DNA of 64,000 nucleotides. It comes from Thermoplasmata archaeon (lineage in GTDB: Archaea; Thermoplasmatota; Thermoplasmata; GCA-020350865). A program made the translations under genes and the position numbers. How positions within the stretch are numbered: the first letter of the stretch is position 1; every line of letters starts with the position of its first letter. Shown here one piece after another: positions 1-64,000 of the stretch. The DNA lies in contig CP070751.1 of the NCBI GenBank assembly GCA_020348445.1, positions 3,713,002 to 3,777,001 of the forward strand, written 5' to 3'. Below the pieces are notes generated by a model. The model saw only the letters and a list, made by a program, of their open reading frames with translations, had not been told where the DNA came from and searched no databases.

Positions 1-3000
1 TTGGAGACAAACGCCACATGGCTCAACTTGAATCCCTCAACTGGAATTCTGAGCGGGATACCAAATAATACTCATGTGGGATCATACTGGGTCAATGTTT
101 CGGTGGATGATGGAAACGGTGGAAAGGATTTCGTGAACTATTCCCTTTCTGTTCTGAACGTACAACCTATTATTACAATAACACCAGATGTTACAGCCCA
201 GGAGGATTTTTTACATTCTGATAATTTTGATTGTACCGATGAGGGTCAGGGAAATATCATATATTCCCTCACCACCGATGCGACATGGCTTATGATAAAT
301 CCTTCGACAGGCCTTTTAAATGGAACACCCAATAACACCCATGTTGGCTTTTATTTTGTCAATGTCACTGTTAATGACGGAAACGGAGGAATTGACAATA
401 TCAATTACACCATCACAGTTATAAACACTCTGCCAACCATAACTACCATTCCCATTCCTGTTGTGACTCAAGATATCCCCTATCATGATGATATTGATTG
501 CAATGATGATGGCCAGGGTACAATTATATATTCAATTGCCACAAATGCCACATGGTTCTTTTTCAATTCCACTACAGGCGAATTAAATGGCACGCCAAAC
601 AATACCCATCTTGGATCGTATTGGGTGAATGTGAGTGTGACAGACGGCAATGGAGGCATGGATTTTATAAATTATTCATTGACAGTGGATGATGTAAACG
701 ATCCTCCGATTATTACTACAACAAATATCGAATTTGTAGATGAGGATTCCCTATATTCAGTTGATTACGAGTACATCGATATTGACGATCCAGTTATGAC
801 ATGGTCCTTGTACACAAATTCCTCTTGGCTAGATATCGACACAAGTACAGGTGTACTGTCAGGAATCCCACAGAACGATGATGTGGGCTCGTGTTGGGTG
901 AATGTAACTGTAAATGACGGACGAGGAGGAACCGACTACACCAACTTCACAATAACAGTGAGCAACACCCCTCCGTCCATAATAAATACCCCTATAGAAT
1001 TCACAGATGAAGATGACTTTCATTTGGATGATTTTAATTGTGACGACGATTTTCAAGGTAATATAGTCTATTCGTTTATAACAAATGCCACCTGGTTAAA
1101 TATCGATTCCTTGACTGGAATAATAAGTGGGACTTCAAACAACACCCTTGTTGGATGGTATTGGGTAAATGTATCTGTTGAAGATGGAAATGGTGGAAGA
1201 GATTCTAGGAATTATACTTTAACAGTGTACAATACACTTCCTTTGATAACCACTACACCAGAAGAGGAAGCGTTCGAGGATACTCTACACGCCGATTATT
1301 TCATGTGCATTGATGACGACCAGGGCAATATCGTTTATTCCATGAAAACAAATGCAACATGGCTTGGTTTTGTTGCCGATAAGGGCATATTAAGTGGAAC
1401 TCCATATAACACTGAAGTTGGATGGTATTGGGTCAATGTAACAGTTAACGATGGAAACGGGGGTGTGGATTCCCTTAATTATACATTGACAGTACATAAT
1501 GTGCATCCTAACATAACTACGATACCCGATGCCACTGCTTCGGAAGATATACTCCACTTGGATAACTTCGATTGCGACGACGATGGCCAGGGCAACATCA
1601 TATATTCACTTGCAAGCAATGCAACTTGGCTCAATATAGATCCCATATCTGGTGTTGTGAACGTGGTCCCAATTAATCTTTATGTGGGTGAGTACTTTGT
1701 CAATGTCTCGGTTTCTGATGGGAACGGTGGAATCGACTTTGTCAATTATTCTCTTACTGTTTTCAATACTCAACCGCATATTACCAACACACCTGATGAT
1801 TTCGCAATTGAGGACATGCTTCATATAGATGATTTTAATTGTGATGATGATGGTCAAGGAAACATCACATATTATCTTGTCACGAATGCAACGTGGCTTA
1901 ATATTGATCCTGTTGAAGGCATTTTAAGCGGCACTCCCGACAATTCTCATGTAGGTTGGTTTTGGATCAATGTCAGTGTTAATGACGGTAATGGGGGTAT
2001 TGATTACAGGAACTACACATTGAACGTGTCAGACGTCAATGATCCACCTGTTATCACCACAATAGATCTTGAGTTTGCCCTGGAGGATTCCCTTTACTAT
2101 GTGGACTATGAATACATAGATGTAGACGACACAGCAGTTTCATGGTACCGTGACTCAAATGCATCATGGCTTACCATAAACTCCCAAACTGGTGAGCTTT
2201 CCGGTATTCCTGAAAACCATGAGGTGGGATGGTGCTGGGTCAATGTGACAGTCGATGATGGCAGGGGAGGCATAGCATTCTCGAACTTCACGATCACTGT
2301 AAACAATACGCCCCCTGCGATTACCAATACACCAATTGAACTTGTTGATGAAGACTTGACGTTTTTGGATGATTTTAACAGCAATGATGACGATCAGGGC
2401 AACATAATATATTCCATGGATACAAATGCGACATGGTTTGATATTGACAACATATCGGGTGTTTTAAGTGGACTTCCCAACAATAATCATGTGGGATGGT
2501 ACTGGATTAATGTTACAGTAAGTGACGGAAATGGCGGAATAGATTGGAGAAATTATACAATTACTGTGAATAACACCGTTCCACTGATAACAACGTTACC
2601 AACACCGATTTCCTATGAGGATTATCAGTATTTGGTGGACTTTAATTGCAATGACGACGGTCAGGGTGTGATTATCTATTATCTCAATACAAATGGCACT
2701 TGGCTTTCTATAGACGACATAACAGGCACCGTGATCGGAACACCCGTAAATAATGATGTGGGCTCCTATTGGATCAACGTCACTGTCATGGATGGCAACA
2801 GTGGGATGCATTCTGTCAACTACACTCTGACTGTGAACAACACCAACGATGCCCCAATCATAACCACTGGCAATTTGGAATTTGTTGATGAGGATTCCCT
2901 GTACCTGGTTGATTATGATTATTTTGATATCGACGGTGACATGGTTTCATGGAGTAGGAGCACCAACGCATCCTGGCTTTCGATCAATGAAAGTAATGGA

Positions 3001-4365
3001 GTATTGTCAGGTAGTCCGAGAAATGCGGATGTGGGATGGTACTGGGTAAACATTGTTGTAGATGACGGTAATGGTGGTTACAATAGTACATATTTCATAA
3101 TTCATGTCAACAATACAAATGATAAGCCCTCTATTCCTGTATTGTCTTACCCTCAGGACGATTCAGTGGTTAATACAACATATCCTGACTTTATCTGGGA
3201 TGCATCCATTGATCCTGATCGCGGAGATTATATTGTAGATTACACGTTGGAGTATTCCACGAGTTCTGCTTTTACCGAGAACATAACAGTTGTCACTGCT
3301 ATAGTCGATACATCTTATGTCCCAGAGATAGAATTAATGGATAAAACATGGTACTACTGGCGTGTGGAAGCCTTTGATTCCTTGGGTGTGGGAAGTGGTT
3401 ATCAAACACCTTATTTTGCATTTTTCGTTGATATAGGATATAAGGAGCCAAGATACAAAGGAACATTGAAAAGCGCTCAAGTGAAATTTGGGGGTACTTG
3501 GAGTGTGGATTTGGATGATCATTTTATACTCGGCTCCATAACCGAGGGTCTTTCGTTCACATCAAATTACGGAGAGATCCAAATCGATCCGAAAACCCAT
3601 GTGGCAACTTGGAAACCTAAAACCAAGGATGATGTTCTTACTGATGTTGTCTTTACCATGTCAGACGGTAAAGTAGATATCAGCTCCAATCCTATAGATA
3701 TCTCAGTGGAACAGGAGAAGACCTCTTTATCCTTCCTGGAAAGAATTTACTGGCCCTATCCCTTGATTCCCATGATATTCTTTATTCTTTTGGGATGTGC
3801 ATTTGCAGTCAAGAGATATAAAGAAAGGCCTGTTGTGGAGGAAGTTTTTTTCATATCTGAAAACGGCAGACTCATTGCCCATGCATCTGTTAAGGTGGAC
3901 GAGGAGATAGACGAGGACATCTTAAGCAGTATGTTAACAGGGGTCAAGGACTTTGTTAGCGATGCATTCATAAGAGACGAGAGTATGCGGGAGGAAAAAG
4001 GCCTTCAAAAACTTGAATTTGGTGAGGAGACCATATATCTTGAAAGGGGAGAACATTTCTTTATTGCCCTCATATTCACTGGCAGGGGCATCCCACCTAA
4101 ACTGAAAGCCGTGAAGGAGGAGATTGAAAAAAGGTTTGGGGATGTACTTGAGGATTGGGACGGCGATATGAGGGCCTTCGAAGGTGCGCATGAGATCATT
4201 TCCTGGCTGTTACCTCTGGAGAAAATGACTGAAGAGCAGAAAAAGAAGCTCAAGGAAGGAAAGGGGAAGGACAAGGTATTGGAAAAATGGGAGAACATTG
4301 ATGAAGAGTTTGCTGAGGTTGACATTTCCATGGAGGAATTAAGAAAAGAGATGGGTTGGAAGTAG
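1..4365 (+). CDS. Large cell-surface protein (5'-partial): 12 cadherin-like/putative-Ig repeats, one TM helix, cytoplasmic roadblock/longin-like tail
   Basis: ~90-aa repeats W.NV.V.DG(N/R)GG; TM at IYWPYPLIPMIFFILLGCAFAV; tail EEVFFISENGRLIAH...DILSSMLTGVKDFVSDAF. Confidence 0.8.
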   Translation: METNATWLNLNPSTGILSGIPNNTHVGSYWVNVSVDDGNGGKDFVNYSLSVLNVQPIITITPDVTAQEDFLHSDNFDCTDEGQGNIIYSLTTDATWLMINPSTGLLNGTPNNTHVGFYFVNVTVNDGNGGIDNINYTITVINTLPTITTIPIPVVTQDIPYHDDIDCNDDGQGTIIYSIATNATWFFFNSTTGELNGTPNNTHLGSYWVNVSVTDGNGGMDFINYSLTVDDVNDPPIITTTNIEFVDEDSLYSVDYEYIDIDDPVMTWSLYTNSSWLDIDTSTGVLSGIPQNDDVGSCWVNVTVNDGRGGTDYTNFTITVSNTPPSIINTPIEFTDEDDFHLDDFNCDDDFQGNIVYSFITNATWLNIDSLTGIISGTSNNTLVGWYWVNVSVEDGNGGRDSRNYTLTVYNTLPLITTTPEEEAFEDTLHADYFMCIDDDQGNIVYSMKTNATWLGFVADKGILSGTPYNTEVGWYWVNVTVNDGNGGVDSLNYTLTVHNVHPNITTIPDATASEDILHLDNFDCDDDGQGNIIYSLASNATWLNIDPISGVVNVVPINLYVGEYFVNVSVSDGNGGIDFVNYSLTVFNTQPHITNTPDDFAIEDMLHIDDFNCDDDGQGNITYYLVTNATWLNIDPVEGILSGTPDNSHVGWFWINVSVNDGNGGIDYRNYTLNVSDVNDPPVITTIDLEFALEDSLYYVDYEYIDVDDTAVSWYRDSNASWLTINSQTGELSGIPENHEVGWCWVNVTVDDGRGGIAFSNFTITVNNTPPAITNTPIELVDEDLTFLDDFNSNDDDQGNIIYSMDTNATWFDIDNISGVLSGLPNNNHVGWYWINVTVSDGNGGIDWRNYTITVNNTVPLITTLPTPISYEDYQYLVDFNCNDDGQGVIIYYLNTNGTWLSIDDITGTVIGTPVNNDVGSYWINVTVMDGNSGMHSVNYTLTVNNTNDAPIITTGNLEFVDEDSLYLVDYDYFDIDGDMVSWSRSTNASWLSINESNGVLSGSPRNADVGWYWVNIVVDDGNGGYNSTYFIIHVNNTNDKPSIPVLSYPQDDSVVNTTYPDFIWDASIDPDRGDYIVDYTLEYSTSSAFTENITVVTAIVDTSYVPEIELMDKTWYYWRVEAFDSLGVGSGYQTPYFAFFVDIGYKEPRYKGTLKSAQVKFGGTWSVDLDDHFILGSITEGLSFTSNYGEIQIDPKTHVATWKPKTKDDVLTDVVFTMSDGKVDISSNPIDISVEQEKTSLSFLERIYWPYPLIPMIFFILLGCAFAVKRYKERPVVEEVFFISENGRLIAHASVKVDEEIDEDILSSMLTGVKDFVSDAFIRDESMREEKGLQKLEFGEETIYLERGEHFFIALIFTGRGIPPKLKAVKEEIEKRFGDVLEDWDGDMRAFEGAHEIISWLLPLEKMTEEQKKKLKEGKGKDKVLEKWENIDEEFAEVDISMEELRKEMGWK

Positions 4366-4473
4366 TATCTTGGTTCTCAGCCTTTAAATGAACTCGTTTA
4401 TCTGTTTTTTATTGATGGTAATAAATCGTAGAAAACTTATATTGGTAGCACGATTACCCAAAGAAGTGATACC

Positions 4474-4887
4474 ATGGAAACCATTACCAGAGTGGGTGTG
4501 TCCTTTGAGCCAGAACTGCTTAAAAAATTCGATGCTTTAATTTGGGAAAAAGGATACTCAAGCAGATCAGAGGCCATAAGAGATCTGGTTAGAAAATCCA
4601 TACTGGACTCTGAGGTCAAGGACGAAAGAAGTGATGTAATAGGGACTTTGACGATCATATATGATCACGATGTGGGAGATGTCACCAATAAACTACTTCA
4701 CATCCAACATCACCATCATTCCGAGATCTCCTCCACAACACATTTGCATATAGATGAGCACCTGTGCCTTGAGGTATTGGTGGTTAAAGGAAAGGCCAAG
4801 GACGTAAGAGCTCTTTCTGACAACATAAAAGCTGTAAAGGGTGTGAAACACGGAGAATTGGTGATCACAAGTCGAAAAATTAAATGA
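4474..4887 (+). CDS. nikR: Nickel-responsive regulator NikR
   Basis: RHH N-terminus (RVGVSF...SRSEAIRDL) and His-rich ACT domain (HIQHHHH, HLHIDEHLCLE). Confidence 0.95.
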   Translation: METITRVGVSFEPELLKKFDALIWEKGYSSRSEAIRDLVRKSILDSEVKDERSDVIGTLTIIYDHDVGDVTNKLLHIQHHHHSEISSTTHLHIDEHLCLEVLVVKGKAKDVRALSDNIKAVKGVKHGELVITSRKIK

Positions 4888-4933
4888 TTATTCAAACTGG
4901 ATAAATAAAAAGATGTTTTTAATGGTAAACTGT

Positions 4934-5239
4934 CTACTTCATGGCTTCAGCTATCTCTTTTTTGAGCTCCTCTTCAGATTTTCCCTCTGTCTCGATTCCG
5001 AGCTCTTTTGCGGCCTTTACTATGTCTTTTTCCTCCTTCTTCTCTTGCTTGGCCTCTTCTTCTTTTTTTGCATCTTTGGCCTTTTCCTCTTTGATTTCCC
5101 TCTCGATATCCATTTTTCCCCGCTCAAATTCACCCTTTGCCCTTCCTAGGCTTCTCGCTAGTTCTGGTAGTTTCTTTGCGCCAAATATAAGGATTACTAT
5201 GACAAAGACGATTATGAGTATTTCGCCCATACCGAGCAT
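4934..5239 (-). CDS. tatA: Twin-arginine translocase TatA
   Basis: GMGEILII...LIFGAKKLPELARSLGRAKGEF motif. Confidence 0.93.
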   Translation of the reverse strand: MLGMGEILIIVFVIVILIFGAKKLPELARSLGRAKGEFERGKMDIEREIKEEKAKDAKKEEEAKQEKKEEKDIVKAAKELGIETEGKSEEELKKEIAEAMK

Positions 5240-5283
5240 TTCATCAGCCTCTTATACCATATGTGCTATATCATTCCCTCTTT

Positions 5284-6123
5284 TTAACCTTTTTGCAGGC
5301 GTTTAGCGATCAAATATCCGATAACATACAATAACATCATGGGTATGGCCACGATAAGCTGGGTTATTCCGCTTCCATCAGGGGTTACAATTGCTCCAAA
5401 TATCACCATTCCAACAAAAGCGTATCTCCAATTTTCACGCCAGAACTGGGCAGAAACCACCCCCAATCGCGTTAATCCCACCATGATTATAGGCAGCTCG
5501 AAGACCAGGCCATAGGCTATAAGAAATATTATCACGAAGGAGATAAATGATTCTAGGGATAAAAATGGCTGAATATCCATTGCAAATGCAAAGCCGTACA
5601 GAAAATCGATTGTAAATGGAATTATTATAAAATAGGCAAAGGCACAACCCAAGGCAAACAGGAATGTGGCAGGAAAGGCGGTCTTGATTAAAATGGCCTT
5701 CTCGTGGGGGTAGAGCCCTGGAGCCACGAACTTACCCAACTGGTACACGATCATGGGCATCCCGAACAGGATTCCGAGAAACAATGATATCTCAAGCTGG
5801 ACTACAACTGGATCCGCTATTCCAATGGGGATTAGCTGAATTCTGGGATCCCTAATCAAATCATTTCTTATTTGGTTGAAAACCAGGGTATTGATGTTGT
5901 CATACAGTTCCGGAAAAGGGTAATATAATGTAATTCCACCCACACTGACCTCTCTCAATCCAAAAATGAAGCAGAAAATAGCAATTGCACAAACTGTTGC
6001 AAGACAATAGATTATGCGCTTTCTCAACTCCTCCAAGTGTTCCCAAAAGCTCATTTCTGCCTTTTTATTATTCATCTTCTTTACAACGCCCCCTTTGCGA
6101 ATTGGTAAATAAATAACTTCCAT
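5284..6123 (-). CDS. tatC: Twin-arginine translocase TatC (probable start near 6075)
   Basis: MSFWEHLEELRKRI, FELPI, AIVTPDG motifs. Confidence 0.93.
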   Translation of the reverse strand: MEVIYLPIRKGGVVKKMNNKKAEMSFWEHLEELRKRIIYCLATVCAIAIFCFIFGLREVSVGGITLYYPFPELYDNINTLVFNQIRNDLIRDPRIQLIPIGIADPVVVQLEISLFLGILFGMPMIVYQLGKFVAPGLYPHEKAILIKTAFPATFLFALGCAFAYFIIIPFTIDFLYGFAFAMDIQPFLSLESFISFVIIFLIAYGLVFELPIIMVGLTRLGVVSAQFWRENWRYAFVGMVIFGAIVTPDGSGITQLIVAIPMMLLYVIGYLIAKRLQKG

Positions 6124-6230
6124 TAATAGTTTTGGAAAGCCTTTTTATCGATTGTCTTTATGCTGGGTATCCCAATTTATTGGATAACGTACTTATACCC
6201 TTAGAATATTAGGGTTTCGAGATTGAAAAC

Positions 6231-6881
6231 ATGCACAAAACAGTGGATATATCAGTTGAAGAAGATATCTTAAAGGCCAACAGGGAAATCGCCTTGGAAA
6301 ATGCAACTTTGTTAAAGAAATATGGCGTATATTCAATAGATTTCATGGGTTCCATTGGATCAGGTAAAACCCTCTTAATCGAGAGGATCTTGGAGATATT
6401 GGGGGAAAAAGGGAAGAAAGGGGCGGCAATAGCAGGGGATGTAGCAGGTGATGACGATTATAAACGCATCTTGCATCATGATGTTCCCGCAGTTTCCCTG
6501 AACACAGGAAAGGAATGTCATCTTGACGCCCACTTGGTGTCCCATGCATTGGAGGATTTGGATTTTAAGGGTGTTGACGTCCTTTTCATAGAGAACGTCG
6601 GCAATCTCGTATGCCCAATGGACTTTCCCTTGGGCACAGATAAAAGGGCAGTTGTTATCTCTGTTACTGAAGGGGATGATATGGTAAGAAAGCATCCTGC
6701 CATATTTGGTCTGGCAGATGTTATCGTTATCAATAAGATCGACTTGGCTGACATCATGGAGGTTGATATTAAGAGGATCGAAAGCGATGCTAAAAAAATC
6801 AATCCGCATACCAAAATTTGCCAAACAGATGCAAAGCACGGGGTAGGAATCAAGAAATTGATGTCAGAATTGGAAATCTAG
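6231..6881 (+). CDS. hypB: Hydrogenase nickel incorporation GTPase HypB
   Basis: GSIGSGKT, ECHLDAH, ENVGNLVCP, NKID motifs. Confidence 0.95.
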   Translation: MHKTVDISVEEDILKANREIALENATLLKKYGVYSIDFMGSIGSGKTLLIERILEILGEKGKKGAAIAGDVAGDDDYKRILHHDVPAVSLNTGKECHLDAHLVSHALEDLDFKGVDVLFIENVGNLVCPMDFPLGTDKRAVVISVTEGDDMVRKHPAIFGLADVIVINKIDLADIMEVDIKRIESDAKKINPHTKICQTDAKHGVGIKKLMSELEI

Positions 6882-6891
6882 GTTTGAGGAT

Positions 6892-9126
6892 ATGAGGATA
6901 GTCTTTTATGGTTTGGTTCAGGGCGTTGGCTTTCGACCTGCTGTTTATCGAGTGGCAAAATCCCTGGGATTAAAGGGTTATATTAGGAATAATGGCTCCA
7001 ATGTGGAGGTCGTGGTGGATAAAAATCACGAGAAACTGATTGAACATTTGAAATCAGAGCTTCCCCCCCTTGCTGAAATCACGCGAATGGAATTTGATGA
7101 TGGCTTTCGGGGATTGGAATATCAGGATTTCAGTATTGTGTTTAGCGAGGATGGTGAGCGAAGCTCTGTTATTCCCACGGACACTGCCATCTGCGATGAT
7201 TGTCTGTCTGAACTGTTTGATGAGACGGATAGAAGATATCTTTACCCTTTTATAAATTGTACAAACTGTGGGGCGCGCTTCTCAGCCATAGAATCCGTAC
7301 CCTACGACAGGATAAATACTTCAATGAATCCCTTTAAACTGTGTGAGAAGTGCCAGGGTGAATATGACATACCATCTGATAGGCGGTTTTATGCCCAAAC
7401 CATATCCTGCAAGGACGACGGCCCACATTTTACTCTGTATGGAAAGGATGAGAAGGTAATCAAAACCGATAATGCAATCGAACATTTTGCTGAGCAAATC
7501 GATTCCGGAGCCATTGGGGTTCTTAAAAGCTGGGGCGGGATGCACCTAATCTGCAATCTCGAGGTTCTTTCCCGGTTCAGGGAATGGTATTCCCGGCCTG
7601 AAAAGCCCTTTGCCGTGATGGCCCGGAATATAAATGCCGCAAGGGAGCTTGCCGAGATATCTTCCTTTGACAAAGAACTCCTTTTATCCCTTCAAAGGCC
7701 CATTGTTATCGTGCAAAAAAGAGAAGATCGCAGGGATGATTACCTCTTGGACCTGGTATCACCTAAATTGGATAATATCGGCATATATTTACCTTACTCT
7801 TCAATCCAGCATCTGTTGTTTCTGTACCTGAAAAAAGATGCAATAATCATGACGTCCGCAAATCCCCCTGGAGAGCCCATTGTAATAGACAATGAGGGGG
7901 TTTTTAAACTGGGTGTGGATGTTTACATGCTTCATAACAGGAACATAATAAATCGAATCGATGATTCAGTTCTGATTCCCTTCGAGGGCAGGACATTTTT
8001 TATTAGAAAATCAAGGGGTTTTGTCCCCAAGGAATTGAATCCCCATCATGATAAAAAGGTTGTAGCAGTGGGTCCTGAGGAAAATCTGACAACTTCTGTT
8101 GCCTTTGGTGGAAAAATGTACACGAGCCAGTACATCGGGGATGTAAGAAAATACAACGTTTATGACTTCCAAAGATCTGCTACATATCATCTAATGAATT
8201 TGTTTGGTATTACAGAAGTGGATGCAATAGGTGCTGATTTACATCCCCTTTACACATCCCGTCACTTTGCCTCTGAGTTGGGTGAGAAATATGAAGCCGA
8301 GGTAATTGAGGTGCAGCATCACTGGGCCCATGCAGTCTCGTTGATGGTGGACAATGATATCTCAGATGAGATAGTATGTTTGACACTTGATGGAGCAGGA
8401 TACGGTTCAGACGGGAATATCTGGGGTGGTGAGGTCCTTTTGTCCTCCTTTACTGATTTTACTAGAATAGCTAGATTGGAGTACCTTCCTTTAATTGGGG
8501 GAGATAAAGCTGTATCCGACCCTAGAAGGCTGGTTTTTGCAATTTCAGAGAAACTCGGGATTGAAACTGATTATTTCGACGATGAAACTGCCTCTGTTTT
8601 TAGGAAAGCCCTGAAAAACAGCCCAATAAGCTGTAGCTTAGGGCGCTTTCTTGATGCAATCTCCTGTTATCTCGGAGTATGCTGTGAAAAGACCTATGAC
8701 GGTGAACCTGCGATAAAGCTGGAGAGATATCTAAATAGAGGCAAGAGAAAGTTCGATTTCAAGGGTGGGGTAAAAGATTCTGAGGTTCAGGTGGTAGAGA
8801 CTCTCCCTCTTTTTGAGCAGTTATTTGAATACTGTAAAAATGGCGATCTTACTGACCAAGATAAGTACAATCTGGCATATTCCATGGTCGCTGCTGTCCT
8901 CGAGTCCATGGTTGAGATAGCTGTAGATAGGGCCAAGGAACTGAATATTCCCATAATTGGAATAACAGGGGGCGTGGCCTATAATCTTCCCATTGTTCGA
9001 ATTATCAATTATGGGGTAAAAAAGGGGGATTTGACCCTCGTAACCCACAATAATGTCCCATGCGGCGATGGCGGGATATCCGTCGGGCAGAATGCAATTG
9101 CCGGTAATATTTTAAGGAGCAAATAA
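6892..9126 (+). CDS. hypF: Carbamoyltransferase HypF
   Basis: Acylphosphatase GLVQGVGFRP, Zn fingers, QHHWAH, PCGDGGISVGQ. Confidence 0.96.
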   Translation: MRIVFYGLVQGVGFRPAVYRVAKSLGLKGYIRNNGSNVEVVVDKNHEKLIEHLKSELPPLAEITRMEFDDGFRGLEYQDFSIVFSEDGERSSVIPTDTAICDDCLSELFDETDRRYLYPFINCTNCGARFSAIESVPYDRINTSMNPFKLCEKCQGEYDIPSDRRFYAQTISCKDDGPHFTLYGKDEKVIKTDNAIEHFAEQIDSGAIGVLKSWGGMHLICNLEVLSRFREWYSRPEKPFAVMARNINAARELAEISSFDKELLLSLQRPIVIVQKREDRRDDYLLDLVSPKLDNIGIYLPYSSIQHLLFLYLKKDAIIMTSANPPGEPIVIDNEGVFKLGVDVYMLHNRNIINRIDDSVLIPFEGRTFFIRKSRGFVPKELNPHHDKKVVAVGPEENLTTSVAFGGKMYTSQYIGDVRKYNVYDFQRSATYHLMNLFGITEVDAIGADLHPLYTSRHFASELGEKYEAEVIEVQHHWAHAVSLMVDNDISDEIVCLTLDGAGYGSDGNIWGGEVLLSSFTDFTRIARLEYLPLIGGDKAVSDPRRLVFAISEKLGIETDYFDDETASVFRKALKNSPISCSLGRFLDAISCYLGVCCEKTYDGEPAIKLERYLNRGKRKFDFKGGVKDSEVQVVETLPLFEQLFEYCKNGDLTDQDKYNLAYSMVAAVLESMVEIAVDRAKELNIPIIGITGGVAYNLPIVRIINYGVKKGDLTLVTHNNVPCGDGGISVGQNAIAGNILRSK

Positions 9127-9224
9127 TGGAATTTCCCTCGATTGCGAATTTCTCCTCTGATAATGAGAGGGAAAATGTTATATTCTATACCAATTGTTTT
9201 TTCGCCAAATAAGGAGGTTTCCAT

Positions 9225-9440
9225 ATGGGACACAGAATAGGAAAAGAGAAAATTACACGTGAGCCAGGATTTTTGTACTATGTAGGTAAAGACGGATATG
9301 TATGGCGCGCACCAATGAAGACCAACAAGCGCGGCAGAAAGAAGAAAGTCGGATCCGAGAGGATCAAGAAGCGAAAGGGATATATGTACTATCTCGACAA
9401 AAGAGGATATGTTGGCGAAGCCAAGATGGCAAGAAAATAA
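9225..9440 (+). CDS. Small basic protein with internal duplication
   Basis: SD GGAGG; two similar halves (GFLYYVGKDGYV / GYMYYLDKRGYV); Lys/Arg-rich. Confidence 0.75.
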   Translation: MGHRIGKEKITREPGFLYYVGKDGYVWRAPMKTNKRGRKKKVGSERIKKRKGYMYYLDKRGYVGEAKMARK

Positions 9441-9575
9441 AGAATGCCTATCCAAAATCCTTTTTCTAAATTATTAGGCTCTCTACACTTCGAAATTTCG
9501 CCATACATCAAATAAAATAGGAAAAATGCTCGAGCAAAAAGCAGGTTGCAAATCCTCAACCTGTATAATTTTTTT

Positions 9576-9878
9576 TTATTTTTTACAAATACATGATCTC
9601 ATTTCATCTATATCGCAGAACGTTTCAAAAAATGTGTTTATATGGGCTTCAAGCTGTTTTTGCCCCCTTTTTGTAAGGGAGTAGCGCTTATTTTTATCGA
9701 CAGATAAAAGGCCTTTGTCCTTTAGATCTTTTAGAACAGGGTAGATTGTTCCCGGGCTTGGTTTGTGTCCCTTTCTCTTTTCAAGCTCAATTGCTATCTC
9801 GGCCCCGGTCATGCTCTTTTTACTGATAAGCCAAAGAATAAGGAAATTCAAGAAACCTTTCATCTGACAATGTGTCAT
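9576..9878 (-). CDS. PadR-family transcriptional regulator
   Basis: wHTH with PSPGTIYPVLKDL...YSLTKRG. Confidence 0.88.
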   Translation of the reverse strand: MTHCQMKGFLNFLILWLISKKSMTGAEIAIELEKRKGHKPSPGTIYPVLKDLKDKGLLSVDKNKRYSLTKRGQKQLEAHINTFFETFCDIDEMRSCICKK

Positions 9879-9887
9879 CGCTCAATG

Positions 9888-9990
9888 TATCGGAAAAACG
9901 ATATTAAAACGTTTGGTATTATCAAAAAGTATCGGAAAACCGATATGTTTATATAGAAGCTATCGCATATCCGATATCGGAAACCCGATA
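9888..9990. promoter_or_regulatory. Three palindromic boxes TATCGG-N4-(C/A)CGATA, likely PadR operators
   Basis: Copies at 9888-9903, 9930-9945 and 9975-9990 between divergent genes. Confidence 0.65.
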
Positions 9991-10011
9991 TAAGCTATGG
10001 AGGTGAAAAAA

Positions 10012-10152
10012 ATGACACATGGAATGTGTTGCGGAAGACAGTTCCTCACATCCGAGGAAAAGATAGAAAAACTTGAAGAATACAAAAAATGGCTGGACAA
10101 TGAAAGCAAGGGTGTTGAGGAAGCAATCGAAAAACTAAAAGAGGCCAGTTAA
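10012..10152 (+). CDS. 46-aa protein MTHGMCCGRQFLTSEEKIEKLEEYKKWLDNESKGVEEAIEKLKEAS (below ORF-track cutoff)
   Basis: Strong SD GGAGGTGA; open frame; CCG motif plus coiled-coil-like tail. Confidence 0.75.
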   Translation: MTHGMCCGRQFLTSEEKIEKLEEYKKWLDNESKGVEEAIEKLKEAS

Positions 10153-10243
10153 TTCTGGCCCTTATATTTTTATTTACATTTGACGAGATTTGGTTACATT
10201 CTATGCGAAGAAAATATAAATAAGGATGTCAATGAGCTAATTA

Positions 10244-10639
10244 ATGGATGGAAAACTTATATTCATATACAACGCTGATTCAGGCATCATCAGCTCTGTT
10301 TCGGATTACTTTCACAAGATAGTAAAACCTGATACATACCAATGCAATCTCTGCGCCTTGACTTATGGGAATCTGGGTATGAAGACCCAATGGAAGGATT
10401 TTATCGAGAATCTTGAGATTTCAGTGGAGTTTTTCCACAAGGACGAGTTCAAATCAAAATATCCCTGGGAAAAGGCAAAATTCCCTTCTGCCTACATTTT
10501 CAAGGACTCGGAATTATATCTCTTGATCGCCCAAAAGGATATGAACCAATTGCACACATTGGATGAGCTCATTAACCTGGTAAATGAGAAGTTAAAGGAG
10601 TTTAAGGATAAGCAGGATGATTACTGCCTTTTAAAATAG
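10244..10639 (+). CDS. Conserved hypothetical protein, possibly thioredoxin-like fold
   Basis: LIFIYNADSG...YQCNLCALTYG (CxxC-like) motif. Confidence 0.65.
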   Translation: MDGKLIFIYNADSGIISSVSDYFHKIVKPDTYQCNLCALTYGNLGMKTQWKDFIENLEISVEFFHKDEFKSKYPWEKAKFPSAYIFKDSELYLLIAQKDMNQLHTLDELINLVNEKLKEFKDKQDDYCLLK

Positions 10640-10681
10640 TTGATGACCCTATTATGAATGCCAATCCATCAAGTAATTTGA

Positions 10682-11210
10682 TTACCCCAGCACTTGAATG
10701 TTCTTCTTTTTACAAATATCCTTGAGCTGCTTTGGCCACACTGTGACACTTACCTCCCCAAGATGGGCTCTTTTGAGAAGCAGCATATAGGTTCGTGACT
10801 GTCCAATACCACTACCGATTGACAGTGGGATCGTGTCGTTCAAGATTGCCTGATGGTACTTCTTTTTAAGAAAATCCAACTGGCCTGGCATCTCAAGCTG
10901 TGTTTTAAGGATTTCTTTTGTCAAACGAATTCCCATTGAGGGGAGCTCATGGCGTCTTTGGTCACGGGTTTCCTGAGGGGAATATCACTGTTTAGGACGT
11001 GCATTAGCTTTTTAGCCTTTGATGTTGTCTTCATAATCAAATCATCGTAGTCAGCTACCCTCATCTCGTGGGGATATCAGTCCGAAAAAAGCCAACCGAC
11101 GCCTTTTATGAATATAGCTAAATACTTTTGCTGGCCCTCTGTTTTCCTCTGCTTTCGTGCTACGTCGGAGAAAGTGTCAAGTATATCCTCGGCATGGTGG
11201 AATTTAAACT
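10682..11210 (-). pseudogene. asnA: Aspartate-ammonia ligase AsnA remnant
   Basis: C-terminus SIGSGIGQSRTYMLLLKRAHLGEV; upstream PHEMRVADYDD preceded by in-frame TGA and separated from HELPSMGIR by a frameshift. Confidence 0.85.
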
Positions 11211-11310
11211 CTTTTTATTATCTTGATAATTATGAAATGCCAAGATTCTTACAAAATTTTTACTAATATATTTTATTCCTCAGTGGGCCCTTACTTTAAA
11301 AAAGAAATAT

Positions 11311-12702
11311 CTATCTCAAATATCTATTCACAAAATTGTCAACTTCAGGTATTCCTCCTTGCAATATGATATAACCGTTATGTGGTTCCCTTTCTGTAAT
11401 CTCGCCTGCAATAGGTGTAAGCATGATCTTTTTTACTTCATCTAAGTTGCTTGTATGGCCCAACGCCCAGGCAAGTTTCATATATGCGACCTCAGGCAAC
11501 ATATTCTCTGTTGGTACCACACCGATCTTCATCAGGTCACGTCCAGTGTCATATACATACATTTGCACATATCCCCATAAGGTCTGTACCGTCATATATA
11601 CCGCTATTTCATCTTCTATAGCACGCTTTAAGGGTTCATACAGTGGTTTATTGACATGACCAAGTCCAGTACCCGCTATGACTATGCCTTTGTATTTATG
11701 GTCTATCAGTGACTCTATAATATCAGGCATCATGTTAGGGTAATAGTATACTATAGCCACCTTCTCTTCAAATGCTGTATCTATCTTCACGTCTTGATCC
11801 CTTCTTCTTTTATTATAGTCTTTTCTCATATACTTGAAATCCCCTGGGGTAACAATTGCAAGTGGTATGTCACCTATTGTTCTAAATGTACTTCTGTAAC
11901 TGCTGTGCATTTTCCGAACACGCGTGCCCCTATGCAGTAAATTGTATTGATCGCTTGTAGGCCCGAACATACAAACCATTACCTCAGCAATATCGCAAAA
12001 AGCAGCGGTTCTTGTTCCGCATATTAAATTCAATGCCGCATCACTTGAGGGTCTGTCTGATGATCTCTGCGAACCTACAATGACTATTGGGACAGGCGGA
12101 TTCTGAACCATAAACGATAATATTGCCCCAGTGTGATGCATTGTGTCCGTACCATGGCCAATGATGATACCGTCAACACCATTCTCAATCTCTTTGCCGA
12201 TTGCCTTTGCAGTTGTTATATACTGCCTTGGTCCCATGTTCTCACTGAATATGCCATACAATTTCTCGGTCTTTAAATTGCAAATGCCCGCAAGTTCTGG
12301 CACAGCACCATATAACTCACCTGGGGTAAATGCTGGGATTACTGCACCTGTACGGTAATCCAATCTCGATGCAATGGTGCCTCCAGTCCCAAAAAGTGTA
12401 ACATTGGGTTTTTTAGGGTCCTTTGGGAACTCAGATTCCGGGATTTTATAATGCCCTTCTTTATAACCTATTTCTTTAATTGAATTTATTGAGCTCACTT
12501 TTAAACCTACATTGTAACCGTTATGAAGTTTTAGTACAATGTGTTGATCGTCCTCAGTTTCCGCCCTGGGGAGTATAATACCCTCAAATTTTCCTCTAGC
12601 TGATTTGATGATTACATCGCTCCAAACTTTTACACCTGATTCTTTAAGTTTCTTTTTTGCCGAGCCTCGGTACCCTTTATATATGTCCTCTTCATTCGCT
12701 AT
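11311..12702 (-). CDS. gatD: Glu-tRNA(Gln) amidotransferase subunit D; homology extends 68 codons upstream of the track start to an ATA codon
   Basis: GTGGTIASR, HGTDT asparaginase motifs; N-terminal EGIILPR...IVLKLHNGYNVG. Confidence 0.92.
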   Translation of the reverse strand: MANEEDIYKGYRGSAKKKLKESGVKVWSDVIIKSARGKFEGIILPRAETEDDQHIVLKLHNGYNVGLKVSSINSIKEIGYKEGHYKIPESEFPKDPKKPNVTLFGTGGTIASRLDYRTGAVIPAFTPGELYGAVPELAGICNLKTEKLYGIFSENMGPRQYITTAKAIGKEIENGVDGIIIGHGTDTMHHTGAILSFMVQNPPVPIVIVGSQRSSDRPSSDAALNLICGTRTAAFCDIAEVMVCMFGPTSDQYNLLHRGTRVRKMHSSYRSTFRTIGDIPLAIVTPGDFKYMRKDYNKRRRDQDVKIDTAFEEKVAIVYYYPNMMPDIIESLIDHKYKGIVIAGTGLGHVNKPLYEPLKRAIEDEIAVYMTVQTLWGYVQMYVYDTGRDLMKIGVVPTENMLPEVAYMKLAWALGHTSNLDEVKKIMLTPIAGEITEREPHNGYIILQGGIPEVDNFVNRYLR

Positions 12703-12817
12703 TTATATCACCCTAATTGTTTATCTAATTAATTATTATTTATTCATTTTTTTTTATACGTATATTATTATCATAAATATCTAACTTAGGTGAGGTTTTC
12801 CTAGTAAATTGATGCAA

Positions 12818-14344
12818 TTATCCCCAATGAATAAAGTTTTTTATATATTTTTCCGCTATTTGTCTATCCTTTTTCAATTTTTTATTTAGATCTTTGTCTT
12901 TAAATAATTCAAGCTGCTTTACTAGACCATCGATGATCCTTTTGTTGAAAACATCATCTTCATTATAAAAATAAGCCTGTTCTTTTAATTTTTCTGCTGA
13001 TTGAAAGCAGGATGTCGGAAGGTGATTAAACTTTTCTTCCTTCTTTTTATATCCCTCTTTGGATATATTTAAATCAACATAACATTCTTTGGCCAACCTT
13101 ATTGATTCGTCATTTGTCAAACCAAATTTTGCTGCTACCGCAATACCTGCTAACAACAAATGAATATTCGCAGATCCATCTGGAGATCTTAACTCAATAG
13201 TTTGTCTTTCTTTGCAAGAACTTCGGTTGGTAATGCCCTTATTTATTTTAAAACTAAGATCAGGTATTTTTCTCCATCCGAGTGGCACTCTTATGAGTAA
13301 AGATCTGTTTTTATCCCCCCAGCATATGTAAGTTGGCGCTTCTTGATTGGGAACGAATCTTAAATAGGAAGTTGGGTTTGTATTCCCAAATGCCGTAATG
13401 CTTGGTGCTAACTTGAGCAATCCGCCGATAATTCTTCTGGCGGTTTCACTTAGATTCTCATTATCATCTAATAAAACGTTTTTATTTTTCTTAAATGCAG
13501 CGACATGTATATGTAACCCAGTTCCTGCATGACCTACTGCGATTTTAGGGGCAAATGTTATCTCGACACCATATTTTACTGCAATATTTCTTATTATCCA
13601 CCTTGCAATGACAACATGATCCGCCATATCTTCTAATGATTCTAAATCAAGTTCTATCTCGTACTGTTCAAATCGTGTGCCGTCTTCTTGCACAATATTG
13701 CCAACTTCCGAATGCCCATATTTTGCCTTTATACCCAATGAAGCAAGTGTATATAGGATTTCATTATTCATGTCCTCATATTTTATAAATGGTTTGCTTT
13801 CTTGATAACTTCTTTGAGACACTCCAGGGAAGAGTTCGCTTTCTTGGGTAATATATTTCACATAATATTCTAGTTCACCATATGCTTCAAGGTTTATACC
13901 CGTTTTTTTCTTTAATTGCAGGTGCGCCTTTTTTATAATATACTCCGGAGCTATATCGAGTTCATCACCATTGGCATCAAAATATGAACAGAGCATGTTA
14001 AGGGTAGGAATTGCAGAGAACGGGTTTAAAAAGGCTGTTTTAAACCGAGGTATAACATATAAATCACTATTTCTTGGATCAATATATGAAAATAAACTTG
14101 ACCCGTCAACACGTTCACCGCAGTCTAATAGCATTTTTAGTTGTTTTTCACTTCTAATCGGGAAACTTAATGTCTTTAATCTACCATCCCCTCCTACAAA
14201 ATTAAAATTAAGCATTTTTATATTGTTTTCCTTGATAAAGTTAATAATGTCTTTCCGGGTAAACTCCATCGGTTCTTTCTTTAAGAATTGAGTTAGTATA
14301 TTTGTATTTTGATAAGATTTTTCATCTTCCATTTTATCACTCAT
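12818..14344 (-). CDS. glnA: Glutamine synthetase type I
   Basis: DGSS, ELEYY, HSEVG, GTGLHIH, IELRSPDGSAN motifs. Confidence 0.9.
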   Translation of the reverse strand: MSDKMEDEKSYQNTNILTQFLKKEPMEFTRKDIINFIKENNIKMLNFNFVGGDGRLKTLSFPIRSEKQLKMLLDCGERVDGSSLFSYIDPRNSDLYVIPRFKTAFLNPFSAIPTLNMLCSYFDANGDELDIAPEYIIKKAHLQLKKKTGINLEAYGELEYYVKYITQESELFPGVSQRSYQESKPFIKYEDMNNEILYTLASLGIKAKYGHSEVGNIVQEDGTRFEQYEIELDLESLEDMADHVVIARWIIRNIAVKYGVEITFAPKIAVGHAGTGLHIHVAAFKKNKNVLLDDNENLSETARRIIGGLLKLAPSITAFGNTNPTSYLRFVPNQEAPTYICWGDKNRSLLIRVPLGWRKIPDLSFKINKGITNRSSCKERQTIELRSPDGSANIHLLLAGIAVAAKFGLTNDESIRLAKECYVDLNISKEGYKKKEEKFNHLPTSCFQSAEKLKEQAYFYNEDDVFNKRIIDGLVKQLELFKDKDLNKKLKKDRQIAEKYIKNFIHWG

Positions 14345-14570
14345 ATTATTTTAACTTTCAACTGTAAATCATTTCTATTTAAAAACCTTTCTTCACCGCT
14401 GTTCAAGCAAGAATAAAGAATTTTATGGCCTAATGGGCATCATATGGCTCCCTATAATACATGACACGAACTTTATTTTTTTAATTTCTCAGTAATAGAA
14501 CCATAATAAGTATTATATTTATTTATTAATATCACTCTGGGCATATTATGGTTTAATATTTAGATGATAG

Positions 14571-16517
14571 GTGAAATCTTTGAAAATCAATATGGCAGAA
14601 AAGCACAAAGATAACGAAGATTACTACCGTAAGTTAGGTTTAAAATGTGGGTTGGAAATCCATCAACAATTGGATACTGAAAAAAAATTATTCTGCCGAT
14701 GCAGAGCCGCAATGCATAAAGATGAGCCCAGCGCTGAGATCTTAAGGCATATGAGGCCCACCCTTTCCGAACTTGGCGAATATGATGGTACCGCGTTAAT
14801 GGAATTCAAAACCAAAAAGAACGTGATTTATCAGCTCTATGATGATACAGTGTGCACTTACGAAATGGATGACACACCTCCCTTTCCATTAAACCAACAA
14901 GCATTGGATATAGCCTTAGAGATCGCGCTTTTGCTAAATTGCAGCATTGTGGATGAGATCCATATCAGTAGGAAACAATATCTGGATGGCAGCATACCTA
15001 CAGGTTTTCAAAGAACTGGGATCATTGGCATCGAGGGATGGGTTCCTTATCATAATAGAAAGATAAGAATTATTCAGCTGGGATTAGAAGAAGATGCTTG
15101 CAGAGAAGTTAGCGATGTGGGCCATACAATTGTTTTTAAAACCGACCGTTTGAGTATTCCCCTGGTTGAGGTGGTAACATACCCAGATATTAGAACCCCT
15201 AACGAGTCTGGTGAGGTTGCAAAGGCCATTGGTAGGTTGCTTAGATCGACGGGTAAGGTGCGTAGGGGATTGGGCAGTGTCCGCCAGGATGTAAACGTGA
15301 GCATCGAGGGAGGAACAAGGGTGGAACTCAAAGGGATACCTAAACTTCAATATATACCAAAAGCCGTGGCTAATGAGGCCAGAAGACAAAAGGCTCTGCT
15401 CGATATCCGCGACGACCTGCGATTGCGAGGCATCACGGAAGCAACTTTTCGTAGCGATTTTAAAGACATTACATCGATGTTTAAGATTTCGAAGTGCAAA
15501 CGGTTTAGGGAGGTTATTGAAAACAATGGGAAAATCTACGGGATGGTACTCCGGGTTATTGCAGGTATATTGGATAAAACAACACAGCCTGGCAATACCT
15601 TCGGTGATGAGATTGCTGGGCGGGTGAGGGTAATCGCATGTCTTGATGTCATGCCAAATATAGTATATTCCAATCATTTTGAAGATTTTGGCCTGACTCT
15701 GGATGAGATTGAGAAGTTAGAGGAATCATTCGATGCCAAATCCACAGATACCATCATTTTGGTTTGGGGCGATGAAGCCGATGTTAAGACCGCTGTGGAG
15801 GAGATCAAGATACGGGTAATAGAAGCAACAAAGGGCGTGCCTTCAGAAACCAGACAGGTCTTTGCTAATGGTACAAATGATTTCGAAAGGATCCTACCCG
15901 GACCTAATAGGATGTATCCAGATACAGATTCACCGCCCACACCAATTTCGGAAGAACGTCTGGAACATTTGAGAAAGGCTTTACCAGAACCAGTATGGGA
16001 TCGTGAAAAAAGGATGAAGAAACTTGGTCTTCCCAGCGATTTGGTTAAATCCCTGGCTGTATCCCGTTATTTCGACGTATTTGATAAAATCGTAAAGGAT
16101 TTAAATGTTAATCCTACTCTTGTTGCCGTGACCTTAGAGGAAAGGCTGAGGTTTTTGCGAAGAAAAGGAAAAAAAGTGGATTCAATTTCAGACGAGGACA
16201 TATACCAGTTGTTCCAGGAGTTGGATGAAAATAGACTTAGTAAGGGAGCAATCCCAGTTATTCTTGAATTATTGGCAAATAACCCGGATAAAACAGTAAA
16301 AGAGGCAATCACAGAATCGAACCTAAAACCCCTGTCAATAGAAGAAATACAAGATTTAGTCGATGAAAAAATTGGTCATTATTCGAACCCTAAAAGTATC
16401 AACAGCTCAATTAAAGTAATAATGGGTGAAGTTATGAAGGTTGCCCGAAATAGAATCGATGGTAAATTATTAAAAGAGGTCGTAACAGCTAAATTAGAAA
16501 AATCCATGAAGGAGTAA
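14571..16517 (+). CDS. gatE: Glu-tRNA(Gln) amidotransferase subunit E
   Basis: GLKCGLEIHQQLDT, DGSIPTGFQRT, LPGPNRMYPDTD. Confidence 0.95.
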   Translation: MKSLKINMAEKHKDNEDYYRKLGLKCGLEIHQQLDTEKKLFCRCRAAMHKDEPSAEILRHMRPTLSELGEYDGTALMEFKTKKNVIYQLYDDTVCTYEMDDTPPFPLNQQALDIALEIALLLNCSIVDEIHISRKQYLDGSIPTGFQRTGIIGIEGWVPYHNRKIRIIQLGLEEDACREVSDVGHTIVFKTDRLSIPLVEVVTYPDIRTPNESGEVAKAIGRLLRSTGKVRRGLGSVRQDVNVSIEGGTRVELKGIPKLQYIPKAVANEARRQKALLDIRDDLRLRGITEATFRSDFKDITSMFKISKCKRFREVIENNGKIYGMVLRVIAGILDKTTQPGNTFGDEIAGRVRVIACLDVMPNIVYSNHFEDFGLTLDEIEKLEESFDAKSTDTIILVWGDEADVKTAVEEIKIRVIEATKGVPSETRQVFANGTNDFERILPGPNRMYPDTDSPPTPISEERLEHLRKALPEPVWDREKRMKKLGLPSDLVKSLAVSRYFDVFDKIVKDLNVNPTLVAVTLEERLRFLRRKGKKVDSISDEDIYQLFQELDENRLSKGAIPVILELLANNPDKTVKEAITESNLKPLSIEEIQDLVDEKIGHYSNPKSINSSIKVIMGEVMKVARNRIDGKLLKEVVTAKLEKSMKE

Positions 16518-16602
16518 ATATCTGCTATTCGATAGTTTATGCCATTTAACCCCGAAACTCGATTACAAAATTGGATTCTCATAAGGTGGTCTTTTATTTT
16601 AC

Positions 16603-17709
16603 TCATTTTCTGAGTTCCTCAATCACCTTGGGGAAGGCCCCGCAGAATCTTGCGCACTGTTCTTCTGGTATTGAAAACGATGTTCTAACAAACCTGCTTC
16701 CGAACCTTTTGGAGAGATAGTTTCCGCCCCTTACAAAGACATGATGGTCGAACAAAAGTTTCCTCTCAACCTCGTCTGGGTCTATTTTCGTTTCCGAGAT
16801 GTCTATAACGAACATGTTTGTGTGTGAGGGGTATACTGGAAGAAAGGCCCCCTCTATTCCTTCCACGCATTTTTTGATAGCTTTTTGGTTCTTCCTTGAA
16901 ATCCCCACGACCCTGTCGATCCATTGTTCCTTTGTCTGAAGTGCGGCCAGTGCGGCCCTCTGGGCAATTATGTTCACTGAAAGAACATTTGTGTTGAAAG
17001 GTTTGAGCTCCTTCATAATATCTTTTGGAGCCAAAAGGGCTCCTATTCTCATTCCCGCAAATCCGCAGTTCTTTGAGAAGGAGTATGCTATCAGGGTCTT
17101 CTCGGGGTAAAATTCGGTTGTCAAAGTGTGGCTGTCTGCAAAATCCCTGTAGGTGATATCGTCTATCATATAGAGGTCGTGATCCTTACAAATCTCGCAG
17201 AAGGCCTTAACCTCATCTTTTGTATAAGGTGTGCCTAAGGGATTCAAGGGGTCAATCAATAGAAACATCCTGGTTTTGTCATCCACTGCTTCTTTTACCT
17301 GCTCTTCTGTAAGCCTCCATGGCTCTTGGTAGACAGGCAGTTCTTTTACCTTAGCATTTGAAAGTCTCACCTGATGATGAATCGGCATGAAACTCGGGTC
17401 CGAAGCGATTACGTTATCCCCCTCCTTGAGTAGAGCTCTGTTGAGGATGTACAGGCCCTCGATTCCTCCTGGGGTGATCAGGCAGTCGAATTCATCCTGG
17501 GAGATTCCCAGGTCCTTGAATATTGCCTCCTGAAGTCCGAAGATCCCGGGGGCATAGGGATAGAGGTTGTACTCCTTGCTTTTCACGCTCTCCAAAATTG
17601 CTTTTTCTATCTCGGGGGATGTGGGAATCGTATTCGTATTCTGGCTCATCCAGACGATCTCGTTCCTGTGTTCGTGTGCGTACTCGAAGTTTGAGGGCAT
17701 GGGGGTCAC
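16603..17709 (-). CDS. PLP-dependent aminotransferase class I/II
   Basis: DPLNPLG, DDITY, SFSKNCGFAGMRIG (PLP lysine). Confidence 0.9.
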   Translation of the reverse strand: MTPMPSNFEYAHEHRNEIVWMSQNTNTIPTSPEIEKAILESVKSKEYNLYPYAPGIFGLQEAIFKDLGISQDEFDCLITPGGIEGLYILNRALLKEGDNVIASDPSFMPIHHQVRLSNAKVKELPVYQEPWRLTEEQVKEAVDDKTRMFLLIDPLNPLGTPYTKDEVKAFCEICKDHDLYMIDDITYRDFADSHTLTTEFYPEKTLIAYSFSKNCGFAGMRIGALLAPKDIMKELKPFNTNVLSVNIIAQRAALAALQTKEQWIDRVVGISRKNQKAIKKCVEGIEGAFLPVYPSHTNMFVIDISETKIDPDEVERKLLFDHHVFVRGGNYLSKRFGSRFVRTSFSIPEEQCARFCGAFPKVIEELRK

Positions 17710-17842
17710 CGGCAGGGTATCTTCTCGGGTGGTAAAAAGGATTTTGGGAGGGCGATAATAATATAAGTGGATAGAGCAATTGTCAGATGAACCAAGACCA
17801 AAGGTTATAATCTGAAATATACAAAATCGGGAGAATCATTAT

Positions 17843-18355
17843 ATGGATGAGGAAAGGAAGTTAGGTTTAATTCCCCAGGTAAGAATACCAGGAGCGTTGG
17901 GAGTTAATATTTATGCAATCCTTATAACGACGAGAAGACTTCTTTTTATTCGAACCTCTAAAGGATACGGATTTATTTTAGGCGGTGCAGTTGGAGCTGC
18001 TATCGGTTCATATTATGGTGATAAAGGGACAAGGCCATTCACTGATCCGGCAATTCTTCGGGATATCGACATAAACACTCTAAAGGAAGAAAAAGGCAAC
18101 AAGGACATATTGATAGATAATATTACAAAGGTAAAGTTAAAAAAAGGACTGGCAGCAAATAAGCTCTCTATTTATGGCCTGAAGAAGAACAAGAAGAAGT
18201 TATTGTTGGAAGGGTATTTGGTACCCCCCTCAGGTTACACCAAAGGTTATAAGGAAGAGGGTCTTGATTCAAAAGAAATAAGTCTCAGATATATCCAGGA
18301 AACTGAAAGTATTTTTCAAACGGTATTATTGGATCGAATTGAAAGGAATTATTAA
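17843..18355 (+). CDS. Hypothetical protein, possibly PH-like
   Basis: Clean ORF; ILITTRRLLF...GAVGAAIG pattern. Confidence 0.6.
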   Translation: MDEERKLGLIPQVRIPGALGVNIYAILITTRRLLFIRTSKGYGFILGGAVGAAIGSYYGDKGTRPFTDPAILRDIDINTLKEEKGNKDILIDNITKVKLKKGLAANKLSIYGLKKNKKKLLLEGYLVPPSGYTKGYKEEGLDSKEISLRYIQETESIFQTVLLDRIERNY

Positions 18356-18374
18356 TTCATACATTGGGAGTATG

Positions 18375-18583
18375 CTCAAAAGCGTGAAGTATAAGGGATA
18401 CAAATGGAGGAATATTCTCTGGGAATAAAAAGTGCTTTGGAGGGAACCTAAGCGATAATATTATATTTGACGATAAAGTTAATCATTCAAGTGAAGGGTG
18501 CTACTTAGAAAATGCATATCGCTGGTTTGCCATCGCCATTTCCGAGGCCTGCGTCCGTTTAACAGTAAAAGGAGGAGATTGTC
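18375..18583 (+). repeat. Repeat copy A (degenerate left part, A-type right end)
   Basis: AAAGCGTG..TATAAGGG; TTAGAAAATGC...GCCATTTCCGAGGCCTGCGTCCG...AGGAGGAGATTGTC. Confidence 0.85.
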
Positions 18584-18591
18584 GATTTTTT

Positions 18592-20130
18592 TTATTTTAC
18601 AGGGTCAATCGCCCTTATCCCATCGCTGTATCCCTCGAACTTTGTTCCATCTGTTAATTCTCCTGTAACCTTTAAATTGTAAGTTCCAGGTGACAGCATA
18701 TCCTCCACTTCGCTTCTATCGAATTTGACCATGAGTGTATCGCCTTGGATGTCACCCCATTCAGCTGGGATTGTATCTTCTAGTATCACAGTGCTGATAT
18801 CTATATCGTTGACATCATATGAGCTGTTCATTGTAATATAGCATGCAATCCATCTACCTTTGCTTTTTAAATTAAAGGTATTGGGATTTATATCCACTCC
18901 AGCAGAGATTGATGGAAAGGGGAGTAATATCTGTTTAAAGTAAATCTCATGATTACCATCTCTATAATCCGCCCAGACAACATGAACCATGTTTTCATTA
19001 ACTACGATATCCGGCGAAACGGAAGTCTCAGGGGCAACCGTAAGTCTTGTGTCAACACTCCATGTATTGCCTCTATCAAAACTGCTTTTGAAGTAAATTT
19101 CAAGACTCCCTCCCTTATCCCGGTCATCCTCCCATACTATATAGATATTATCGTTCTCTGCAGATATTGCCGGATCAAAAATATTGTGAGTAGAATTCGA
19201 GAGTTTAATATTTTTAACCCATGTATTCCCATTATCTTCACTATAGCTAAAATAAACCTGTCTTTTAGACTCTTTATGACCATAAACAACATAGATGTAA
19301 TCGTTATTATGAGCAATATCAACATAATAATTACTATTCGTTGGTGTACTAGTGATGTTAATATCCTTTTCCCACGTTACACCGTTATCTCTGCTTTTTA
19401 TATAAAAGATATCCGGAATCAAGTGTCCTGCTCTTTCGGTATCTCTCCACACTATATGTACATTATTTTCATTGACGGCTATAGCTGTCTCAATTGATAC
19501 ACTTCTGTTAGGTATTAGTATTTCGGGAACGCTCCAAGTAAAGCCGTTATCATTGCTATGAATGTAAGAAAGTTTATGATTTGAGTCTGAGTAGACAACA
19601 TGCAAGTTGTTCTCATACACGCCGATATCCCAATTAGGAAAATTGTCGTACATTATTGGCGTTATTGCGATCTCAGGGCTCCAGGTATTTCCATTATCTG
19701 TACTGCGAATATAATGTATTCTTTTATCATCGCTTTCACACCATATTACATGAATGTTACTTCCATTGACTGCTATTTTTGGATGTAATGCTTTTGTTGA
19801 AGGACCACTTACCAAGCAGATAGGAGGATTCCATGTATTTCCGCGGTCGCGGCTGTTTATGTACCATAAAAACATTTCGAGATATCCTGCACCTTCATTG
19901 TCGATATACGCCACATGGATGTTGTTGCCTTCTACTGCAATAGCTGGAAATAAGGAGCGTCCATCATTAAATGTCAGTCTAATATCCTCGCTCCAATCAC
20001 CTATATCAGTGGATGCTGTGGTTATTGAGATACTACTTAGCCCAATAGCAAACACAAACATAATGCTTAATAATTTTTTTCTCATATCTACCGCCCTCCC
20101 TCTCCAAAGAATAAATGCATCTGGAAGCAT
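18592..20130 (-). CDS. Secreted BNR/sialidase-like propeller protein with shared C-terminal domain (probable start 20085)
   Basis: Signal peptide; repeated S.D.G.TW; C-terminal NPNTFNLKSKGRW... domain. Confidence 0.8.
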   Translation of the reverse strand: MLPDAFILWRGRAVDMRKKLLSIMFVFAIGLSSISITTASTDIGDWSEDIRLTFNDGRSLFPAIAVEGNNIHVAYIDNEGAGYLEMFLWYINSRDRGNTWNPPICLVSGPSTKALHPKIAVNGSNIHVIWCESDDKRIHYIRSTDNGNTWSPEIAITPIMYDNFPNWDIGVYENNLHVVYSDSNHKLSYIHSNDNGFTWSVPEILIPNRSVSIETAIAVNENNVHIVWRDTERAGHLIPDIFYIKSRDNGVTWEKDINITSTPTNSNYYVDIAHNNDYIYVVYGHKESKRQVYFSYSEDNGNTWVKNIKLSNSTHNIFDPAISAENDNIYIVWEDDRDKGGSLEIYFKSSFDRGNTWSVDTRLTVAPETSVSPDIVVNENMVHVVWADYRDGNHEIYFKQILLPFPSISAGVDINPNTFNLKSKGRWIACYITMNSSYDVNDIDISTVILEDTIPAEWGDIQGDTLMVKFDRSEVEDMLSPGTYNLKVTGELTDGTKFEGYSDGIRAIDPVK

Positions 20131-20148
20131 ATAAAACCTTCTCTAAAA

Positions 20149-20336
20149 GACAATCCCCTCCTTCAAAAAAACGTACCGAGGAAGAAGAAGGCAAGAGCAA
20201 AGGACGCAGGCCTTCATGGAAGTTAGATTTGTGAGCAATCGGTACACTGAGGGAGTGGCAAAATCTTTATCCCCGAAGAGAGATAATGGTTTTAGGGATG
20301 GGGTTTAACGGCGACTCCCGAATATAAGCGAGGCTT
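20149..20336 (+). repeat. Repeat copy B (left TIR, B-type right end)
   Basis: GACAATCCCCTCC, GGACGCAGGCCT, AAAATCTTTATC/GATAATGGTTTT, ends AAGCGAGG. Confidence 0.9.
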
Positions 20337-20411
20337 AAGGTATGATCGTAAGTAAAAAAATACAGACTGCCAATAACAATTAAATCTAAAGAAAATACCC
20401 GGTGAAGAAAA

Positions 20412-21674
20412 ATGAAAGAGAAAGCTATTTCTGTGCTAGTTATTTGGTTGGTTTTGGTTGGGACATTTTTATCTAGCTTTTCTATTTCGTCCATCAGTGG
20501 CCAAGGGGATGAACACGTTGAAACAAGAATCGGAACCGAGATCCAAATATCCAACGCCTCCGGAGATCAAAGTTACCCAGCAATTTATGGCAACCTAATC
20601 GTGTGGGAAGACTATAGAAATTGGAGCTCACGCTATGATATTTATATGTATGATCTTGACACTGGTGAAGAAACTCGGATAACCATCAATGATTATGATC
20701 AAACTGCACCTGCCATCCACGGCAATCGAATTGTCTGGGAAGATAACAGGAATGATAATATGGATATATATATGTATGATTTAAGCACAGGAACAGAAAC
20801 ACCAATATGTCCAAATCCCACAAATCAATATGATCCGGCCATATATGACGACAAAATAGTCTGGAGCTCATTCGGCGGCATTTACTTATACAATCTGACG
20901 AACCAGACCGAGATAAGGATAAATGATGACTATGCACTCTTTGGCAAGAATCCAGATATCCATGGAGATCGAATTGTCTGGCAGGAAAAAAAGAATGAAA
21001 ATTATGATATATATCTCTATGATTTGAGTACAGGTAGCGAAACGCAGATAACAACTGGTCACATAAATTATACTTATCCTGCGATTTATGGCAACTATAT
21101 CATATACACATCTAGTGTAAATAGTGGTGAATTTCTTATATATTTATTTGACCTAACAACCGGATTAGAGAAACAGATAGCCAATGCGATTACGCATGAT
21201 TTACGGCCTGCAATTTATGATAACCTCATCGTTTGGGAAGATGCTGAGAATCATACGGGGGCCTTCATTCGAGATGTTTACCTGTACAACATTATCACGG
21301 ACACTGAGATACGGGTAAGCAACAACACCGCAAACCAGATTAAACCAGATATCTATGGCAATAGAATCGTTTGGATGGATGATAGAAACGGGGGGAGTTG
21401 GGACATATATATATGTGAAATTTCCGTAATGATTAATGGGGAGGAGGATGGTAGAGGAGATGATAAAGACGATATTTTTCCCCTCCTCTACAGCCTGATT
21501 GCCATCATCATAACGATCGTGTTCATTATATTTCTCGTCTTCATAATCAAAGCTAAAAAGAAATCCACTATTCAAAAGGAAGATGAAGAGAAATGGACGA
21601 GATGTCCAAAGTGTAAAGCACGCCTTAAAAAGAAGAATCTTAAAAGCCATATCAAAAAAGTTCATAAAAAATAA
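20412..21674 (+). CDS. Surface protein: TolB-like propeller repeats, TM helix, cytoplasmic C2H2 zinc finger
   Basis: PAIYG..IVW.D.RN repeats; tail CPKCKARLKKKNLKSHIKKVH. Confidence 0.82.
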   Translation: MKEKAISVLVIWLVLVGTFLSSFSISSISGQGDEHVETRIGTEIQISNASGDQSYPAIYGNLIVWEDYRNWSSRYDIYMYDLDTGEETRITINDYDQTAPAIHGNRIVWEDNRNDNMDIYMYDLSTGTETPICPNPTNQYDPAIYDDKIVWSSFGGIYLYNLTNQTEIRINDDYALFGKNPDIHGDRIVWQEKKNENYDIYLYDLSTGSETQITTGHINYTYPAIYGNYIIYTSSVNSGEFLIYLFDLTTGLEKQIANAITHDLRPAIYDNLIVWEDAENHTGAFIRDVYLYNIITDTEIRVSNNTANQIKPDIYGNRIVWMDDRNGGSWDIYICEISVMINGEEDGRGDDKDDIFPLLYSLIAIIITIVFIIFLVFIIKAKKKSTIQKEDEEKWTRCPKCKARLKKKNLKSHIKKVHKK

Positions 21675-21684
21675 AATGATAACA

Positions 21685-22004
21685 GATCACGAGCTACAGT
21701 GCGCCGAGCATAAGGGGAACGGCTTCGTTTTCGAATTTTGAAGAAATTTGAAAACTGAGATGGGCGAACGAAGCGAGCACATCGAAGGCGCAGGCAACCA
21801 AACGGTGTGGGGGGAAGAAGGTAAGAACAAAGGGCGCAGGCCTCCATGAAGCAAGGAGTAATCTGAGAGCACAGAATGGCAAAACCTTTATCCCTTTAGG
21901 AAGATAATGGTTTTAGGGATGGGGCTTAGAAATGGCATGTGAACAATAACCCAACGTCATTTCCGAGGCCTGCACCCGTTTACCAATAAAATGAGGTGAT
22001 TCTT
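21685..22004 (+). repeat. Repeat copy C (no left TIR, A-type right end)
   Basis: GCGCCGAGCATAAGGGG through GAGGCCTGCACCC and degenerate right TIR. Confidence 0.9.
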
Positions 22005-22117
22005 GGGACTAAATTCAGAATTAGTAAATTAATAGCCTTTAAGCCTATACTTTTTTTTATAGCAATTAATATATAATCATACTGTCTATCTATGAAGAGG
22101 TTAATAGGAGGATAAAA

Positions 22118-22624
22118 ATGAAAATTCCCGTGTTTGTTTCTTGTCCAACAACCTTAAATGATAATCAAGAGAGTGCAAGAAAAATTATTATTCATGAACT
22201 TGATGAATTAGGATTAGAACCCAGAGCATTGGGAAGAACGGATTATCCTGCAGATTTCCCCTTGAAGGAAGTTTTAGTTATTGCAAATCATTGTTCGGGA
22301 GGAGTTGTTTTAGGATTTGAACAATTTTCAACAGATAAGGGGATATGGAAAAGGGGGATGAAAGAAGAAAGAGTTCAGAACGATTTAATTGCATTTTCGA
22401 CTCCATGGAATCACCTTGAAGCAGGTATTATGTTTGCTTTAAGCCTTCCGCTTATTGTTTTTAAAGAAAATAGTATTTCTGGAGGAGTTTTCGATAGAGG
22501 TGTTACAGATGTATTTATCCATAAAATGCCCATGGGGGAATTATCCAAACAAAGTAAAAATGCACTAAGGGAAGTGTTTCTAAATTGGCAAAGGAAAGTA
22601 AGGGCACACTATTATGGAGATTAA
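22118..22624 (+). CDS. TIR/nucleoside-deoxyribosyltransferase (NDT)-like protein
   Basis: IPVFVSCPT; STPWNHLEAGIMFALSLPLIVF. Confidence 0.6.
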   Translation: MKIPVFVSCPTTLNDNQESARKIIIHELDELGLEPRALGRTDYPADFPLKEVLVIANHCSGGVVLGFEQFSTDKGIWKRGMKEERVQNDLIAFSTPWNHLEAGIMFALSLPLIVFKENSISGGVFDRGVTDVFIHKMPMGELSKQSKNALREVFLNWQRKVRAHYYGD

Positions 22625-22884
22625 ATAACTTATGCTATAATGGTTGTATTCTTTCTTTTGGATAATAACTTGCCTGGTTTTTTATTCCTGTTCTTTCCGG
22701 TTTTGAATTTCATGGTTTTATCGTTTGGAGCAAGTTTTTAGTGTATTACTTTCTATGGAATAGAGAGTTTTACTTGAAATATGCGATTTTTATATGAAAG
22801 ACGAAGTTGAGGAGAGGATAATGCAAAAGAAGTTTTACAATCAGAGGAATGCAACAAGACGACGGGATGTGAAGGCAAACAATA

Positions 22885-23946
22885 TTGTTAGTAAAATATA
22901 TATGGTCATTTATATGTAATGATCTTGATTATTTGGAGATGATATATATGAAACTAATTGAAATAGAGATAATGAATAAAGAAAGTATCGTTAATGTTGA
23001 AGCGGATTATATCATGTTGAAAAACGCCGAGGAAGGATTGTTTGGTCCAGAATTAAATGTTAATAAAGTTTCAGGAGGATTATTATCTCTATTAAATAAG
23101 CCAGAAGAAACAAAAATTGGAGCTGTAAATATTATAACTAATGTAAGTGGGACTTCTGCAAAAGGAGTTATTCTCATTGGTATAGGTCTAGGATTCCAGT
23201 TTCGCTATAAAGCTTTAGGTATTATGTGCAAAAAAATGATAGAAACGGTATTTAAAATATCTCCACCTGTAAAAGTTATTGCAACTGTTAATCATGGTGT
23301 AGGTTTTGGTCTTGATCGAAGAGAGGTTTTTCTTACACAATTAGTTAGTTTTAAATCCGCTCTTGAAAAAACTGATAAAACACTTGAAATTGAAAAAATA
23401 AGATTCAATGAAACAAAAGAGATGAATGTAAATTTTTTAAAAGTTTATCTTAAGGAACTTTCCGATTTAGATGAAAGCCCTATTATCAAAAAAGAAGATA
23501 AATATTTTTTACAACTAGGAAAGAGTTCAGAAATATTAACGCAATTTGTTATGAGAGTGGAAAAAGGTGATTATGTATTTGTGGCTATGCCTTTTGCAGA
23601 GGAATTTGAAAATGTTTATGATTTTGGAATAAGATTGCCAATTATTGAAAAACAATTTCAACCTATTCGAACCGATAAAAAATATTTTGTGGGTTCAGTT
23701 TTAAGAGAAATACAAAATAGAATTCAAAAGAGTATATTAGTAATAGCGGATATAAGTACTCTTAACCCAAATGTAATGTTTGAATTAGGGTATGCCCAAG
23801 GCTGTGGGAAACCAACAATAATAATATGTCGCACAGGAGAAAAACTTCCATTTAATGTTTCTGGAATGAACATAATATTTTATAATCCACATTTATTAAG
23901 AGAATTAAATGATTCTCTATTAAAAGCACTATCAGCAATAATGTAA
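22885..23946 (+). CDS. Possible macro-like N-domain fused to an NDT/TIR-like domain (probable start 22948)
   Basis: C-terminal VFVAMPF...VIADISTLNPNVMFELGYAQG.GKPTII. Confidence 0.7.
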   Translation: MLVKYIWSFICNDLDYLEMIYMKLIEIEIMNKESIVNVEADYIMLKNAEEGLFGPELNVNKVSGGLLSLLNKPEETKIGAVNIITNVSGTSAKGVILIGIGLGFQFRYKALGIMCKKMIETVFKISPPVKVIATVNHGVGFGLDRREVFLTQLVSFKSALEKTDKTLEIEKIRFNETKEMNVNFLKVYLKELSDLDESPIIKKEDKYFLQLGKSSEILTQFVMRVEKGDYVFVAMPFAEEFENVYDFGIRLPIIEKQFQPIRTDKKYFVGSVLREIQNRIQKSILVIADISTLNPNVMFELGYAQGCGKPTIIICRTGEKLPFNVSGMNIIFYNPHLLRELNDSLLKALSAIM

Positions 23947-23974
23947 AATTTAATAGAGAATAATTTTATTTTAA

Positions 23975-24330
23975 GACACTCCCCTCCTTAATAAAGAGCG
24001 CGCCGAATATAAGGGGGACGGCTTTACCACAGGCACGCAAACCGAGACCAAAGGTCGAGGAAATGTGCAGTGCGAAGCACTGTATGTGGGGAAGCCACCC
24101 TTTTTCCACCGGCGCTTTTTATAATAGGGCCGATGGGGAGGATGAAGGTAAGAGCAAAGGACGCAGGCCTCCTATAAGCAAGGAGCAATCCAAGAGTGCG
24201 GAGTGGCAAAACCTTTATCTTAGCAAGAGATAATGGTTTTAGGGGTGGGGCTTAGAAATGGCATGAGGACAATATCCCAACGCCATTTCCGAGGACTGCG
24301 TCCGTCATAAAGAAAAAGGAGGGGATTGTC
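23975..24330 (+). repeat. Repeat copy D (full length, 356 bp)
   Basis: Both TIRs; stem 24159-24171/24291-24303; GCGAAGC hairpin insert. Confidence 0.93.
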
Positions 24331-24422
24331 GATAATAAATAATTTACATGTGTAATTATATAAAAATGCTTAAATCTCATCAAATTAATATAAGATAGGA
24401 TTTTAAATTTAGGAGGAAGAAA

Positions 24423-25145
24423 ATGGCAGAGAATAATAAAACTTCAAACGGCGGGACCAGAATTGTCCTTGCATATGTGACTATTATCTTTTCGATAGCG
24501 GCTATCACTACTTTAGCTTTGATTGCTATAGTAAGTGACCAAGCGAACACCATGACCGTTTTCAACATTATGTTGCCGATGTTCGCAACCTGGGTGGGTA
24601 CCATATTGGCATTCTATTTTGGTAGGGAAAACTTTGAATCGGCAAATGAACAAGTTCAGAAAATGGTCGACCGAATTACTCCCGAGCAACGCGCAAAGGC
24701 ACCTGTCACCTCGATTATGAGGAGATTGAATATAACAACCCATTACCAGATTCCAAAAGGAAAAGACGATAAAGATGTAAAGCTCTCGGAATTGAAAGAC
24801 AAACTCATGCCTATAAATATTACTCGCCTACCTATTATCTATTCTGATAAAAAACCGAAGTATATGATCCATGAAAGTAGCATCGATAAATATATTTCCA
24901 CTGGTGGTAAGCAAGATGACACTCTTGAGAAGTTCGTTACCACACAGAAGAAAGAAGGATTTGAGTTCGGTTTGAACAAAGGCTTTATTGTGGTCTCGGA
25001 AGAAACCTCACTTTCAGTAGCAAAGCGCAAAATGGAGGAAATCCCTCCCTGTCAAGACATTTTTATCACGAAAGAAGGAAGTCCAGACGAACCACTTACG
25101 GGATGGATTTCAAATATACGAATGGGGAAATATCTCGAACCGTAA
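24423..25145 (+). CDS. Two-TM protein with CBS-like C-terminal domain
   Basis: Two hydrophobic helices, then PVTSIMRR...ITRLPII. Confidence 0.6.
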   Translation: MAENNKTSNGGTRIVLAYVTIIFSIAAITTLALIAIVSDQANTMTVFNIMLPMFATWVGTILAFYFGRENFESANEQVQKMVDRITPEQRAKAPVTSIMRRLNITTHYQIPKGKDDKDVKLSELKDKLMPINITRLPIIYSDKKPKYMIHESSIDKYISTGGKQDDTLEKFVTTQKKEGFEFGLNKGFIVVSEETSLSVAKRKMEEIPPCQDIFITKEGSPDEPLTGWISNIRMGKYLEP

Positions 25146-25188
25146 AAAAACAAAGGAAAATGAGGATAGATAAAATAAGGAAATATTT

Positions 25189-25265
25189 AGGTGACTCGGC
25201 CCAAACTCGGTGCTTCGCACCGACCCTAACGGGTATGTATAACTAAAGGTTATCTGACTCACCTT
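25189..25265. other. Isolated multi-hairpin element, not a member of the main repeat family
   Basis: TCGGTGCTTCGCACCGA and ATAAC-TAAAG-GTTAT hairpins inside AGGTGA/TCACCT. Confidence 0.5.
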
Positions 25266-25340
25266 AAACATATATTGTAAAATAGCAATTAATTTATATC
25301 CATTTATCTGATATATAAGAAACATATTAGGAGGGAAAAT

Positions 25341-25591
25341 ATGAAAATTCCTGTGTTTGTATCATGCCCAACTATGTTGAATAATAATCAAGAGAACGCA
25401 AGAGAAATAATTATTCATGAACTTGACGAATTAGGATTAGAGCCAAGGGCATTGGGTAGAACTGATTACCCAACAGATTTCCCTCTGATATCGCTGGTTA
25501 CGATAGGATTGAATATCAAAGTATAGTTGAGTTTAAAGAGTTGCTAGATTTAAAATTTAAAAAATTTGTAAAAGAATTTATAAGGGTATAG
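25341..25591 (+). pseudogene. Truncated copy of the 22118 gene joined out of frame to an NDT-like C-terminus
   Basis: About 48 codons near-identical to 22118; PSDIAGYDRIEY in another frame from 25481. Confidence 0.75.
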
Positions 25592-25699
25592 AATATTATC
25601 GGTAATTGGATTTCGGATAGCAATCATATTTCCTTGAGGTAAATTAATATGTTTATTGCAATTGCATAATCATATATTAGCCTTATCAGAGGAAGACAT

Positions 25700-26746
25700 A
25701 TGGTAAAAGATTTAAAAACTTGTTTCATATTAATGCCCTTCTCAGGTACACACTCTTGTACGGAAGATGAGTGGGAGCATATATTCAAAAACATCTTTAA
25801 ACCAACATTTTAGGAATTAGGTTATAAATGTTGGAGGTCAGAGGCTACAACTGGAAATGTATTGAAGGATATACTAAAGGATATTTTAAATTGCACAATT
25901 GTAGTACCGGATCTAACGGACCGGAATCCAAATGTCTTTTATGAATTGGGAGTACGACATTCATTGCGAAATAAAACAATAATTCTTGCCCAAAATAGAT
26001 CAGATATACCTTTTGACCTACAATCATATGCAAACCACAAATATCGGTGGAAAACGAAAAAAGACCTCGATAGTTTTAAAAAAAGAATGAAATCTTTAGT
26101 TAATTATATTGAAGCTCATCCTGATCGCCCTGATAACCCTGTGGGTGACTTTTTAGGAACAAAAGAAGGTATTGAAGATACTATTGGTTCTATATCAACG
26201 TTTATTGATCGTTTTCAAAATCAAATGAACATTTATAAAAAAGAGAGTGACATGCTAAAATCAGATATTGAAGAATTAAAAAATGTTGTATCGACAATTC
26301 CTGCTCCTAAAAAAGACCTTCAGCTTAGGCACCGGTTTGAAGGTGTGTGGTATAGTGAGGAAACGGACAACACATTAGTAATAAAAGTGGTAAACAATAA
26401 AATAAGAGGGTGCTATAATTATGGACATAATAAATTAATTGGACATTATAGAAATACTGCTATTGTAGGTGGTATTTTACGATATGAATTCGAGTGGATA
26501 GATAAGTCTTATGCCGGAAAAGGATTTGAAAAATTAAGTAAAGATGGTAAAAAAATGTCTGGTGGGTGGTGGTTTTCCTATATGAACCTCAAATATGATA
26601 TTGCTGAGAAACATTATGAATCTGTAACAACACCTGAGGATCTAATAATAACAAAAAGTGAATTTAAAAGGAGGAGAAGAAAAACTCCAAAATGGGCAGA
26701 AGTATATTTTAAAAATATTCAAAAAAGTCCATCATATTATGATTGA
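25700..26746 (+). pseudogene. NDT/TIR-like protein with coiled coil and C-terminal beta domain, interrupted by in-frame TAG at 25811-25813
   Basis: ATG 25700 gives CFILMPFS in frame with DLTDRNPNVFYELGVRH. Confidence 0.72.
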
Positions 26747-26809
26747 TAAGGAAGTCGATGATACGCTCTGATTTTCCTCTCATCTACTTATAAAGCGCAT
26801 CAATATAAA

Positions 26810-27215
26810 GACAATCCTCTCCTAATATAAAGCGTGCCGAGCATAAGGGGGACGGCTTCGTTTTCGAATTTTGAAGAAATTTGAAAACTAAGTGGGCGAG
26901 CGAAGCGAGACCACGGAGGCGCAGGCACAAGACGGTCTGGGGAGGAAGAAGGTAAGTGCAAAGGACGCAGGCCTCCGTGGAAGCTCCGGCTGAGGGAGCC
27001 CGGTTTTCCTGGGCGAACGAGGGTTGCGACGAGAGTGGGCATTTAAATCTTCAGTGATGTATAATTATGGAGCCAGGAGCAATCGGAAATGACGGTAGTG
27101 GCAAAACCTTTATCCCCGTAGAGAGATAATGGTTTTAGGGGCGAACGAGCAGGCGAATCAAACAATAGCGTAAAAAGCCAGCGCAGTGAGCGGACGGGGC
27201 TTAAAGGCGAGGGGG
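26810..27215 (+). repeat. Repeat copy F (left TIR, extra modules, B-type end)
   Basis: All central modules present; ends GGGGCTTAAAGGCGAGG. Confidence 0.92.
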
Positions 27216-27277
27216 CATGTATTTATCGAAGGAGTTTGGCCTCGGTTCTAAAGTATAAAATATGTGGAAAAACATAA

Positions 27278-27295
27278 ATATGTTAAACAACATAT
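27278..27295. promoter_or_regulatory. Palindromic operator upstream of toxin-antitoxin pair
   Basis: ATATGTT-AAAC-AACATAT. Confidence 0.55.
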
Positions 27296-27311
27296 ATAGA
27301 TTGGTGAGAAT

Positions 27312-27542
27312 ATGCCAAGTATGACGCTATCTATCCCAGAAGATCTCCACTCATTCATTAAAAGACATAATGAAATTCGCTGGAGCGAGATTGCACGGAG
27401 AGCTATGTGGGATTATGCAAAACGATTAGAGATATTGGATCGTATTGCAGAAAAAAGTAAACTTACTGAGAAAGATGTCGAAGAATTAGACAGAATGATA
27501 AAGAAAGCAGTTCACAAACATTATAGGAAGTATACCAAATGA
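27312..27542 (+). CDS. RHH/CopG-like antitoxin
   Basis: MPSMTLSIPEDL...IRWSEIARRA; overlaps toxin start. Confidence 0.8.
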   Translation: MPSMTLSIPEDLHSFIKRHNEIRWSEIARRAMWDYAKRLEILDRIAEKSKLTEKDVEELDRMIKKAVHKHYRKYTK

Positions 27543-27949
27543 GATTCGTAGTGGACACTAACATAATATTTTCTGCACTAATAAAGGATTCAATATCTAG
27601 GAAGATTTTATTATCAACAAAATTTGAGTTTTTTACACCCGAGTACATTTTTGTAGAAATCCAAAATCACTCAGATGAAATTATCAGGAGGTGTGATCTT
27701 GATACTGAGGGTTTTGAACTCATGGTAGATTCATTAATGACTGATGTCATGGTAGTCTCTATCGATGATTTTAAAAAATATATACCAAAGGCATATCATA
27801 TAATGAAAGATATTGATGAATATGATACCTCATTTTTAGCACTTGGATTAATGATAGACGGAGAAGGGATATGGAGTAATGATGCCCATTTTGACAAACA
27901 GAATGCAATTAAGGTGTGGAAAACAAAGGACATGATAAAGCTTCTTTAA
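27539..27949 (+). CDS. PIN-domain (VapC-like) toxin
   Basis: VVDTNIIFSAL...D..D..FLAL...IWSND. Confidence 0.9.
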   Translation: MRFVVDTNIIFSALIKDSISRKILLSTKFEFFTPEYIFVEIQNHSDEIIRRCDLDTEGFELMVDSLMTDVMVVSIDDFKKYIPKAYHIMKDIDEYDTSFLALGLMIDGEGIWSNDAHFDKQNAIKVWKTKDMIKLL

Positions 27950-27963
27950 ATCATTTATAATAT

Positions 27964-28103
27964 CCTGAGCAGGTAGGGGATGGCCAGCACAAGGATATAA
28001 TGGCTAGGGGAGGTATAGGAAGGGCCAAACTCCGCTTGAAATCTAGATGCACCCTCGCCTTCGATGCGTGAGCTATTTATAGCGACGCAAGCGACTGTGG
28101 AAG
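27964..28103 (+). repeat. Repeat copy G, left part (interrupted by IS110)
   Basis: CTGAGCAGGTAGGGGATGGC; GACGCAAGCGACTGTGGAAG at the junction. Confidence 0.65.
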
Positions 28104-28154
28104 ATGGTATGTTTAAATCCGCCTTCGAGATAATGTGCTCGGAGGTGCAGAAGT

Positions 28155-29138
28155 ATGCTATACGCAGGATTGGATGTACATAAAAACTTTTGTCAGGCCA
28201 TAGTAATGACAAAAGGAGGTAAAGTTGTAAAAGAAGATAAGATAGGAACGGAGCAGGAAGATATCGAAGAATTCTTTTATGGGTTGAAGAATGTAAGAAT
28301 TGCGTTTGAGGCATCGATGTATTATGAGTATGTCTACGAAATACTCAATGGATTGGGATATGAAGTATCTCTATCCCATTCATTAAAGACAAGGCTGATA
28401 GCCGAGTCAAGGATAAAGACAGATAAGATCGATGCAAAGGCACTAGCAGATTTGTTACGAGCAGATCCATTGCCAACATCTTATATCCCGCCTGAAGATA
28501 TTCGTAAAGTGAGACATTTAGTCCGTCATAGGATATTCTTAGGAAGACACCGGACCAAATTGAAGAACCATATATATTCAGAGTTGAACCATAGAAACTT
28601 GAAGTTCTGCGGTCCTGATGTGTTCACCAGGGCTGGTATGAAATGGTTGCAGGGATTAAATATCCCAGCAATTAATTCCTACTTGGTAATTTTAGATGCG
28701 GTATTAAATGAAGTAAAATCTGTAGAGTTGAAGATAAAGATTGAAGGTATGAAATATGATGAAGTAAGGTTGTTGAGCACTATACCGGGAATAGGAGTAT
28801 ATTCTGCATTGATAATCCTTTCAGAGATAGGAGACATAAATCGGTTCAGCTCTGAAGAGAAATTGTACTCCTATGCTGGAATGATACCTAGAGTCCATCA
28901 ATCTGGCGATAGTAGTTATCAAGGTAGAATCACGAAGGAGGGTTCTAAACACCTTAGATGGATCTTAGTAGAAGCACTCCGAATCCATATTCAATGTGCA
29001 CCAGATAGTAAGGTCACTCGTTATTATTATCGTCTCAAAAAGAAGAAACCAGGTAATGTTGCTACTATGGCAGGAGCAAGAAAGCTTCTTCAAGTGATTT
29101 ATCATATGTTGAAAAATCAGGATGAATATCGAGGTTAG
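28155..29138 (+). CDS. IS110-family recombinase/transposase
   Basis: DEDD motifs GLDVH, FEAS, KTDKIDA; SYAGMIPRVHQSG. Confidence 0.95.
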   Translation: MLYAGLDVHKNFCQAIVMTKGGKVVKEDKIGTEQEDIEEFFYGLKNVRIAFEASMYYEYVYEILNGLGYEVSLSHSLKTRLIAESRIKTDKIDAKALADLLRADPLPTSYIPPEDIRKVRHLVRHRIFLGRHRTKLKNHIYSELNHRNLKFCGPDVFTRAGMKWLQGLNIPAINSYLVILDAVLNEVKSVELKIKIEGMKYDEVRLLSTIPGIGVYSALIILSEIGDINRFSSEEKLYSYAGMIPRVHQSGDSSYQGRITKEGSKHLRWILVEALRIHIQCAPDSKVTRYYYRLKKKKPGNVATMAGARKLLQVIYHMLKNQDEYRG

Positions 29139-29265
29139 ATGTGCAGACCTTGAGGCGGAGCTTGCGGCATTGCGACCGCCCGTGGAAGATTAAGGTGCAC
29201 ATCTAACCAAGGACGAAGCAGCCATATTGCGGCACTATGACCGCGAATAGGAGCATGTCATAAGT
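29137..29265 (+). ncRNA. Predicted bridge/seek RNA with target- and donor-binding loops
   Basis: Two parallel units guide-GCGG-CA(N4)GA-CCGC-guide; first matches the target, second partly matches the circle junction. Confidence 0.75.
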
Positions 29266-29321
29266 GATATATACAAACGAAAATAATAAGGTATCGTAAA
29301 TTCGGGCGGATTTCACATAGA

Positions 29322-29598
29322 AGCTCCGCCCGAGAGAGTCGACGGGGCGAGCGAGGGGTTGCGACCGGCGAATATATTTGGCGACACAGGGAGCAATTCG
29401 AGTGTTCGAGGTCAGATTTTATGATCGACGCCTCGATATTCCGGACGGAGTGGCCGAAGTGGTTATATGTGATTAATGTCATAGCGGAGAGGGATACAAG
29501 CAAAGTCCCAGTTTCTGGGGCTTAGAAATGGCATGTGGACATGTCCCAACGCCATTTCCGAGGCCTACGTCCGTCTTAAAAAAAAGGAGGGGATTGTC
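29322..29598 (+). repeat. Repeat copy G, right part (A-type end)
   Basis: AGCTCCGCCCGAG...GGGGCTTAGAAATGGC...AGGAGGGGATTGTC. Confidence 0.88.
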
Positions 29599-29676
29599 AA
29601 AACGATTGAGTATTTCGATCTTAAACAAAATATAAATGATGATAGATTATATCTACTTCTTAAGAGCGTGAATTGA

Positions 29677-31383
29677 TTGATAAGAAATACTATTATTACA
29701 TTGACAGTAATGATGTTGTTAATTTTATTTCAAATTCGAGTAATAGCCGATGGAGAAAACGGTCAGGAAAGCTCTTGGTCGGATCCATTTCAACTATCAG
29801 GTCCTCAAACAAATTGCTATATACCGGCAATTGCCGTAAATAATAGTACGGTTCATGTAATTTATTCTCAGCGGAATTATACGGGAATTTATTACAAAAG
29901 AGGTTATAATAATGGTACTATTTGGGAAAATGAAAAATTATTAATAAATGTTACATCGGGAGAACCAGCTATTGCCGTATATAACAATAATGTTCATATT
30001 GTATGGTCAGATTTCAGAAATAATGAAGAAATGAATATTTCAAAAGGATGGGAAATATATTATAAACGAAGTACAGATGGAGGAAATACTTGGTCAGATG
30101 ACATGAGATTAAGTAATGCCGATAATAATATCTCCGGAACCCCTAATATTGTGTGTGAAGGAGATATTGTTCATGTTGTTTGGGGTGATGCAAGAGATAG
30201 TGTTGGGACTATGTATTATGGATATGGCGGGGCGATATATTATAAAAAAAGTGTTGATAATGGCAACAATTGGACAAACGATACAAGAATAAGTGATACA
30301 AAAGTAAAAGCATTCGTCCCTTCTATAGCAATTTCAGGAAATTATGTTTATGTCGCTTGGAATGATAAAAGAGATTATGTAAATGATGAAATATATTTTA
30401 AAAGAAGTATCGATCAAGGTGAAACATGGGAAAATGATACAAGATTAACTTTCTCAGAAAATATTACATCTTATATTCCTGATATTGCTGCAATGAATGA
30501 ATCAGTATATATTACCTGGGAAGAGGATAATTATTATGATGGTGTGTCGTTCATTAAAAGTGAAAATTATGGTCAGACATGGAGTAATATAACCCCTTTA
30601 ACACCTGGAATACATTTTGTAGGAGTACCAAAGATAGGTATTAATGAAAATTATATTCATATTGCATTTGAAAGAGGTGATTCCCTTGGGGGAGATTTAT
30701 TTTATTTAATAAGTAAGGATTTTGGAGAAAATTGGGAAAATATTAGGAAAATTACTTTTAATGAATTGGTATGGAGTTATGTTAATATTTATGTTATGGG
30801 AAATCTATTACATTTCGTATGGACAGATCCGGGTGAAATAAATTCAATTTTTTATATGAATAATTCTAATTTTGGATTAGGTTTCGTAGGAATAGATGTT
30901 GATGGTGATTGGGTAGAAAACAATAATGATGCGTTCCCAGAAGATCCTGCAGCTAGTATAGATTCAGATGGTGATGGATATCCTGACGAATGGAATCCTT
31001 GGAAGACTAGCGAAGACTCAACAACAGGCTTAAATCTTGATGTATTTCCAAATAATGCAGATGAATGGAATGATACAGATAATGATAGTTTTGGAGATAA
31101 TTATGACGCATTTCCAACAAATCCAAATGAGTGGAAAGATACCGATAATGACAGTTACGGAGACAATGAAGACGTATTTCCGAATGACCCAAATGAATGG
31201 ATTGATTCCGATGGTGATGGTATCGGTGATAATACAGATGCATATCCCAACGATCCTTCAAAATGGGAAAGAGAAGAGTCAAAAGAAGATAATTTTCTCT
31301 TGATTTTATTGATTATTTCAATTTTTATTATAATTTTTATAGTCCTAATATATAAAGTCATTAATGGAAGAAGAAAAAGCTAA
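29677..31383 (+). CDS. Surface protein: BNR propeller, TSP3-like Ca-binding repeats, TM anchor
   Basis: KRSTDGGNTW repeats; D.D.DG..D..DAFP.DP.EW repeats. Confidence 0.82.
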   Translation: MIRNTIITLTVMMLLILFQIRVIADGENGQESSWSDPFQLSGPQTNCYIPAIAVNNSTVHVIYSQRNYTGIYYKRGYNNGTIWENEKLLINVTSGEPAIAVYNNNVHIVWSDFRNNEEMNISKGWEIYYKRSTDGGNTWSDDMRLSNADNNISGTPNIVCEGDIVHVVWGDARDSVGTMYYGYGGAIYYKKSVDNGNNWTNDTRISDTKVKAFVPSIAISGNYVYVAWNDKRDYVNDEIYFKRSIDQGETWENDTRLTFSENITSYIPDIAAMNESVYITWEEDNYYDGVSFIKSENYGQTWSNITPLTPGIHFVGVPKIGINENYIHIAFERGDSLGGDLFYLISKDFGENWENIRKITFNELVWSYVNIYVMGNLLHFVWTDPGEINSIFYMNNSNFGLGFVGIDVDGDWVENNNDAFPEDPAASIDSDGDGYPDEWNPWKTSEDSTTGLNLDVFPNNADEWNDTDNDSFGDNYDAFPTNPNEWKDTDNDSYGDNEDVFPNDPNEWIDSDGDGIGDNTDAYPNDPSKWEREESKEDNFLLILLIISIFIIIFIVLIYKVINGRRKS

Positions 31384-31405
31384 CCATTTGTTAGTTGAGC
31401 AAAAA

Positions 31406-31747
31406 GACAATCCCCTCCTATTAAGAAAGCGTGCCGAGCATAAGGGGGACGGCTTCGTTTTCGGATTTCGAAGAAATTTGAAAACTAAGTGGGCGAGCGA
31501 AGCGAGACCACGCAGGCGCAGGCACAAGACGGTCTGGGGAGGAAGAAGGTAAGAGCAAAGGACGCAGGCCTCCGTGGAAGCTCCGCCCGAGATAGCCCGT
31601 TTTATTGGGCGAACGAGCAGGTGAAGAAAGCAATAGCAAAATGAGCCAGCGCAGTGAGCGAACGGGGCTTAGAAACGGCATGAGGACAATATCCCAACGA
31701 CATTTCCGAGGCCTGCGTCCGTCTAAAAGAAAATGGAGGGGAATGTC
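31406..31747 (+). repeat. Repeat copy H (full length, 342 bp; contains an empty IS target)
   Basis: Both TIRs; perfect stem 31560-31572/31708-31720. Confidence 0.93.
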
Positions 31748-31778
31748 GAAAACTTTTAAAAAGGTTTAAATATGAGCG

Positions 31779-31851
31779 TATCGTTATTAATGAAAACGGC
31801 GAGAATCGTTAATAAGAATCTGAAGTTGTATCCTTATTAATGAGGACGATA
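31779..31851. promoter_or_regulatory. Three related boxes (TATCGTTATTAATGA-like) upstream of fic
   Basis: Boxes near 31779, 31804 and 31829. Confidence 0.4.
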
Positions 31852-31853
31852 AT

Positions 31854-33011
31854 ATGAAATTTCCAACAGACCGTGCAGGTAAGTATAAGAAGCATAAGAA
31901 TGGTTATAAGACATTCGTTCCTAAATCCCTGCCGCCCAATCCACCTCTTGAGTTGGATGGTCAATTATTGAGATTATTATCAAAAGCCGACCAGGCACTT
32001 GGGCGATTGGATGGTGTAACCGAAGTTCTTCCGAATCCGGATCTTTTTGTAATAATGTATATAAAGAAAGAAGCGGTATTGTCGTCACAGATAGAAGGAA
32101 CTCAAGCCTCATTAATGGACGTGTTGGAATTTGAAGCCAAGGCCCTTGACCCTTTTAAATCTAGGGATGTAAGGGAAGTTGTAAATTATATAAAAGGAAT
32201 AAATTACGGTTTGGATCAAATAAAACAGGATAAGAATATCAGTATTTCCATGATCAGGAAAATACATGCTTATCTTCTTGAGGATACGAGAGGTGGAGAA
32301 AGGGATTCGGGAAATTTAAGGAATATACAAAATTGGATAGGGCCGCCTGGTTGTGATATCTCAGAGGCCATATTCATCCCTCCTGAGATAAAAGATATGA
32401 AGATCGCTTTGAAAGATCTTGAGGAATTCATAAAAAAAGATTATGAGTTACCACCATTGATTAAAGCTGGATTGGTCCATTCCCAATTTGAGACCATTCA
32501 CCCATTCATTGATGGCAATGGAAGGATAGGCAGACTTCTTATAACCCTTATATTGACACAGAGTGGCTATCTATCCCGACCGCTTCTATATCCTTCTTAT
32601 TATTTCAAACAAAATCGGGCAGAATACTATGATAGACTCCAGGCTGTTCGGGATATGGGAGAATGGGAATCGTGGTTGGTTTTCTTCCTAAATGGGATGT
32701 ATAAAGCATCAACAGAAGCGATAAAAACTTCCATGAAGATACTTGAATTAAGAAAAAGTCAACAGGAGGTGATCACTGAAAAATTGGGTAAAAAGAGTGG
32801 TTCGGCCCTGAGATTATTTGATGAACTCTATAATAATCCCTTGGTAACAGTAAATTCTATTGCTAAGATAACCGGCCTTTCCTATCCCAATTCCAATCGC
32901 TTAGCATCAATATTTGAGGAGCTGGATATTTTAAAGGAGATCACAGGTCAAAAGCGGAATAGAATATTCGAGTTTATTAAATATATGGATATCTTGAATG
33001 AAGGAATATAG
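31854..33011 (+). CDS. Fic family protein with C-terminal HTH
   Basis: HPFIDGNGRIGR; inhibitory SSQIEG motif. Confidence 0.93.
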   Translation: MKFPTDRAGKYKKHKNGYKTFVPKSLPPNPPLELDGQLLRLLSKADQALGRLDGVTEVLPNPDLFVIMYIKKEAVLSSQIEGTQASLMDVLEFEAKALDPFKSRDVREVVNYIKGINYGLDQIKQDKNISISMIRKIHAYLLEDTRGGERDSGNLRNIQNWIGPPGCDISEAIFIPPEIKDMKIALKDLEEFIKKDYELPPLIKAGLVHSQFETIHPFIDGNGRIGRLLITLILTQSGYLSRPLLYPSYYFKQNRAEYYDRLQAVRDMGEWESWLVFFLNGMYKASTEAIKTSMKILELRKSQQEVITEKLGKKSGSALRLFDELYNNPLVTVNSIAKITGLSYPNSNRLASIFEELDILKEITGQKRNRIFEFIKYMDILNEGI

Positions 33012-33040
33012 TTCTATTATAATTAATGGAATGAGGGAAA

Positions 33041-33312
33041 GACAATCCTGTGCTGCTTTTTAGCGTGCTGAGGAAGAAGGGGGACGGCTTCACCGCAGGC
33101 ACAAAGACAGGTTTGGTGGAGGAAGAAGGTAAGAGCAAAAGACGCAGGCCTCCGTTAAGAAAGGAGCAATCCGAAAGAACAGAGAGGCAAAACCTTTATC
33201 CTCTTAGAGAGATAATGGTTTTAGGGGTAGGGCTTAGAAATGGGATATTGGCAATACCAAACCCCATTTCCAGGTCAAAGGCCATTTTTCAAAAGAAGAA
33301 AGGGAGAAGTTT
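33041..33312 (+). repeat. Repeat copy I (degenerate full length)
   Basis: All core modules; compensatory GAAATGGG/CCCATTTC. Confidence 0.88.
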
Positions 33313-33343
33313 ATGTATACAAACCATCAATAATTAAAAACAT

Positions 33344-34915
33344 TTGGAATTTGGTAAGAAAGATGCATCAAGTATATATTTAAATAATATCATTTTACCT
33401 TTAAAATCCCAATCTAGGTGGAAAAGCTTGAAAAAAGTTCTCTTGACGGCGGACAAATCTCTATTGAACGATTTTCATCTAAAACAGAATCTATCCCAAT
33501 TTTTTTATGGTTCTGGTGATTTATTGAACAATTGGATATTCAAACTTTTAGTTCCCGACCCAAAGATAGTAAATGGAATTACAAGATTTGCACCATATCC
33601 TTTAAGGAAAATCGAAGCAAAAATGATGGAACTAGGGTATGATGTTTCGACCATTAGTTACAAACAGATTCCCAGCTCCATCAAAGATGCCAAAGTATTG
33701 GGAATTCATACAGTAAATCCATTGGGGTTGGCATTCAATACTTATTTAAGAAACTTTATAAATGAGAGATACGAAAAACCGAGATATTATTTTTCTCAAT
33801 TGATTAAAAATAAACACATAAAAGAAGCAAAGAAAGATGGGTTAAAGATCATCGTTGGAGGCCAAGGTGCTTGGCAATTTGAATCCAATCAAGATTTACT
33901 TGACGAATATGGAATAGACTGTGTAATTATTGGTGAAAGCGAATTAGTAATTGATGAGATTCTATCTGCCGCTTTAAAAGATAAAGATATTCCCAGATTT
34001 GTAAGAGTTAAAAAAAATCAGATACCAAATATAGACCAGATATCAGATATTAAATATCCTTCTGTTTCTGGGTGTATCGAAGTAGGACGTGGATGTCCTA
34101 GACAGTGTAAATTTTGTGAAGTCACTCAGTCAAAATTGAGATGGTATCCATTATCAAAGATAGAAAATGAGCTTATTATTAACAATCAAGCTGATTTAAA
34201 GTATGGTATTTTACATGCAGAGGACATTTTTCTTTATGGTCAACAATCTGTAGTACCCAATAAAAAAAAGATACTAGATTTAATTCGATTATCTAAAAAA
34301 TATCATCGTAATATCCATTTTACACATGTTTCAATTGCTTCAAGTATAGCGATCCCGGATTTAATTGAACATGTAATGGAATTAATACTTCAAGACCAAG
34401 ATTATATGTTGGTCGAAGTTGGAATTGAAACAGGATCAGATAAACTGATAAAAATGAATATGGCCTCAAAAATGAAACCTTTTAAAGCAGAAATGTGGAG
34501 CGATTTAACTATTGAGGCGTTGGGAAAAATGCATGATAATATGATAATCCCTTTTTGTTCGATTATATTTGGATTACCAAATGAAACAATCCAAGATAAA
34601 GAAAAAACATTGGAATTGATTGAAAATCTAAGCGATTATAGATGTATATTCTTTCCTGTAAATTTTATACCCTTGGGAAAATTAAAAAACCACGATCGTC
34701 AATCGAAGAATCTCGAAGATTTAGACGACATTGAAAAAGAAACATGTTTCCGTTGCATAGATCATGATCTTAAATGGATTAAAAAAACAAAAAGATATTT
34801 TTATAAAGAATCGACGTACCATTTATTTATGGAAATATTTTCGAAGATATGGATTTTTCAATACAAAAGAAATGTATCTAAATATAAGAAGAAGTTAAAG
34901 ATTAATACAAAATAA
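33344..34915 (+). CDS. B12-binding radical SAM protein
   Basis: IIVGGQGAW; GRGCPRQCKFC. Confidence 0.85.
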   Translation: MEFGKKDASSIYLNNIILPLKSQSRWKSLKKVLLTADKSLLNDFHLKQNLSQFFYGSGDLLNNWIFKLLVPDPKIVNGITRFAPYPLRKIEAKMMELGYDVSTISYKQIPSSIKDAKVLGIHTVNPLGLAFNTYLRNFINERYEKPRYYFSQLIKNKHIKEAKKDGLKIIVGGQGAWQFESNQDLLDEYGIDCVIIGESELVIDEILSAALKDKDIPRFVRVKKNQIPNIDQISDIKYPSVSGCIEVGRGCPRQCKFCEVTQSKLRWYPLSKIENELIINNQADLKYGILHAEDIFLYGQQSVVPNKKKILDLIRLSKKYHRNIHFTHVSIASSIAIPDLIEHVMELILQDQDYMLVEVGIETGSDKLIKMNMASKMKPFKAEMWSDLTIEALGKMHDNMIIPFCSIIFGLPNETIQDKEKTLELIENLSDYRCIFFPVNFIPLGKLKNHDRQSKNLEDLDDIEKETCFRCIDHDLKWIKKTKRYFYKESTYHLFMEIFSKIWIFQYKRNVSKYKKKLKINTK

Positions 34916-34984
34916 TACGACACTTAATAATGAAAGAAGAAATAGATTGGCGGACATGATTTAGCAATGAATAGATTACAAGCA

Positions 34985-35150
34985 GAAAGGACGGAGTACC
35001 AAAACCTTTATCCTCGTAAGGGCTACCAAAGGTGCCCAAAATTTACCCCAGGGCTTTTTAAGCAACAATGGGAAAGATTTAAAAAGGGCTGAGAGGGATA
35101 ATGGTTTTAGGGGTGGGGCTTAAGGAGACACCCGAAATAAAGCGAGGCTG
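34985..35150 (+). repeat. Repeat copy J (middle module with loop insertion, B-type end)
   Basis: AAAACCTTTATC...GATAATGGTTTTAGGGGTGGGGCTTAAGG...AAGCGAGG. Confidence 0.85.
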
Positions 35151-35202
35151 GAGGCAAAAATAATAGTGACAATTGGAGAAACGTGCCAAAATAATAAAAT
35201 AA

Positions 35203-37224
35203 TTGTTATTAATTGATGAAATCAAAGGAAAGAAGTTGAGAAAGATGAGAAAAATCGTGGGGTTGATGTTATTTGGATTACTTGTTTTAAGTATGGCAGT
35301 TGGAGTCTTTACTATATTACCAAAAATGGTGAGTGCATACACTCCACACGACCCGATATATATAGATGGAAATGTTGATTTTACCGAAGAAAATGGCGTT
35401 TTAGAGGGATCTGGAACTGAAATCGAACCATACATCATCGAAGGATGGGAGATAGATGCCAAAGCCTCTGAGGGGATAAAAATAAAAAACACTACTGTGC
35501 ATTTTATAATAAAAAATTGTATGGTCCATGGAGGTAATACCTATAATGGTATTTCTTTCTATAATGTTACAAATGGTAAGATAGAGAGTTCAACTTGCCA
35601 TAATAACTCAAATGGGATCTATTTTGAAAAATCCTCAAATAATATGATAAGTGCTTCCAATATTCATAACAATTCCAATGCTGGTATATACCTCGCAGGA
35701 TGTTCGAATAATAACGTTGAACTCTCTACAATAGTGGACAATGACTATGGTGTTTATATCGTCAAGTTATTTGTTGACATTGAGCCCATAGGGTACTATG
35801 TTTCCTCATCAAATAATCGACTTGAGGGCTCCGATTTAATAAATAACTCACTGGGTATCCGACTCTATGATGATGTCTCCGGCACCTATATAAACAATAC
35901 TTATGTGTTTCAGGGTGATATTGGTATTGATATTTCTTCCTCTACAGGGACCGTGATTAGCAATTCAACGATATCTTTTTGTGATAAGGGGATTCATTTT
36001 TGGAGTTCATCTTATAATAGGGTGATAAATAGTAGCATTTCATGGAACGCGGAATACGGCATTAAATTTGGGTATACATCGTCAGATAATCTAGTTACTT
36101 ACTCTAATATATCACACAATAATGAGGGTATACTCATTGGAAGTAATAATGATCAGAATCCCACCGATATCTTTATCCATCACAATAATTTCATAAATAA
36201 TACTGTTCAGGCAGGTGACTGGGATATCGGCACCCACAATCATTGGGATGATGGGGCTGAAGGAAATTATTGGTCTGATTACAAAGGTAATGATACAAAC
36301 GATGATGGTGTTGGCGATGAACCCTATAACATAACACTCTTAATTATATATGGGGGTTCTAATCCACCTTGTAATAAGGATTACTTTCCATTGATTAATC
36401 CTATACAAATAGCGATAGTTAGTAATGAGCTTCCAATTCCTGATTTTGATTACTCACCCAAAACACCAACCGATTTAGAATTTGTATACTTTACTGATCT
36501 ATCTTATGACACTGATGGTACGATAGTATCAAGGCACTGGGAATTTGGCGATGGGAACATGAGCAACGATCAAGATCCATATCATAAATACATGGATAAT
36601 GGCACTTACACAATTACTTTGACTGTTACAGACAATACCGATGCAACCAATTCAAATTCCAAGGAGGTAATAGTAACCAACGTGGGACCAAACGCAACCG
36701 CTGGTTGTAATAAAACAAATATTACTGTGGGTGACGTGGTCTCATTTACAGGAACAGGATATGACAACGATGGTAGTATAACCAGTTGGTTTTGGGACTT
36801 TGGCGATGGCAATAATTCACAATTACAAAATCCAACCCATGTATATTCCATATCTGGCACATATACCGTGTCACTAACGGTTACAGATAACGATGATGCC
36901 ACAGCAACCGCTATACTAACGATTGTAGTTAATGAAGATACTGGTGGAGCAGCGTCGGATGATCAAGATGGTAACATCCTTGGCCTCGCCCCTTTTATTT
37001 TCTTTGTCCTGATCGCTGCAATCATAGTTATTTGCACTGTTGTACTTATCCTAAAAAAACAAGCTTTGTTGAGAGGTGATGATAAGCCGATCAAGGCTAA
37101 CGAGAAGAGAAAAAAAAGAAGGCAAAAAGATAATAAAAAAGAATGGACAAAGTGTCCAGAGTGCAAAGTACGCCTTAAAAAGAATAACCTTAAAAGCCAT
37201 ATCAAAAAAGTCCATAAAAAATAA
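35203..37224 (+). CDS. Surface protein: NosD-like beta-helix, 2 PKD domains, TM, cytoplasmic C2H2 zinc finger
   Basis: GNYWSDY; W.FGDG PKD motifs; tail CPECKVRLKKNNLKSHIKKVH. Confidence 0.85.
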   Translation: MLLIDEIKGKKLRKMRKIVGLMLFGLLVLSMAVGVFTILPKMVSAYTPHDPIYIDGNVDFTEENGVLEGSGTEIEPYIIEGWEIDAKASEGIKIKNTTVHFIIKNCMVHGGNTYNGISFYNVTNGKIESSTCHNNSNGIYFEKSSNNMISASNIHNNSNAGIYLAGCSNNNVELSTIVDNDYGVYIVKLFVDIEPIGYYVSSSNNRLEGSDLINNSLGIRLYDDVSGTYINNTYVFQGDIGIDISSSTGTVISNSTISFCDKGIHFWSSSYNRVINSSISWNAEYGIKFGYTSSDNLVTYSNISHNNEGILIGSNNDQNPTDIFIHHNNFINNTVQAGDWDIGTHNHWDDGAEGNYWSDYKGNDTNDDGVGDEPYNITLLIIYGGSNPPCNKDYFPLINPIQIAIVSNELPIPDFDYSPKTPTDLEFVYFTDLSYDTDGTIVSRHWEFGDGNMSNDQDPYHKYMDNGTYTITLTVTDNTDATNSNSKEVIVTNVGPNATAGCNKTNITVGDVVSFTGTGYDNDGSITSWFWDFGDGNNSQLQNPTHVYSISGTYTVSLTVTDNDDATATAILTIVVNEDTGGAASDDQDGNILGLAPFIFFVLIAAIIVICTVVLILKKQALLRGDDKPIKANEKRKKRRQKDNKKEWTKCPECKVRLKKNNLKSHIKKVHKK

Positions 37225-37235
37225 AATGATAATAG

Positions 37236-37353
37236 ACTACGATCTCTAGCGTGTCGAGCATAAGGGATAAGGCTTAGAAATGGCATATTGATGTATAGCT
37301 GAATGTCATTTCCGAGGCCTGCGTCCGTCTAAAAGTAAAAGGAGGGGATTGTC
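37236..37353 (+). repeat. Repeat copy K (central modules absent, A-type end)
   Basis: GCGTGTCGAGCATAAGGG joined almost directly to GGCTTAGAAATGGC...GGGGATTGTC. Confidence 0.9.
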
Positions 37354-37401
37354 CGAAAAATATATTGTGAAAAGCGATATATTGACTATAAAGTGAATTA
37401 A

Positions 37402-37926
37402 ATGATTGACAAAAAACTAAAGCTAATCGAACCATCTATTGATTATCAAAAAGAATATACACAATTTTTAGAAGATTTTAAATCCACTAAAGAGAAATTA
37501 GTACCTTTTATTTTGGAATATGATACATCTAAATTCCCGGGTTTTATTCAGAAGCTGAAGGATTCCTCCATGGGAATCGGCCTCCCTGAAGGATGGATTC
37601 CACATACGACCTTCTGGTTGGTTGATCCGAATAAAAATGTGATTGGTGTTGTAAATATCCGACATAAAATAAATGATAAATTAGAAAGAATTGGCGGCCA
37701 TATTGGGTTTAGTATTGCCCCATCGTATCGAAGGAAGGGGTATGGTAAAATAATACTTAAATTAGCATTAGACAAAGTTAGTAAATTTGGTTTAAAACAA
37801 GTATTACTGACCTGTGATAAAGAAAATATTGGCTCAGTTAAAGTAATCAAATATAACAATGGAGTATTAGACTCAGAAGACATTGTTGATGGAATGAGAA
37901 TCCAAAGATATTGGATAAAAATATGA
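37402..37926 (+). CDS. GNAT acetyltransferase
   Basis: GGHIGFSIAPSYRRKGYG...NIGS.KVI..NNG. Confidence 0.9.
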   Translation: MIDKKLKLIEPSIDYQKEYTQFLEDFKSTKEKLVPFILEYDTSKFPGFIQKLKDSSMGIGLPEGWIPHTTFWLVDPNKNVIGVVNIRHKINDKLERIGGHIGFSIAPSYRRKGYGKIILKLALDKVSKFGLKQVLLTCDKENIGSVKVIKYNNGVLDSEDIVDGMRIQRYWIKI

Positions 37927-37960
37927 GAATTGGTTGGCCTCGGTGAGGTTGAAAAATAAT

Positions 37961-38030
37961 ACAATCCCCTCCTTCAAAAAAGCGTGTTGAGGAAGAAGGT
38001 AGGAAGGTCCCAAGGAAGGCCGAATTATCT
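37961..38030 (+). repeat. Repeat copy L (left part only)
   Basis: ACAATCCCCTCCTT...AAGCGTGTTGAGGAAGAAGGTA. Confidence 0.8.
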
Positions 38031-38078
38031 GATCCTGGAACCATACAACAAAGCATATATTTCACAACTGCATCTCAA

Positions 38079-38633
38079 ATGACTATGCAACAAAGTGATG
38101 ACCCGGGATCAGAGGAGGTAACGTGGCAGGAAAACGTATTTCCTGAGAAAATCGAAAGAACTAACAGAAAGTTCCTTTTGTTTGCTCCTCCCATTGCATT
38201 TGTCGTCCTCTTCACCGTATCGGTACTGATACAGATGGTTGTTCCACACCCCTTATTTCCTTTCTTGGATCTTAGTTTGGCTAGTATAGGAGCGCTGATT
38301 TTATTTTTTGGACCTTATACTGGCTCAAGAAAATTGATAGAAAGAATAGGTTTGACAGAAAATGGTTTTTATGTTGTTGATAGGGCTAAAAGAAAATGGT
38401 TCATCGGCTGGACAGACATATTTTCGATTGAAAAAAGTTATAACGAGATTTACGTTTTGCATTACTATAAAAAGGGAGAAGGGGTTGCATTTGCTCCCTT
38501 GGCTCTTATGGGATACATCGCTTTGGATTTAAAGGACCAATGGGAGGATCAATTGAAGGTTCTTGAGGAAACAACGATTAAGGAGTTAAAGGAAAATGAA
38601 AAGAGGAAAGCGCATATATCAGAGCTGGCTTAA
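38079..38633 (+). CDS. Two-TM hypothetical membrane protein
   Basis: Two helices then a PH-like soluble part. Confidence 0.6.
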   Translation: MTMQQSDDPGSEEVTWQENVFPEKIERTNRKFLLFAPPIAFVVLFTVSVLIQMVVPHPLFPFLDLSLASIGALILFFGPYTGSRKLIERIGLTENGFYVVDRAKRKWFIGWTDIFSIEKSYNEIYVLHYYKKGEGVAFAPLALMGYIALDLKDQWEDQLKVLEETTIKELKENEKRKAHISELA

Positions 38634-39057
38634 GGAGCGAAAGAAAACTCAAACCTTTTCAAGACGATTTATTGCATTTTGTTGGATCGTATGTCCCGTC
38701 CTCGGAATTATCTCTATGCAAGGCAGCGGTTATTCATTTGTCACCATATTTTTTTCCTTGATGGCACTTGTTTATTTGACGGTAGGGACAATATTCGTTC
38801 TATATGGAAGTAAGGAGCTTTGTATCTATGAAAACGGCATCTTGATCCCATACGGTTTAACTAGGAAATTTTTAAAATTCTCGGTTATATCGAAAATAAA
38901 ACTTAACACCACCTCCCAGTCCTTTGTGCCGGAAATTGATATCGTCTTGGATGAGAGAGATGTGGTTAAATATAAAAAAACATTAATCCACGAGTGGAAA
39001 GCTTTCTACAAAACGATGTTGTTTGGGGTGGCTGACAAAGTACAGGTTGTGGAGTAA
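38596..39057 (+). CDS. Two-TM hypothetical membrane protein
   Basis: Same architecture as the upstream gene. Confidence 0.6.
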   Translation: MKRGKRIYQSWLKERKKTQTFSRRFIAFCWIVCPVLGIISMQGSGYSFVTIFFSLMALVYLTVGTIFVLYGSKELCIYENGILIPYGLTRKFLKFSVISKIKLNTTSQSFVPEIDIVLDERDVVKYKKTLIHEWKAFYKTMLFGVADKVQVVE

Positions 39058-39060
39058 TTA

Positions 39061-39160
39061 CGAGGGTTTTTTAGGTGGGGCTTAGAAATAGCATGTGGAC
39101 AAAATCCTAACGTCATTTCCGAGGCCTGCGTACGTTTGAAAGTAAAAGGAGGGGATTGGC
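39061..39160 (+). repeat. Repeat copy M (right part only)
   Basis: GGGGCTTAGAAATAGC...GAGGCCTGCGTACG...AGGAGGGGATTGGC. Confidence 0.88.
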
Positions 39161-39326
39161 GATCTAATATGTCAGAGAAGTATATAGAATTATATTATAC
39201 TATTATACTAACCTCCAAAAATAAATTGCCCTAATTGTCATAAGATAAAATACAATTGTAGAAAAATACTTATACATTAAGGTAGATATAAGTACTAGCG
39301 ATTTAAATAGAAAGGAGGAATTTCAT

Positions 39327-40172
39327 ATAATTTACTCCGAATATAATCCAGATAAAACTACCAATATCTCCGATCAAATTAGATATCTTGGAATACATAT
39401 TCTTGGCTTGATCACACTTTGCCTTTTAATAATCATTCCCTGGCATCTCTTCCTTAAACCACTTTATGAAGGGCCATATTTGTGGTTTTATGTGCTCAGC
39501 TTTTCAATAACGACCTATCTTGTCGGTGTTGAAGCTGAAAGTACAGGTAATCTTGATACAATTGGAGGGTTTTATATGTTATTGCTAATGACTATATCAT
39601 GGAGTTGTATTATAATAAGCGGTATTATCGAGCTCTGGATTTTGCAGTGGTTTGGAGTTGCATTGACTTTTCTAACCGTTGGTATAGGACTCATCATCAT
39701 TCAAAAGCTTTCCAATATTGGATTATATTCTGAAATTCCTACTATTTTCATAGCTGCATCTCGCTATAGCTATGGGGATAAAGGGGAATTTTCTAACATT
39801 CCTTTTGAAGCGGAGATAGGAAAATACAATATGGACGATATTAAAAAGTACACTAAAATTCTTTTAAAATATGGGATTGCATTAAGGGTTACAGAAGATG
39901 CAGATTCTATCACGATTTATATACGAAAACCTTCCAATCTAGTGCGAACGATTCTTTTACCTGGATCAGTGCTTTTTGGACAATCTTGGATTAAAATAAG
40001 ATCTGATGGACACATTATTATATCAGTATCAAAAAATGCTTATGAATACTTGGACTCACCAGGCTTATATAATGAATTATGTAAGGCAATTTCTCGTATT
40101 ATCGACGAGTCCATAAATCAATATTATGCAGGCGATGAGCAAGGAGCTTTAAGAAAATTAGGCATTAAATAA
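39327..40172 (+). CDS. Multi-pass membrane protein; SD suggests an ATA start at 39327 (track start 39408)
   Basis: Open frame; GGAGG 8 nt upstream of ATA; several TM helices. Confidence 0.6.
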   Translation: MIYSEYNPDKTTNISDQIRYLGIHILGLITLCLLIIIPWHLFLKPLYEGPYLWFYVLSFSITTYLVGVEAESTGNLDTIGGFYMLLLMTISWSCIIISGIIELWILQWFGVALTFLTVGIGLIIIQKLSNIGLYSEIPTIFIAASRYSYGDKGEFSNIPFEAEIGKYNMDDIKKYTKILLKYGIALRVTEDADSITIYIRKPSNLVRTILLPGSVLFGQSWIKIRSDGHIIISVSKNAYEYLDSPGLYNELCKAISRIIDESINQYYAGDEQGALRKLGIK

Positions 40173-40177
40173 AATGA

Positions 40178-40331
40178 GACAATCCCTTCCTTTAAAAAAG
40201 CGTTCCAAGGCAAGAGCAAAGGACGCAGGACTACATGGAAGTTAGATTTGTGAGCAATCGGTACACTGAGGGAGAGGCAAAACCTTTATCCTTATAGAGA
40301 GATAATGGTTTTAGGGGCGGGGCTTGCGAGG
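40178..40331 (+). repeat. Repeat copy N (left TIR, B-like end)
   Basis: Central part nearly identical to copy B. Confidence 0.88.
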
Positions 40332-40363
40332 AAAGCGATTGAACTAAATGGAGATGTGCCCGG

Positions 40364-40798
40364 ATGAACATAGTAATAGAATTATATAACAATAGTAAGC
40401 ACCGTGAGCAAGTAATTGAATTATGGGATTCGGTCTTTGCTCCCAAAGATGCAAGAAATAGACCACAGTTATCGATTGATAAAAAATTATCAGTCATGGA
40501 CGATTTGTTTTTTATCGCAAGGGATGGCGATCAAGTAATTGGAACGGTCATGGCTGGATATGATGGCCATCGTGGATGGATATATTCAATGGCAGTAATT
40601 CCTGAAAGACGAAATTTGAACGTTGGAACCACATTGTTGAAACACGCAGAAAATGAATTAAAGAAGCTTGGCTGTGTAAAAATCAACTTACAGATCTATA
40701 AAGATAATGATAGTGTAAAAAATTTCTACTTAAAAAATGGATATTCTATAGAAGAAAGAATTAGTATGGGAAAAGAAATCAAGGATAACATCCGATGA
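40364..40798 (+). CDS. GNAT acetyltransferase (YpeA-like)
   Basis: GTVMAGYDGHRGWIYSMAV.PE.R. Confidence 0.9.
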   Translation: MNIVIELYNNSKHREQVIELWDSVFAPKDARNRPQLSIDKKLSVMDDLFFIARDGDQVIGTVMAGYDGHRGWIYSMAVIPERRNLNVGTTLLKHAENELKKLGCVKINLQIYKDNDSVKNFYLKNGYSIEERISMGKEIKDNIR

Positions 40799-40801
40799 AA
40801 A

Positions 40802-41000
40802 AATCCCTGTTCCCAGAACAGGTAGGGGAAGGCTTCACTAGTCCGATAATAGATTCAGATAGGAGTAGCAATCCATGGTGAGCAAAATCTTTATCTCATA
40901 GAGGGATAATGGTTTTATGGATGGGATTTAGAAATGGCATGTGGACATTAACCCAACGCCATTTCCGAGGCTTGCATCCGTTTAAAAGGAGGGGATTGTT
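40802..41000 (+). repeat. Repeat copy O (degenerate left part, A-type end)
   Basis: Hairpin module, GAAATGGC/GCCATTTC, AGGAGGGGATTGT. Confidence 0.85.
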
Positions 41001-41008
41001 GATTTTCT

Positions 41009-42346
41009 TTATTTTCCAGGGTCAATCACTCTAATCTCATCACTGTATCCCTCAAACGACGTTCCATCTGCTAATTCTCCAGTAACCTTCAGATTATAGG
41101 TACCAGGCGACAGCATATCCTCTACTTCGCTTCTTTCAAACTTGACCATGAGAGTATCGCCTTGGATGTCACCCCATTCAGCTGGAATTGTATCTTCAAG
41201 TAAAACACTATTAACGTCTATATCGTTAACATCATAACCAGTGGGTAAATCGATATAACAGGTAATCCAATTTCCCTTTGATTTGAGATTAAGAGTATCT
41301 GGATCAATATCAACAATAGCTTCAATTGTATCATTATAAGAAGATGATGGGTACCTAAGGATTGAACTTCCTCCTACAATCAGAGCATATTTGCCATCAG
41401 GTCTCCAATCGACATCCCTAAGAAAGTCGATGGTATCAGTTTTCAATTCTATTAAACCTTCTTCATCATATTTGTAAACTCGCCCATAACCTCCAGCAAT
41501 TAAAGCATAACTTCCATCAGGGTTCCAATCGACATCAAATAGTGGAACCTGCATCCATACCCCTGGTGATGCTTCATAAGATATATTGCTATATAATTCT
41601 GTCAATGAAATACCGTCATATTTCCAAATAGAGCCTCCGCTTACCAGGAGTGCATAACTGCCATCTGGTTTCCAAGACACACCAAAAAATTGTTTTGCTG
41701 GTGTATACAAATTTGAAAATGTTGTTCCGTCATATTTTATAACTTTTTTCCCTACTATTAAGGCGTAGCTACCATCGGGTTTCCATTCAACATCAGAAAG
41801 TACGTTATTTACTTTATGAGCAATATGGAAATTAGACCCATTATATGTAATTACCAGCCCCCGTGGGTCCATATGATACCGATCATATAATCCGACAATT
41901 ACAGCTTGACTTCCATCAGGTTTCCAATCAATTCCAGTAAAAGCGTAGAATCTATAAAGGGTTCTATTATCAATATGTGTGTAATTGAAGGTTGTTCCAT
42001 TATAAACGTAAATCCTCATATCGCTTCCGAGTAGAGCATAACTACCATCCGGATTCCATTGACTACTGTAAAACGAATACATTTGATATTTTGCCCATAC
42101 CTGTGTATAATCTTGACCATCGTATGTATATGAAGTTTCACCAGTCATACCCAATAAGGCTAGGCTGCTATTCGGGCTCCAAGATACACTGTATAAGACC
42201 GGGGGGCATGGATGAGATAAACTCTCGACCTCCAATTCTGATTCAGGTGAATTACTCATTACATTCTCGTTTCCAAAGGAAAAAAAAACAAAAGATAGCC
42301 CCAATATCAATGAAATTATGCCATGAATTTTTGCCAACATTATCAA
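41009..42346 (-). CDS. Secreted WD40-like propeller protein with shared C-terminal domain
   Basis: W.PDG.YAL repeats; DPDTLNLKSKGNW domain. Confidence 0.82.
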   Translation of the reverse strand: MIMLAKIHGIISLILGLSFVFFSFGNENVMSNSPESELEVESLSHPCPPVLYSVSWSPNSSLALLGMTGETSYTYDGQDYTQVWAKYQMYSFYSSQWNPDGSYALLGSDMRIYVYNGTTFNYTHIDNRTLYRFYAFTGIDWKPDGSQAVIVGLYDRYHMDPRGLVITYNGSNFHIAHKVNNVLSDVEWKPDGSYALIVGKKVIKYDGTTFSNLYTPAKQFFGVSWKPDGSYALLVSGGSIWKYDGISLTELYSNISYEASPGVWMQVPLFDVDWNPDGSYALIAGGYGRVYKYDEEGLIELKTDTIDFLRDVDWRPDGKYALIVGGSSILRYPSSSYNDTIEAIVDIDPDTLNLKSKGNWITCYIDLPTGYDVNDIDVNSVLLEDTIPAEWGDIQGDTLMVKFERSEVEDMLSPGTYNLKVTGELADGTSFEGYSDEIRVIDPGK

Positions 42347-42470
42347 CCTCCCGGATTTTTATGATTTAATTAATATATCTTTGTAATACGATTTTTAAAT
42401 TATCCTTTTTAGATATAAATATATTGGCACAATCATCAAAATGTCAGCGATTATAATCTATTATAGCCTA

Positions 42471-42687
42471 GAGAATCCCCTCCTTAAGAAAAAGCTTGCA
42501 GAAGAAAGGGGCCCCTTCACTATATTGATGATGGATTCAGGGAGGAACAATCCGAAACTTCGGAGTAGCAAAACCTTTATCTTCGCATGACAATGATGGT
42601 TTTGGGGCTTGGGCTTAGAAATGGCATATCGCGGATTACAAATGACATTTCCAAGGCATTTCCGTTAAACAACAAAATGAGGGGATT
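42471..42687 (+). repeat. Repeat copy P (degenerate full length)
   Basis: GAATCCCCTCCTT...GGGCTTAGAAATGGC...GAGGGGATT. Confidence 0.82.
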
Positions 42688-42689
42688 AA

Positions 42690-43898
42690 ATGAAACACAA
42701 TATCTTTAAGATAATGATGATCAACCTGTTAGTAATTACATTTGTTATTAACAGTGGTTGCATATCAGAAGATGATGACAAAGATGAGGGTAGTGTTCCA
42801 GATAATAGCGAAGAAGCGCTTTTCCCTGAAGTCGTTCCCGCAACAGATGGTCCTCTTGCCGTAAATGAAATCGATACTTGGGCCTATGTGATCCAGGATG
42901 TAGAGGGAAACGCAGATCTTTTGGAGCGGTCCCGCTATGGGATGCTTGTAATAGAACCCACCCGGACAGATTTTTCAGATGAATCTTCTCGTTCATATAA
43001 AACAAAGGATTTGGTAACCCGGCTCAAAGCCTCAGCCGGTAATAATGAGGTCAACCGTAAGCTTGTCATTGCCTATATCGACATAGGTCAGGCTGAAGAT
43101 TGGCGGTGGTATTGGGAGTGGTCTGTAGATAGCGACTGGGACCCTTCTGAAACAAGCAAGCAAAGCGACTGGCCTTCGTGGATAATTACTCACGACCCTG
43201 ATTGGATAGGATGTTTTCCTGTGTTATATTGGCATGAAGACTGGAAGAATATTGTCATCAATGGTGATTTTGTTTGGAATGATGATGTTGTGGAGGTTCC
43301 TTCCGGGGATGAATATGGGGGTGAAGGTTACAACAGCATCCTGGATGAGGTTATCATAGACGGGTTTGACGGCATTTATCTGGATTGGGTGGAAGCCTTC
43401 AGTGATGAATCTGTTGTTACAGCTGCGGAAGCAGCGGGTATCGACCCTGTCGAGACCATGTTCGATTTCATAGAAGAAATGAGAGATTATGGGCGCACTC
43501 GATTTCAGGAGATGGGTAGAGATCCCAACGAGTGGGTATTAATACAACAAAATGCACCAGATCTTGCTGAGAGTAACGATCCAAGGAAATTTACAGTCAT
43601 TGATGGCATTGCCCAAGAAGGTGTGTGGTGGGAAGGAACTGGTGATTCGGGTTGGGATGATCCCGAGGGTTATGATGTAAGTACTAAAGAGATATTGGGT
43701 GCCGATTGGTACAATGATGTTCTAAATGTATGGCTTCCGGCATACAAGGATGCGGGAATACCCGTATTTGCCTGTGAATATGCATTGGAAAACGCAGAAG
43801 ATGTCTATGAAAACTTGGCACCCGATGCTGGTTTCATCCCTTACTGCACAAGACGGTCACTTTCAAAATTAACAACTACTCCACCAAGTTTTGAATAG
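42690..43898 (+). CDS. GH114-like (MJ1477/TM1410-type) extracellular glycoside hydrolase, possible lipoprotein
   Basis: AYIDIGQAEDWRWYW; GFDGIYLDWV; NSGC lipobox-like motif. Confidence 0.78.
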   Translation: MKHNIFKIMMINLLVITFVINSGCISEDDDKDEGSVPDNSEEALFPEVVPATDGPLAVNEIDTWAYVIQDVEGNADLLERSRYGMLVIEPTRTDFSDESSRSYKTKDLVTRLKASAGNNEVNRKLVIAYIDIGQAEDWRWYWEWSVDSDWDPSETSKQSDWPSWIITHDPDWIGCFPVLYWHEDWKNIVINGDFVWNDDVVEVPSGDEYGGEGYNSILDEVIIDGFDGIYLDWVEAFSDESVVTAAEAAGIDPVETMFDFIEEMRDYGRTRFQEMGRDPNEWVLIQQNAPDLAESNDPRKFTVIDGIAQEGVWWEGTGDSGWDDPEGYDVSTKEILGADWYNDVLNVWLPAYKDAGIPVFACEYALENAEDVYENLAPDAGFIPYCTRRSLSKLTTTPPSFE

Positions 43899-43927
43899 GT
43901 TCGAAGTTGAATTTACTTTGAGCAGTT

Positions 43928-43978
43928 TGTCATTTCCAAGGTGTGCATCCATCTATAAGCAAAAGGAGGGGATTGGCG
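43928..43978 (+). repeat. Repeat copy Q (right-end fragment)
   Basis: GTCATTTCCAAGG...AAAAGGAGGGGATTGGC. Confidence 0.75.
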
Positions 43979-43985
43979 ATATTTT

Positions 43986-45380
43986 TCATTTTCCAGGATC
44001 AATGACCCTTATCTCATCGCTATATCCCTCAAACGATGTTCCATCTGCTAATTCCCCAGTAACCTTCAAATTGTAAGTCCCGGGTGATAACATATCCTCT
44101 ACTTCGCTTCTGTCGAATTTGACCATAAGCGTATCGCCTTGGATGTCACCCCATTTGGCTGGTAATGTATCCTCGAGTATCACAGTGCTGATATCTATAT
44201 CGTTGACATCATAACCATTTGGGAGGCCAATGTAACATGTGATCCATTTGCCCTTTGATTTAAGATTGAGCGTGTCAGGATCGATATCAATAAATGAAGT
44301 AATGATTGAGGCCCAAGGTCGCATAAGAGGATAATAATCATAATATCTATCGGGGTGAGGAATCAGAGTATCACCTATTCCATCACCTGCAATTGAATGT
44401 TTTCCTGTTCCGCTACCGTCATCTTCACCTGTATAATCTGACCAGTAATTGCCTTCTAAAAGAACAGGATGATACCAATTGTTTCTACTTCTCGAAGGAT
44501 CATCAACTCGGGCATTAAAGAAATTATTATGATATATGGTATTTCCCCTAGAACCATACCCTGTACATATACCCCAATCTCGACCTGAAATTGTATTATT
44601 CATTATTATATTATTATTGGAACGATCCCATAGATTAATATCAATGTCATTTGAGAGGATAATATCGGTGATTAAGTTGTAATTTGAATGATAAATCAAA
44701 GAAATACCTACAAAATTATCTATTACAGTATTATAGGCAACAGTATTGTTATTACTATAAAAATATATATCGATACCATAGTAATTATTGATTACTAGAT
44801 TATATGTTATAATGTTATTGTTAGAATATTGTAAAATAATTCCACATTTATAATTCCAGGCCGAGTAATTCAAAGAGATGATGTTGTTTGTAATAATATT
44901 ATATCTCGAATAGTACGCATAAATACCATAATTGCTGTCTAATAGCATGTTACTATAAATGTTGCATCTATCTGAATTTATTTGAATTCCTGCGTCACCA
45001 GTTAAAGAGCCACTTTTTTTGATAGTGAAACCAGAGACATTTACCCAATCTGCATTAATATTAATAACATCCCCATTTCCACCACCATCAATAACGGTAG
45101 TGATATTGTCTTCTCCTTGTAATGTAATAGTTTTATTTATGAATATATTCTCATGGTAATTTCCTGCCCTCACATATACGATGTCGCCATGATTTGCTGC
45201 ATCTATTGCCTCTTGAATCGTGAAATAATCATCAGGAACGACGATTAATGTTGCACTAACTATTGGGGTATATATTACAATAAAGAAGGATACAATCAAC
45301 AAAGCACATATTACAAAGCTTATTGCTTTTTTTCGCATTCTTACTCCCCCTCCATGAAAAATAAATGTATCTAGAGACAT
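43986..45380 (-). CDS. Secreted NosD/pectin-lyase beta-helix protein with shared C-terminal domain (probable start 45338)
   Basis: VPDDYFTIQEAIDAA; GNYWSDY; DPDTLNLKSKGKW domain. Confidence 0.85.
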   Translation of the reverse strand: MSLDTFIFHGGGVRMRKKAISFVICALLIVSFFIVIYTPIVSATLIVVPDDYFTIQEAIDAANHGDIVYVRAGNYHENIFINKTITLQGEDNITTVIDGGGNGDVININADWVNVSGFTIKKSGSLTGDAGIQINSDRCNIYSNMLLDSNYGIYAYYSRYNIITNNIISLNYSAWNYKCGIILQYSNNNIITYNLVINNYYGIDIYFYSNNNTVAYNTVIDNFVGISLIYHSNYNLITDIILSNDIDINLWDRSNNNIIMNNTISGRDWGICTGYGSRGNTIYHNNFFNARVDDPSRSRNNWYHPVLLEGNYWSDYTGEDDGSGTGKHSIAGDGIGDTLIPHPDRYYDYYPLMRPWASIITSFIDIDPDTLNLKSKGKWITCYIGLPNGYDVNDIDISTVILEDTLPAKWGDIQGDTLMVKFDRSEVEDMLSPGTYNLKVTGELADGTSFEGYSDEIRVIDPGK

Positions 45381-45398
45381 ATAAAACCTTCTTTAAAA

Positions 45399-45541
45399 GA
45401 CAATCCGCTCCAGCGTGTCGAGTATGTGTGGGAAGGCCGAAACACACAAACCTCTATAAAGCAAGGAGCAATCCGTGAGCACAGAGTAGTAAAACCTAAA
45501 CCCCCGTAGAGTGATAATGGTTTTAGGACTTAAAGCCGAGG
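45399..45541 (+). repeat. Repeat copy R (left TIR, B-type end)
   Basis: GACAATCCGCTCC...GATAATGGTTTTAGGACTTAAAGCCGAGG. Confidence 0.82.
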
Positions 45542-45587
45542 AGTGAAAAAAAGATAAGGTCACTGTATCCGATAATAATGGGCTTAA

Positions 45588-47057
45588 TTAAACACCTTTC
45601 CCATATAGTTTGATCATAGATGGTTCTTTAACAGATAATAACTTTATTAATGGTCTAAGAAATTGATGTCTTTGATAAAAATAATGCACCCCGGTTTTTA
45701 GGATGAATCCTTTAATGGATTTTCTTCTATATCTGTCTTTTACGATAAAAGATGTAAGTAAATATTTTCTTAAGTGAAATCGGAATATTTTATCTAGTAT
45801 ATCACTTACAAATTCACTATGGTCATACTCTTCGATGTCTATCACAGGATGAACATAATTCCAATTTTGGTAGTCCCAATCTTTTATCCATGCCTTGTTT
45901 TTCTTATAATATTGTGTCCATGGATAGGGGGTAAAAATATATGGCAATACCAAATCGGGATCCCATTTTTGAACAGTTTTAAATTTCATATTTAACGAAT
46001 TTTTTGTTTCATGTCTATCTCCTACAAGTAAGTTTACGATAGTCATGATATCGTGCTTTTTTAAGTAAGCGATGGCCTGTTTATTTTCATATACTGTTGT
46101 TCCTTTTCTTAATTCGTTTAGAAGATGTTGATCAGTTGCTTCAACTCCCAAATCAACAGTTACAATTCCAGATTTTTTATACAGGGGTAAATATTCTTTA
46201 TCTCGAACTACATCAGTTACCCTTAAGTTTAAAGTCATATGTATTTGGAGATTGCGATTCACTACATCTTTTAGCATCTGAAGCCATAATTTCTGGTCAA
46301 AAGACGGATTTTCATCAGCAAAGAAGAAATGGGTCACACCGAATTTTTTGTTTAATAGTTCCAATTCATCAACAAATAGTTTTGGATTCCTTGTCCTGTA
46401 CTTTTTCCAGAAATTCCATTGACCGCAAAACTCACAAAAAAATGGACATCCTCTTGAAAAACCAACCACAGCCATCTTTTCATTTGTGACTTTGTTTTTA
46501 TAAATTTCCCAGTCTTCTATTAGCTCCCAAGCTGCACGCACAGAATCTAGATCTTTTATGGGCTCTCTGTCAGGATTCACTACATAACCTTTTTCATTTC
46601 TCCAAACCAACCCATTGATTTTCTCCATGGAACGATTTCCATTTATAGCCTTTAACAATTCCTTGATAGTTATCTCACCTTCTCCTCTTATTATATAATC
46701 AACCTCTGGATGTTCCTTCATGATCTGATGAAATGTGAATGTTGGATGTATTCCCCCTAAAACCGTTATGATCTTACTGTTAACTTTCTTTGCATTTTTT
46801 AAGATAGCAAGTGATTTTTTAATGGTGGCAGTAGATGCACTACTGCCAGTGCACACCATATCAGGTCTTCCTTTTTTTAATATCGAAATAATATCCCTTA
46901 TTGAAAGGTTCTTTTTGGAAGCATCGATTAACTTCACATTATGATTATCATCAATCAATGCACCGCCGACATACAAAAGCCCCAAGGGAGTCATTGTGCC
47001 AACAGGAATCTCAGCCCCACCACAATGATAATTAGGATTTATAAGCAAGATTCGGAT
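45588..47057 (-). CDS. BchE-like cobalamin-dependent radical SAM enzyme; likely start at ATC 47057
   Basis: PNYHCGGAEI; SRGCPFFCEFCGQWNFW. Confidence 0.8.
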   Translation of the reverse strand: MRILLINPNYHCGGAEIPVGTMTPLGLLYVGGALIDDNHNVKLIDASKKNLSIRDIISILKKGRPDMVCTGSSASTATIKKSLAILKNAKKVNSKIITVLGGIHPTFTFHQIMKEHPEVDYIIRGEGEITIKELLKAINGNRSMEKINGLVWRNEKGYVVNPDREPIKDLDSVRAAWELIEDWEIYKNKVTNEKMAVVGFSRGCPFFCEFCGQWNFWKKYRTRNPKLFVDELELLNKKFGVTHFFFADENPSFDQKLWLQMLKDVVNRNLQIHMTLNLRVTDVVRDKEYLPLYKKSGIVTVDLGVEATDQHLLNELRKGTTVYENKQAIAYLKKHDIMTIVNLLVGDRHETKNSLNMKFKTVQKWDPDLVLPYIFTPYPWTQYYKKNKAWIKDWDYQNWNYVHPVIDIEEYDHSEFVSDILDKIFRFHLRKYLLTSFIVKDRYRRKSIKGFILKTGVHYFYQRHQFLRPLIKLLSVKEPSMIKLYGKGV

Positions 47058-47147
47058 TTATATCACCTTTATTCCTTATAGAAATAATATATACTATAAT
47101 TAAGAATTTCTAAAAGTCTCTTTGAAAGTTCCGAATATAGGGCAGAT

Positions 47148-47307
47148 GGCCTGCGTATAAGGGAGGAATATAGAAAGTGCAGATTCCGCAGGCCTTCGTG
47201 AAGTGAGGACCAGTTCGAGAGGATTGATTGGCAAAAACTTTATCTTCGTAGGGAGATATTGGTACAAGATGCGGGGCTGTTAATGCCATTCCATAATATA
47301 AGCGAGG
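47148..47307 (+). repeat. Repeat copy S (degenerate, B-type end)
   Basis: CGCAGGCCTTC; AAAACTTTATC/GATATTGGT; AAGCGAGG. Confidence 0.7.
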
Positions 47308-47357
47308 TCGTAGGTATGCAAGATAATAAATGAGGAGAATTAATCGTATGTGATGAA

Positions 47358-47750
47358 GTGGATATTAAGGATCTTAGAAGAATGAATCTTGTTGGGACAA
47401 TTTTTTTTGCTCTTTTCGGGAGTATCGGTGTAGCATCTATTTTTAATAGTTATTACAGTATTCAAAGACAATTTCCAAAATATGACTTTTCTGGAACTTT
47501 AAACCTTGCAATAATTTTACTTTGCATAGTAGTAATTTTTACAATTCTTTTATATAGATTTACAGTGATTGGTTTAGATCGAGGGAACTATAAAGGTGCC
47601 AAATTTTTCACATTGATAGGGATTCTTGTTGGATGGATAGGTTGGATCATTCCTTCAATTGTATTTATAAAATCCTTTCTCTCATTCGATGAAGCGATCG
47701 GACGTATTAAGAAAATTGAAAGCCCCAAAATGTCATTGAGAGATAAATAA
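47358..47750 (+). CDS. Membrane protein, paralogue of the 53427 ORF
   Basis: IGLDRGNY...TLIGILVG...SFDEAI. Confidence 0.7.
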   Translation: MDIKDLRRMNLVGTIFFALFGSIGVASIFNSYYSIQRQFPKYDFSGTLNLAIILLCIVVIFTILLYRFTVIGLDRGNYKGAKFFTLIGILVGWIGWIIPSIVFIKSFLSFDEAIGRIKKIESPKMSLRDK

Positions 47751-47816
47751 AGAAGATCTTTAAAAATAAAGTTAGGGTAAGACGGAGGTGGAAGGGCGAA
47801 AAAGATAAAATACATT

Positions 47817-47866
47817 AAAGCGTTGAATAAGAGTATTAAGCCAAGTTCATGGCTTAAAGGCGAAGG
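47817..47866 (+). repeat. Minimal element T
   Basis: AAAGCGTTG...TTAAGCCA-AGTTCA-TGGCTTAA-AGGCGAAGG. Confidence 0.6.
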
Positions 47867-47889
47867 TGATTAACAGTTGAGGGATTCAC

Positions 47890-48120
47890 ATGGGAAATTT
47901 GTTACATTTATTCCATCATCATAAACGAAAAAAATACGAAACGGAGAAGATGAAAGAATCGACAAAAGAGCAATATGATAAGGAATTGAAGAATCAACCG
48001 AAAAAATTTGATTATTATTGCCCATCTTGTCTTTTTCAAACAGATACATATTCTAAAATCTGTCCTAAATGTAACAAAGGAAAATTACAACAAACAACCG
48101 GGAATGTTACTTCAAAATAA
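47890..48120 (+). CDS. Small zinc-ribbon protein
   Basis: CPSC...CPKC. Confidence 0.6.
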   Translation: MGNLLHLFHHHKRKKYETEKMKESTKEQYDKELKNQPKKFDYYCPSCLFQTDTYSKICPKCNKGKLQQTTGNVTSK

Positions 48121-48200
48121 TGTATAATTAATACACTATGTAAAATCGGAATAATGAGGAAATAATGAAAACTGTTAAAGTACTTAAATACAATAAAGGT

Positions 48201-48228
48201 GTGTAGGGAAGGGGTTAAAGCACGAGGC
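48201..48228 (+). repeat. Minimal element U (B-type end only)
   Basis: GGGGTTAAAGCACGAGG. Confidence 0.4.
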
Positions 48229-48272
48229 AAAAAGCTTCAAATATATCTGGAACTTAGGAGGAAAATGAAATA

Positions 48273-48918
48273 ATGGCAAGAAAATGCCCCCACTGTAAAG
48301 CCCGACTAGGGACATTAGCCACTTCATGTTGGAAATGTAAATCCCCCGTAGATTATTACAAATCTCAATCAAAAGAAGTTGATCATAAAGAGATAGAAGA
48401 GCCTAGAAATATCGGGAAACTAGTTATTGTTCCATATGTAATGGTCACGATTTTGGCAATTATTTTAGTATTGATTATTGCTGTTGGGGGGGGAATTATA
48501 TCTACTTATTCTTCTAGTATATATGGGCATAATAGTATTCGGATCATTATTTAAAAAATCTTGGAAAGCAGAAAAAGTGATGGAATTGAATAAGATGGAC
48601 CCTTGGGAAGATTTTCCTTTTTGTGCCCATGGTAACATAATAGAGAACATTTTTACGGCACAGAAACTACCAGAATGGGAAGTAAAAAAATCGGGGTTAG
48701 TCGTAGACACTACCATTTTGATATTCGACTTTATTTTATGGATATTATTGATAATACTAATGCGCTTTCAAGGTCCAGATTTACATTGGTGGTCACATTT
48801 TGGCCCAATAATCGAAATTTTTGCCATATATGTTCTTTATCCAATATTTCTATTTATACTCATATTAATTTATTACAAGGATATCAAGATCTATAAATCT
48901 AAAAAACTTCAGCTGTAG
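48273..48918 (+). pseudogene. Zinc-ribbon membrane protein split by a frameshift at a G8 run (ORFs 48273-48554 and 48478-48918)
   Basis: Deleting one G at 48486-48493 fuses the two frames within a TM segment. Confidence 0.6.
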
Positions 48919-49049
48919 TTATAAATATGAATTGCCATAAGGCATACTTTTTTTGCCCTTAGTATTTATATGCTGCACTGACATAAGCAGTGGGGGCTCC
49001 CAGGGCAATCCCACAAAAGGATAATAAGTATCCAATATACCATTTAATT

Positions 49050-49079
49050 TTAAGCCAAGATTTGAACTTAAGGCGAGGG
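49050..49079 (+). repeat. Minimal element V
   Basis: TTAAGCCAAGATTTGAACTTAAGGCGAGGG, similar to T. Confidence 0.55.
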
Positions 49080-49134
49080 TTTGCATCACATAATTGTATG
49101 AAAGGGTGCATTGAACATCCTGAGGCGATAGCTG

Positions 49135-49566
49135 ATGAATAAGAGAATGGAAATAAAAGAGGAAGTTATTAAATTATTGATCGAGCTCTCAAAGGATTTT
49201 TATCCGAGACAATATATTTGTAAATTAGTGAGATCAGATGAAATCATCGATGAAATCTCGATTTTATCGAATCTTAAAAAGAAAATACCAGAATTAAAAC
49301 CTGTTCTACTGAATTTATTGGGTCCCTTTTCGTACAGCCCCTTTCTTGAACAATTTGCAGTAAGCCCCGACATATTATTTGAACAGGATTTTGTTGGTTT
49401 TGCAATCAGCCATATTGATGACTCATCAACACCCACAGAATATGATAAAAAATTGTTTGCACATTGTGGTGATGTTCACATTATAATCGCTCATCCTTTT
49501 AATAATTGTTCTTGGGCTGCTTATGATAATAATGGAAATAAAATCAATTTAGAAATAATAAATTGA
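49135..49566 (+). CDS. JAMM/MPN-like protein with degenerate metal site
   Basis: FVGFAISH....PTEYD..LF...GDVHIIIAHPF. Confidence 0.65.
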   Translation: MNKRMEIKEEVIKLLIELSKDFYPRQYICKLVRSDEIIDEISILSNLKKKIPELKPVLLNLLGPFSYSPFLEQFAVSPDILFEQDFVGFAISHIDDSSTPTEYDKKLFAHCGDVHIIIAHPFNNCSWAAYDNNGNKINLEIIN

Positions 49567-49669
49567 AATTAAAGTTGTATCCGACCAAAAGGAGCGGAGC
49601 CTAGAGGCTGGGAGTAAAAGAGTAAAACAGTATAGCCGTCATCTTCAATAGCGTCATAGAAAGTTTTAA

Positions 49670-49694
49670 ATAGTTAAAATAACTATAATAGTTA
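49670..49694. promoter_or_regulatory. Palindromic operator of second toxin-antitoxin pair
   Basis: ATAGTTA-AAA-TAACTAT-A-ATAGTTA. Confidence 0.55.
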
Positions 49695-49701
49695 TGATAA
49701 C

Positions 49702-49929
49702 ATGGCATATAAAACAATTAATGTGACACCAGAAACATATGAAAAGCTGATACTCTATAAACATGCGGGAATGACTTTTGATGAAGTTATAAACGAAATG
49801 ATGGATATGATGTCAGAAGAGGAATTCTATAAGCATGTATTAGAGGAACACAAAAAGCGCCTCAAGAAAATAAAAGCGGGAGAATATATAGAATCTGATG
49901 ATCTTAGTAAGGCTTTAAATGAGGTCTGA
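49702..49929 (+). CDS. Antitoxin (archaeal VapB/RHH-like)
   Basis: KTINVTPETYEKL...TFDEVINEM; directly upstream of toxin. Confidence 0.75.
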   Translation: MAYKTINVTPETYEKLILYKHAGMTFDEVINEMMDMMSEEEFYKHVLEEHKKRLKKIKAGEYIESDDLSKALNEV

Positions 49930-49935
49930 GGTGCT

Positions 49936-50232
49936 TTGTTGCCTAAATATAAAATTATTTATGGTAAGGATTTTTTAAAAGACCTTAAGAAAATCATAAA
50001 AAGTGGTGAGAAAAAGATAAAAGATAAAGTTGAGCAAGTTGTTGAAAAATTATTAATTGATCCACACAAGAAAAGATCTGGGGTCGATATAAAACTAATA
50101 TCGTCAAGAAAAGAAGCGGTGTATCGCGTTCGAATAGGCAAATATCGAATTATATATCAAATTGATGAAAAAGAAAAGAAATTATACATCACCATGATTT
50201 TTCTAAAAACAAGTAAGCAAGATTATAGATAA
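49936..50232 (+). CDS. RelE/ParE-family toxin
   Basis: YRVRIGKYRIIYQID. Confidence 0.88.
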   Translation: MLPKYKIIYGKDFLKDLKKIIKSGEKKIKDKVEQVVEKLLIDPHKKRSGVDIKLISSRKEAVYRVRIGKYRIIYQIDEKEKKLYITMIFLKTSKQDYR

Positions 50233-50361
50233 TCAATATACTCGGTGGTGTATAATTATGGTAACTATCATAATAGGAAATGGCAGATTGGTAAAATATC
50301 ATTAAAGTTAAATATATTCAGTTACATAGTAGCCATGGTTATTTAAAGGACACTAGGAGGT

Positions 50362-53300
50362 GTGCTAGTAATGGGTGAAGATATTAAGCGTATATTAATG
50401 GTAATTTTAGGGATGATATTGATATTATCGGCGATATCAATAATCCCTTTAAAGGAGCCCATTCTTGATTGTGCATCTGCAGGCTCAATCTGGGTTCAAA
50501 CCACTGAGACAGATTTCAATGCAGGGACTTTAGAAAATGTGACTGTCACACCTGAGGGTAATGTGACGCTTGCATTACAGACCAAAAATATAGAAGAAGA
50601 TTTCACCGACGAATCTAATATCAGTTATAAAATAAATGTGATTGTAGATAGCGTATTAGGGGAAGCTAGGCTGGTAAAAGGTATCAATAAAACATTTGGC
50701 GGGCCAGATATAGATTGGGGTTGGTGGGTTCAACAAACCAGCGATTTTGGATATGCTCTTTTCAGCGAGACTGGATCTTTTGGGGCAGGTGATTTGGACG
50801 CATGGTTGATCAAGACCGACGAAAAAGGAAATGAAGAGATAAACAAAACATTTGGTGGTCCTGCAAAGGACGGAGCAAGATCAGGCCAGCAGACCAATGA
50901 TGGCGGATATATTCTTGGCGGATATGCCGATTCCTTTGGTTTTCCTGGTCATGACGGTTGGTTGATAAGGACAGATTCACTTGGAAATGAGCTATGGAAC
51001 TATACATACGGCGGTCCCGGAACAGATGCTTTCTACTCTGTTGTGCAAACCACAGATGGCGGTTTCGTTGCAACTGGATATGAGACTTCATATGGACCTC
51101 CAGGTTATAACGTTTGGCTGTATAGAACAGACGCAGTGGGATCTGAGCTATGGACTAGATATTACGGGGAGGGAGGTTCAGAATATGGAATGTCTGTTAA
51201 GCAGACATCTGATGATGGATATATTATTACAGGTACCACAGATTCTTTTGGAACTGGAGACACCGATTTATGGTTGATAAAGACAGATGTAATAGGAATT
51301 GAACAATGGAATCATACATTTGGAGGACTTGCTGATGATTGGGGTGGCTCGGTTTTTCAGACCTCTGATGGAGGATATATCGTCTCAGGCGATACAAGAT
51401 CCTACGGCTCTGGTGGTTATGACGTATGGCTGATTAAAACCGATGAATTTGGTAATGAAGAATGGAATATGACATATGGTGAAGCATTTGTCGATGACAC
51501 GGGATATTGTGTTCATCAGACTTTTGATGGGGGATACGTCATAGCTGCAAGCGCGACCAATTTATTTACCGGCTACACAGATATCTGGTTGATAAAGACT
51601 GATAGTAATGGTAATGAACAGTGGAGGAGGATTTTTGGAGGGGCAGCTTCTGATTGGGGATACTCTGTTGATCAAACCGTTGATGGAGGTTTCATTCTCA
51701 TTGGATATACAGCATCGTATGGAGCAGGAAGTATAGATGTGTGGTTGATTAAAACCGATACCCAAGGAAATATCAGTTCTGAAGGTGAACTGATTTCTGC
51801 CAACATGCTATCAGGGAAAAATGCATTTTCCATTGATACTTTTAATTGCACAGCATCCATTCCTCCTGGTACCCTTGTGCAAGTTCAATTTTCACAGGAC
51901 AAACTCGATTGGTATGATTCTGCCCGTGTACTAGATAGCTGGGATACTTTAACTGATGGCTTCAATTCCATTGACTTGTCTCTTCTTGGATGGGGTGGTT
52001 CTGAACTTTTCTACAAAATGTACTTTTTCTCAAATACTGTTGACATCCCTTCTGTAGAGAATGTTAATATTTCGTACAGTGTATATTCATCTTCGGGAGT
52101 GTTGACTTCGCAAACCTTTGATTGCGGTGAAACTAATGTTGACTGGAAGACTTTGAGTTGGATTGCATTAGAACCTCCGGGAACAGAAGTTAGATTTCAG
52201 TTAAGGGCTGCTGATACTCAAGCCAATTTATCGACAATGAATTTTTCGGGGCCAGACGGAAGCTCAGCAACTTATTACGATTTTTCACCTGCAAATACCT
52301 GGTCGGGTCTTGATGGTTACCCATGGGTGCAATTCAAGGCTTTTTTAATAGGAACAAGTGAACTTACACCTATTTTGCAGGAGGTTACCATATACTATGA
52401 TTTCATACCAGATGCGCCAACCAACCTCACAATAGAGATCTGGGGAAATAACCTCACCCTAAACTGGACGGCCCCACAAAGCAGTCCAAGCCCTGTAAAT
52501 CACTATTTGATTTATAGGGTTAACGATCCAAATAGTTTTACTTATTCAGATTCAGAGATAATCTACAATTCCTCCAACAATCCAGGACACGAACTAGACA
52601 CCATGTGGAATGATACCCAAGCTCTATTGGACCAAAGTAACAACTATTTTTATGTTGTCAGGGCAATATCTGATGATGGTGGTAACGACACCAATGAGAA
52701 TATCGTGGGGAAGTATGTGATTCAACTTTCTGCTGGCTGGAATTTGATCTCTTTACCTTTGACTCAAAAAGATACCAGTATCTCCGAGGTTCTAAGAACG
52801 ATAGATGGTCAATTTAATGTTGTTCAGTGGTATGATGCAAAAAATGGAATTTGGCGTTCTACTTCAACAGGTTTGACTGATATCAACAGAAGCATGGGTT
52901 TGTGGATTTATATGAAAAATAAACACAATTTAAGTGTGGTTGGCGCAGTTTCAGAGTCAACTGACATTGCTTTGTATAAAGGTTGGAATTTAGTTGGGTA
53001 TCCAAGTTTTACAATCAGAAATCTAAATGATGCTTTAATTGGAATAAATTGGCAGGCTGTGCAGCAGTATAACGCCTTTGATTCTAATGATCCTTGGAAG
53101 CACAATAGTGTTAGCAAGCCTGATAGATTCAATGACCTAAAGGAAATGAAACCAGGCTATGGATATTGGGTATATGCTGCAATAGATGATACCTGGGTGA
53201 CAACAAGATCATATGATGACGCAAGAAGTGAGATTTGGAGAGTATATGGATTAAAGGAAAAAGACAAAGGGCAGCATAATTTTGAATTAATAATTGAAGA

Positions 53301-53469
53301 TCCATTAGAAATAACGAATGAAGAATACCTTGAAAATAATATCCCTCCAGGGAATTCAAACGATAAAAAAGAAATCAAGAGAATAGATTTCTCTCTTCTC
53401 TCTTTTATGTTGCTTGTCATATTGGTTTGGATCGGGGGGATTATGAAGCTGCAAAGCATTGGACATTGA
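50362..53469 (+). CDS. Large secreted protein with propeller-like repeats and FN3-like domain
   Basis: DVWLIKTD..GN..W..TFGG repeats; GWNLISLP/GWNLVGYP C-terminal domain. Confidence 0.8.
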   Translation: MLVMGEDIKRILMVILGMILILSAISIIPLKEPILDCASAGSIWVQTTETDFNAGTLENVTVTPEGNVTLALQTKNIEEDFTDESNISYKINVIVDSVLGEARLVKGINKTFGGPDIDWGWWVQQTSDFGYALFSETGSFGAGDLDAWLIKTDEKGNEEINKTFGGPAKDGARSGQQTNDGGYILGGYADSFGFPGHDGWLIRTDSLGNELWNYTYGGPGTDAFYSVVQTTDGGFVATGYETSYGPPGYNVWLYRTDAVGSELWTRYYGEGGSEYGMSVKQTSDDGYIITGTTDSFGTGDTDLWLIKTDVIGIEQWNHTFGGLADDWGGSVFQTSDGGYIVSGDTRSYGSGGYDVWLIKTDEFGNEEWNMTYGEAFVDDTGYCVHQTFDGGYVIAASATNLFTGYTDIWLIKTDSNGNEQWRRIFGGAASDWGYSVDQTVDGGFILIGYTASYGAGSIDVWLIKTDTQGNISSEGELISANMLSGKNAFSIDTFNCTASIPPGTLVQVQFSQDKLDWYDSARVLDSWDTLTDGFNSIDLSLLGWGGSELFYKMYFFSNTVDIPSVENVNISYSVYSSSGVLTSQTFDCGETNVDWKTLSWIALEPPGTEVRFQLRAADTQANLSTMNFSGPDGSSATYYDFSPANTWSGLDGYPWVQFKAFLIGTSELTPILQEVTIYYDFIPDAPTNLTIEIWGNNLTLNWTAPQSSPSPVNHYLIYRVNDPNSFTYSDSEIIYNSSNNPGHELDTMWNDTQALLDQSNNYFYVVRAISDDGGNDTNENIVGKYVIQLSAGWNLISLPLTQKDTSISEVLRTIDGQFNVVQWYDAKNGIWRSTSTGLTDINRSMGLWIYMKNKHNLSVVGAVSESTDIALYKGWNLVGYPSFTIRNLNDALIGINWQAVQQYNAFDSNDPWKHNSVSKPDRFNDLKEMKPGYGYWVYAAIDDTWVTTRSYDDARSEIWRVYGLKEKDKGQHNFELIIEDPLEITNEEYLENNIPPGNSNDKKEIKRIDFSLLSFMLLVILVWIGGIMKLQSIGH

Positions 53470-53792
53470 TAGGGATTATTGTGGGATTTGCAGGAGGTAT
53501 TCTCCCTTTGATCATATTTATAATATCTTATATTTCGTTCGATGATGCGATCCGAACACCGCAGCATAGCCCAACTAATTATGGCATTTTTCAACAACCC
53601 AGTCCTATTAGATATTGTGATAGTTGTAGAAGACAGATTCCATTTGATAGTAAGCTTTGTCCTTATTGTGGTGTGCAACAATCCACTATTGATTCATTCG
53701 AAAAACCACCTCCACCACCTACAGAATCTAAAAAAACTATACCTGTGGAAGAACAACATCATAAACCGCCACCCCCACCTCCACCGAAGTAA
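53427..53792 (+). CDS. Membrane/zinc-ribbon/Pro-rich protein, apparently 5'-truncated
   Basis: Paralogous to 47358; CDSC...CPYC; PPPPP runs. Confidence 0.55.
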   Translation: MDRGDYEAAKHWTLIGIIVGFAGGILPLIIFIISYISFDDAIRTPQHSPTNYGIFQQPSPIRYCDSCRRQIPFDSKLCPYCGVQQSTIDSFEKPPPPPTESKKTIPVEEQHHKPPPPPPPK

Positions 53793-53860
53793 AAACTACC
53801 ATTACAAAGGAGTATAAAAAAAACAAATATATTTATAACCCCCCACCCATTCAGCCCCCC

Positions 53861-54085
53861 ATGTGCCTTGCAGTTCCTGGTAAGATACTGAGTATAGACG
53901 AAGACCAAATCGCGAACGTGGATTTCGGGGGAGTAGAAAGACCTGTCAACGTCTCATTGGTGGATGTATATGAAGGAGACTATGTCATAGTTCATGCAGG
54001 ATATGCGATTCAGGTTTTAAGCGAGGAGGATGCACTCCAATCCTTGGAAATGTTCAGGCAGATTTTGGAGGAGCAAAATGCATGA
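53861..54085 (+). CDS. hypC: Hydrogenase maturation protein HypC
   Basis: MCLAVPGK...VIVHAGYAI. Confidence 0.95.
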   Translation: MCLAVPGKILSIDEDQIANVDFGGVERPVNVSLVDVYEGDYVIVHAGYAIQVLSEEDALQSLEMFRQILEEQNA

Positions 54086-54494
54086 GTACTCCATCATGGT
54101 GGACATCGTCAATGCAGCTCTGAAGTCCATTGAGAACTATGATGTGGAGAGTGTCCAGAAGATTTTTTTGGATGTGGGTGAATTGACCTTCTTAAACCCA
54201 GAGCAGCTCAAATTCTGCTTCACAGTGTTGATCAAGGACAATATACTAAAAGGTGCTGAGCTTGAGATACAACAAAAGAGGGCCGAAATAGAATGTAAAT
54301 CATGTGAATACAAAGGGCCCCTCGAAAAACAACCAGAAGAGGATCATTTCAGGATACCTAGAATCTCCTGCCCGAAATGCGAAGGTGAGATCAAGTTGCT
54401 GAGTGGAAGGGAGTGCATTTTAAGGAACATCAAGATGACGTTAAGGGATGAGAATCCAAAGGAGCAAAAAGAGCAGGTGAGCAACACGAGTTGA
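54078..54494 (+). CDS. hypA: Hydrogenase maturation protein HypA
   Basis: MHEYSI at 54078; CKSC...CPKC; SGRE. Confidence 0.93.
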   Translation: MHEYSIMVDIVNAALKSIENYDVESVQKIFLDVGELTFLNPEQLKFCFTVLIKDNILKGAELEIQQKRAEIECKSCEYKGPLEKQPEEDHFRIPRISCPKCEGEIKLLSGRECILRNIKMTLRDENPKEQKEQVSNTS

Positions 54495-54504
54495 GGGAAT
54501 TTAA

Positions 54505-55617
54505 ATGATGGAGAAGTTCAGATTCAGGGATAAGGACCTCGCAGATGAGATCTTTCAAAAATTAAAGGATATGAATTTGAATATCAGATTGATGCATGTC
54601 TGCGGAACACATCAGGACACACTTGTGAGGTTCGGATTGGAGGAGAATCTTAATAAAGTTGGTGTGGAGATCAGACAGGGCCCTGGGTGCCCGGTTTGTG
54701 TTACCACTCCAAAAGAGATAGAGGAGGCCATACTCCTTTCCAAAAAGGGCAAGAAGCTTGTTGTATTCGGTGACATGATCAAGGTCCCTGGAGCCTCAGG
54801 TTCACTTGCTGACGCAAGAGCCAGGGGAGGAGATATTCAGATCGCATACGGAGTGGACGATGCTGTGAACATAGCCTCCCAGGTAGATAAAGAAGTTGTT
54901 TTCATGGCAGTGGGCTTTGAAACCACCATACCAAGCATCGCCATGGCAATTAAAAGGGTGCATGAAAAAAAGGAGAGCCAGTCTTCCAATTTCTCGATTC
55001 TAAGCTGCCACAGAATCGTGCCTCCCGCATTGAAGACATTGATTGAACTTGGAGAGGTGAAGTTGCACGGATTAATCGAGCCGGGCCATGTGAGCACAAT
55101 AATAGGTGCTAGACCATACGAGTTCCTCTCGGAAAAGTACAACGTTCCCCAGGTAATCGCTGGCTTCGAACCACTGGATCTTCTTATGGGAATTTACATG
55201 CTAGCCAGGCAGATAGAAAAAGGGGAGGCCAAGGTGGAGATCGAGTATACACGAAGCGTGAAATACGAGGGTAATCCCAAGGCAGTCTCTGTTATAGACG
55301 AAGTTTTTGAGCCATTCGATATCAAATGGAGGGGATTTCCAGAAATTCCAGAAAGTGGACTTAGGCTTAAATCTGAATATGAGGATTATGACGCAAGACA
55401 ACTCTTTGCAGAGGATCTAAAGGATATTGAGGACATGGAATTCTCCGAACCTGCGGGCTGCAAGTGTGGGGATGTGTTAAGAGGTGTGATATATTCTGAT
55501 GAATGCCCATTATTTGGAAAGGCCTGCACACCCGAACACCCTGTGGGGCCATGTATGGTGAGTGCCGAGGGAAGCTGTAATATTCTTTTGAAGTACGGAA
55601 GAAGAGGTAAAGAATAA
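54505..55617 (+). CDS. hypD: Hydrogenase maturation protein HypD
   Basis: MHVCGTH, GPGCPVCVT, GFETT, PGHVS, GPCMVS.EGSC. Confidence 0.96.
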   Translation: MMEKFRFRDKDLADEIFQKLKDMNLNIRLMHVCGTHQDTLVRFGLEENLNKVGVEIRQGPGCPVCVTTPKEIEEAILLSKKGKKLVVFGDMIKVPGASGSLADARARGGDIQIAYGVDDAVNIASQVDKEVVFMAVGFETTIPSIAMAIKRVHEKKESQSSNFSILSCHRIVPPALKTLIELGEVKLHGLIEPGHVSTIIGARPYEFLSEKYNVPQVIAGFEPLDLLMGIYMLARQIEKGEAKVEIEYTRSVKYEGNPKAVSVIDEVFEPFDIKWRGFPEIPESGLRLKSEYEDYDARQLFAEDLKDIEDMEFSEPAGCKCGDVLRGVIYSDECPLFGKACTPEHPVGPCMVSAEGSCNILLKYGRRGKE

Positions 55618-55684
55618 ATATCTGTTTTTTTTATCAAAACTAATTAGGATCAATAACTCATACAGCATGGTAAATCAATGGCAT

Positions 55685-56422
55685 TTAAAAAAGACTGGCT
55701 TGCTGAAATTTCAATTCTTCATATTCTTGCTTCTCTATTATCTCAGGCACATTTGTATTTCCCTTTCTATATGAAATCATCTTAGATACAGTGTGCGCAT
55801 CCAAAACAGAATCGTCGATAGGCTCCAGCATCGAGTTGATATCGTCCCTGGTGATGTCAGAGTCCAGCCAACGTCTCTCATCATCCAGTCTTAATATCGC
55901 TGGCATCCTCTTTTTCTTGTTATGGATTTTTTCTAAAAGTGGGTTTGCTCTTGTGGTGATCACAGAAAAGGTATTGTATTTTTCATCTGTATCCTTGTTT
56001 GTCCATGTATCCCATATTCCGGCCATTGCGAAGGCTTCCTTGTCTGCCATTCTTATGTAATACGGATAATTCTTGCCCTTTACCTCTCTCCACTCGAAAA
56101 AGCCATCTGCGATCACAAGGCATCTTTTATTTTTTATGGGTCCTCTAAATGAGGGCTTTTCAAATAATGTTTCGGCCCTTGCATTGAATGTTTTTGTTCT
56201 TATTTCATTTGCCTTTTCTTCATTTTTTATCCAAAATGGAATCAATCCCCATTTTAAGAACTGAATCAAGTTGACATTTTCGTTGGTTATCACAGGAACA
56301 TCCGGAATGGAAAAAGCAGAAACATGATAGGCCGGCTCGTACAATTCAGGGGCATCGAACTTGGCATCAAAGCGCTCCTCAAGGCGATCGCTTTTTAAAG
56401 CAAATGAGATGTCGAAACACAT
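55685..56422 (-). CDS. SRAP (YedK/HMCES-like) abasic-site protein
   Basis: Start MC at 56422; FNARAETL, ADGFFEW, IHNKKKRMP. Confidence 0.88.
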   Translation of the reverse strand: MCFDISFALKSDRLEERFDAKFDAPELYEPAYHVSAFSIPDVPVITNENVNLIQFLKWGLIPFWIKNEEKANEIRTKTFNARAETLFEKPSFRGPIKNKRCLVIADGFFEWREVKGKNYPYYIRMADKEAFAMAGIWDTWTNKDTDEKYNTFSVITTRANPLLEKIHNKKKRMPAILRLDDERRWLDSDITRDDINSMLEPIDDSVLDAHTVSKMISYRKGNTNVPEIIEKQEYEELKFQQASLF

Positions 56423-56423
56423 T

Positions 56424-56792
56424 TTATTTACCTCCTTTTTTCTTCTTTTTTTCCTTTGGTGGCAGTGACGAGACATAGTTCACAGACCTGTTAAGCCAGA
56501 ATGAGAATTGCTTCTTATTATTAAAAAGGGACTTTGGAACAACGACATACTCCTTCATAAGCCTCCCGCTTACAGGCTCAAAGGGCACCACTTCATCATG
56601 CTCATTTTTAATTCTTTCCCTATCCTCTTCAGATAATCTGATAAACAAATTTTCCTCGAAGGTACCGCAGAACATGTTGTTGTTTATAAAATACGTTGGA
56701 AATCCGAACATTTTTCTCTTTTGGCATTCCACATCAGTTAAGCTCTTTTCGAGAAAGGAAGTCAATTCTTCAGGGGATTTTTTCCAGGCCAT
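56424..56792 (-). CDS. TfoX/Sxy-family protein
   Basis: RKMFG.P.YF.N.NMF; GRLMKEYVVVP. Confidence 0.82.
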   Translation of the reverse strand: MAWKKSPEELTSFLEKSLTDVECQKRKMFGFPTYFINNNMFCGTFEENLFIRLSEEDRERIKNEHDEVVPFEPVSGRLMKEYVVVPKSLFNNKKQFSFWLNRSVNYVSSLPPKEKKKKKGGK

Positions 56793-56836
56793 GATATCAT
56801 ATTTCCTTAATTATAAAGTCATATTTAAGTTTATTT

Positions 56837-58447
56837 TTACCTGGCCACAAGCCAAACAATCCCGATTTCATAGCTGTAATCATTTCCACTATCCGTGGAT
56901 CCAGTTATCCCAAAGGGATCTTCTTGATCTCCTGCATCCTCAAGGCTTATTGTCACTGTAACTTCGTATTCATCGCCTTCATTTGCAATGACATTAGCAA
57001 TATCCTCTATGGTGAAAGAAAGTTCAGTAGAAACACTTCCCTCCTCTCCATGGGCATTGGAACCAGTATCCTCGGAAGAAGTATTGAGGCCGGATATGAT
57101 AACGTTAAATGTGTCTGGCTGGTTTTCATATGAAATTATAATACCTCCCCCATCAGGTTCATCTGTCCAAGTAACTGTTATCGTGACTTCTTTGAGGTAC
57201 CTATCTTTTTCAGATCTAAAAGACATTGTTTTTGATTGTCCTTCACCTAGAGAGCCGGAACCTGTTTCTAGCTCTGCGGACGCTATAAGTGATTCCAAAT
57301 ATCCAACATCTGCACCACCACCTCCTCCGCCATAATACATCTTGGAAAGGTCAGTTTCTCCAAAGGCATGTGTTATGCCCACAAAAGCGCTGCACACCAC
57401 CATACAAAAGGCAACCAAGATGGCTAAAGTTGTAGTTACTGGCTTTTTCTCAAAATCGTGATCATGTACAAAGTCTTGCAGGGATAGGAATATTCCCCCG
57501 AATGCAGGTTCACCCCGTCTGTGAGGCTGCCAATAATATTTGTGGATGAAATAGAAAAACAGAATCATAATTGCGTCGGCAATGAGGCTGGTTCCTATGT
57601 TTACCAATGAATAGGTTGCAGGGTCCATTGATGTTTCTGCACTTTGAAAATAGAAAACCGAAAGCTGCCAGTTGCCCATGCCGTGCATGACTATGCAGGC
57701 AAAGATATTTCTTGAATAGATATAAAGAACCCCGAACACGAAGCCAGCCGATATCCAACCCCAAAGGGCAGCCACAAATATATGGGGAGGAAGTTCATAG
57801 ACAAAAAGGGCGATTGGAATATGGCTGCATCCAAACAAAACAGAAGAGAAAAACAGGGCCTGCCAATTTGGTAAAACCCGGGCTGACTGGTCCTGGGCAA
57901 AGCTTCTAAATTCCAGCTCCTCCACAGGCCCAACTACAAAGAACTGGACGAAGGTCATTATACTGAACAATAATGGCGGGTCCAGTAAATTGAAGAATGT
58001 CATGGTTCCAGGTGCGGTTCCCCCTGCTGCACCTGCCAATGCATCGTATCCAAATTCCTCTAAAAGACGCCACATGATGGCCCCTATGAAGCCAACTATG
58101 ATTCCGCTCATAAGAAGTTTTTTCGTGAACTTAAATGGTAGGCCCCTTTCCTTTCTAACGTAGCGCCAGAAAACCAGAATCGGGATAAGATGTATCGTGG
58201 GTGAGAAAATGATATGGGCAATATAGAACTTAAGACTACCAAAGGGACTGATATAAGGTGCACTTATGTTTCTATATACTGCCCAAATACATATTTGGAC
58301 TATAATCACTCCTAAAATCAGCAATACATACTGCTGTTTTCCAGGAAGAGGCTTTTCACCTTTTGATGGTACACCATACCACTTGTTATCTTCCTGGATT
58401 TCTTCCTTAATATCTGTAGAACTAGTTTCTTCGGAGCCCTCCATCAA
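56837..58447 (-). CDS. CPBP (CAAX/Abi) intramembrane metalloprotease
   Basis: VEELEFRS; FG.SH; H..GN motifs. Confidence 0.82.
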   Translation of the reverse strand: MMEGSEETSSTDIKEEIQEDNKWYGVPSKGEKPLPGKQQYVLLILGVIIVQICIWAVYRNISAPYISPFGSLKFYIAHIIFSPTIHLIPILVFWRYVRKERGLPFKFTKKLLMSGIIVGFIGAIMWRLLEEFGYDALAGAAGGTAPGTMTFFNLLDPPLLFSIMTFVQFFVVGPVEELEFRSFAQDQSARVLPNWQALFFSSVLFGCSHIPIALFVYELPPHIFVAALWGWISAGFVFGVLYIYSRNIFACIVMHGMGNWQLSVFYFQSAETSMDPATYSLVNIGTSLIADAIMILFFYFIHKYYWQPHRRGEPAFGGIFLSLQDFVHDHDFEKKPVTTTLAILVAFCMVVCSAFVGITHAFGETDLSKMYYGGGGGGADVGYLESLIASAELETGSGSLGEGQSKTMSFRSEKDRYLKEVTITVTWTDEPDGGGIIISYENQPDTFNVIISGLNTSSEDTGSNAHGEEGSVSTELSFTIEDIANVIANEGDEYEVTVTISLEDAGDQEDPFGITGSTDSGNDYSYEIGIVWLVAR

Positions 58448-58631
58448 CTGTGCCCCCGGAATTCAATATCCAAATTCATACTCAGCGCTCTCATCCTCAT
58501 AATAAGCGTTACTTGCCCATAAACTCTTCGCCATTCTTTTTCCGATGGACATCACCTTTTACATACAGTTTGTTAAGCCAAAAAATTGTTCTACCACCTC
58601 ATCCAACTCGTTATTTTCTCGCTAAACTGAT

Positions 58632-59192
58632 CTAACTTTTATCTAATCCCATGGCCTTTGCATTTGGACACATTATCTTTGCTCTGCAGTGGACACATGC
58701 TGTCTTTCTAAACACAACTAACATTCGGAACAAGAGCAACCCCACAACCATTATGAATACACCCAAAAGTAAGATCGAGAAGTCAATAATCAAGGCTGGG
58801 ATTATGGCAACGATGGGAATAAAAAGGGAAGCCATATACAGTTTGTTATGGCTGAACCCTCCAGCTCGTTTTGGGAAGTTCTTTAAGTCACCTTCCTTTG
58901 CAATTTTCCTTGAAACAAGGTTCAATCCCGATGTGCAAACCGAATTTTTAAGTTTGTAGTATATACAATTTGGGCACACGGTAAGGGGCATAATAACATA
59001 CATCTGGGTAAATGCAAATACGAGGTATATGATCCCCAATAAGATACCCAAACCTGTGAAGTGATAACCAAGTATTATGCCGATACTTCCAAGTGAATAA
59101 TGAAAAATCGTAACTCCATTGTATATTATTATATTTGGCAATGGATATCTCGTATAAAGCTCTGCTTTTGGAATATGTTCTGCCTCATTCAT
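58632..59192 (-). CDS. Four-TM Cys-rich hypothetical protein
   Basis: CPNC...C and CVHC...CP motifs. Confidence 0.65.
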   Translation of the reverse strand: MNEAEHIPKAELYTRYPLPNIIIYNGVTIFHYSLGSIGIILGYHFTGLGILLGIIYLVFAFTQMYVIMPLTVCPNCIYYKLKNSVCTSGLNLVSRKIAKEGDLKNFPKRAGGFSHNKLYMASLFIPIVAIIPALIIDFSILLLGVFIMVVGLLLFRMLVVFRKTACVHCRAKIMCPNAKAMGLDKS

Positions 59193-59349
59193 TTTTATTC
59201 CTGCAATCTAATTACTATATCACTCGGCACAGGCAAAGAGCTTTATTTTGTTTTCGCTCTTCTTTAAATAATTTAGTACACAACAAAATGCTAGATAAAA
59301 ATAGAATCCAAGTAAGTAAGAATTTATTTCCAACATATATAATCAAATA

Positions 59350-60414
59350 TCAGCATATCCTTGGAACAGGGTCCCCAATAGGCATATCCACTATTCTCTT
59401 CCCGCCTACCGAGGTATTTAAAATAACTATTTCCTCACCTTTTTTTACTTCACCAATTATTGAAGCATCCTTACCCTCTTGAGTTTTTTTCAAAACCTCC
59501 ACAACGTCCTCGGCCTTCTCAGAAACCACCGCCATCACGGCTTTCCCCTCATTTGCTATGTTCAGCACCTCGATTCCCAGCATCTCACATGCTGCAATAA
59601 CAGGTTCTTTAATTGGTATATCATTTTCGTTGATATCTATGTTCACCTTGGATTTTTGGCTCCATTCATTCAGGGTATTGGCAAGTCCACCTCTTGTTGG
59701 ATCTTTCATGGCAACGATGCCACCCACCTCCAAAGCCTTGGATATCATAAAGTTGAGTGGACATGAATCGCTCTCTAACTTGGTTTCATAACCATAACCT
59801 TCCCTTGTTGAGAGGACGGTAATGCCATGATCCCCGATACTTCCAGATATGATGATCTTATCCCCCTCTCTAAGATTAGAATCAAGGAGCCATTTTCCCT
59901 CAAACTCCCGAAACTTCTTTACCTCTTCTATATTGGAATCCAAATGTCGCGACCTTTTTCCAATGCCTGAGGTATTTATGCATATCTTATCCAAAGCTCC
60001 CTTCTCCATGACTTTTGTATCTCCAGTAATTATTGGGATACCTGTCTCCTTTGAGACTTTTCCCACACTATCAAGTATCTTATCAAGATCAGAAATTAAA
60101 AGTCCCTCTTCAAGAATCAGGCCTAGGGATAGAGCAAGAGGTTGTGCACCCATGACTGATATATCGTTAATGGTGCCTGAAACAGCCAAATGGCCGATAT
60201 CCCCTCCTGGAAAAAAGATGGGCTTTACAACGTAAGAGTCGGTGGTAAAGATGATCCCCTCGATAATTCCAGCATCTTCCAAATCCTCGAGGGGAATTTC
60301 AATATCCCCATCTGATTTTACACCTGAAACCCGGTTTAAAATATTCTTTGCAATCAACTTCTGCATCACGGCCCCGCCGGCACCATGGGACAGTGTTATA
60401 CGGTCTTCACCCAT
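59350..60414 (-). CDS. hypE: Hydrogenase maturation protein HypE
   Basis: HGAGG, FTTDSYVV, DPTRGG, ANEG, C-terminal PRIC. Confidence 0.96.
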   Translation of the reverse strand: MGEDRITLSHGAGGAVMQKLIAKNILNRVSGVKSDGDIEIPLEDLEDAGIIEGIIFTTDSYVVKPIFFPGGDIGHLAVSGTINDISVMGAQPLALSLGLILEEGLLISDLDKILDSVGKVSKETGIPIITGDTKVMEKGALDKICINTSGIGKRSRHLDSNIEEVKKFREFEGKWLLDSNLREGDKIIISGSIGDHGITVLSTREGYGYETKLESDSCPLNFMISKALEVGGIVAMKDPTRGGLANTLNEWSQKSKVNIDINENDIPIKEPVIAACEMLGIEVLNIANEGKAVMAVVSEKAEDVVEVLKKTQEGKDASIIGEVKKGEEIVILNTSVGGKRIVDMPIGDPVPRIC

Positions 60415-60484
60415 TTAAACCACTCGCATAAAGGATTTTTATGTTCTTTGCCCAATGGAAGAAAAGGTAAGAAGAAATTAGGAA

Positions 60485-60745
60485 CTAAGCTGGTGGGGCT
60501 TCTCCCTCAACCACGACCTCGGTTACCACCCTTCGGGTATACACGTGAGGCTTTCCCCCTTCATCCTCGATTATCATTGCCTCGAAATTATCTTTTTTAT
60601 ATGCCTCTTCCGCTTTTTTTGCGTGTTCCATACCCTCGTAATCTTCTCCGTCCCACATGAATTTCTTTCCGTCTATGATTTTGAAGCTGTCGGGCATTAC
60701 TCTCATCCCCCAGTTGAATTTTCGGCCGTGTATTATCTTCATCAT
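60485..60745 (-). CDS. Small hypothetical protein (likely start 60706 or 60697)
   Basis: DGKKFMWDG...VYTRRVVTEVVVEG. Confidence 0.65.
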   Translation of the reverse strand: MMKIIHGRKFNWGMRVMPDSFKIIDGKKFMWDGEDYEGMEHAKKAEEAYKKDNFEAMIIEDEGGKPHVYTRRVVTEVVVEGEAPPA

Positions 60746-60778
60746 ATATCATTTTTGCTGACTTTTAAGTGTAAAATA

Positions 60779-61294
60779 TTAAAAGAATTTTTCCTCGATT
60801 AATTTACACATCTCACCAACTTTTTCTTCCAAGGTTTTTGATAATCCGGGCTCAACCTCTTCTGGTATCTTCTCCACCTGACAAGAGAGTATCCTCACAT
60901 CCACATTACAAAGATCCCTAAGCTCCCTTAAAAGATTGGATGTTGGCATTTGATGCATGGAGAAATCATCGATTTTATTCTCAGGAAGCTCCTCCAAATC
61001 GATTTCAAATATCTCTCCGTAAGGCCTTCCAAAATCCACTGCATCAACTATGATTATGGTATCGGGTCTTTGTTCGTCCAAGGTGATGTTGAACAACAAT
61101 TCCCTCACAGAAAGACCTGCATTGATCACATACACATTCTCTGGGATTTTGTAGTTCTTTTGAAGCTCCTCTACAACTGCAGACCCGAAACCATCATCTC
61201 CAAATAGGATGTTTCCGCACCCAAAGATCACTATAGATTTTCCCTTGTATTCTGGCATATCATCCAAATAAGGAACCTCCCAGCTCCGACACAT
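60779..61294 (-). CDS. Hydrogenase maturation endopeptidase
   Basis: GCGNILFGDDGFG, IVDAVD, SMHQ. Confidence 0.9.
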   Translation of the reverse strand: MCRSWEVPYLDDMPEYKGKSIVIFGCGNILFGDDGFGSAVVEELQKNYKIPENVYVINAGLSVRELLFNITLDEQRPDTIIIVDAVDFGRPYGEIFEIDLEELPENKIDDFSMHQMPTSNLLRELRDLCNVDVRILSCQVEKIPEEVEPGLSKTLEEKVGEMCKLIEEKFF

Positions 61295-61511
61295 CTGTAC
61301 TTCTAATAAAGTTTATGGTCGATTCAAGGATTTTTATAGGTTTCTATTTTCCCCCGTTCTGAAGGATAACAAACATAATAAAGCCATAATGAAACGATTT
61401 CAGTTAGTTTATCAAATATTTATACCATATTTCGTCAGTAATATATCGGTATGCGTAGTAGCTTTTATATACTTTCAAGCTATACCCATTCCTACCTTCG
61501 GAAGGAGGGAG

Positions 61512-62465
61512 ATGATGGTAAAAGTAGCAGAAGAATGGCTAAACATTTGTGGCGGTTGTGAAGTGACTGTTTTGGACATCGGCGAACCCTTGCTGGATTT
61601 GCTTCCATCCTTGGATTTCGTTCACATACCAGTGCTCATGGACCATAAGTACTTTGGACAGACTGGTGAGGATGATCCCAATGTGATACAGATTCCAGAG
61701 GCAGACGTAGGGATTATCTCCGGCGGCATTAGAAATGAGAAGGAAAAGCATGTTGCCGAAGCCATGCGTAAAAGCTGTAAGACCTTGATTGCTCTGGGCT
61801 CTTGTGCATGCTTTGGTGGTATCCCTGCATTGGCAAACATGTATACCTTAGATGATCTGACCAACAAAGTGTACAGAGAATCAATGACTACTGAGTCAGC
61901 TGATACCCCCTCGGACAACTTACCTCCTCTTTTAGACAGGGTTTATGCAGTGGACGAAGTCGTAAAAGTGGACCTTCAAATCCCAGGGTGTCCAACAAAT
62001 CCGGGACTTCTCGTTGAAGCTTTGACTGCGCTTTTAGAGGGTAAACCCTTCACTTTGCCAGAAAGGAGCGTATGCGATGATTGCCCTGTAAAAAGGGAGA
62101 AGAAGGCTGAAGTGGCAATAAAACGGCCCTTGCAGGATGCACAGTTCACCCCAGGTCAGTACGAGAGCATGAGATGCTTTAACGAACAGGGAATACTATG
62201 CTTAGGTCCAGTGACAAAATCAGGATGCGGCAAGCCCTACGAAGAAGGGGATGCCATGGTTCCACGCTGTGTCAAGGGTTACATGCCCTGTAGAGGTTGC
62301 TTCGGACCCATAAGAAAAGGCGCAAATCCACTTGTGGATATGATGAGCGCAATGTCAAGCATTGGTTTGGATGCCAAACAGGTAGATGACAGACGAGCAC
62401 TCCTAAACAGATATATTGGAGGACAGAAGAGATTAAGGCCCTTACCTGCGAGGCCACCGAGGTGA
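61512..62465 (+). CDS. mvhG: [NiFe]-hydrogenase small subunit, MvhG/VhuG-like
   Basis: SD GGAGG before ATG 61512; CGGCE, GSCACFGG, PGCP, CLGP, CRGCFGP. Confidence 0.8.
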   Translation: MMVKVAEEWLNICGGCEVTVLDIGEPLLDLLPSLDFVHIPVLMDHKYFGQTGEDDPNVIQIPEADVGIISGGIRNEKEKHVAEAMRKSCKTLIALGSCACFGGIPALANMYTLDDLTNKVYRESMTTESADTPSDNLPPLLDRVYAVDEVVKVDLQIPGCPTNPGLLVEALTALLEGKPFTLPERSVCDDCPVKREKKAEVAIKRPLQDAQFTPGQYESMRCFNEQGILCLGPVTKSGCGKPYEEGDAMVPRCVKGYMPCRGCFGPIRKGANPLVDMMSAMSSIGLDAKQVDDRRALLNRYIGGQKRLRPLPARPPR

Positions 62466-62470
62466 TATGA

Positions 62471-63916
62471 ATGGGAAAAACACTAACAATAGCACCGGTT
62501 TCAAGACTTGAAGGACACGCAAAAGTGACCATAAATTTGGATGATGCAGGCAATGTTGCAGACACCTTCGTAAATGTGGTGGAATTAAGAGGATTCGAGA
62601 AGTTCTGCATTGGAAGACCAGTGGAGGAGCTGCCCAGAATAACCACCAGTATATGCGGTGTCTGCCCGTGGTCCCATCATCTTGCCTCGGCAAAGGCAAA
62701 TGATGCGGTATTCGGGGTTCAGCCACCACCTGCAGGCGCGAAACTAAGAGACCTTTGCAACAGTATAGCCTATACAGAAGAGCATATCCTGCACTTCTAT
62801 TTCCTGGCAGGTGCGGACTTTGTCATGGGCCCGTCAGCTGCATATGCGGTAAGGAATGTGATAGGCATTGCAGGGCAACATCCAGATATCGCGAAGACGG
62901 TGGTTCGTAATCGTCATCTTGGGGCAAGGATGCTTGAGATTATCTCGGGCAAGGCTATACATCCAGTAACTGCCGTGCCTGGAGGTTATAGCAAACCGCT
63001 CACCGAGGATGAGAGACAGAAAGTGCTACCCATGGCGGAAGAGGTACTGGAATTTGCCAAGTTCACAATCAAGTATGCAAAGGAGAACATCTTCCCCAAG
63101 TACTTGGATACAGTGAAAACATTGGGTGTGATCAAAACCGGTTTTCTGGGTACCATTGCCGAGGACGGTTCTTTGAACTGTTATGATGGAAAACTACGCA
63201 TGATGAAACCTGACGGTAGCTACGAGGACTTCACTTACGAGGAGTACACAGATCATATTGGCGAGAAGGTTCTTCCCTGGAGCTACCTGAAATTCCCGTA
63301 TGCTAAAAAATGGGGTGAAGGCTTCGACATGAATCTGGAAGCTCCAAAGGGTATCTATCGAACCAATACGTTGGCAAGAATAAACGTAGCAGACAAGATG
63401 GCAACACCACTGGCACAGGAAGAATTCACAGAATTTAGGAACCAGTTCGGAAGACCAGCCCAATTGACCCTACTCTATCACTGGGCCAGGCTCATTGAGC
63501 TACTGTATCATGCAGAGCACATGGTAGAGCTACTAAACGACCCAGAGATTACAAGCACTGAAACAAGAGTTGCGGTCACTCCAAGAGCTGCAAGAGGTAT
63601 AGGTTGCACTGAGGCACCAAGAGGAACACTCATCCATGATTACGAGACTGACGAAAAGGGTATGATAAAGAACGTGAACCTTATCGTCGGTACAACCCAC
63701 AACAACGCACCGATAAACATGTCAGTGAAACAAGCAGCTACAACCCTGATAAAGGGCGGTGCTTACGACGAGGGCATACTGAATCAGGTGGAAATGAGCA
63801 TAAGGGCTTATGACCCGTGTCTCTCGTGCGCCACCCACAACCTTGACGGCACCATACCAGTAAAACTGGATATAATCGACCACAAGGGAAAACTCATAAA
63901 AACCTTTAAAAACTAA
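62471..63916 (+). CDS. mvhA: [NiFe]-hydrogenase large subunit, group 3c-like (MvhA)
   Basis: SRLEGH, ICGVC (L1), DPCLSCATH (L2) plus cleavable tail. Confidence 0.85.
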   Translation: MGKTLTIAPVSRLEGHAKVTINLDDAGNVADTFVNVVELRGFEKFCIGRPVEELPRITTSICGVCPWSHHLASAKANDAVFGVQPPPAGAKLRDLCNSIAYTEEHILHFYFLAGADFVMGPSAAYAVRNVIGIAGQHPDIAKTVVRNRHLGARMLEIISGKAIHPVTAVPGGYSKPLTEDERQKVLPMAEEVLEFAKFTIKYAKENIFPKYLDTVKTLGVIKTGFLGTIAEDGSLNCYDGKLRMMKPDGSYEDFTYEEYTDHIGEKVLPWSYLKFPYAKKWGEGFDMNLEAPKGIYRTNTLARINVADKMATPLAQEEFTEFRNQFGRPAQLTLLYHWARLIELLYHAEHMVELLNDPEITSTETRVAVTPRAARGIGCTEAPRGTLIHDYETDEKGMIKNVNLIVGTTHNNAPINMSVKQAATTLIKGGAYDEGILNQVEMSIRAYDPCLSCATHNLDGTIPVKLDIIDHKGKLIKTFKN

Positions 63917-64000
63917 ACTCCAATCTTTTTTCTTTTTTTTATTTTTCTCTAATTATACCCTATTTAGGAGGCTATATCAACGATCTTTACTTTAAAGTTC

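Follow-up and report, generated by a model that had tools for sequence, protein, structure and literature searches.

A tandem array of co-oriented gene cassettes in a Thermoplasmata archaeon, with an IS200/IS605-type transposase as its most likely enzyme

Introduction

Integrons, which comprise the tyrosine recombinase IntI, an attI site and arrays of attC cassettes, have been reported in archaeal metagenome-assembled genomes (MAGs) too. Elements of the IS200/IS605 family normally have neither long inverted repeats nor cargo. The enzyme of this family is TnpA, a Y1 HUH transposase that acts by "peel and paste" single-strand transposition (PMC5027513), and REP/BIME elements are paired with REP-associated tyrosine transposases (RAYT/TnpA-REP) (PMC3333891, PMC8266576).

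We compared these systems with a locus in a 64,000-nt stretch of DNA, here called the window, from a Thermoplasmata archaeon (GCA_020348445.1, contig CP070751.1, positions 3,713,002-3,777,001, plus strand). The source organism is a sediment Thermoplasmata. Its MAG is fragmented and possibly mixed (81.7% complete, 3.8% contaminated), and the "genome" record consists of 354 contigs strung together with 100-N runs; therefore, our study makes no arguments from genome-wide spacing or replication strand. The contig that holds the array of the window is 141 kb long.

Results

Our study identified about 19 co-oriented, modular palindromic copies in the gaps between genes from 18.4 to 49.1 kb, where they take up almost the whole of each intergenic gap, in agreement with a first-pass annotation that had described about 20 co-oriented palindromic elements between gene blocks. 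The 14-mer GACAATCCCCTCCT occurs 17 times in the window with at most 2 mismatches (0.57 expected), and module 2 occurs five times (0 expected). HMMs made for four modules (L, B, C, and D) gave 36 matches in the window, all on the plus strand and all between 18,496 and 47,265, and none in the housekeeping flanks, where the annotation had seen no copy either; no target-site duplication is visible at the elements, as it had also noted. Two copies are complete (joints 4 and 7 below, 356 and 342 nt) and fold far better than shuffled sequence (z = -5.9 and -3.7), all others being partial or mosaic. The description of some 20 large palindromes needs correcting for the final three or four copies, which are minimal and consist of a CTTA/AAGGCGAGG box only (a slash marks the break point throughout). 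The elements do extend across 18375-49079, as had been given for the array, but the accessory island is larger, covering about 17760 to 53858 (~36 kb, no strand assigned), with a G+C content below that of the flanks. Many contiguous copies carry 14-nt terminal inverted repeats. Several contigs terminate inside an element, these repeats breaking assemblies.

The palindrome of ~340 nt, previously taken as the unit, is composite: the linker and 3' arm of one cassette run directly into the 5' arm of its neighbour, with the exchange point mid-element, directly after hairpin C, at GGGGCTT(A)/; a breakpoint recorded for this stretch is GGGGCTTA. The island is a tandem, head-to-tail, co-oriented array of about 20 mobile gene cassettes, each with one or few genes in either orientation, bracketed by two arms that are mutually inverted repeats and are laid out as D-B'-R...L-B or as AAGGCGAGG...CCTCGCCTT. 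We distinguished three arm types: type 1 (D hairpin, GAGGCCTGCGTCC, AGGAGGGGATTGTC ... GACAATCCCCTCCT, GGACGCAGGCCTC), type 2, which has the same layout with compensated sequences, and type A (AAGGCGAGG+n ... n'+CCTCGCCTT). The structured linker ends in hairpin C and about 14 nt closing in RCTT(A), and the next cassette starts immediately after.

The 19 joints are all on the plus strand. Joint 1 (18380-18583) has a module-2-like box and a break after 18507 (CTACTTA/), beyond which the next cassette begins with its 5' arm D-B1'-R1; the cargo of this cassette, a minus-strand BNR-repeat surface protein (18592-20130), is bracketed by R1 (18570-18583) and L1 (20149-20162). The 3' arm L1-B1-hairpin C opens joint 2 (20149-20340), which breaks after 20307 and continues with an A-like box, and joint 3 (21695-22002) runs from module 2, B1, and hairpin C through a break after 21928 to D-B1' and a degenerate R. 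Joint 4 (23975-24330) is the complete L1-mod2-B1-C/D-B1'-R1, with its break after 24254. In joint 5 (26810-27218), L1-mod2-B1-C and an extra stem precede a break after 27203 and the A-box AAGGCGAGGGGGCAT. There begins an A-type cassette (27204-28061, plus strand) with a 76-aa ORF and a PIN toxin (27312-27949); the ORF has no Pfam match and is presumed to be the antitoxin. The 5' box of this cassette (27204-27218) and its 3' box ATGCACCCTCGCCTT (28047-28061) are complementary at 14 of 15 positions. An IS110-family element (28097-29338, plus strand; transposase 28155-29138) is inserted in its linker, and a 90% identical copy in metagenome contig L106 occupies the same position within the element; it is a passenger, outside the system.

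The remaining linker forms joint 6 (29339-29598), which breaks after 29524 and leads into D-B1'-R1. Joint 7 (31406-31747) is the other complete copy, a variant in which an extra stem replaces hairpin C, with a break after 31671; the Fic cassette core behind it (31784-33011, plus strand; gene 31854-33011) is 80% identical to a copy in the congener G002, where the upstream context differs. In the chimeric joint 8 (33039-33312, break after 33236), the 3' arm is of type 1 (L1-B1-C) and the 5' arm that it adjoins is of type 2 (D-B2'-R2). Joint 9 (34975-35160) has a loop insertion in hairpin C, a break after 35122, and an A-like box, and the short joint 10 (37248-37353) has a module-2 box and D-B1'-R1 on either side of a break after 37276. 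Joint 11 (39058-39160) breaks after 39084, ahead of D-B1'-R1; the cassette before it has its matching L1 at 37960-37973. Joint 12 (40178-40340) is L1-B1-C with a break after 40326 (CTTG/CGAGG), joint 13 (40810-41000) has linker and hairpin C, a break after 40930, and D-B1'-R1, and joint 14 (42471-42689) has L1 and hairpin C, a break after 42617, and a degenerate D arm. A partial D-B'-R1 arm (43919-43977, plus strand) upstream of a minus-strand beta-helix gene (43986-45380) was left out of the 19 because it lacks a clear CTTA break. L1 and hairpin C recur in joint 15 (45399-45545), which breaks after 45532 and has the box AAGCCGAGG; the degenerate joint 16 (47136-47300) has a B-like box, hairpin C, and a break near 47289. 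The last three, among small-ORF cassettes (47830-49085), are minimal joints that break after 47856, 48217, and 49070, with an AAGGCGA-type box after each.

The two arms of a cassette belong together. Arm types agree in 43 of 44 pairs within cassettes, compared with 15 of 37 across contiguous joints, a value consistent with random assortment (chi-square p = 0.87); the contrast gives a Fisher p of 4e-9 over 37 loci, and since the loci are mutually related these p-values overstate independence. Besides joint 8, chimeric joints occur at L037:1651 and L041:1340. The differences between B1 and B2, at 4 positions, are all compensated, R2/L2 is a separate pair of about 16 nt with full mutual complementarity, and cassette-specific stem extensions pair only inside their own cassette. 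In A-type cassettes, the 10 nt past the core boxes are complementary at 5.5/10 positions within a cassette (n = 18), a value reached by 0 of 2000 shuffles (shuffled pairs, 3.08 +/- 0.36 of 10), and at 2.4/10 across joints (n = 7).

Comparison with relatives points to units that come and go. The island is missing at the orthologous site of the congener G001, where the orthologue of the HypC-like gene (window position 53859 onwards) starts about 50 bp past the GatE/aminotransferase orthologues; G003 and G004 carry different cassettes beside the same aminotransferase gene, so that cassette content differs between congeners at this chromosomal site. The element is carried by 55 of 80 metagenome loci, and every metagenome contig with several modules has them co-oriented. 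Related arrays differ by whole units of cassette plus linker, gained or lost exactly at RCTT(A)/, and the two ends of such units share only 3-5 nt. For example, L127 has an extra 809-nt TA cassette with linker after ..GTCACTTGA/, ending in ..GGGGCTTGAA/ and preceding the cassette that directly follows ..GTCACTTGA/ in L023; in L120, the insert measures 1621 nt, follows GGGGCTT/, and ends in ..CATCACTT/. Some homology breaks (cases 3 and 8) fall not at the joint but where the 3' arm ends on its outer side; therefore, more than one exchange point, or homologous recombination, also operates. The first-pass observation is confirmed, and its interpretation is partly supported: the proposal of an accessory array that resembles gene cassettes and has a recombination site of its own stands. 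The patterns that the annotation had named as refuting it were not seen, since the copies are clustered and co-oriented without target duplications and congeners differ in cassette content at one site.

Hairpin C is conserved and imperfect: among 80 sequences, its lower 10 bp are essentially invariant, a T.T mismatch is present in 80 of 80, and the upper 3 bp covary. The balance of wobble pairs (G.T 25 vs C.A 11) favours the plus strand as the one that folds, and the multi-helix linker, in which GNRA-like loops occur, could equally well be taken for a functional RNA or for a DNA site.

Among the ORF families of the array loci, Y1_Tnp is the largest, and 11 of 17 Y1 matches in G002 and 5 of 8 in G003 are on element-bearing contigs, an enrichment that could simply be due to mobile elements piling up in variable islands. 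One Y1 protein, Y1c, is an IS200/IS605 TnpA that keeps the HUH motif and the catalytic Tyr (match to IS608 TnpA, E = 6e-26) and is present in one copy in four of five congeners and in two copies in G002. The sequence ..GTACGTGACTT(A)/AAGGCGAGG lies 0.1-1.1 kb after Y1c in G000, G002 (both copies), G003, G004, and one metagenome contig; cassettes come after this 3' joint in every array-bearing relative examined, and no joint was found upstream of Y1c. There is no Y1 gene in the window or near the array on its 141-kb contig; the HUH/Y1 enzyme that the first-pass annotation had proposed to look for co-occurs with arrays in relatives, and the link between Y1c and the arrays comes from those relatives and from another contig of the fragmented, possibly mixed MAG. 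No TnpB, integrase, attC, or reverse transcriptase is associated with the arrays. The hairpins of a canonical IS200 copy in this MAG are unrelated to those of the array.

Discussion

We give a probability of roughly 60% to a mobile cassette array whose units are moved as single-stranded DNA by an IS200/IS605-type Y1 (HUH) transposase, which, judged from sequence, is the most likely enzyme for the array. Such an enzyme would cut and paste the units as single-stranded DNA, recognising hairpin C and cutting 3' of RCTT(A); the candidate substrate for Y1c is hairpin C with AGGGATGGGGCTTA. The arms that bracket the genes may pair on the single strand and draw the two cut sites together, and in a circular intermediate the palindrome would be whole and matched. 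An incoming unit would insert 3' of an RCTT(A) already present, and its own right end would recreate this target, giving head-to-tail growth in a single orientation. Single-copy Y1c, with its own joint and cassettes, may act like an integron platform, and the window array, lacking an enzyme gene, would depend on an enzyme supplied in trans. Against this mechanism, no distance separates the cut from the start of the D hairpin, whereas IS608 is cut about 19 nt upstream of its hairpin.

It is possible, though unlikely, that the anatomy and the site-specific joints are as described and that the cutter is an unrecognised recombinase (perhaps an unannotated ORF) or a host repair pathway, the Y1 genes being passengers or parasites like IS110. 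This would suit the lack of a Y1 gene in the window array, the tandem Y1 pairs that sit inside cassettes on the opposite strand as insertions, the targeting of the element by IS110 too, and the many cargo ORFs that have no family match. However, no protein family besides Y1 and surface proteins recurs across array loci, the 3' flank of Y1c ends in the joint motif and leads into cassettes in the relatives named above, and the geometry (a hairpin with a short conserved cut motif, no duplication, one orientation) fits Y1 chemistry.

We consider distinctly improbable an explanation by structured RNA, in which the arms would be 5' and 3' UTRs that pair to process, stabilise, or regulate transcripts, the linker a non-coding RNA, and the mosaic a product of homologous recombination. 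Arm polarity is unchanged around the four minus-strand genes, although elements and most genes share one orientation. AT-rich, promoter-like sequence usually separates the 5' arm from the gene, so that the arm is probably outside the gene's own transcript. In favour of RNA, the A-box resembles a ribosome-binding site and is found 10-60 nt ahead of many start codons. Several covarying helices, GNRA-like GCAA loops, and conserved internal loops are what an RNA would have, the wobble bias indicates the sense strand, and one copy has a sub-threshold match to the group II intron D1-D4 model, but no Rfam family reaches its gathering score, and the gain and loss of units to the exact nucleotide, with 3-5 nt shared, is unexplained by homologous recombination.

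An ordinary MITE, moved by a DDE transposase through terminal inverted repeats with a preference for intergenic DNA, is very improbable. The 14-nt inverted repeats, the intergenic location, and the broken assemblies would fit it, but it is already contradicted because the halves of a contiguous copy assort independently and those flanking a gene match; in addition, copies are clustered and strictly co-oriented rather than scattered in random orientation, target duplications are absent, and the 14-mer is almost confined to arrays, with no transposase gene found flanked by it. We attach least credence to a true integron or CALIN (an attC cluster without integrase) or to group II intron remnants, despite the cassette layout with typical cargo (TA pairs, Fic, GNAT) and a full-length RF02001 match at 33153-33317, since the sites, as the first-pass annotation had held, are not attC (no RYYYAAC/GTTRRRY boxes, 2-5 times the attC length), no integron integrase is present (PF00589 gave just two short fragments, both on other contigs), RF02001 matches one copy only at 24.5 bits, under its 32-bit gathering score, and the genome has neither RF00029 (domains 5-6) nor a reverse transcriptase.

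Among described systems, REP/BIME elements with RAYTs resemble the cassette array in having a low-copy, domesticated-looking Y1 enzyme, a large number of palindromic repeats between genes as its presumed targets, and targeting of such repeats by IS110-family elements. They differ in that REPs are 20-40 nt long, genome-wide, in both orientations, and without genes, whereas the repeats here are large, clustered, and co-oriented and delimit cassettes; the RAYT model NF047646 scores 18-28 bits here (cut-off 80), and the IS200 model passes.

Like IS200/IS605 elements, the array system has a small TnpA in which HUH and Tyr are present, and its subterminal hairpins are imperfect and share a conserved mismatch. 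The proposed cut, too, follows a conserved motif of 4-5 nt and keeps a short, fixed distance on the 3' side of the right-end hairpin; insertion would likewise take place 3' of such a motif, target duplications are absent, and there is a single orientation. Unlike those elements, array units bear arbitrary cargo and no transposase of their own, their left and right ends have long inverted repeats in common, and the right end recreates the target, which leads to tandem arrays; the enzyme gene is essentially single-copy, at the array head, and TnpB is lacking.

From integrons, the array differs by the absence of IntI and of R''/R' core boxes, by a composite site of 150-400 nt instead of 55-140 nt, by an exchange point at the fold apex, after hairpin C, instead of near the base, and by the long arms (13-30 bp or more) that bracket each gene; cassettes here often seem to own promoters and may hold several genes, and the enzyme proposed here, an HUH Y1 transposase, has its gene upstream of the array and in the same direction. 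In both systems, accessory genes that are unrelated to one another form co-oriented arrays, the cargo is typical (TA pairs, GNAT, Fic), and the genes are separated by a folded, imperfectly palindromic site that is targeted by IS110/IS1111-type elements; in both, arrays occur with and without a nearby enzyme gene. As in integrons, the site of a cassette is completed by the beginning of the cassette that follows; therefore, the sites in the array are chimeric, and the two ends of a cassette match each other.

Occurrence and modules of the repeated element

In a motif count, the window has 17 occurrences of the terminal 14-mer of the repeated element, where 0.57 are expected, and five of its second module, where 0 are expected. 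We built profile HMMs for four modules, namely L (the left terminal repeat plus module 2), B (the inner stem), C (the hairpin AAAACCTTTATC..GATAATGGTTTT), and D (the hairpin GAAATGGC..GCCATTTC plus the right arm). They gave 36 matches in the window, between 18.5 and 47.3 kb and all 36 on the + strand, and the intergenic gaps of the array are occupied almost wholly by elements. The complete copies at 23975-24330 and 31406-31747 fold far more strongly than shuffled controls. The 14-mer excess, the matches on one strand, and the folding show that the co-oriented repeat between gene blocks described in the first-pass annotation is real; at the gathering score, no Rfam family matched the elements.

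In the source metagenome-assembled genome (MAG, G000), module matches lie on 9 of 354 contigs and are arranged in arrays, the two main ones being that of the window and one on a 17.4-kb contig, where all copies are on the other strand, as are most of that contig's genes. The element is present in all four congeners (G001-G004), and a search of 36 further genomes of the class did not detect it. Metagenome loci with the element numbered 55 of 80, every multi-module contig being co-oriented, and a related metagenome contig is labelled WOR8, which we take to be White Oak River estuary sediment; none of the viral contigs searched carried the element. No target duplication is visible at the joints, the borders between neighbouring cassettes. 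An ordinary MITE would be scattered in random orientation with target duplications, whereas these copies are co-oriented in arrays on few contigs and lack such duplications. A REP/RAYT origin was also rejected: the NF047646 score was below the cut-off, and REPs are short and dispersed genome-wide, whereas the elements are confined to arrays.

Arm types and the unit of inheritance

When the contiguous copies were aligned, their inner stems and terminal repeats fell into two families. Type 1 has GGACGCAGGCCTC/GAGGCCTGCGTCC with GACAATCCCCTCCT/AGGAGGGGATTGTC, type 2 has GGCCTTTGGCCTC/AGGCCAAAGGCC with CAAACTTCTCCCTTTC/AGAAAGGGAGAAGTTTG, and every difference between them is compensated. Some copies are chimeric, the left half belonging to one type and the right half to the other. 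Hairpin C is followed by AGGGNNGGGGCTT(A) and then by either the arm of hairpin D or the box AAGGCGAGG, whose reverse complement CCTCGCCTT lies just 3' of the next gene (A-type cassettes). We used arm typing and insertion or deletion cases instead of the distance from homology end to joint, which is too noisy because neighbouring elements are themselves similar.

Our typing covered 37 loci. The two arms that bracket a gene, a 5' arm and the 3' arm after it, agree in type in 43 of 44 cases, whereas the 3' and 5' arms of one contiguous element do so in only 15 of 37, which cannot be told apart from random assortment (chi-square p = 0.87); the difference between within-cassette and across-joint agreement has a Fisher p = 4e-9, although the loci are mutually related and these p-values overstate their independence. 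In A-type cassettes, the 10 nt beyond the core boxes show 5.5/10 complementary positions within the cassette (n=18), against 3.08 +/- 0.36 for shuffled partners, a value reached in 0 of 2000 shuffles, and 2.4/10 across the joint (n=7). The toxin-antitoxin (TA) cassette of the window provides an example, as AAGGCGAGGGGGCAT (27204-27218) pairs with ATGCACCCTCGCCTT (28047-28061).

Since arms match around the gene and assort randomly across the joint, we conclude that the heritable unit is the gene inside the foldback and that the break lies between hairpins C and D. The palindromic element, which had been taken as the unit itself, is instead the junction of two units. The independent assortment of the halves of contiguous copies, together with the lack of visible target duplication, also contradicts a MITE with terminal inverted repeats and a DDE transposase. 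We consider the cassette anatomy and the site-specific joint well supported, with a probability of roughly 0.8.

Position of the break and gain or loss of units

Related arrays differ by whole units. At locus L127, an 809-nt TA cassette with matched arms and linker follows GTCGTCACTTGA and ends in GGGGCTTGAA, while in G000 (locus L023) the cassette lying 3' of this insert follows GTCGTCACTTGA directly. At locus L120, a 1621-nt unit follows GGGGCTT and ends in CATCACTT. The unit-sized insertions (cases 2 and 6) have CTT(R)A both immediately before their start and at their own end. Both the GGGGCTTA breakpoint and the compensatory changes were tested directly in our study. The ends of the inserts at L127 and L120 have only CTT(RA) in common and their upstream contexts are different, which argues for site-specific cutting rather than homologous recombination, although recombination among the conserved modules may contribute. 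In cases 3 and 8 the break is instead at the outer end of the 3' arm, so that linkers and cassettes can also be exchanged separately.

Structure of the joint

We compared 80 distinct copies of hairpin C. The sequence of its lower 10 bp hardly varies, all 80 have a T.T mismatch, and its upper three pairs covary, with 65 double-change cells where shuffled data give 27 +/- 8. An invariant stem with a fixed mismatch is what a hairpin-reading protein would preserve. Wobble pairs are G.T in 25 instances and C.A in 11, a bias that suggests folding of the + strand; together with the strict co-orientation, it would be an indirect sign of a strand-specific single-stranded DNA intermediate. The 3' arm contains another stem with covariation, formed around the conserved loop GAGCATAAGGGGGAYGGCTTCG.

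It is possible that the linker or the arms act as RNA. A permissive Rfam search gave a single match, that of one joint (33153-33317) to the full length of RF02001 (group-II-D1D4-3). Its 24.5 bits are below the gathering score of 32, and no other copy of the element matched this family; we treat the match as a chance or very remote resemblance. A group II intron was rejected because the MAG has neither RF00029 (domain 5/6) nor RVT_1 or any reverse transcriptase, and a guide-RNA reading of the linker was rejected because no TnpB was found near the arrays.

Genomic context and cargo of a variable island

It is important to consider that the 5.16-Mb "single contig" of G000 consists of 354 contigs joined by runs of 100 N, for which reason genome-wide spacing and replication-strand analyses were dropped. 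Its completeness is 81.7% and its contamination 3.8%, and, as its size is well over the 2.3-3.7 Mb of the congeners, it may be a mixed bin. A search for 16S rRNA matched a piece of only 123 nt. The 141-kb contig to which the window belongs also encodes GlnA, GatE, an aminotransferase, and a HypC-like protein, which places the array on the chromosome. In G001, the HypC-like gene lies about 50 bp after the aminotransferase, so that approximately 17760-53858 of the window is a 36-kb insertion relative to this genome. In G003 and G004, element arrays adjoin the same aminotransferase with different cassettes; only the cassette 49135-49566, near the hypC side, is common to G003 and the window, and the Fic cassette is also found in G002 with 80% identity and a different upstream neighbour. 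The comparison across relatives that had been suggested thus reveals variable content at one fixed site.

The cargo of the window array includes surface proteins (BNR, WD40, PKD/beta-helix, and fn3), enzymes (a GH114 glycoside hydrolase, Fic, two GNAT acetyltransferases, and two radical-SAM enzymes), PIN and ParE toxin-antitoxin pairs, and many ORFs without a family match; that of the 17.4-kb contig includes an AbiV-type HEPN protein, a PIN protein, and an LVIVD-repeat protein. The minus-strand BNR, WD40, and beta-helix genes are 80-82% identical over 300 nt at their 3' ends (18567-18866, 40984-41283, and 43961-44260). These otherwise different proteins thus have a C-terminal module in common, which accounts for the constant 8 nt between their stop codons and the R arm.

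Other repeats were observed in the window. A 164-nt repeat, 83% identical (22102-22265 and 25325-25488), joins the first part of the gene 22118-22624 with a short ORF (25341-25526), seemingly a decayed paralogue, in a 716-nt "intergenic" stretch. Two small paralogous ORFs, 47358-47750 near the last recognisable joints and 53427-53792 at the far right edge of the island (matching stretches 47568-47702 and 53421-53555), suggest that the element-free 49.6-53.8 kb, with a ParE/VapB-like pair (49702-50232) and a 1035-aa fn3 protein, is also part of the array. A tandem repeat of twelve units, each of 267-273 bp, occupies 67-3078 at the window's left edge; the units are 63-74% identical over an aligned 57-nt core and presumably encode repeats of an extracellular domain in a single long coding region.

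An IS110-family element (28097-29338; transposase 28155-29138) is inserted in the linker of the TA cassette, and a 90% identical relative occupies the same element position in the metagenome contig L106. By analogy with IS1111-attC and REP-targeting IS110 members, which home to such repeats, it seems to home to this one.

A candidate enzyme

The first-pass annotation had suggested a search for either a tyrosine recombinase or an HUH/Y1 enzyme that accompanies the arrays. The former found no counterpart, as the whole MAG contains only two short PF00589 fragments, both on other contigs, and no integron integrase; Y1 genes do accompany the arrays in relatives. Y1_Tnp is the largest ORF family over all array loci, its genes fit the IS200/IS605 model and not the RAYT model, and Y1 matches fall on element-bearing contigs in 11 of 17 cases in G002 and 5 of 8 in G003. 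Intact TnpA genes are present in the source MAG and all congeners, heading arrays or within them.

The most conspicuous of them is Y1c (in G000 at L021:5048-5461), a TnpA subfamily that is single-copy in four of the five congeners, with two copies in G002, and that aligns over its full length with IS608 TnpA, both the catalytic tyrosine and the HUH histidines being retained. A hairpin whose end is GTACGTGACTT(A) lies 0.1-1.1 kb or less 3' of Y1c, with a AAGGCGAGG cassette directly after it, in G000, G002 (both copies), G003, G004, and one metagenome contig; no joint lies upstream of Y1c. By analogy, the succession of an enzyme, a primary site, and an array recalls an integron platform. Elsewhere, the same GTGACTTA end adjoins D-type cassettes, and it also heads the aminotransferase-adjacent array in G004.

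The Y1 genes could, however, be mere mobile elements gathered in variable islands. Such islands collect mobile elements anyway, as the IS110 copy illustrates, the window's own array has no Y1 gene, and the tandem Y1 pairs within cassettes look like ordinary insertions, all of which weakens the link that the Y1c layout would establish. A Y1 single-strand mechanism is plausible but putative, and we rate it at or somewhat below even odds. The tandem IS200-type pairs (L036:13553-14894, L036:6073-7420, L037:2931-3905, and L046:25-948) consist of one gene for about 139 aa and one for about 163 aa, separated by a long inverted repeat, and are multi-copy in G002 and G003, inside cassettes and on the opposite strand; two different Y1 paralogues per unit are unusual for IS200/IS605. 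The ends of a canonical IS200 copy in the same MAG resemble neither hairpin C nor hairpin D.

A proposed mechanism

Our proposal takes the "peel and paste" single-strand transposition of IS200/IS605 as its template (PMC5027513). TnpA would bind hairpin C on the top strand and cut after RCTT(A) at both ends of the unit, the gene-bracketing arms pairing on the single strand and bringing the two cuts together. The excised circle would bear a fully matched palindrome and would re-insert 3' of another hairpin-presented RCTT(A). As the unit's own end is the same motif, the target would be regenerated and the array would grow head to tail in one orientation; with each unit ending in the target motif, arrays could extend themselves. 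Such a mechanism would explain why the copies are co-oriented and free of duplications, why cargo can face either way, and why joints are chimeric and cassette ends matched; it leaves the elaboration of the linker and the exchange at the outer end of the 3' arm unexplained so far.

In its broadest form, the proposal describes an analogue of the integron built on an HUH enzyme, in which a resident single-copy TnpA with a primary site captures and shuffles cassettes as single-stranded DNA, the foldback arms would bring the ends together, and the hairpin-plus-RCTTA end would recreate the insertion target. We advance this fuller reading tentatively, its probability lying somewhat below one half.

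Significance and comparison with known systems

Integrons are the textbook bacterial device for stockpiling and shuffling accessory genes. In the literature searched, we found no description of such arrays, nor of a comparable native archaeal system with a different enzyme. The site architecture differs from that of the integron, and the enzyme is probably a single-strand HUH transposase. If the proposal is true, cassette capture would have a third solution, independent of integrons and ISCR elements and for the first time native to archaea. Its confirmation would explain the diversification of surface-protein, toxin-antitoxin, and defence genes in widespread sediment Thermoplasmata, represent convergent evolution of cassette platforms, extend the IS200/IS605 enzyme repertoire from selfish insertion sequences to host-level gene capture, and offer a compact system (a small enzyme, a hairpin, and a short motif) for programmable single-strand DNA insertion.

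As in integrons, unrelated cassettes form a co-oriented array with chimeric sites and matched ends within the cassette, at a fixed locus whose content varies between relatives. Integron attC sites measure 55-140 nt, are organised as R''/L''...L'/R' with RYYYAAC/GTTRRRY cores, and undergo crossover between G and TT, whereas the sites described here measure 150-400 nt, lack these cores, and break midway in the fold, 3' of RCTT(A), which bears out the earlier claim that they are not attC; moreover, no IntI-type tyrosine recombinase lies by the array, whose left flank is GlnA, GatE, and the aminotransferase. Insertion 3' of a short motif and a right end cut after a short motif 3' of a hairpin agree with IS200/IS605. 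The imperfect subterminal hairpins (C and D) and the lack of target duplication would fit that family, but the long inverted repeats at the unit ends are atypical for it, and its elements have no cargo, long inverted repeats, or arrays. The system is integron-like in its logic and IS200/IS605-like in its likely chemistry, and it is a member of neither.

What the first reader, a model, noticed from the sequence alone, without database searches (positions are those of the whole stretch)
18496..47307. Switch point after GGGGCTTA suggests cassette boundaries and chimeric sites
Seen: after (GG)GGCTTA the element continues either as A-type (GAAATGGC...right TIR) or B-type (..GCGAGG). In A->B, D->F, M->N and Q->R, a left TIR sits in a copy with a B-type end, so its complement lies only in the upstream copy across the gene. 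After B-type ends (B->C, F->G, J->K, R->S) the next copy lacks the left TIR. The paralogous genes at 20412 and 35203 share both flanks. Inference: the mobile unit runs from one CTTA to the next, and the full stem is restored on circularisation, as with chimeric attC sites. The (C)TTARRR junction weakly resembles GTTRRRY. Exceptions: P->Q, I->J, and copy C covaries within itself.
Basis: partly seen in the sequence, partly recalled or inferred. Interest (0 to 1): 0.8.

Follow-up and report, generated by a model that had tools for sequence, protein, structure and literature searches.

The report
Gene cassettes bounded at CTTA sites
A 29-kb stretch of an uncultured Thermoplasmata archaeon is a row of swappable gene cassettes that all begin and end at the four bases CTTA, probably moved by single-strand-DNA (IS200-type) transposases: an integron-like gene-capture array built from different parts.

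Summary
The window has 16 core sites (…CTTA). Ten are followed by the A module (hairpin h2, P2R, right TIR) and six by a B module (AAGGCGAGG-like). A right TIR at the start of a cassette predicts a left TIR at its end: 16 of 16 against 0 of 14, here and in sister genomes.

In five genomes of the genus plus 30 metagenome contigs, at least five unrelated left-flank types and six or more right-flank types occur in many combinations and share only CTTA. Homologous cassettes in different contexts lose homology exactly there. In 13 informative pairs, both neighbours were never conserved. A sister genome has the empty locus, with the aminotransferase next to hypC.

In-silico circular joints of the four "left TIR + B" cassettes are 5–15 kcal/mol more stable than the linear junctions.

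No integron integrase or attC was found. Intact IS200/IS605 Y1 (HUH) transposase genes, often as a/b paralogue pairs, sit inside such arrays in sister genomes. A relic lies in this array (22662–22712).

Best reading: cassettes are IS200-like "peel-and-paste" units that target CTTA. The enzyme assignment is inferred.

Earlier notes of this scan report the same kind of array on other archaeal DNA. My searches of the held paper library (not exhaustive) found no published description.

The parts
16603..17709 (-). Aminotransferase gene: conserved left flank of the island
   Evidence: Pfam Aminotran_1_2. Orthologues of 82-92% identity in G001-G004. In G001 it lies directly beside hypC, which is the empty site.
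18456..18585 (+). Junction 1: degenerate array-head site ending ..GCTACTTA (core at 18504-18507), then an A-type left end (h2, P2R, right TIR)
20146..20340 (+). Junction 2: right end with left TIR, P2L and hairpin h1, core GGGGTTTA (to 20307), then a B-type start
21696..22004 (+). Junction 3: right end without left TIR (m2, P2L, h1), core to 21928, then an A-type left end with a degenerate right TIR
22662..22805 (-). Relic of a Y1b-type IS200 tnpA: the first 17 codons (22712 down to 22662) plus its upstream region
   Evidence: About 81% identical to the 5' end and upstream region of an intact Y1b gene of G002 (L011). The translation reads MKFKTGKNRNKKPGKLL.
23971..24333 (+). Junction 4: complete site (left TIR, m2, P2L, h1, core to 24254, h2, P2R, right TIR)
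   Evidence: DNA fold -68.3 kcal/mol with nested stems.
26806..27220 (+). Junction 5: long right-end variant with left TIR, core to 27203, then a B start whose 15 nt pair with 28047-28061 across the toxin-antitoxin cassette
27964..29600 (+). Junction 6: right end without left TIR, interrupted by an IS110-family element (28104-29323), core to 29524, then an A-type left end
31403..31749 (+). Junction 7: as junction 5 but with h1 deleted between two direct repeats of GGGCGAACGAG; core to 31671, then A
   Evidence: 95% identical to 26829-27006.
33038..33306 (+). Junction 8: degenerate left TIR, P2L, h1, core to 33236, then h2 only (no P2R or right TIR)
34960..35155 (+). Junction 9: h1 with an insertion, no left TIR, core to 35122, then a B start
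37250..37355 (+). Junction 10: m2 runs straight into the core (AAGGCTTA to 37276), then an A-type left end
37957..38010 (+). Solitary left TIR remnant inside the cassette 37277-39084
39074..39163 (+). Junction 12: right end reduced to ..GGTGGGGCTTA (to 39084), then an A-type left end
40176..40340 (+). Junction 13: left TIR, P2L, h1, core GGGGCTTG (to 40326), then a B start; 91% identical to junction 2 up to the core
40835..41002 (+). Junction 14: h1 without left TIR, core GGGATTTA (to 40930), then an A-type left end
42469..42689 (+). Junction 15: left TIR, h1, core to 42617, then a degenerate A-type left end
43925..43979 (+). Partial A-type left end (3' arm of h2, P2R, right TIR) without a core: two cassettes fused
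45397..45545 (+). Junction 17: degenerate left TIR, h1, core ..GGACTTA (to 45532), then a B start
47162..47307 (+). Junction 18, the last recognisable one: degenerate P2L and h1, core ..GCTGTTA (to 47282), then a B-type tail
53861..54085 (+). hypC: start of the conserved right flank of the island
   Evidence: DNA homology with G001, G002, G003 and G004 resumes at 53821-53859. hypC is adjacent to the aminotransferase in G001.

Best explanation
The region 18.5-47.3 kb is an array of about 15 gene cassettes. It lies in a 36-kb island between an aminotransferase gene and hypC.

Each cassette runs from one CTTA to the next on the + strand. It begins with a left end of one of two kinds: type A (hairpin h2, P2R, right TIR) or type B (AAGGCGAGG-like). 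It then carries one or a few genes in either orientation, many with TATA-like AT-rich sequence upstream. It finishes with a right end: optionally left TIR, m2 and P2L, then hairpin h1 and GGGGCTTA.

Cassettes are joined and exchanged by strand-specific, site-specific breakage and joining at CTTA. This step is shown by comparison.

The enzyme is most probably an IS200/IS605-type Y1 HUH transposase working on single-stranded DNA ('peel and paste'). On this reading the cassette is cut after the flanking CTTA and after its own terminal CTTA, leaves as a circle whose right-end/left-end joint is the 'complete' element, and re-inserts 3' of any CTTA presented in the right context. That context includes the end of a resident cassette, which would explain co-oriented tandem arrays. 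This step is inferred from gene association and site anatomy.

In A-type cassettes the TIR and P2 arms pair across the cassette, or across the joint in the circle, and would bring the two ends together. This step is inferred.
For: 1. Sharp module boundary at the core in five genomes and 30 metagenome contigs.

2. At least five unrelated left-flank types end in CTTA: h1; an h1 variant; a long form; the TATA-rich array head ..GTACGTGACTTA; and ..GAACGAGGTCGTCACTTA. They combine with A and with several B subtypes in many combinations. Only CTTA is common on the left, as for a tetranucleotide target.

3. Homologous cassettes lose homology at CTTA.
- A toxin-antitoxin cassette in G000, G002 and G004 has three different upstream flanks.
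- G000 contig 1223303 against L013, window 27203 against L069, and window 40930 against another G000 contig show the same.
- L055 and L069 share the upstream gene at 89-98% identity but have different downstream cassettes.
- In 13 informative pairs, both neighbours were never conserved.

4. Bracket rule: 16/16 against 0/14.

5. G001 has the empty site, while G003 and G004 have different arrays at the same locus.

6. Circular joints are more stable than linear junctions for the 'left TIR + B' cases: -33.7 against -18.5, -75.5 against -60.7, -33.8 against -19.1 and -22.6 against -17.8 kcal/mol.

7. Hairpin h1 shows compensatory changes at 4 pairs (53 cells, 0 of 500 shuffles reach the observed value).

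8. Y1 transposase genes.
- 11 of 17 PF01797 matches in G002 and 5 of 8 in G003 lie on element-bearing contigs, which I estimate make up about 4% of G002.
- They come as a/b paralogue pairs, both with HUH and the catalytic Tyr, and score as IS200 transposases at 102-123 bits against a cut-off of 55.
- In G000 one Y1 gene ends 133 nt before an array-head CTTA.
- A Y1b relic lies in this array.

9. IS608 inserts 3' of a tetranucleotide and excises as a single-strand circle with a right-end/left-end joint (PMC5027513).
Against: - There is no intact Y1 gene in the window's array or on its 141-kb contig. In G001 and G004 the Y1 genes found are not next to the elements I fetched.
- The Y1 genes have no compact IS ends of their own and could be cargo, or IS copies attracted to hairpin-rich DNA.
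- B-type starts show no hairpin, so how they would be recognised as left ends is unexplained. Only one of five B cassettes in the window has an inverted repeat across the cassette.
- In A-type ends h2 abuts the cut with no spacer, unlike IS608.
- Nearly identical right ends (91-95%) follow unrelated genes. Two paralogue pairs share only the coding region. Gene content within brackets therefore also changes by other routes.
- The partner test for TIR and P2 (same junction against same cassette) shows no difference. Copy C covaries within a junction.
- The excess of G.T over A.C mismatches on the + strand is weak, 20 against 11.
- All genomes are MAGs. No excised circle or strain polymorphism was seen.
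Confidence: 0.55

Rival explanations
1. An integron-like system proper. A still-unseen tyrosine (or other) recombinase acts on the folded complete element as a long attC-like site and exchanges cassettes at the core. The Y1 genes are only cargo.
For: - The layout is cassette-array-like, with co-oriented sites and a conserved array head carrying TATA-like boxes.
- The complete site folds into nested stems.
- The MAGs are 80-91% complete, so an integrase could have been missed.
- Most archaeal integrons reported are arrays without IntI (PMC9668308).
Against: - The best match to the IntI model is 25.5 bits against a cut-off of 265.
- None of the PF00589 matches in five genomes lies on an element-bearing contig.
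- The left side of the site has no conserved arm beyond CTTA in three flank types.
- The core sits between two hairpins, not in a stem.
- There is no GTTRRRY.
Confidence: 0.15
2. No dedicated machinery. The element is a modular intergenic repeat, for example a terminator/promoter or protein-binding module, or a MITE family. It is spread and reshuffled by homologous recombination, gene conversion and deletions, and CTTA merely marks the border of two conserved blocks.
For: - Right ends that are 91-95% identical follow unrelated genes.
- There are deletions between short direct repeats: junction 7 against junction 5, and m2 joined to the core at 37276.
- Two paralogue pairs share only the coding sequence.
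- P2 covaries within junction 3.
Against: - New left/right combinations require crossovers inside a 4-8-nt overlap, which is too short for homologous recombination. Yet many combinations exist and breakpoints are exact.
- The TIRs bracket genes rather than the element in many junctions.
- All copies in an array are co-oriented whatever the gene strand.
- The island is absent from the same locus in G001.
Confidence: 0.15
3. Chiefly an RNA-level device. The arms flanking each gene pair in the transcript to stabilise, process or circularise the mRNA, and the hairpins are RNA signals.
For: - Inverted repeats lie just outside the coding regions on both sides, for genes on either strand.
- Hairpin h1 covaries.
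- G.T mismatches slightly outnumber A.C mismatches on the + strand.
Against: - The orientation of the element does not follow the orientation of the gene.
- An RNA role does not explain exact DNA homology breakpoints at CTTA or the empty site.
- No Rfam family matches.
- An RNA role could coexist with mobility but cannot replace it.
Confidence: 0.05

Closest known systems
IS200/IS605-family insertion sequences (paradigm IS608) and their gene-less derivatives (PATEs)
   Same: - A Y1 HUH transposase with HUH and the catalytic Tyr.
- Different hairpins near the two ends, and no inverted repeats at the very tips.
- The left end abuts a fixed tetranucleotide (CTTA here, TTAC in IS608).
- No target duplication, and a strict strand orientation.
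- The predicted circle joint (right end/left end) equals the 'complete' element.
   Different: - The units carry unrelated cargo genes instead of tnpA/tnpB.
- The right end itself finishes in the target tetranucleotide, so units stack head to tail into arrays of 15 or more.
- The right ends are long (up to about 400 nt) and modular.
- A-type units add TIR and P2 arms that pair across the unit.
- The transposase genes come as two paralogues.
- h2 abuts the cut without the spacer seen in IS608.
Integrons, especially sedentary chromosomal integrons and arrays without integrase (CALINs), including the archaeal ones of PMC9668308
   Same: - Long co-oriented arrays of unrelated accessory genes, separated by folded recombination sites that are alike within a genome.
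- The junction in the array is a chimera of two cassettes' sites.
- A conserved array head.
- A fixed chromosomal locus with different content in sister species.
   Different: - No IntI and no attC anatomy (R/L boxes, GTTRRRY).
- The crossover is in the middle of the site.
- Many cassettes have TATA-like AT-rich sequence upstream, and some genes point the other way.
- The likely chemistry is HUH on single strands rather than a tyrosine recombinase on a folded bottom strand.
REP/BIME repeats with REP-associated Y1 transposases (RAYTs; PMC3333891, PMC8266576)
   Same: A Y1 HUH enzyme is associated with many intergenic hairpin repeats.
   Different: - The proteins score as IS200 transposases, not RAYTs.
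- The repeats are 10 times longer, co-oriented, clustered in arrays, and bound gene-sized units.

Membership tests
Integron | IntI: a tyrosine recombinase with the integron-specific extra domain | tested here: not met
   TIGR02249 best match in G000 is 25.5 bits against a cut-off of 265. PF00589 matches in G000-G004 are never on element-bearing contigs. Caveat: the MAGs are 80-91% complete.
Integron | attC: an imperfect palindrome of about 60-150 nt with R''/L''..L'/R' boxes and the crossover in GTTRRRY at the foot of the stem | tested here: not met
   The site is 85-450 nt. The core CTTA lies between hairpins h1 and h2 at the centre. The likeness to GTTRRRY is 5 of 7 positions. The attC anatomy itself is from my own knowledge and PMC9668308.
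Integron | Array of cassettes separated by co-oriented sites, variable between relatives at a fixed locus | tested here: met
IS200/IS605 | Y1 HUH transposase (TnpA) | tested here: inconclusive
   Intact a/b pairs lie inside arrays of G002 and G003 and beside an array head in G000. In the window there is only a 17-codon relic. Action on these sites has not been shown.
IS200/IS605 | Subterminal hairpins at both ends, with no terminal inverted repeats at the tips | tested here: met
   h1 lies 14 nt before the cut and has 4 covarying pairs. h2 lies directly after the cut with an 8-bp near-invariant stem. The TIRs lie at the inner, gene-proximal edges.
IS200/IS605 | The left end always lies 3' of an element-specific tetra- or pentanucleotide; no target duplication | tested here: met
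   Unrelated left contexts share only CTTA. The rule itself is from PMC5027513.
IS200/IS605 | Excision as a single-strand circle with a right-end/left-end joint | not testable with these tools
   I could only show the in-silico joint and its stability.
IS200/IS605 | Compact autonomous element (tnpA with or without tnpB between the ends) | tested here: not met
   Cassettes carry unrelated cargo. Y1 genes sit in multi-gene cassettes without ends of their own. A classical 661-bp IS200 in G000 has different ends.
REP/BIME with RAYT | RAYT-type Y1 protein and 20-40-nt REPs | tested here: not met
   NF047646 scores 21.9-27.9 bits against a cut-off of 80, while the IS200 model scores 102-123 bits against 55. 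The repeats are 85-450 nt.
MITE | Terminal inverted repeats at the element's own tips, plus a target duplication | tested here: not met
   The left TIR occurs without a right TIR in four junctions of the window, and the reverse in six. The partner lies across the gene. No duplication is seen at complete copies.

The most novel reading that the evidence does not exclude
This is a working gene-capture platform of archaea that does what integrons do, but with HUH single-strand chemistry. A pair of paralogous IS200-type transposases, perhaps one for hairpin h1 and one for h2, cuts after CTTA. It excises any unit bounded by a left and a right end as a single-strand circle and stacks such units behind the right end of a founder transposon. 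The result is chromosomal arrays of defence, toxin-antitoxin and surface-protein genes.
Probability: 0.45. Interest if true: 0.9.

Novelty: new variant of a known kind. Interest (0 to 1): 0.78.

Why it matters
Integrons are the best-known dedicated system that stockpiles and shuffles single genes, and they rest on one enzyme family. If arrays like this one are built by IS200-type HUH transposases, gene capture into ordered arrays has evolved at least twice on unrelated chemistry. Archaea would then have their own route for rapid exchange of accessory and defence genes.

The sites are simple enough to test in vitro: a hairpin plus CTTA. A tetranucleotide-targeted, strand-specific system that carries cargo would also interest people who build single-strand DNA insertion tools.

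For annotation, the CTTA rule gives exact cassette borders in these genomes.

Tried and rejected
- **Rfam at gathering thresholds:** no family matched in the window. No tRNA genes were found.
- **Integron integrase and tyrosine recombinases:** none is linked to the arrays.
- **IS110 as the array's enzyme:** rejected. The one copy (28104-29323) is inserted at a different site (GTGGAAG|CTCCGCC) inside a right end.
- **The classical IS200 of G000** (two identical 661-bp copies): its ends are unrelated to the element.
- **Partner test for TIR and P2** (same junction against same cassette): mean mismatches were 2.73 against 2.75 for P2 and 4.74 against 4.98 for the TIRs, so it is uninformative because the arms barely vary.
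- **Inverted repeats across B cassettes:** only the cassette starting after core 27203 (ending at 29524) has one. The four starting after 20307, 35122, 40326 and 45532 have none.
- **Strand of folding from G.T against A.C mismatches:** 20 against 11, too weak to decide.
- **h2 covariation:** none, because the stem is nearly invariant.
- **Metagenome scan for strain variants of this array:** 30 contigs carry the site, but none is near-identical to the window's cassettes.
- **Literature searches** for HUH/IS200 cassette arrays in archaea: nothing found in the held library. This library is not exhaustive.
- **MITE reading:** rejected on TIR distribution.


Full report
**What is there.** Between 18.5 and 47.3 kb every intergenic gap carries a copy, whole or partial, of one modular element, always in the same orientation. 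A complete copy (23971-24333) reads in this order:
- left TIR (AAGACAATCCCCTCCTT)
- m2
- a variable stretch
- P2L
- hairpin h1
- core GGGGCTTA
- hairpin h2
- P2R
- right TIR (AAGGAGGGGATTGTC)

The TIR arms and the P2 arms are mutually complementary. With DNA parameters the copy folds into nested stems at -68.3 kcal/mol. The genes between copies are unrelated: BNR and beta-helix surface proteins, a PIN toxin-antitoxin pair, Fic, radical SAM enzymes, GNATs, WD40 and GH114. They lie on either strand. No Rfam family and no tRNA gene was found.

**The organism.** The sequence comes from an uncultured Thermoplasmata archaeon (record titles). The "single contig" genome is about 354 contigs joined by runs of 100 N, and the window lies on a 141-kb contig.

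**The switch point.** I place 16 cores in the window, ten followed by the A module and six by a B module. BLAST of a complete copy against the five genomes of the genus gives matches that end at the A of CTTA or start within the 8-nt core. The element is confined to that genus among 41 relatives searched. B is not random sequence. It starts A(A/C)GGCGAGG and then splits into subfamilies. In 30 metagenome contigs the count after the core is 29 B, 5 A and 2 other.

**Left and right flank types.** More telling, the left side of CTTA also comes in unrelated types:
- h1
- an h1 variant
- a long form
- a TATA-rich module ending GTACGTGACTTA, which heads arrays
- a module ending GAACGAGGTCGTCACTTA

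Each type is found with A and with B. The only thing all junctions share is CTTA. An overlap of 4-8 nt is too short for homologous recombination, so I infer site-specific joining.

**The bracket rule.** A cassette that starts with a right TIR ends with a left TIR: 9 of 9 in the window and 7 of 7 in other loci. A cassette that starts otherwise does not: 0 of 6 and 0 of 8. These loci are related, so the counts are not independent trials, but the rule has no exception in the sample. The TIRs bracket the genes, not the element.

**Homology breakpoints.**
- A two-gene toxin-antitoxin cassette occurs in G000, G002 and G004 behind three different left flanks, and the three-way alignment becomes homologous exactly at CTTA. 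In G004 the same cassette ends in a shortened right end..TTTTAGGGATGGGGCTTA, followed by an unrelated cassette.
- Further cases with the same behaviour are G000 contig 1223303 against L013, window core 27203 against L069, and window core 40930 against another G000 contig. L055 and L069 share the upstream gene but have different downstream cassettes.
- I also compared unique sequence on both sides of all cores. Ten pairs shared only the downstream gene and three only the upstream gene. No pair shared both, apart from overlapping contigs.
- Exceptions: the GH114 gene and gene 39408-40172 have paralogues elsewhere that share only the coding region. The latter sits in an A bracket here and a B bracket there. 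The Fic gene's orthologue in G002 lies at the end of a multi-gene cassette. Content within brackets therefore also changes by other means.

**The locus.** In G001 the aminotransferase gene (16603-17709 here) lies about 100 nt from hypC (53861 here). The 36 kb in between is thus an island. G003 and G004 have arrays with different cassettes at the same place. These start at a TATA-rich head module ending ..CTTA or ..CTTG, of which the window keeps a degenerate remnant.

**Circular against linear.** Energies in kcal/mol for the four cassettes whose array junction is "left TIR + B" are below.

| Cassette (ends at core) | Circular joint | Linear junction |
|---|---|---|
| C1 (20307) | -33.7 | -18.5 |
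| C4 (27203) | -75.5 | -60.7 |
| C11 (40326) | -33.8 | -19.1 |
| C14 (45532) | -22.6 | -17.8 |

The linear values are close to those with a shuffled right half. For cassettes followed by A the two forms are similar.

**Covariation.**
- Hairpin h1 has compensatory changes at four pairs (53 cells; 0 of 500 shuffles reach the observed value; slid controls are lower).
- h2 and the long arms hardly vary, so they cannot tell whether the selected partner is in the same junction or the same cassette.
- One B cassette family shows a change on both arms of an inverted repeat across the cassette: CAATATGGCC/GGCCATATTG against CAATGTGGCC/GGCCACATTG.

**The enzyme.**
- No integron integrase was found. No tyrosine recombinase lies on any element-bearing contig of five genomes.
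- By contrast, IS200/IS605 Y1 transposase genes are concentrated there: 11 of 17 matches in G002 and 5 of 8 in G003. Element-bearing contigs make up about 4% of G002 by my estimate from the contigs listed.
- The genes occur as two paralogues, a (about 145-165 aa) and b (about 139 aa), usually adjacent. Both have HUH and the catalytic Tyr. They score as IS200 transposases, not as REP-associated ones.
- In G000 one such gene ends 133 nt before an array-head CTTA.
- The window itself keeps the first 17 codons and the upstream region of a b-type gene at 22662-22805.
- The anatomy agrees with IS608. There the left end lies 3' of TTAC, excision gives a single-strand circle with a right-end/left-end joint, and the target is read by a guide (AAAG) next to the left-end hairpin (PMC5027513). 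Here the four bases after the cut in A-type ends are GAAA, nearly invariant. Position for position, GAAA complements CTTA as AAAG does TTAC. This is a lead only, because GAAA is also part of the predicted h2 stem.
- Because the right end itself finishes in CTTA, a new unit can insert behind a resident one. That would produce co-oriented arrays.

**What remains open.**
- There is no intact transposase on this contig.
- B-type starts have no visible hairpin.
- Right ends that are 91-95% alike follow unrelated genes.
- The strand that folds is not settled.
- No circle or polymorphism was observed.
- The Y1 genes might be cargo.

I therefore put 0.85 on CTTA-bounded, site-specifically joined cassettes and about 0.55 on the whole HUH model.

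**Known and new.** The held paper library gave no description of such arrays. The archaeal integron paper describes canonical attC and IntI and does not mention this group. Earlier notes of this scan report the same kind of IS200-linked cassette array in other archaea and on another contig of this genome. I used them as leads. One note describes a TATA-like box, hairpin and GGGGT..GTGACTT motif as the right end of an IS200-type transposon, and this matches the array head I had aligned.

Noticed in passing
window 28104-29323: An IS110-family element (DEDD transposase gene at 28155-29138) is inserted at GTGGAAG|CTCCGCC inside the variable part of a right end. A 73%-identical element occurs in metagenome contig L047. 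In G002 (reverse complement of L011) a right end is interrupted at the same GGAAGCTC position.
   Followed up: partly
window 18592-18900, 41009-41320, 43986-44290 (all on the - strand): The three minus-strand genes of the array share a C-terminal domain of about 100 aa (73-78% aa identity). The same domain ends more than 25 other surface-protein genes in the genome. The right TIR directly follows their stop codons, so the block 'A-type left end plus C-terminal domain' recurs as a 300-nt repeat.
   Followed up: partly
G000 whole genome: The genome offered as one 5.16-Mb contig is about 354 contigs joined by runs of exactly 100 N. Distances across these runs mean nothing.
   Followed up: yes
L011:12440-13787, L013:2931-3905, L012:1-1252, L023:7-927; G000 C1:4214534-4215446: Array-linked IS200 transposase genes come as adjacent pairs of two paralogues (a and b), both with intact HUH and Tyr. 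In G000 the b-type copy has HVR in place of HVH and lacks the C-terminal Tyr, so it looks inactive.
   Followed up: partly
window 25325-25488 against 22102-22265: A broken duplicate of the start of gene 22118-22624: 83% nt identity, and 82% aa identity over 55 residues.
   Followed up: no
window 37250-37276 and the m2 modules (e.g. 24002-24024): Module m2 (..ATAAGGGGGACGGCTT) resembles the core region. At 37276 it serves as the core itself (AAGGCTTA|GAAATGGC), and long B starts (..CGAATATAAGCGAGGCTT) resemble m2. These may be secondary cut sites or products of deletion between direct repeats.
   Followed up: partly
window 47308-53860: The last 6.5 kb of the island has no recognisable element. 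Gene 49135-49566 is conserved in the same position in G003 (69% aa identity), while the 1035-aa fn3 protein gene (50362-53469) is not.
   Followed up: partly
L022:7531-8560: In G003 about 1 kb carrying one gene is inserted just after the aminotransferase promoter region, with a duplication of roughly 60 nt of that region (..GGTGGTAAAAAGGGTTTTGGGG..). This looks like a different kind of insertion event at the same hotspot.
   Followed up: no

Follow-up and report, generated by a model that had tools for sequence, protein, structure and literature searches.

Before 2024, the preference of IS1111-attC elements and of REP-targeting elements for their sites was explained by protein recognition of a folded or hairpin site. 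In IS1111-type elements the non-coding region lies 3' of the gene, and their seekRNAs carry the guide complementary to the top strand first (PMC11187229). The bridge RNAs of IS1111 elements likewise map to the right end (PMC11208160). The subterminal inverted repeats (IRs) of the group usually measure 11-13 bp according to one study (PMC11187229) and 7-17 bp according to another (PMC11208160). Here we compare with these systems an insertion sequence (IS) that interrupts one copy of an intergenic repeat in an archaeal genome of 5.16 Mb. Unless stated otherwise, positions refer to the window, that is, the whole stretch of 64,000 nucleotides that was analyzed, and a caret marks the point of a junction.

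Precise insertion within an intergenic repeat

The IS extends from position 28104 to 29323 and is inserted exactly within one copy of the repeat. The element, the two parts of the interrupted copy and two vacant sites in the window are composed as follows:

26975..26990, + strand: vacant near-target CCGTGGAAGCTCCGGC, one mismatch in the right half, located in the repeat copy that precedes the IS by 1.1 kb
27950..28103, + strand: left part of the interrupted repeat copy, ending in the conserved block GACGCAAGCGACTGTGGAAG (28084-28103) and aligning through the junction with uninterrupted copies
28102..28103, + strand: left AG core dinucleotide, on the target side
28104..29323, + strand: insertion sequence of 1220 bp, present once in the genome
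28104..28154, + strand: non-coding left end, 51 nt, with an 11-nt terminal extension ATGGTATGTTT followed by the subterminal IR AAATCCGCC (28115-28123)
28155..29138, + strand: transposase gene, 327 amino acids, IS110-family DEDD RNA-guided recombinase according to Pfam, NCBIfam and the alignment with IS621
29136..29262, + strand: predicted bridge/seek RNA with two stem-loop modules, starting at the transposase stop codon (covariance model score 138.9 bits)
29154-29163 and 29180-29190, + strand: predicted target loop of module 1, with 5' side GGCGGAGCTT and 3' side CCGTGGAAGAT separated by a hairpin GCGG..CCGC
29219..29255, + strand: predicted donor loop of module 2, with 5' side CAGCCATATT (29219-29228) and 3' side GAATAGGAGCA (29245-29255) separated by a hairpin GCGG..CCGC
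29305..29323, + strand: right end, with the subterminal IR GGCGGATTT (29305-29313) followed by a 10-nt extension CACATAGAAG that ends in the core AG
29324..29598, + strand: right part of the interrupted repeat copy, with the right half-target CTCCGCC (29324-29330) and ending in GGAGGGGATTGTC (29586-29598)
31572..31587, + strand: perfect target CCGTGGAAGCTCCGCC, left vacant in repeat copy H, with the crossover point at the 5' foot of a hairpin

The left junction (28103^28104) reads ...GACGCAAGCGACTGTGGAAG^ATGGTATGTTTAAATCCGCC and the right junction (29323^29324) reads ...GGCGGATTTCACATAGAAG^CTCCGCCCGAG. The dinucleotide AG, in full GAAG, stands directly before both of them, without further duplication. 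When we excised positions 28104-29323 in silico, the 26-nt block GACGCARGCNNCYGTGGAAG^CTC was restored, and BLAST alignments of this restored empty site span the junction in many uninterrupted repeat copies elsewhere in the genome. Overall, the 5.16 Mb of the genome contain 15 occurrences of GACGCARGCNNCYGTGGAAG with CTC directly behind it: 14 are uninterrupted, and the sole interrupted one is the copy that bears the IS. The crossover coincides exactly with the border of the 23-nt conserved block. The insertion is precise, with a common 2-nt core and no target-site duplication, as expected of the IS110 family, and this observation is confirmed far beyond chance. The first-pass annotation had placed the IS exactly inside a repeat copy, with the AG core at both ends and 9-bp subterminal IRs, and had matched the emptied site to copy H. 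The first point is borne out by the junctions and by the 14 uninterrupted copies that read through them, and the core and IRs are indeed seen in the sequence; the uninterrupted GACGCAGGCCTCCGTGGAAGCTCCGCCCGAG expected from the match to copy H is present as well.

The ends of the element can be compared with those of its relatives. The left end is kept in the relatives L005, L085, L006 and L058. The subterminal IRs, of 9 bp each here, measure 11-12 bp in L005, L085 and L086. The terminal extensions comprise 11 nt on the left and 10 nt on the right here; close relatives have ~9 and ~8 nt, respectively, and the right extension of other relatives is 5 nt long. The non-coding sequence amounts to 51 nt in the left end and 185 nt in the right end.

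The transposase gene is the sole long reading frame of the IS. Its product matches the Pfam families PF01548 (DEDD_Tnp_IS110, E = 8.8e-20) and PF02371 (Transposase_20, E = 1.7e-25), as well as the NCBIfam family NF033542, 'IS110 family RNA-guided transposase', with 231 bits compared to a cut-off of 140. The similarity to IS621 (PDB 8WT6) is only distant (62.6 bits, E = 3e-16). In this alignment, D7, E52, D90, D93 and S250-G251 correspond to D11, E60, D102, D105 and S241-G242 of IS621, whose catalytic roles have been described (PMC11208158), and all five catalytic residues are conserved. Judged from its sequence, the element is an intact IS110-family insertion sequence.

We searched the host genome for further copies of the IS or solo RNAs by DNA, by protein and with the covariance model described below, and found none. 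A protein query did not find the IS in any of four same-genus genomes, and among 400 sampled genomes of the class, only three passed the threshold of E <= 1e-100, at 50-58% identity. The closest proteins are 91% (P0002) and 87% (P0003) identical and come from other metagenomes; P0004-P0009 are 70-76% identical. The search for end scars in the same-genus genomes gave two pattern matches, both within coding sequence and hence due to chance. When we looked for an orthologous empty site in these genomes (G001-G004), the repeat modules alone matched and the cargo genes were not shared. In viral contigs, there was no match to the donor-loop region or to the target block.

The repeat itself is a modular element of 340-440 nt that lies at the junctions of a cassette-like array. 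Its family is present in all four same-genus genomes, two of which contain the exact 14-mer target; a search of one further genome of the order did not find the family. GatE is encoded in the window and, together with the named homologs, points to an archaeal host.

The predicted guide RNA and its targets

The sequence 3' of the transposase gene is predicted to encode a guide RNA of ~128 nt with two loops, in which module 1 is closed by a long outer stem. The alignment of six sequences, composed of this element and its closest compared relatives, returned a consensus two-loop structure with 9 compensated pairs. We made a covariance model from this consensus and ran it over the loci of the relatives and over the host genome. 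The same RNA was detectable directly 3' of the transposase gene in at least 38 of the relatives' loci, mostly archaeal, and the single match in the host genome was the RNA of the IS. Across 29 sequences, 93.2% of the cells are paired, compared to 64.2% in shuffles, a paired fraction that is inflated by the fitting of this alignment to the covariance model. In addition, 24 of the 28 pairs vary on both sides, and the covariation score of 0.70 exceeds that of shuffles (0.19) and that of slid partners (0.04-0.12). Given these slid controls and the many types of pairs, the RNA structure is secure despite the model-fitted alignment. No Rfam family reached its gathering score anywhere in the window. 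The RNA is probably part of the transposase transcript, or processed from it, if the region is transcribed as we infer.

Both sides of the target loop can be read against the site of insertion. The 5' guide GGCGGAGCTT is the reverse complement of AAG^CTCCGCC, which is composed of the core and the right flank, at 10 of 10 positions. When its reverse complement is written as AAGCTCCGCCT and compared to the site A-AG^CTCCGCCC, 10 of 11 positions agree. The 3' guide CCGTGGAAGAT corresponds in sense to the left flank and the core, and CCGTGGAAGA within it agrees over 8 nt with the left flank, the core and the first base of the IS. In terms of sites, the part GTGGAAGA of this guide matches the occupied site (8 nt) and CCGTGGAAG matches copy H (9 nt), with the occupied site differing from the guide by one mismatch (CTGTGGAAG versus CCGTGGAAG). 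The top-strand-complementary GGCGGAGCTT precedes CCGTGGAAG in the RNA. As for the donor loop, its 3' side contains ATAGGAG where the right end of the element has ATAGAAG, a single difference that is readable as a G·T wobble, and its 5' side is complementary only to ATGG of the left end.

The exact 16-mer CCGTGGAAGCTCCGCC occurs three times in the genome, each time inside a repeat copy, while we estimate that ~0.002 occurrences are expected by chance in 5.16 Mb. Overall, three perfect and two one-mismatch target sites are vacant. The left guide reads the invariant block, which is the most conserved part of the repeat module and is found in 15 out of 15 copies; since these copies were chosen by the block itself, only the following CTC is independent, and the copies retrieved by BLAST agree. 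The right guide is directed at the 5' arm of a hairpin, the sequence of which is variable between copies, and CTCCGCC is carried by 4 copies only. Because of this variable arm, good targets are limited to ~4-6 of the 15 copies, one of which is occupied.

We then asked how the guides of the relatives correspond to their own flanks. The right end of each relative was located independently through its donor guide, which is a crude form of end-calling. A fixed-register score of guide against flank undercounted the matches, as the loop length varies by 1 nt, and was replaced by the longest exact run, with cross-pairings as controls. In 11 of 24 distinct elements, the 5' target guide and the right-end junction of the same element have an exact run of at least 7 nt in common, compared to only 3 of 552 cross-pairings. 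The longest run does not exceed 5 nt in 13 of the 24, which is partly a consequence of the crude end-calling and may partly reflect off-target copies. The 3' guide matches the left flank, the core and a following A in this IS and in L005, L054, L020, L055, L094, L052 and L006, and a match of the 3' guide is also seen in L207 and in the three IS copies of genome G041. In the relatives, the left flank and the right end have just the 2-nt [A/T]G in common. L085 and L086, with 55-56% identity, lie in unrelated AT-rich sites that are matched by their own guides. Genome G041, which belongs to the same class, hosts its three copies of a related IS in another short repeated motif, with no homology detectable by BLAST between this motif and the repeat studied here. 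These three copies suggest that repeat targeting is common in this clade.

L005, found on a metagenome contig, shares 67% amino acid identity with the transposase and is the nearest of the relatives whose loci were compared, as well as the best among the matches listed. Its donor-loop region is 92.5% identical over 94 nt; its target loop differs, with GCTCCTCCCCT and CACGGTGTGA on the two sides. The right flank of L005 belongs to the same repeat family and is 90% identical to positions 26940-27140 of the window. Its junction TG^GGGAGGAAGAAGG corresponds to a position ~45 nt upstream of the site used by this IS, and the guides of L005 match that junction. The left flank is a truncated PEP-utilising-enzyme-like gene, the homolog of which in this genome is ~100 amino acids longer. 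This truncation indicates that the contig is rearranged or chimeric across IS copies, so that only the right flank counts. L005 represents a natural re-programming, in which the donor loop is kept and another position of the same repeat family is targeted. A further trace lies in the host genome itself, where a 20-nt right-end remnant (GGGCGGACTTAACATAGATG, genome positions 1870107-1870126) is identical to the right end of L005 and adjoins GGGAGGAATAAGG of another repeat copy. In total, three insertion traces (this IS, the right flank of L005 and the scar) fall at two positions of one repeat family.

Two side observations hint at rearrangement of the array. The scar and the L005 insertion are both located at the module boundary TG^GGGAGGA with the left module missing, and the flanks of L005 derive from non-adjacent DNA.

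Possible routes to the occupied site

The sequences of guides and flanks make it very probable that the IS reached its site through RNA-guided site-specific recombination. The 5' side of the target loop would pair with the top strand of the core and right flank (AAG CTCCGCC), and the 3' side with the bottom strand of the left flank and core (..GTGGAAG). The donor loop would read the right end (ATAGRAG) and the left end (ATGG) of the element itself across the junction of the excised circle, which is predicted to be CACATAGAAG-ATGGTATG in a presumed circular intermediate. The DEDD/serine recombinase would exchange the strands at the AG core, in an order of cleavage that we infer, and this exchange would leave AG on both sides without duplication. 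As the IS is present in a single copy although three perfect sites are vacant, its present-day activity is unproven.

The older explanation would have the transposase protein, and not the RNA, recognize the folded or hairpin repeat, with an incidental complementarity in the 3' region. This could account for the position of the crossover at the 5' foot of the hairpin in the vacant copy H and for the resemblance between the left end of the IS, TCCGCCTTCGAG, and the right flank, TCCGCCCGAG. However, the guide loops of the relatives vary in step with their flanks, and they do so also at unrelated and unstructured targets, such as the AT-rich TTTG^TTTGTT. Moreover, the single-strand fold of the target region, hairpin included, is no better than that of shuffled sequences (z = +0.8), and RNA guidance has been experimentally shown for elements of both the IS110 and IS1111 types (PMC11208160, PMC11187229). 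We consider protein recognition highly improbable. The guide-flank matches of this IS, over 10 nt and 8 nt, and those of the relatives effectively refute a chance insertion, without any preference for the repeat, into intergenic DNA that tolerates insertions. A single copy is too few for within-genome statistics of insertion sites, but the cut lies precisely on the border of the 23-nt conserved block, and this repeat family also harbors an independent relative and a scar. Alternatively, the repeat-like flanks could have come with the IS as parts of a larger composite mobile unit and not have been a pre-existing site, for which only the modularity of the repeat can be cited. This too is effectively refuted, because 14 uninterrupted copies run through the junction and the ends of the IS are common to relatives with unrelated flanks.

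Within RNA-guided recombination, which we favor, the question is how lasting the association with the repeat has been. The IS may have arrived under RNA guidance and now be dormant, or it may be a recently imported single copy whose guides match since the donor, a close relative, has the same repeat family; in either case no lasting association would be implied. This would fit with the presence of a single copy, with its absence from the results for the four same-genus genomes and most of the 400 genomes of the class, with the vacancy of three perfect and two one-mismatch sites, and with the origin of the closest proteins from other metagenomes. On the other hand, the reading frame, the catalytic residues, the ends and both guide loops are intact and mutually consistent, and the scar of the L005 type argues for repeated exposure of the repeat family to the IS lineage. 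We regard a dormant or imported copy as possible, though rather unlikely. At the other extreme, the IS lineage could be a parasite specialized on this genus-specific repeat of the cassette junctions and represent the archaeal counterpart of IS1111-attC elements. It would re-program its guide time and again among positions of this repeat, and its recombinase may also help to rearrange the array. We consider this improbable. The 'dedicated parasite' of the first-pass annotation is partly supported at the level of the lineage, where one repeat family bears, at two of its positions, three traces with agreeing guide loops. The single copy, the four same-genus genomes in which the IS was not found, the three vacant perfect sites and the relatives with 55-56% identity in unrelated AT-rich sites count against it. 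The further step taken there, from the parasite to a repeat that is probably a functional site, is not warranted. A programmable guide needs only an insertion-tolerant multicopy sequence, so the targeting is silent on the function of the repeat, and the insertion of the IS does not demonstrate one.

What the locus offers is a system in which target guides, donor guides, core and ends are all readable from the sequence, with an RNA of just ~128 nt. The clade of at least 38 loci, mostly archaeal and with strong covariation, constitutes a useful set for comparing bridge-RNA architectures, and L005, at its level of amino acid identity, provides an example of natural re-targeting. For the cassette array around it, the IS serves as an independent marker as well.

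Comparison with known systems

The closest similarity is to the IS1111 group with its seekRNA or bridge RNA (ISEc11, ISKpn4, ISPst6, ISPa11; Siddiquee et al. 2024, PMC11187229; Durrant et al. 2024, PMC11208160). The element shares with this group the DEDD and Tnp_20 domains, a non-coding region that is longer downstream of the gene, subterminal IRs, the order of the guides, the precise insertion without duplication and the natural re-programming of the guide between ~70%-identical relatives. The assignment to the IS1111 type in the first-pass annotation holds for this layout, namely the 3' non-coding region, the subterminal IRs and the top-strand-complementary guide in first position. Unlike the IS1111 group, the host is an archaeon, the IRs measure 9 bp (11-12 in relatives), and the extensions are 11 nt on the left and 10 nt on the right (~11 and 8-10 nt with the relatives), instead of 7 (or 6) bp and 3 bp. 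The donor guides occupy a simple internal loop of the same design as the target loop, while many bacterial IS1111 elements have a multi-loop arrangement.

In its choice of target, the element resembles IS1111-attC (ISKpn4, ISPst6 and others) and the REP-targeting IS110 and IS1111 elements (IS621, ISPa11, ISPpu9; PMC12288879), and the earlier comparison with these elements was apt (PMC11187229, PMC11208160). All of them seek out multicopy intergenic palindromes that lie between cassettes or genes, cut at the foot of a hairpin and have guides that match a subset of the repeat copies. The target differs, since here it is the genus-specific, modular repeat of a cassette-like array in an archaeon, with a length of 340-440 nt, whereas an attC measures 55-140 bp and a REP ~35 bp. 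ISPpu9 is found in seven copies, compared to one copy of the IS described here. The likeness to attC, in that a repeat at the junctions of a cassette-like array serves as target, is an analogy and does not imply membership of the subgroup.

The relatives with solved structures all belong to the IS110 group. With IS621 of this group (PDB 8WT6; PMC11208158), the element shares the catalytic D, E, D, D and S-G, a 2-nt core and a two-loop RNA with guides to opposite strands. The two proteins are distant, the IS621 RNA is located in the left end, upstream of the gene, and the core of IS621 is CT, whereas here it is [A/T]G. Overall, the element belongs to the IS110 family, is IS1111-like by layout, and is an ordinary example of the known repeat-homing RNA-guided elements.

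Ends of the insertion sequence in the window

The donor guide of the element's bridge RNA (ATAGGAG, 29248-29254) differs by one base from the right end that it matches (ATAGAAG, 29317-29323). A G·T wobble that the system tolerates might account for this difference, or it might be the remnant of an earlier exchange. Base -3 is the same in the right end and in the target, and the two junctions therefore share GAAG, beyond the AG core. The left end contains two short motifs:

28112-28117: TTTAAA, a TATA-box-like hexamer, approximately 37 nt upstream of the transposase ATG
within 28112-28147: GGAGGTG, 7 nt upstream of the start codon

Together, these motifs could provide the IS with its own putative archaeal promoter and ribosome-binding site.

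The repeat array and the tandem units

Two further regions of the window are repetitive:

18500-47300: cassette-like array of unrelated accessory genes, mostly co-oriented, with modular copies of the repeat between them
67-3078: a run of twelve units in tandem, each 267-273 nt long, within a long coding region

The cargo of the array includes BNR and beta-helix surface proteins, an antitoxin-like gene plus a PIN_2 gene, Fic, two GNATs, radical SAM, TIR/NDT-like and GH114 genes. The repeat has inverted termini (GACAATCCCCTCC and GGAGGGGATTGTC), and the genome has more clusters of it, at about 1.22-1.24, 1.87, 2.38, 4.22 and 4.28 Mb. The twelve tandem units share 63-74% DNA identity, and their coding region looks like a large repetitive gene for a surface protein.

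Right-end remnant and flanks of the nearest fetched relative

The sequences considered here lie outside the window, in the same genome and at L005, the metagenomic locus of the nearest fetched relative of the IS:

genome 1870107-1870126: 20-nt remnant of an IS right end, GGGCGGACTTAACATAGATG, which matches that of the L005-type IS base for base
L005 1-656 and 1883-2987: left and right flanks of the L005 IS, not contiguous DNA with each other

The remnant is composed of the subterminal repeat and the terminal extension, with no other part of an IS. It is directly adjoined by GGGAGGAATAAGG of a repeat copy, and upstream of it lie a GNAT-like gene and then non-repeat sequence.

At L005, a PEP-utilising-enzyme-like gene forms the left flank and is broken off around 100 aa short of its end. 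The sequence at this break, GGTGTG and next, going by homology, probably GG, resembles the repeat target. The right flank is a module of the repeat. The non-contiguous flanks reflect either a rearrangement mediated by the IS or a chimeric assembly.

Related copies in a genome of the same class

One such genome (G041) carries an IS of 40% identity in three copies (loci L168, L170 and L173), and their RNA architecture is the same as that of the IS of the window. All three sit in a short motif, CTCGGAAAAGNCNATAGG|RAGGAAAGGC, that is repeated in intergenic DNA and for which BLAST returned no homology to the repeat of the window. The right flank of L173 also shows a vacant copy of this motif.

What the first reader, a model, noticed from the sequence alone, without database searches (positions are those of the whole stretch)
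29137..29265. Readable IS110 bridge/seek RNA programmed against the repeat family
Seen: two parallel units. Unit 1: GGCGGAGCTT (29154-63)-GCGG-CATTGCGA-CCGC-CCGTGGAAG (29180-88), closed by AGATGTGCA/TGCACATCT. Unit 2: CAGCCATATT (29219-28)-GCGG-CACTATGA-CCGC-GAATAGGAG (29245-53). The unit-1 guides match opposite strands of the target CCGTGGA-AG-CTCCGCC exactly (minus strand GGCGGAG-CT-TCCAC). The unit-2 guides match the predicted circle junction ACATAGA-AG-ATGGTAT only partly (about 6 of 9-10 nt each). Known: IS621 bridge RNA uses such loops around a CT core, and IS1111-type elements encode the RNA downstream of the ORF. Inference: a compact archaeal RNA-guided recombinase with predictable specificity.
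Basis: partly seen in the sequence, partly recalled or inferred. Interest (0 to 1): 0.88.

Follow-up and report, generated by a model that had tools for sequence, protein, structure and literature searches.

The report
Archaeal IS1111-type element's guide RNA
A 1.2-kb jumping gene in an archaeal genome carries, just after its recombinase gene, a folded RNA whose loops spell out its insertion site and its own ends; this is a clear new example of the known bridge/seek-RNA mechanism, not a new kind of system.

Summary
In detail: every motif sits at the stated coordinates. The ORF at 28155-29138 is an intact IS110-family DEDD recombinase with both Pfam domains and D7/E52/D90/D93/S250. The element spans 28104-29323, has 9-bp subterminal inverted repeats and an AG core at both junctions. 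It is a single copy, inserted precisely in a genomic repeat.

A covariance model built from the 127-nt region 29133-29259 finds the same two-loop RNA beside recombinase homologues in about 60 other loci, mostly archaeal. 95% of cells are paired, and 26 of 29 pairs show compensatory changes.

Across independent insertions the target-loop strands track the flanking DNA. On the right, 5.4 of 7 bases match against 2.8 in controls. On the left, 4.3 of 5 match against 1.2. No permutation out of 5000 reached these values.

The core dinucleotide is the same in the target loop and the donor loop in 52 of 53 RNAs. The donor-loop 3' strand equals the right end 7/7 in 38 of 50 relatives. The window's copy differs by one G-to-A change, which still allows rG:dT.

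IS1111 seekRNAs, archaeal IS110 recombinases and large-scale bridge-RNA mining are already published, so it is a new member of a known kind. Expression was not tested. This scan has noted archaeal guide-RNA elements before on other DNA, from more divergent families.

The parts
28095..28101 (+). Left target half (LT) flanking the element, CTGTGGA
   Evidence: It matches 6 of 7 to positions 1-7 of the target-loop 3' strand. Uninterrupted paralogous repeat copies carry the same sequence joined to the right half.
28102..28103 (+). Core dinucleotide AG at the left junction
   Evidence: The same dinucleotide occurs at the right junction and at the 3' ends of both 3' guide strands.
28104..29323 (+). 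The insertion sequence (1220 bp, counting one copy of the core)
   Evidence: Boundaries come from comparison with the empty site at 31572-87 and with other repeat copies, and from conserved ends in relatives. It is a single copy in the genome.
28104..28111 (+). Left end (LE) terminal motif ATGGTATG
   Evidence: It is conserved as ATGnnATG in relatives. Its first 4-5 nt are complementary to the donor-loop 5' strand.
28115..28123 (+). Left subterminal inverted repeat (9 bp)
   Evidence: It is the reverse complement of 29305-29313. Relatives have subterminal repeats of 4-11 bp.
28155..29138 (+). IS110-family DEDD recombinase gene, 327 aa, intact
   Evidence: PF01548 E=8.8e-20 and PF02371 E=1.7e-25. 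It aligns to IS621 (PDB 8WT6) with D7, E52, D90, D93 and S250 in place. More than 2000 homologues were found.
29133..29259 (+). Predicted bridge/seek RNA (127 nt); its 5' stem overlaps the tnp stop codon
   Evidence: CM R1 scores 149 bits here, and this is the only hit in the genome. Conserved structure. Conserved G:U pairs show that the + strand is the RNA strand.
29153..29163 (+). [quoted passage not shown]
   Evidence: Its reverse complement equals A-AG-CTCCGCC of the target. Family-wide it matches the right flank 5.37 of 7 against 2.84 in controls.
29164..29179 (+). Hairpin capping the target loop (GCGG/CCGC)
   Evidence: All 4 pairs show compensatory changes and 99% of cells are paired. 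For example, L165 has GCGA/TCGC and L167, L170 and L085 have GTGG/CCAC.
29180..29188 (+). Target-loop 3' strand; same sense as left target plus core, so it pairs with the bottom strand
   Evidence: It is identical to 31572-80 and matches 8 of 9 to its own left flank. Family-wide it matches 4.35 of 5 against 1.15 in controls.
29216..29228 (+). Donor-loop 5' strand; short complementarity to the left end
   Evidence: Only 4-5 nt (AUGG-type) match LE across the family. The core-facing bases are not complementary.
29228..29245 (+). Hairpin capping the donor loop
   Evidence: 3 of 5 pairs show compensatory changes and 98.8% of cells are paired.
29245..29253 (+). Donor-loop 3' strand; same sense as the right end plus core
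   Evidence: Its last 7 nt equal the right end exactly in 38 of 50 relatives. Here the match is 6 of 7, and the difference allows rG:dT.
29305..29313 (+). Right subterminal inverted repeat
29315..29323 (+). Right end ACATAGA plus core AG
   Evidence: The 91%-identical relative L165 has G where this copy has A at 29321.
29324..29330 (+). Right target half (RT) flanking the element
   Evidence: It is exactly complementary to the target-loop 5' strand.
31572..31587 (+). Unoccupied exact copy of the 16-nt target in a neighbouring repeat

Best explanation
Window 28104-29323 is an intact IS1111-type member of the IS110 family. Its 327-aa DEDD recombinase is followed by a ~127-nt non-coding RNA (29133-29259) that acts as its seek/bridge RNA.

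**Structure.** The RNA folds into two stem-enclosed internal loops, each capped by a small hairpin.
[quoted passage not shown] Both overlap the AG core.

**Mechanism.** The recombinase-RNA complex would bring the circle junction (right end-AG-left end) together with CCGTGGA-AG-CTCCGCC in a genomic repeat. It would then exchange strands at the core, inserting the element in one orientation.

**Shown here:** sequence, conserved structure, guide-flank and core covariation, and intact catalytic residues.

**Inferred from homology with ISEc11/ISKpn4/ISPa11 and IS621:** transcription and processing of the RNA, RNP formation, the circular intermediate and strand exchange.
For: - **Protein.** Both Pfam IS110 domains are present. 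The alignment to IS621 keeps D7, E52, D90, D93 and S250, and the GMIPRVHQSG motif is present.
- **Architecture.** The left non-coding end is 51 bp and the right is 185 bp. There are 9-bp subterminal inverted repeats and a 2-bp core at both junctions.
- **Precise insertion in a repeat.** Uninterrupted paralogues and an exact empty target exist.
- **RNA structure.** On 35 CM hits, 95.2% of cells are paired against 33-49% when partners are slid. 26 of 29 pairs change on both sides, and no shuffle out of 500 reached this.
- **Natural reprogramming.** Relatives at 91-67% protein identity have other loop sequences that match their own flanks. Examples are L170/L171, L167/L168 and L085.
- **Statistics on independent insertions.** Right flank: 5.37 of 7 against 2.84. 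Left flank: 4.35 of 5 against 1.15. No permutation out of 5000 reached either value.
- **Core.** The core in the target-loop 3' strand equals the core in the donor-loop 3' strand in 52 of 53 RNAs (TG, AG, CG, TA). It equals both junctions in 25 of 26 loci.
- **Donor loop.** The 3' strand equals the right end 7/7 in 38 of 50 loci.
- **Guide order.** The top-strand match lies 5' of the bottom-strand match, as published for IS1111 seekRNAs (PMC11187229).
Against: - No transcript, RNP or transposition evidence exists for this element.
- The element is a single copy, so recent activity in this genome is not shown.
- Its right end differs from the donor guide at one base (29321). Its left flank differs from the target guide at one distal base.
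- The donor-loop 5' strand matches the left end over only 4-5 nt. Its core-facing bases are not complementary.
- The free-RNA MFE fold (-50.6 kcal/mol) sequesters part of the guides. The family consensus structure scores -37.6 kcal/mol.
- The pair counts were made on an alignment fitted to the model, which favours the structure.
- No Rfam family matches.
Confidence: 0.88

Rival explanations
1. Only the first module (29133-29208, about 76 nt) is the working seekRNA. The element's ends would be recognised mainly by the recombinase binding the subterminal inverted repeats. The second loop would be a processing or stabilising part of a longer precursor, not a donor guide.
For: For ISEc11, the abundant 70-100-nt seekRNA with only the target matches was sufficient, and the role of the long form was left open (PMC11187229). 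In this family the donor-loop 5' strand matches the left end over only 4-5 nt, and its core-facing bases do not pair. Subterminal repeats are conserved.
Against: The donor-loop 3' strand equals the right end plus core 7/7 in 38 of 50 loci. Its last two bases change together with the core of the target loop in 52 of 53 RNAs. That is hard to explain without a guide role. Durrant et al. predict both loops in IS1111 elements (PMC11208160).
Confidence: 0.15
2. The element is a stranded, no longer mobile copy. The RNA and its matches are real but relict.
For: The genome holds a single copy of both the element and the RNA. There is one substitution in the right end relative to the guide and to the 91% relative L165. 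Three exact empty targets remain unoccupied.
Against: The ORF is full length with all catalytic residues. All RNA stems are intact. The single end difference still allows an rG:dT pair, a type tolerated by IS621 (PMC11208160).
Confidence: 0.2
3. The conserved hairpins act as DNA, for example as cruciform or single-strand recombination sites, or as a transcription terminator for tnp. The similarity to the flanks would reflect captured target sequence, not an RNA guide.
For: The structure begins at the stop codon and could terminate or stabilise the tnp mRNA. Part of the first module also scores on the minus strand because it is nearly symmetric.
Against: Three pairs are conserved as G:U or U:G in 27-33 of 35 sequences, which would be C-A mismatches on the other strand or in duplex DNA. 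The two target halves sit on opposite strands and in swapped order, so they are not a captured copy. Guides differ between close relatives exactly as their flanks do. Homologous elements are shown to use an RNA (PMC11187229).
Confidence: 0.03

Closest known systems
IS1111-family seekRNA elements ISEc11, ISKpn4/ISPst6 and ISPa11 (Siddiquee et al. 2024, PMC11187229)
   Same: - DEDD recombinase of about 330-350 aa with a G-x-P-x4-SG motif.
- Subterminal inverted repeats.
- A long non-coding region downstream of tnp that encodes the RNA.
- The top-strand target match lies 5' of the bottom-strand match.
- Targets lie in repeated, structured DNA (REP, attC).
- Predicted short (~76 nt) and long (~127 nt) modules resemble the 70-100 and 145-170 nt RNAs.
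   Different: - The host is an archaeon, and the clade is mostly archaeal MAG sequences.
- Sequence similarity to bacterial members is low, and no Rfam or named-IS match was found.
- The core is AG/TG/CG/TA on the tnp strand.
- The RNA is not shown experimentally.
IS621 / ISCro4 bridge RNA (Durrant et al. 2024, PMC11208160; PDB 8WT6, 9T56)
   Same: - Two internal loops, one for the target and one for the donor.
- Each loop has two strands that pair with opposite DNA strands around a shared 2-nt core.
- The donor right-hand pairing is short or discontinuous.
- rG:dT is tolerated.
- The catalytic DEDD and Ser residues are aligned.
   Different: - In IS621 the RNA lies upstream in the left end; here it is downstream.
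- The order of the strand matches within a loop is reversed.
- IS621 lacks long subterminal repeats.
- The phmmer match between the proteins is weak (62.6 bits, E=3.2e-16).
IS1111-attC group (ISKpn4, ISPa25 and others; Post and Hall 2009, cited in PMC11208160)
   Same: A site-specific IS1111 relative that inserts at one position and in one orientation in a repeated element separating unrelated genes.
   Different: The repeat here is not shown to be an attC site. No tyrosine recombinase was found in the window.
Haloarchaeal IS110-family elements (for example on Halanaeroarchaeum sulfurireducens pHSR2-01 and a Haloarcula plasmid)
   Same: The recombinases are 37-41% identical over the full length. 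The same RNA family is detected by model R1 at 32.6-37.7 bits.
   Different: The RNA lies immediately upstream of tnp there, in the IS110-like arrangement, not downstream.

Membership tests
IS110 family (DEDD transposase/recombinase) | N-terminal DEDD_Tnp_IS110 (PF01548) plus C-terminal Transposase_20 (PF02371) | tested here: met
   71.5 bits and 89.7 bits, both above the curated cut-offs.
IS110 family (DEDD transposase/recombinase) | Catalytic D-E-D-D in the RuvC-like domain and the conserved Ser of the SG motif | tested here: met
   The alignment to IS621 (8WT6) places D7, E52, D90, D93 and S250 at the catalytic columns.
IS110 family (DEDD transposase/recombinase) | No long target duplication; a short core shared by target and element ends | tested here: met
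   AG is present at both junctions and once in the empty sites.
IS1111 subgroup | Subterminal inverted repeats of 7-17 bp | tested here: met
   A 9-bp repeat at 28115-23 and 29305-13, set 11 bp and 10 bp in from the ends.
IS1111 subgroup | The longer non-coding region lies downstream of tnp | tested here: met
   51 bp upstream against 185 bp downstream. Some clade members have the RNA upstream instead.
IS1111 subgroup | Recombinase groups phylogenetically with IS1111 rather than with the IS110/IS621 branches | not tested
   No tree with named ISfinder members was built. Only the G-M-I-P-x4-S-G motif and the length (327 aa) fit.
Bridge RNA / seekRNA | Structured RNA with internal loops whose two strands match opposite strands of the target around the core | tested here: met
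   Exact 10-nt and 9-nt matches to the target. Covariation with flanks across 43 and 26 independent insertions.
Bridge RNA / seekRNA | A second loop matching the element's own ends (donor) and sharing the same core | tested here: met
   The 3' strand equals the right end in 38 of 50 loci, and the cores agree in 52 of 53. The 5' strand matches only 4-5 nt.
Bridge RNA / seekRNA | Conserved secondary structure with compensatory changes | tested here: met
Bridge RNA / seekRNA | The RNA is transcribed, binds the recombinase and is required for and directs insertion | not testable with these tools
No experiment was possible.
Any Rfam family | Match to a curated covariance model | tested here: not met
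   only chance-level snoRNA hits (E above 1) in 27900-29700.

The most novel reading that the evidence does not exclude
This mostly archaeal clade may be a distinct sub-type of bridge system. In it, one RNA module sits on either side of the recombinase gene in different members. The right-target guide uses a variable register against the core. The window lineage and a sister lineage (L085) have been retargeted to two positions of one host repeat that separates unrelated genes, which would be an archaeal counterpart of IS1111-attC elements policing a cassette-like array.
Probability: 0.15. Interest if true: 0.55.

Novelty: new member of a known kind. Interest (0 to 1): 0.33.

Why it matters
The mechanism itself is published: IS621 bridge RNA, IS1111 seekRNA, and large-scale mining that includes archaeal genomes. 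The value here is as a clean natural example.
- It is a small archaeal recombinase (327 aa) with a short RNA whose four guide strands can be read directly.
- A graded series of relatives (91% to about 40% identity) carry the same scaffold with other guides. This gives a ready-made natural reprogramming table, and candidate orthologues for archaeal genetics or for editing tools.
- It also annotates a repeat family in this genome as the element's landing site.

Tried and rejected
- **Rfam scan of 27900-29700.** It gave only chance-level snoRNA hits.
- **Single-sequence folding.** The MFE fold pairs part of the guides (GGCGG with CCGCC) and disagrees with the conserved hairpin. I rejected it in favour of the covariation-supported structure.
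- **Naive search for the left target.** Taking the best match of the 3' guide upstream of tnp was noisy. I replaced it with end-finding by the ATGnnATG motif plus the subterminal repeat.
- **Lineage checks.** No VPS28 (that control was uninformative), no actin-family hit and no MCR alpha were found, so the lineage remains unnamed beyond 'archaeon'. Family-level relatives (4 genomes) lack the element.
- **RNA promoter.** A TATA-like stretch in the last tnp codons is confounded by coding constraint and is not conserved in distant relatives.
- **Integron-like explanation of the repeat.** No tyrosine recombinase lies in the window. I did not pursue this further.

Full report
**Observation.** Reading 27400-29700 confirms every string and coordinate in the finding.

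Unit 1 has these parts:
- a 13-bp stem (29133-45 with 29196-208) that begins inside the last codons of the upstream ORF
- a 2-nt bulge and a 5-bp stem (29148-52 with 29191-95)
- an internal loop with a 5' strand at 29153-63 and a 3' strand at 29180-88
- a capping GCGG/CCGC hairpin (29164-79)

Unit 2 has a 4-bp stem (29212-15 with 29256-59) and loop strands at 29216-28 and 29245-53. It is capped by a 5-bp hairpin (29228-45).

The 16-nt target is present exactly at 31572-87. It occurs three times exactly in the 5.16-Mb genome and nine times with up to two mismatches, mostly in copies of a repeat family. In window shuffles 0.08 matches at up to 3 mismatches are expected, and 3 are seen.

**The element.** The ORF at 28155-29138 encodes 327 aa with PF01548 and PF02371. 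It aligns over its full length to IS621 recombinase (PDB 8WT6). D7, E52, D90, D93 and S250 sit in the catalytic columns, and a GMIPRVHQSG motif is present.

Comparison with the empty site and with uninterrupted repeat paralogues places the element at 28104-29323 (1220 bp). AG occurs at both junctions. A 9-bp subterminal inverted repeat lies at 28115-23 and 29305-13. The non-coding ends are 51 bp upstream and 185 bp downstream.

These are the published hallmarks of the IS1111 group (PMC11187229; PMC11208160). The element and its RNA are single copy in the genome. The genome carries an archaeal SSU rRNA fragment.

**Relatives.** Protein searches found more than 2000 homologues. The closest come from metagenomes and archaeal MAGs. 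Contigs for proteins at 91%, 75% and 74% identity were fetched.

In these contigs the scaffold of the downstream region is nearly unchanged, while the loop strands of unit 1 differ. For example, in L170 and L171 the 5' strand is the reverse complement of TG-CCTCGCA, which is exactly the right flank. The 3' strand ends in CAAGT-TG, which matches the left flank in L170 and differs at one base in L171.

L167 and L168 are two different insertions of one element. They have related flanks that match a third guide pair imperfectly.

L085 (67% identity) sits in the same host repeat family as the window's element but about 40 nt upstream of the window-type target. Its guides match that position (the corresponding window sequence is at 31528-44).

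A covariance model (R1) finds the RNA beside the recombinase gene in about 60 loci. On 35 hits:
- 95.2% of cells are standard pairs, against 33-49% when partners are slid.
- 26 of 29 pairs change on both sides.
- No shuffle out of 500 reaches the observed covariation.

The alignment was fitted to the model, which favours the structure. The slid controls and the independent alifold result argue that the signal is real.

Three pairs are conserved as G:U or U:G. This fixes the plus strand as the RNA strand.

For the window sequence the consensus structure scores -37.6 kcal/mol against an MFE of -50.6 kcal/mol, in which guide bases self-pair. The free RNA may therefore mask its guides.

**Guide-flank test.** I located right ends by the last 7 nt of the donor-loop 3' strand. 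These match exactly in 38 of 50 loci, 40-130 nt downstream of the RNA. I located left ends independently, by an ATGnnATG motif plus the subterminal repeat.

| Comparison | Independent insertions | Observed match | Control (non-cognate pairs) | Permutations reaching observed |
|---|---|---|---|---|
| Target-loop 5' strand vs right flank | 43 | 5.37 of 7 | 2.84 | 0 of 5000 |
| Target-loop 3' strand vs left flank | 26 | 4.35 of 5 | 1.15 | 0 of 5000 |

The core dinucleotide at the end of the target-loop 3' strand equals that of the donor-loop 3' strand in 52 of 53 RNAs (TG, AG, CG, TA). It equals both junction cores in 25 of 26 loci. Sharing one core between the two loops is the defining logic of bridge recombination (PMC11208160).

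**Details that differ from a simple picture.**
- The first two bases of the 9-nt 3' strand are usually G and U and match the flank poorly, so the effective left guide is about 5 nt plus the core. The window's copy is unusual in matching all 9 at 31572-80.
- The 5' strand faces the core in a variable register, with 0-2 spacer bases before the hairpin. It often carries CU whatever the core.
- The donor-loop 5' strand matches the left end over only 4-5 nt, and its core-facing bases do not pair. This recalls the discontinuous RDG-RD pairing of IS621.
- The window's right end has A at 29321 where the guide and the 91% relative have G. This leaves an rG:dT pair, a type tolerated by IS621.

**Comparison with what is known.** In IS1111 seekRNAs the top-strand match lies 5' of the bottom-strand match, as it does here. 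Short (70-100 nt) and long (145-170 nt) RNA forms are reported, probably processed from the tnp transcript. The first module here is about 76 nt and the whole RNA about 127 nt.

The following are already published:
- The seekRNA authors state that the IS1111 family is abundant in bacteria and archaea.
- 662 archaeal IS110 recombinases have been catalogued.
- Bridge RNAs were predicted in 93% of ISfinder IS1111 elements.
- A 2026 preprint mines bridge RNAs across bacterial and archaeal intergenic space.

The finding is therefore a new member of a known kind. Earlier notes of this scan on the same window agree on the insertion. Earlier follow-ups on other genomes described more divergent archaeal guide-RNA elements.

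**What is shown and what is inferred.** Shown: the sequences, the boundaries, the conserved structure, the covariation of guides with flanks and of the two cores, and the intact catalytic residues. Inferred by homology: transcription and processing, RNP formation, the circular intermediate and strand exchange at the core. No expression data could be obtained.

**Verdict.** Confidence that this is a genuine seek/bridge RNA locus is about 0.88. Interest is about 0.33.

Noticed in passing
L173:1057-1170, L174:1049-1173; also L018:2396-2507, L040:2389-2498, L106:918-1028, L112:485-596, L115:575-690, L137:1356-1475: In haloarchaeal plasmid copies (37-41% identical recombinase) and several MAG loci, the same RNA family lies immediately upstream of tnp instead of downstream. 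Within one recombinase clade the element junction has therefore moved relative to the RNA-tnp pair.
   Followed up: partly
L085:1687-1900 and window 31528-31544: A sister element (67% identical recombinase) from a metagenome sits in the same repeat family, about 40 nt upstream of the window-type target. Its guides match that other position. An intact window-type target lies in its right flank.
   Followed up: partly
window 29321: The right end has A where the donor guide and the 91% relative L165 have G. The target also has A at the equivalent position just 5' of the core. The difference could be a point mutation or a product of heteroduplex resolution at a slightly wider crossover.
   Followed up: no
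window 28112-28118 and 29267-29276: There are TATA-like stretches in the left subterminal repeat (TTTAAAT, about 37 nt before the start codon, followed by GGAGGTG) and in the right end (GATATATAC, conserved in close relatives). The second could drive transcription across a circle junction, or outward into flanking DNA.
   Followed up: no
window 27312-27949: A small ORF (76 aa, no Pfam hit) overlaps the start of a PIN_2-domain gene (136 aa) directly left of the element, which looks like a toxin-antitoxin pair. Metagenome contig L166 has a MazE-like/PIN pair downstream of its copy of the element.
   Followed up: no
window 29304-29331: The right subterminal repeat (GGGCGGA) and the right target half (TCCGCCC) form an inverted repeat across the right junction. 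The target-loop 5' strand therefore resembles the element's own subterminal repeat in this lineage.
   Followed up: no
genome C1:1864225-1864380 and C1:1870162: A fragment matching the phage-integrase family (98-aa open frame) lies about 5.8 kb from another exact copy of the 16-nt target.
   Followed up: no
L100:1611-1742 (+) and L100:1844-1970 (-): Two RNA hits in convergent orientation lie within 230 nt on one metagenome contig. This suggests two related elements inserted tail to tail.
   Followed up: no
genome C1 (whole): The single-contig genome contains 35,300 N. Only the last ~120 nt of the SSU rRNA is readable. The repeat family that hosts the target has roughly 30-40 copies, with 14 of 38 TIR-motif hits in this window.
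   Followed up: partly
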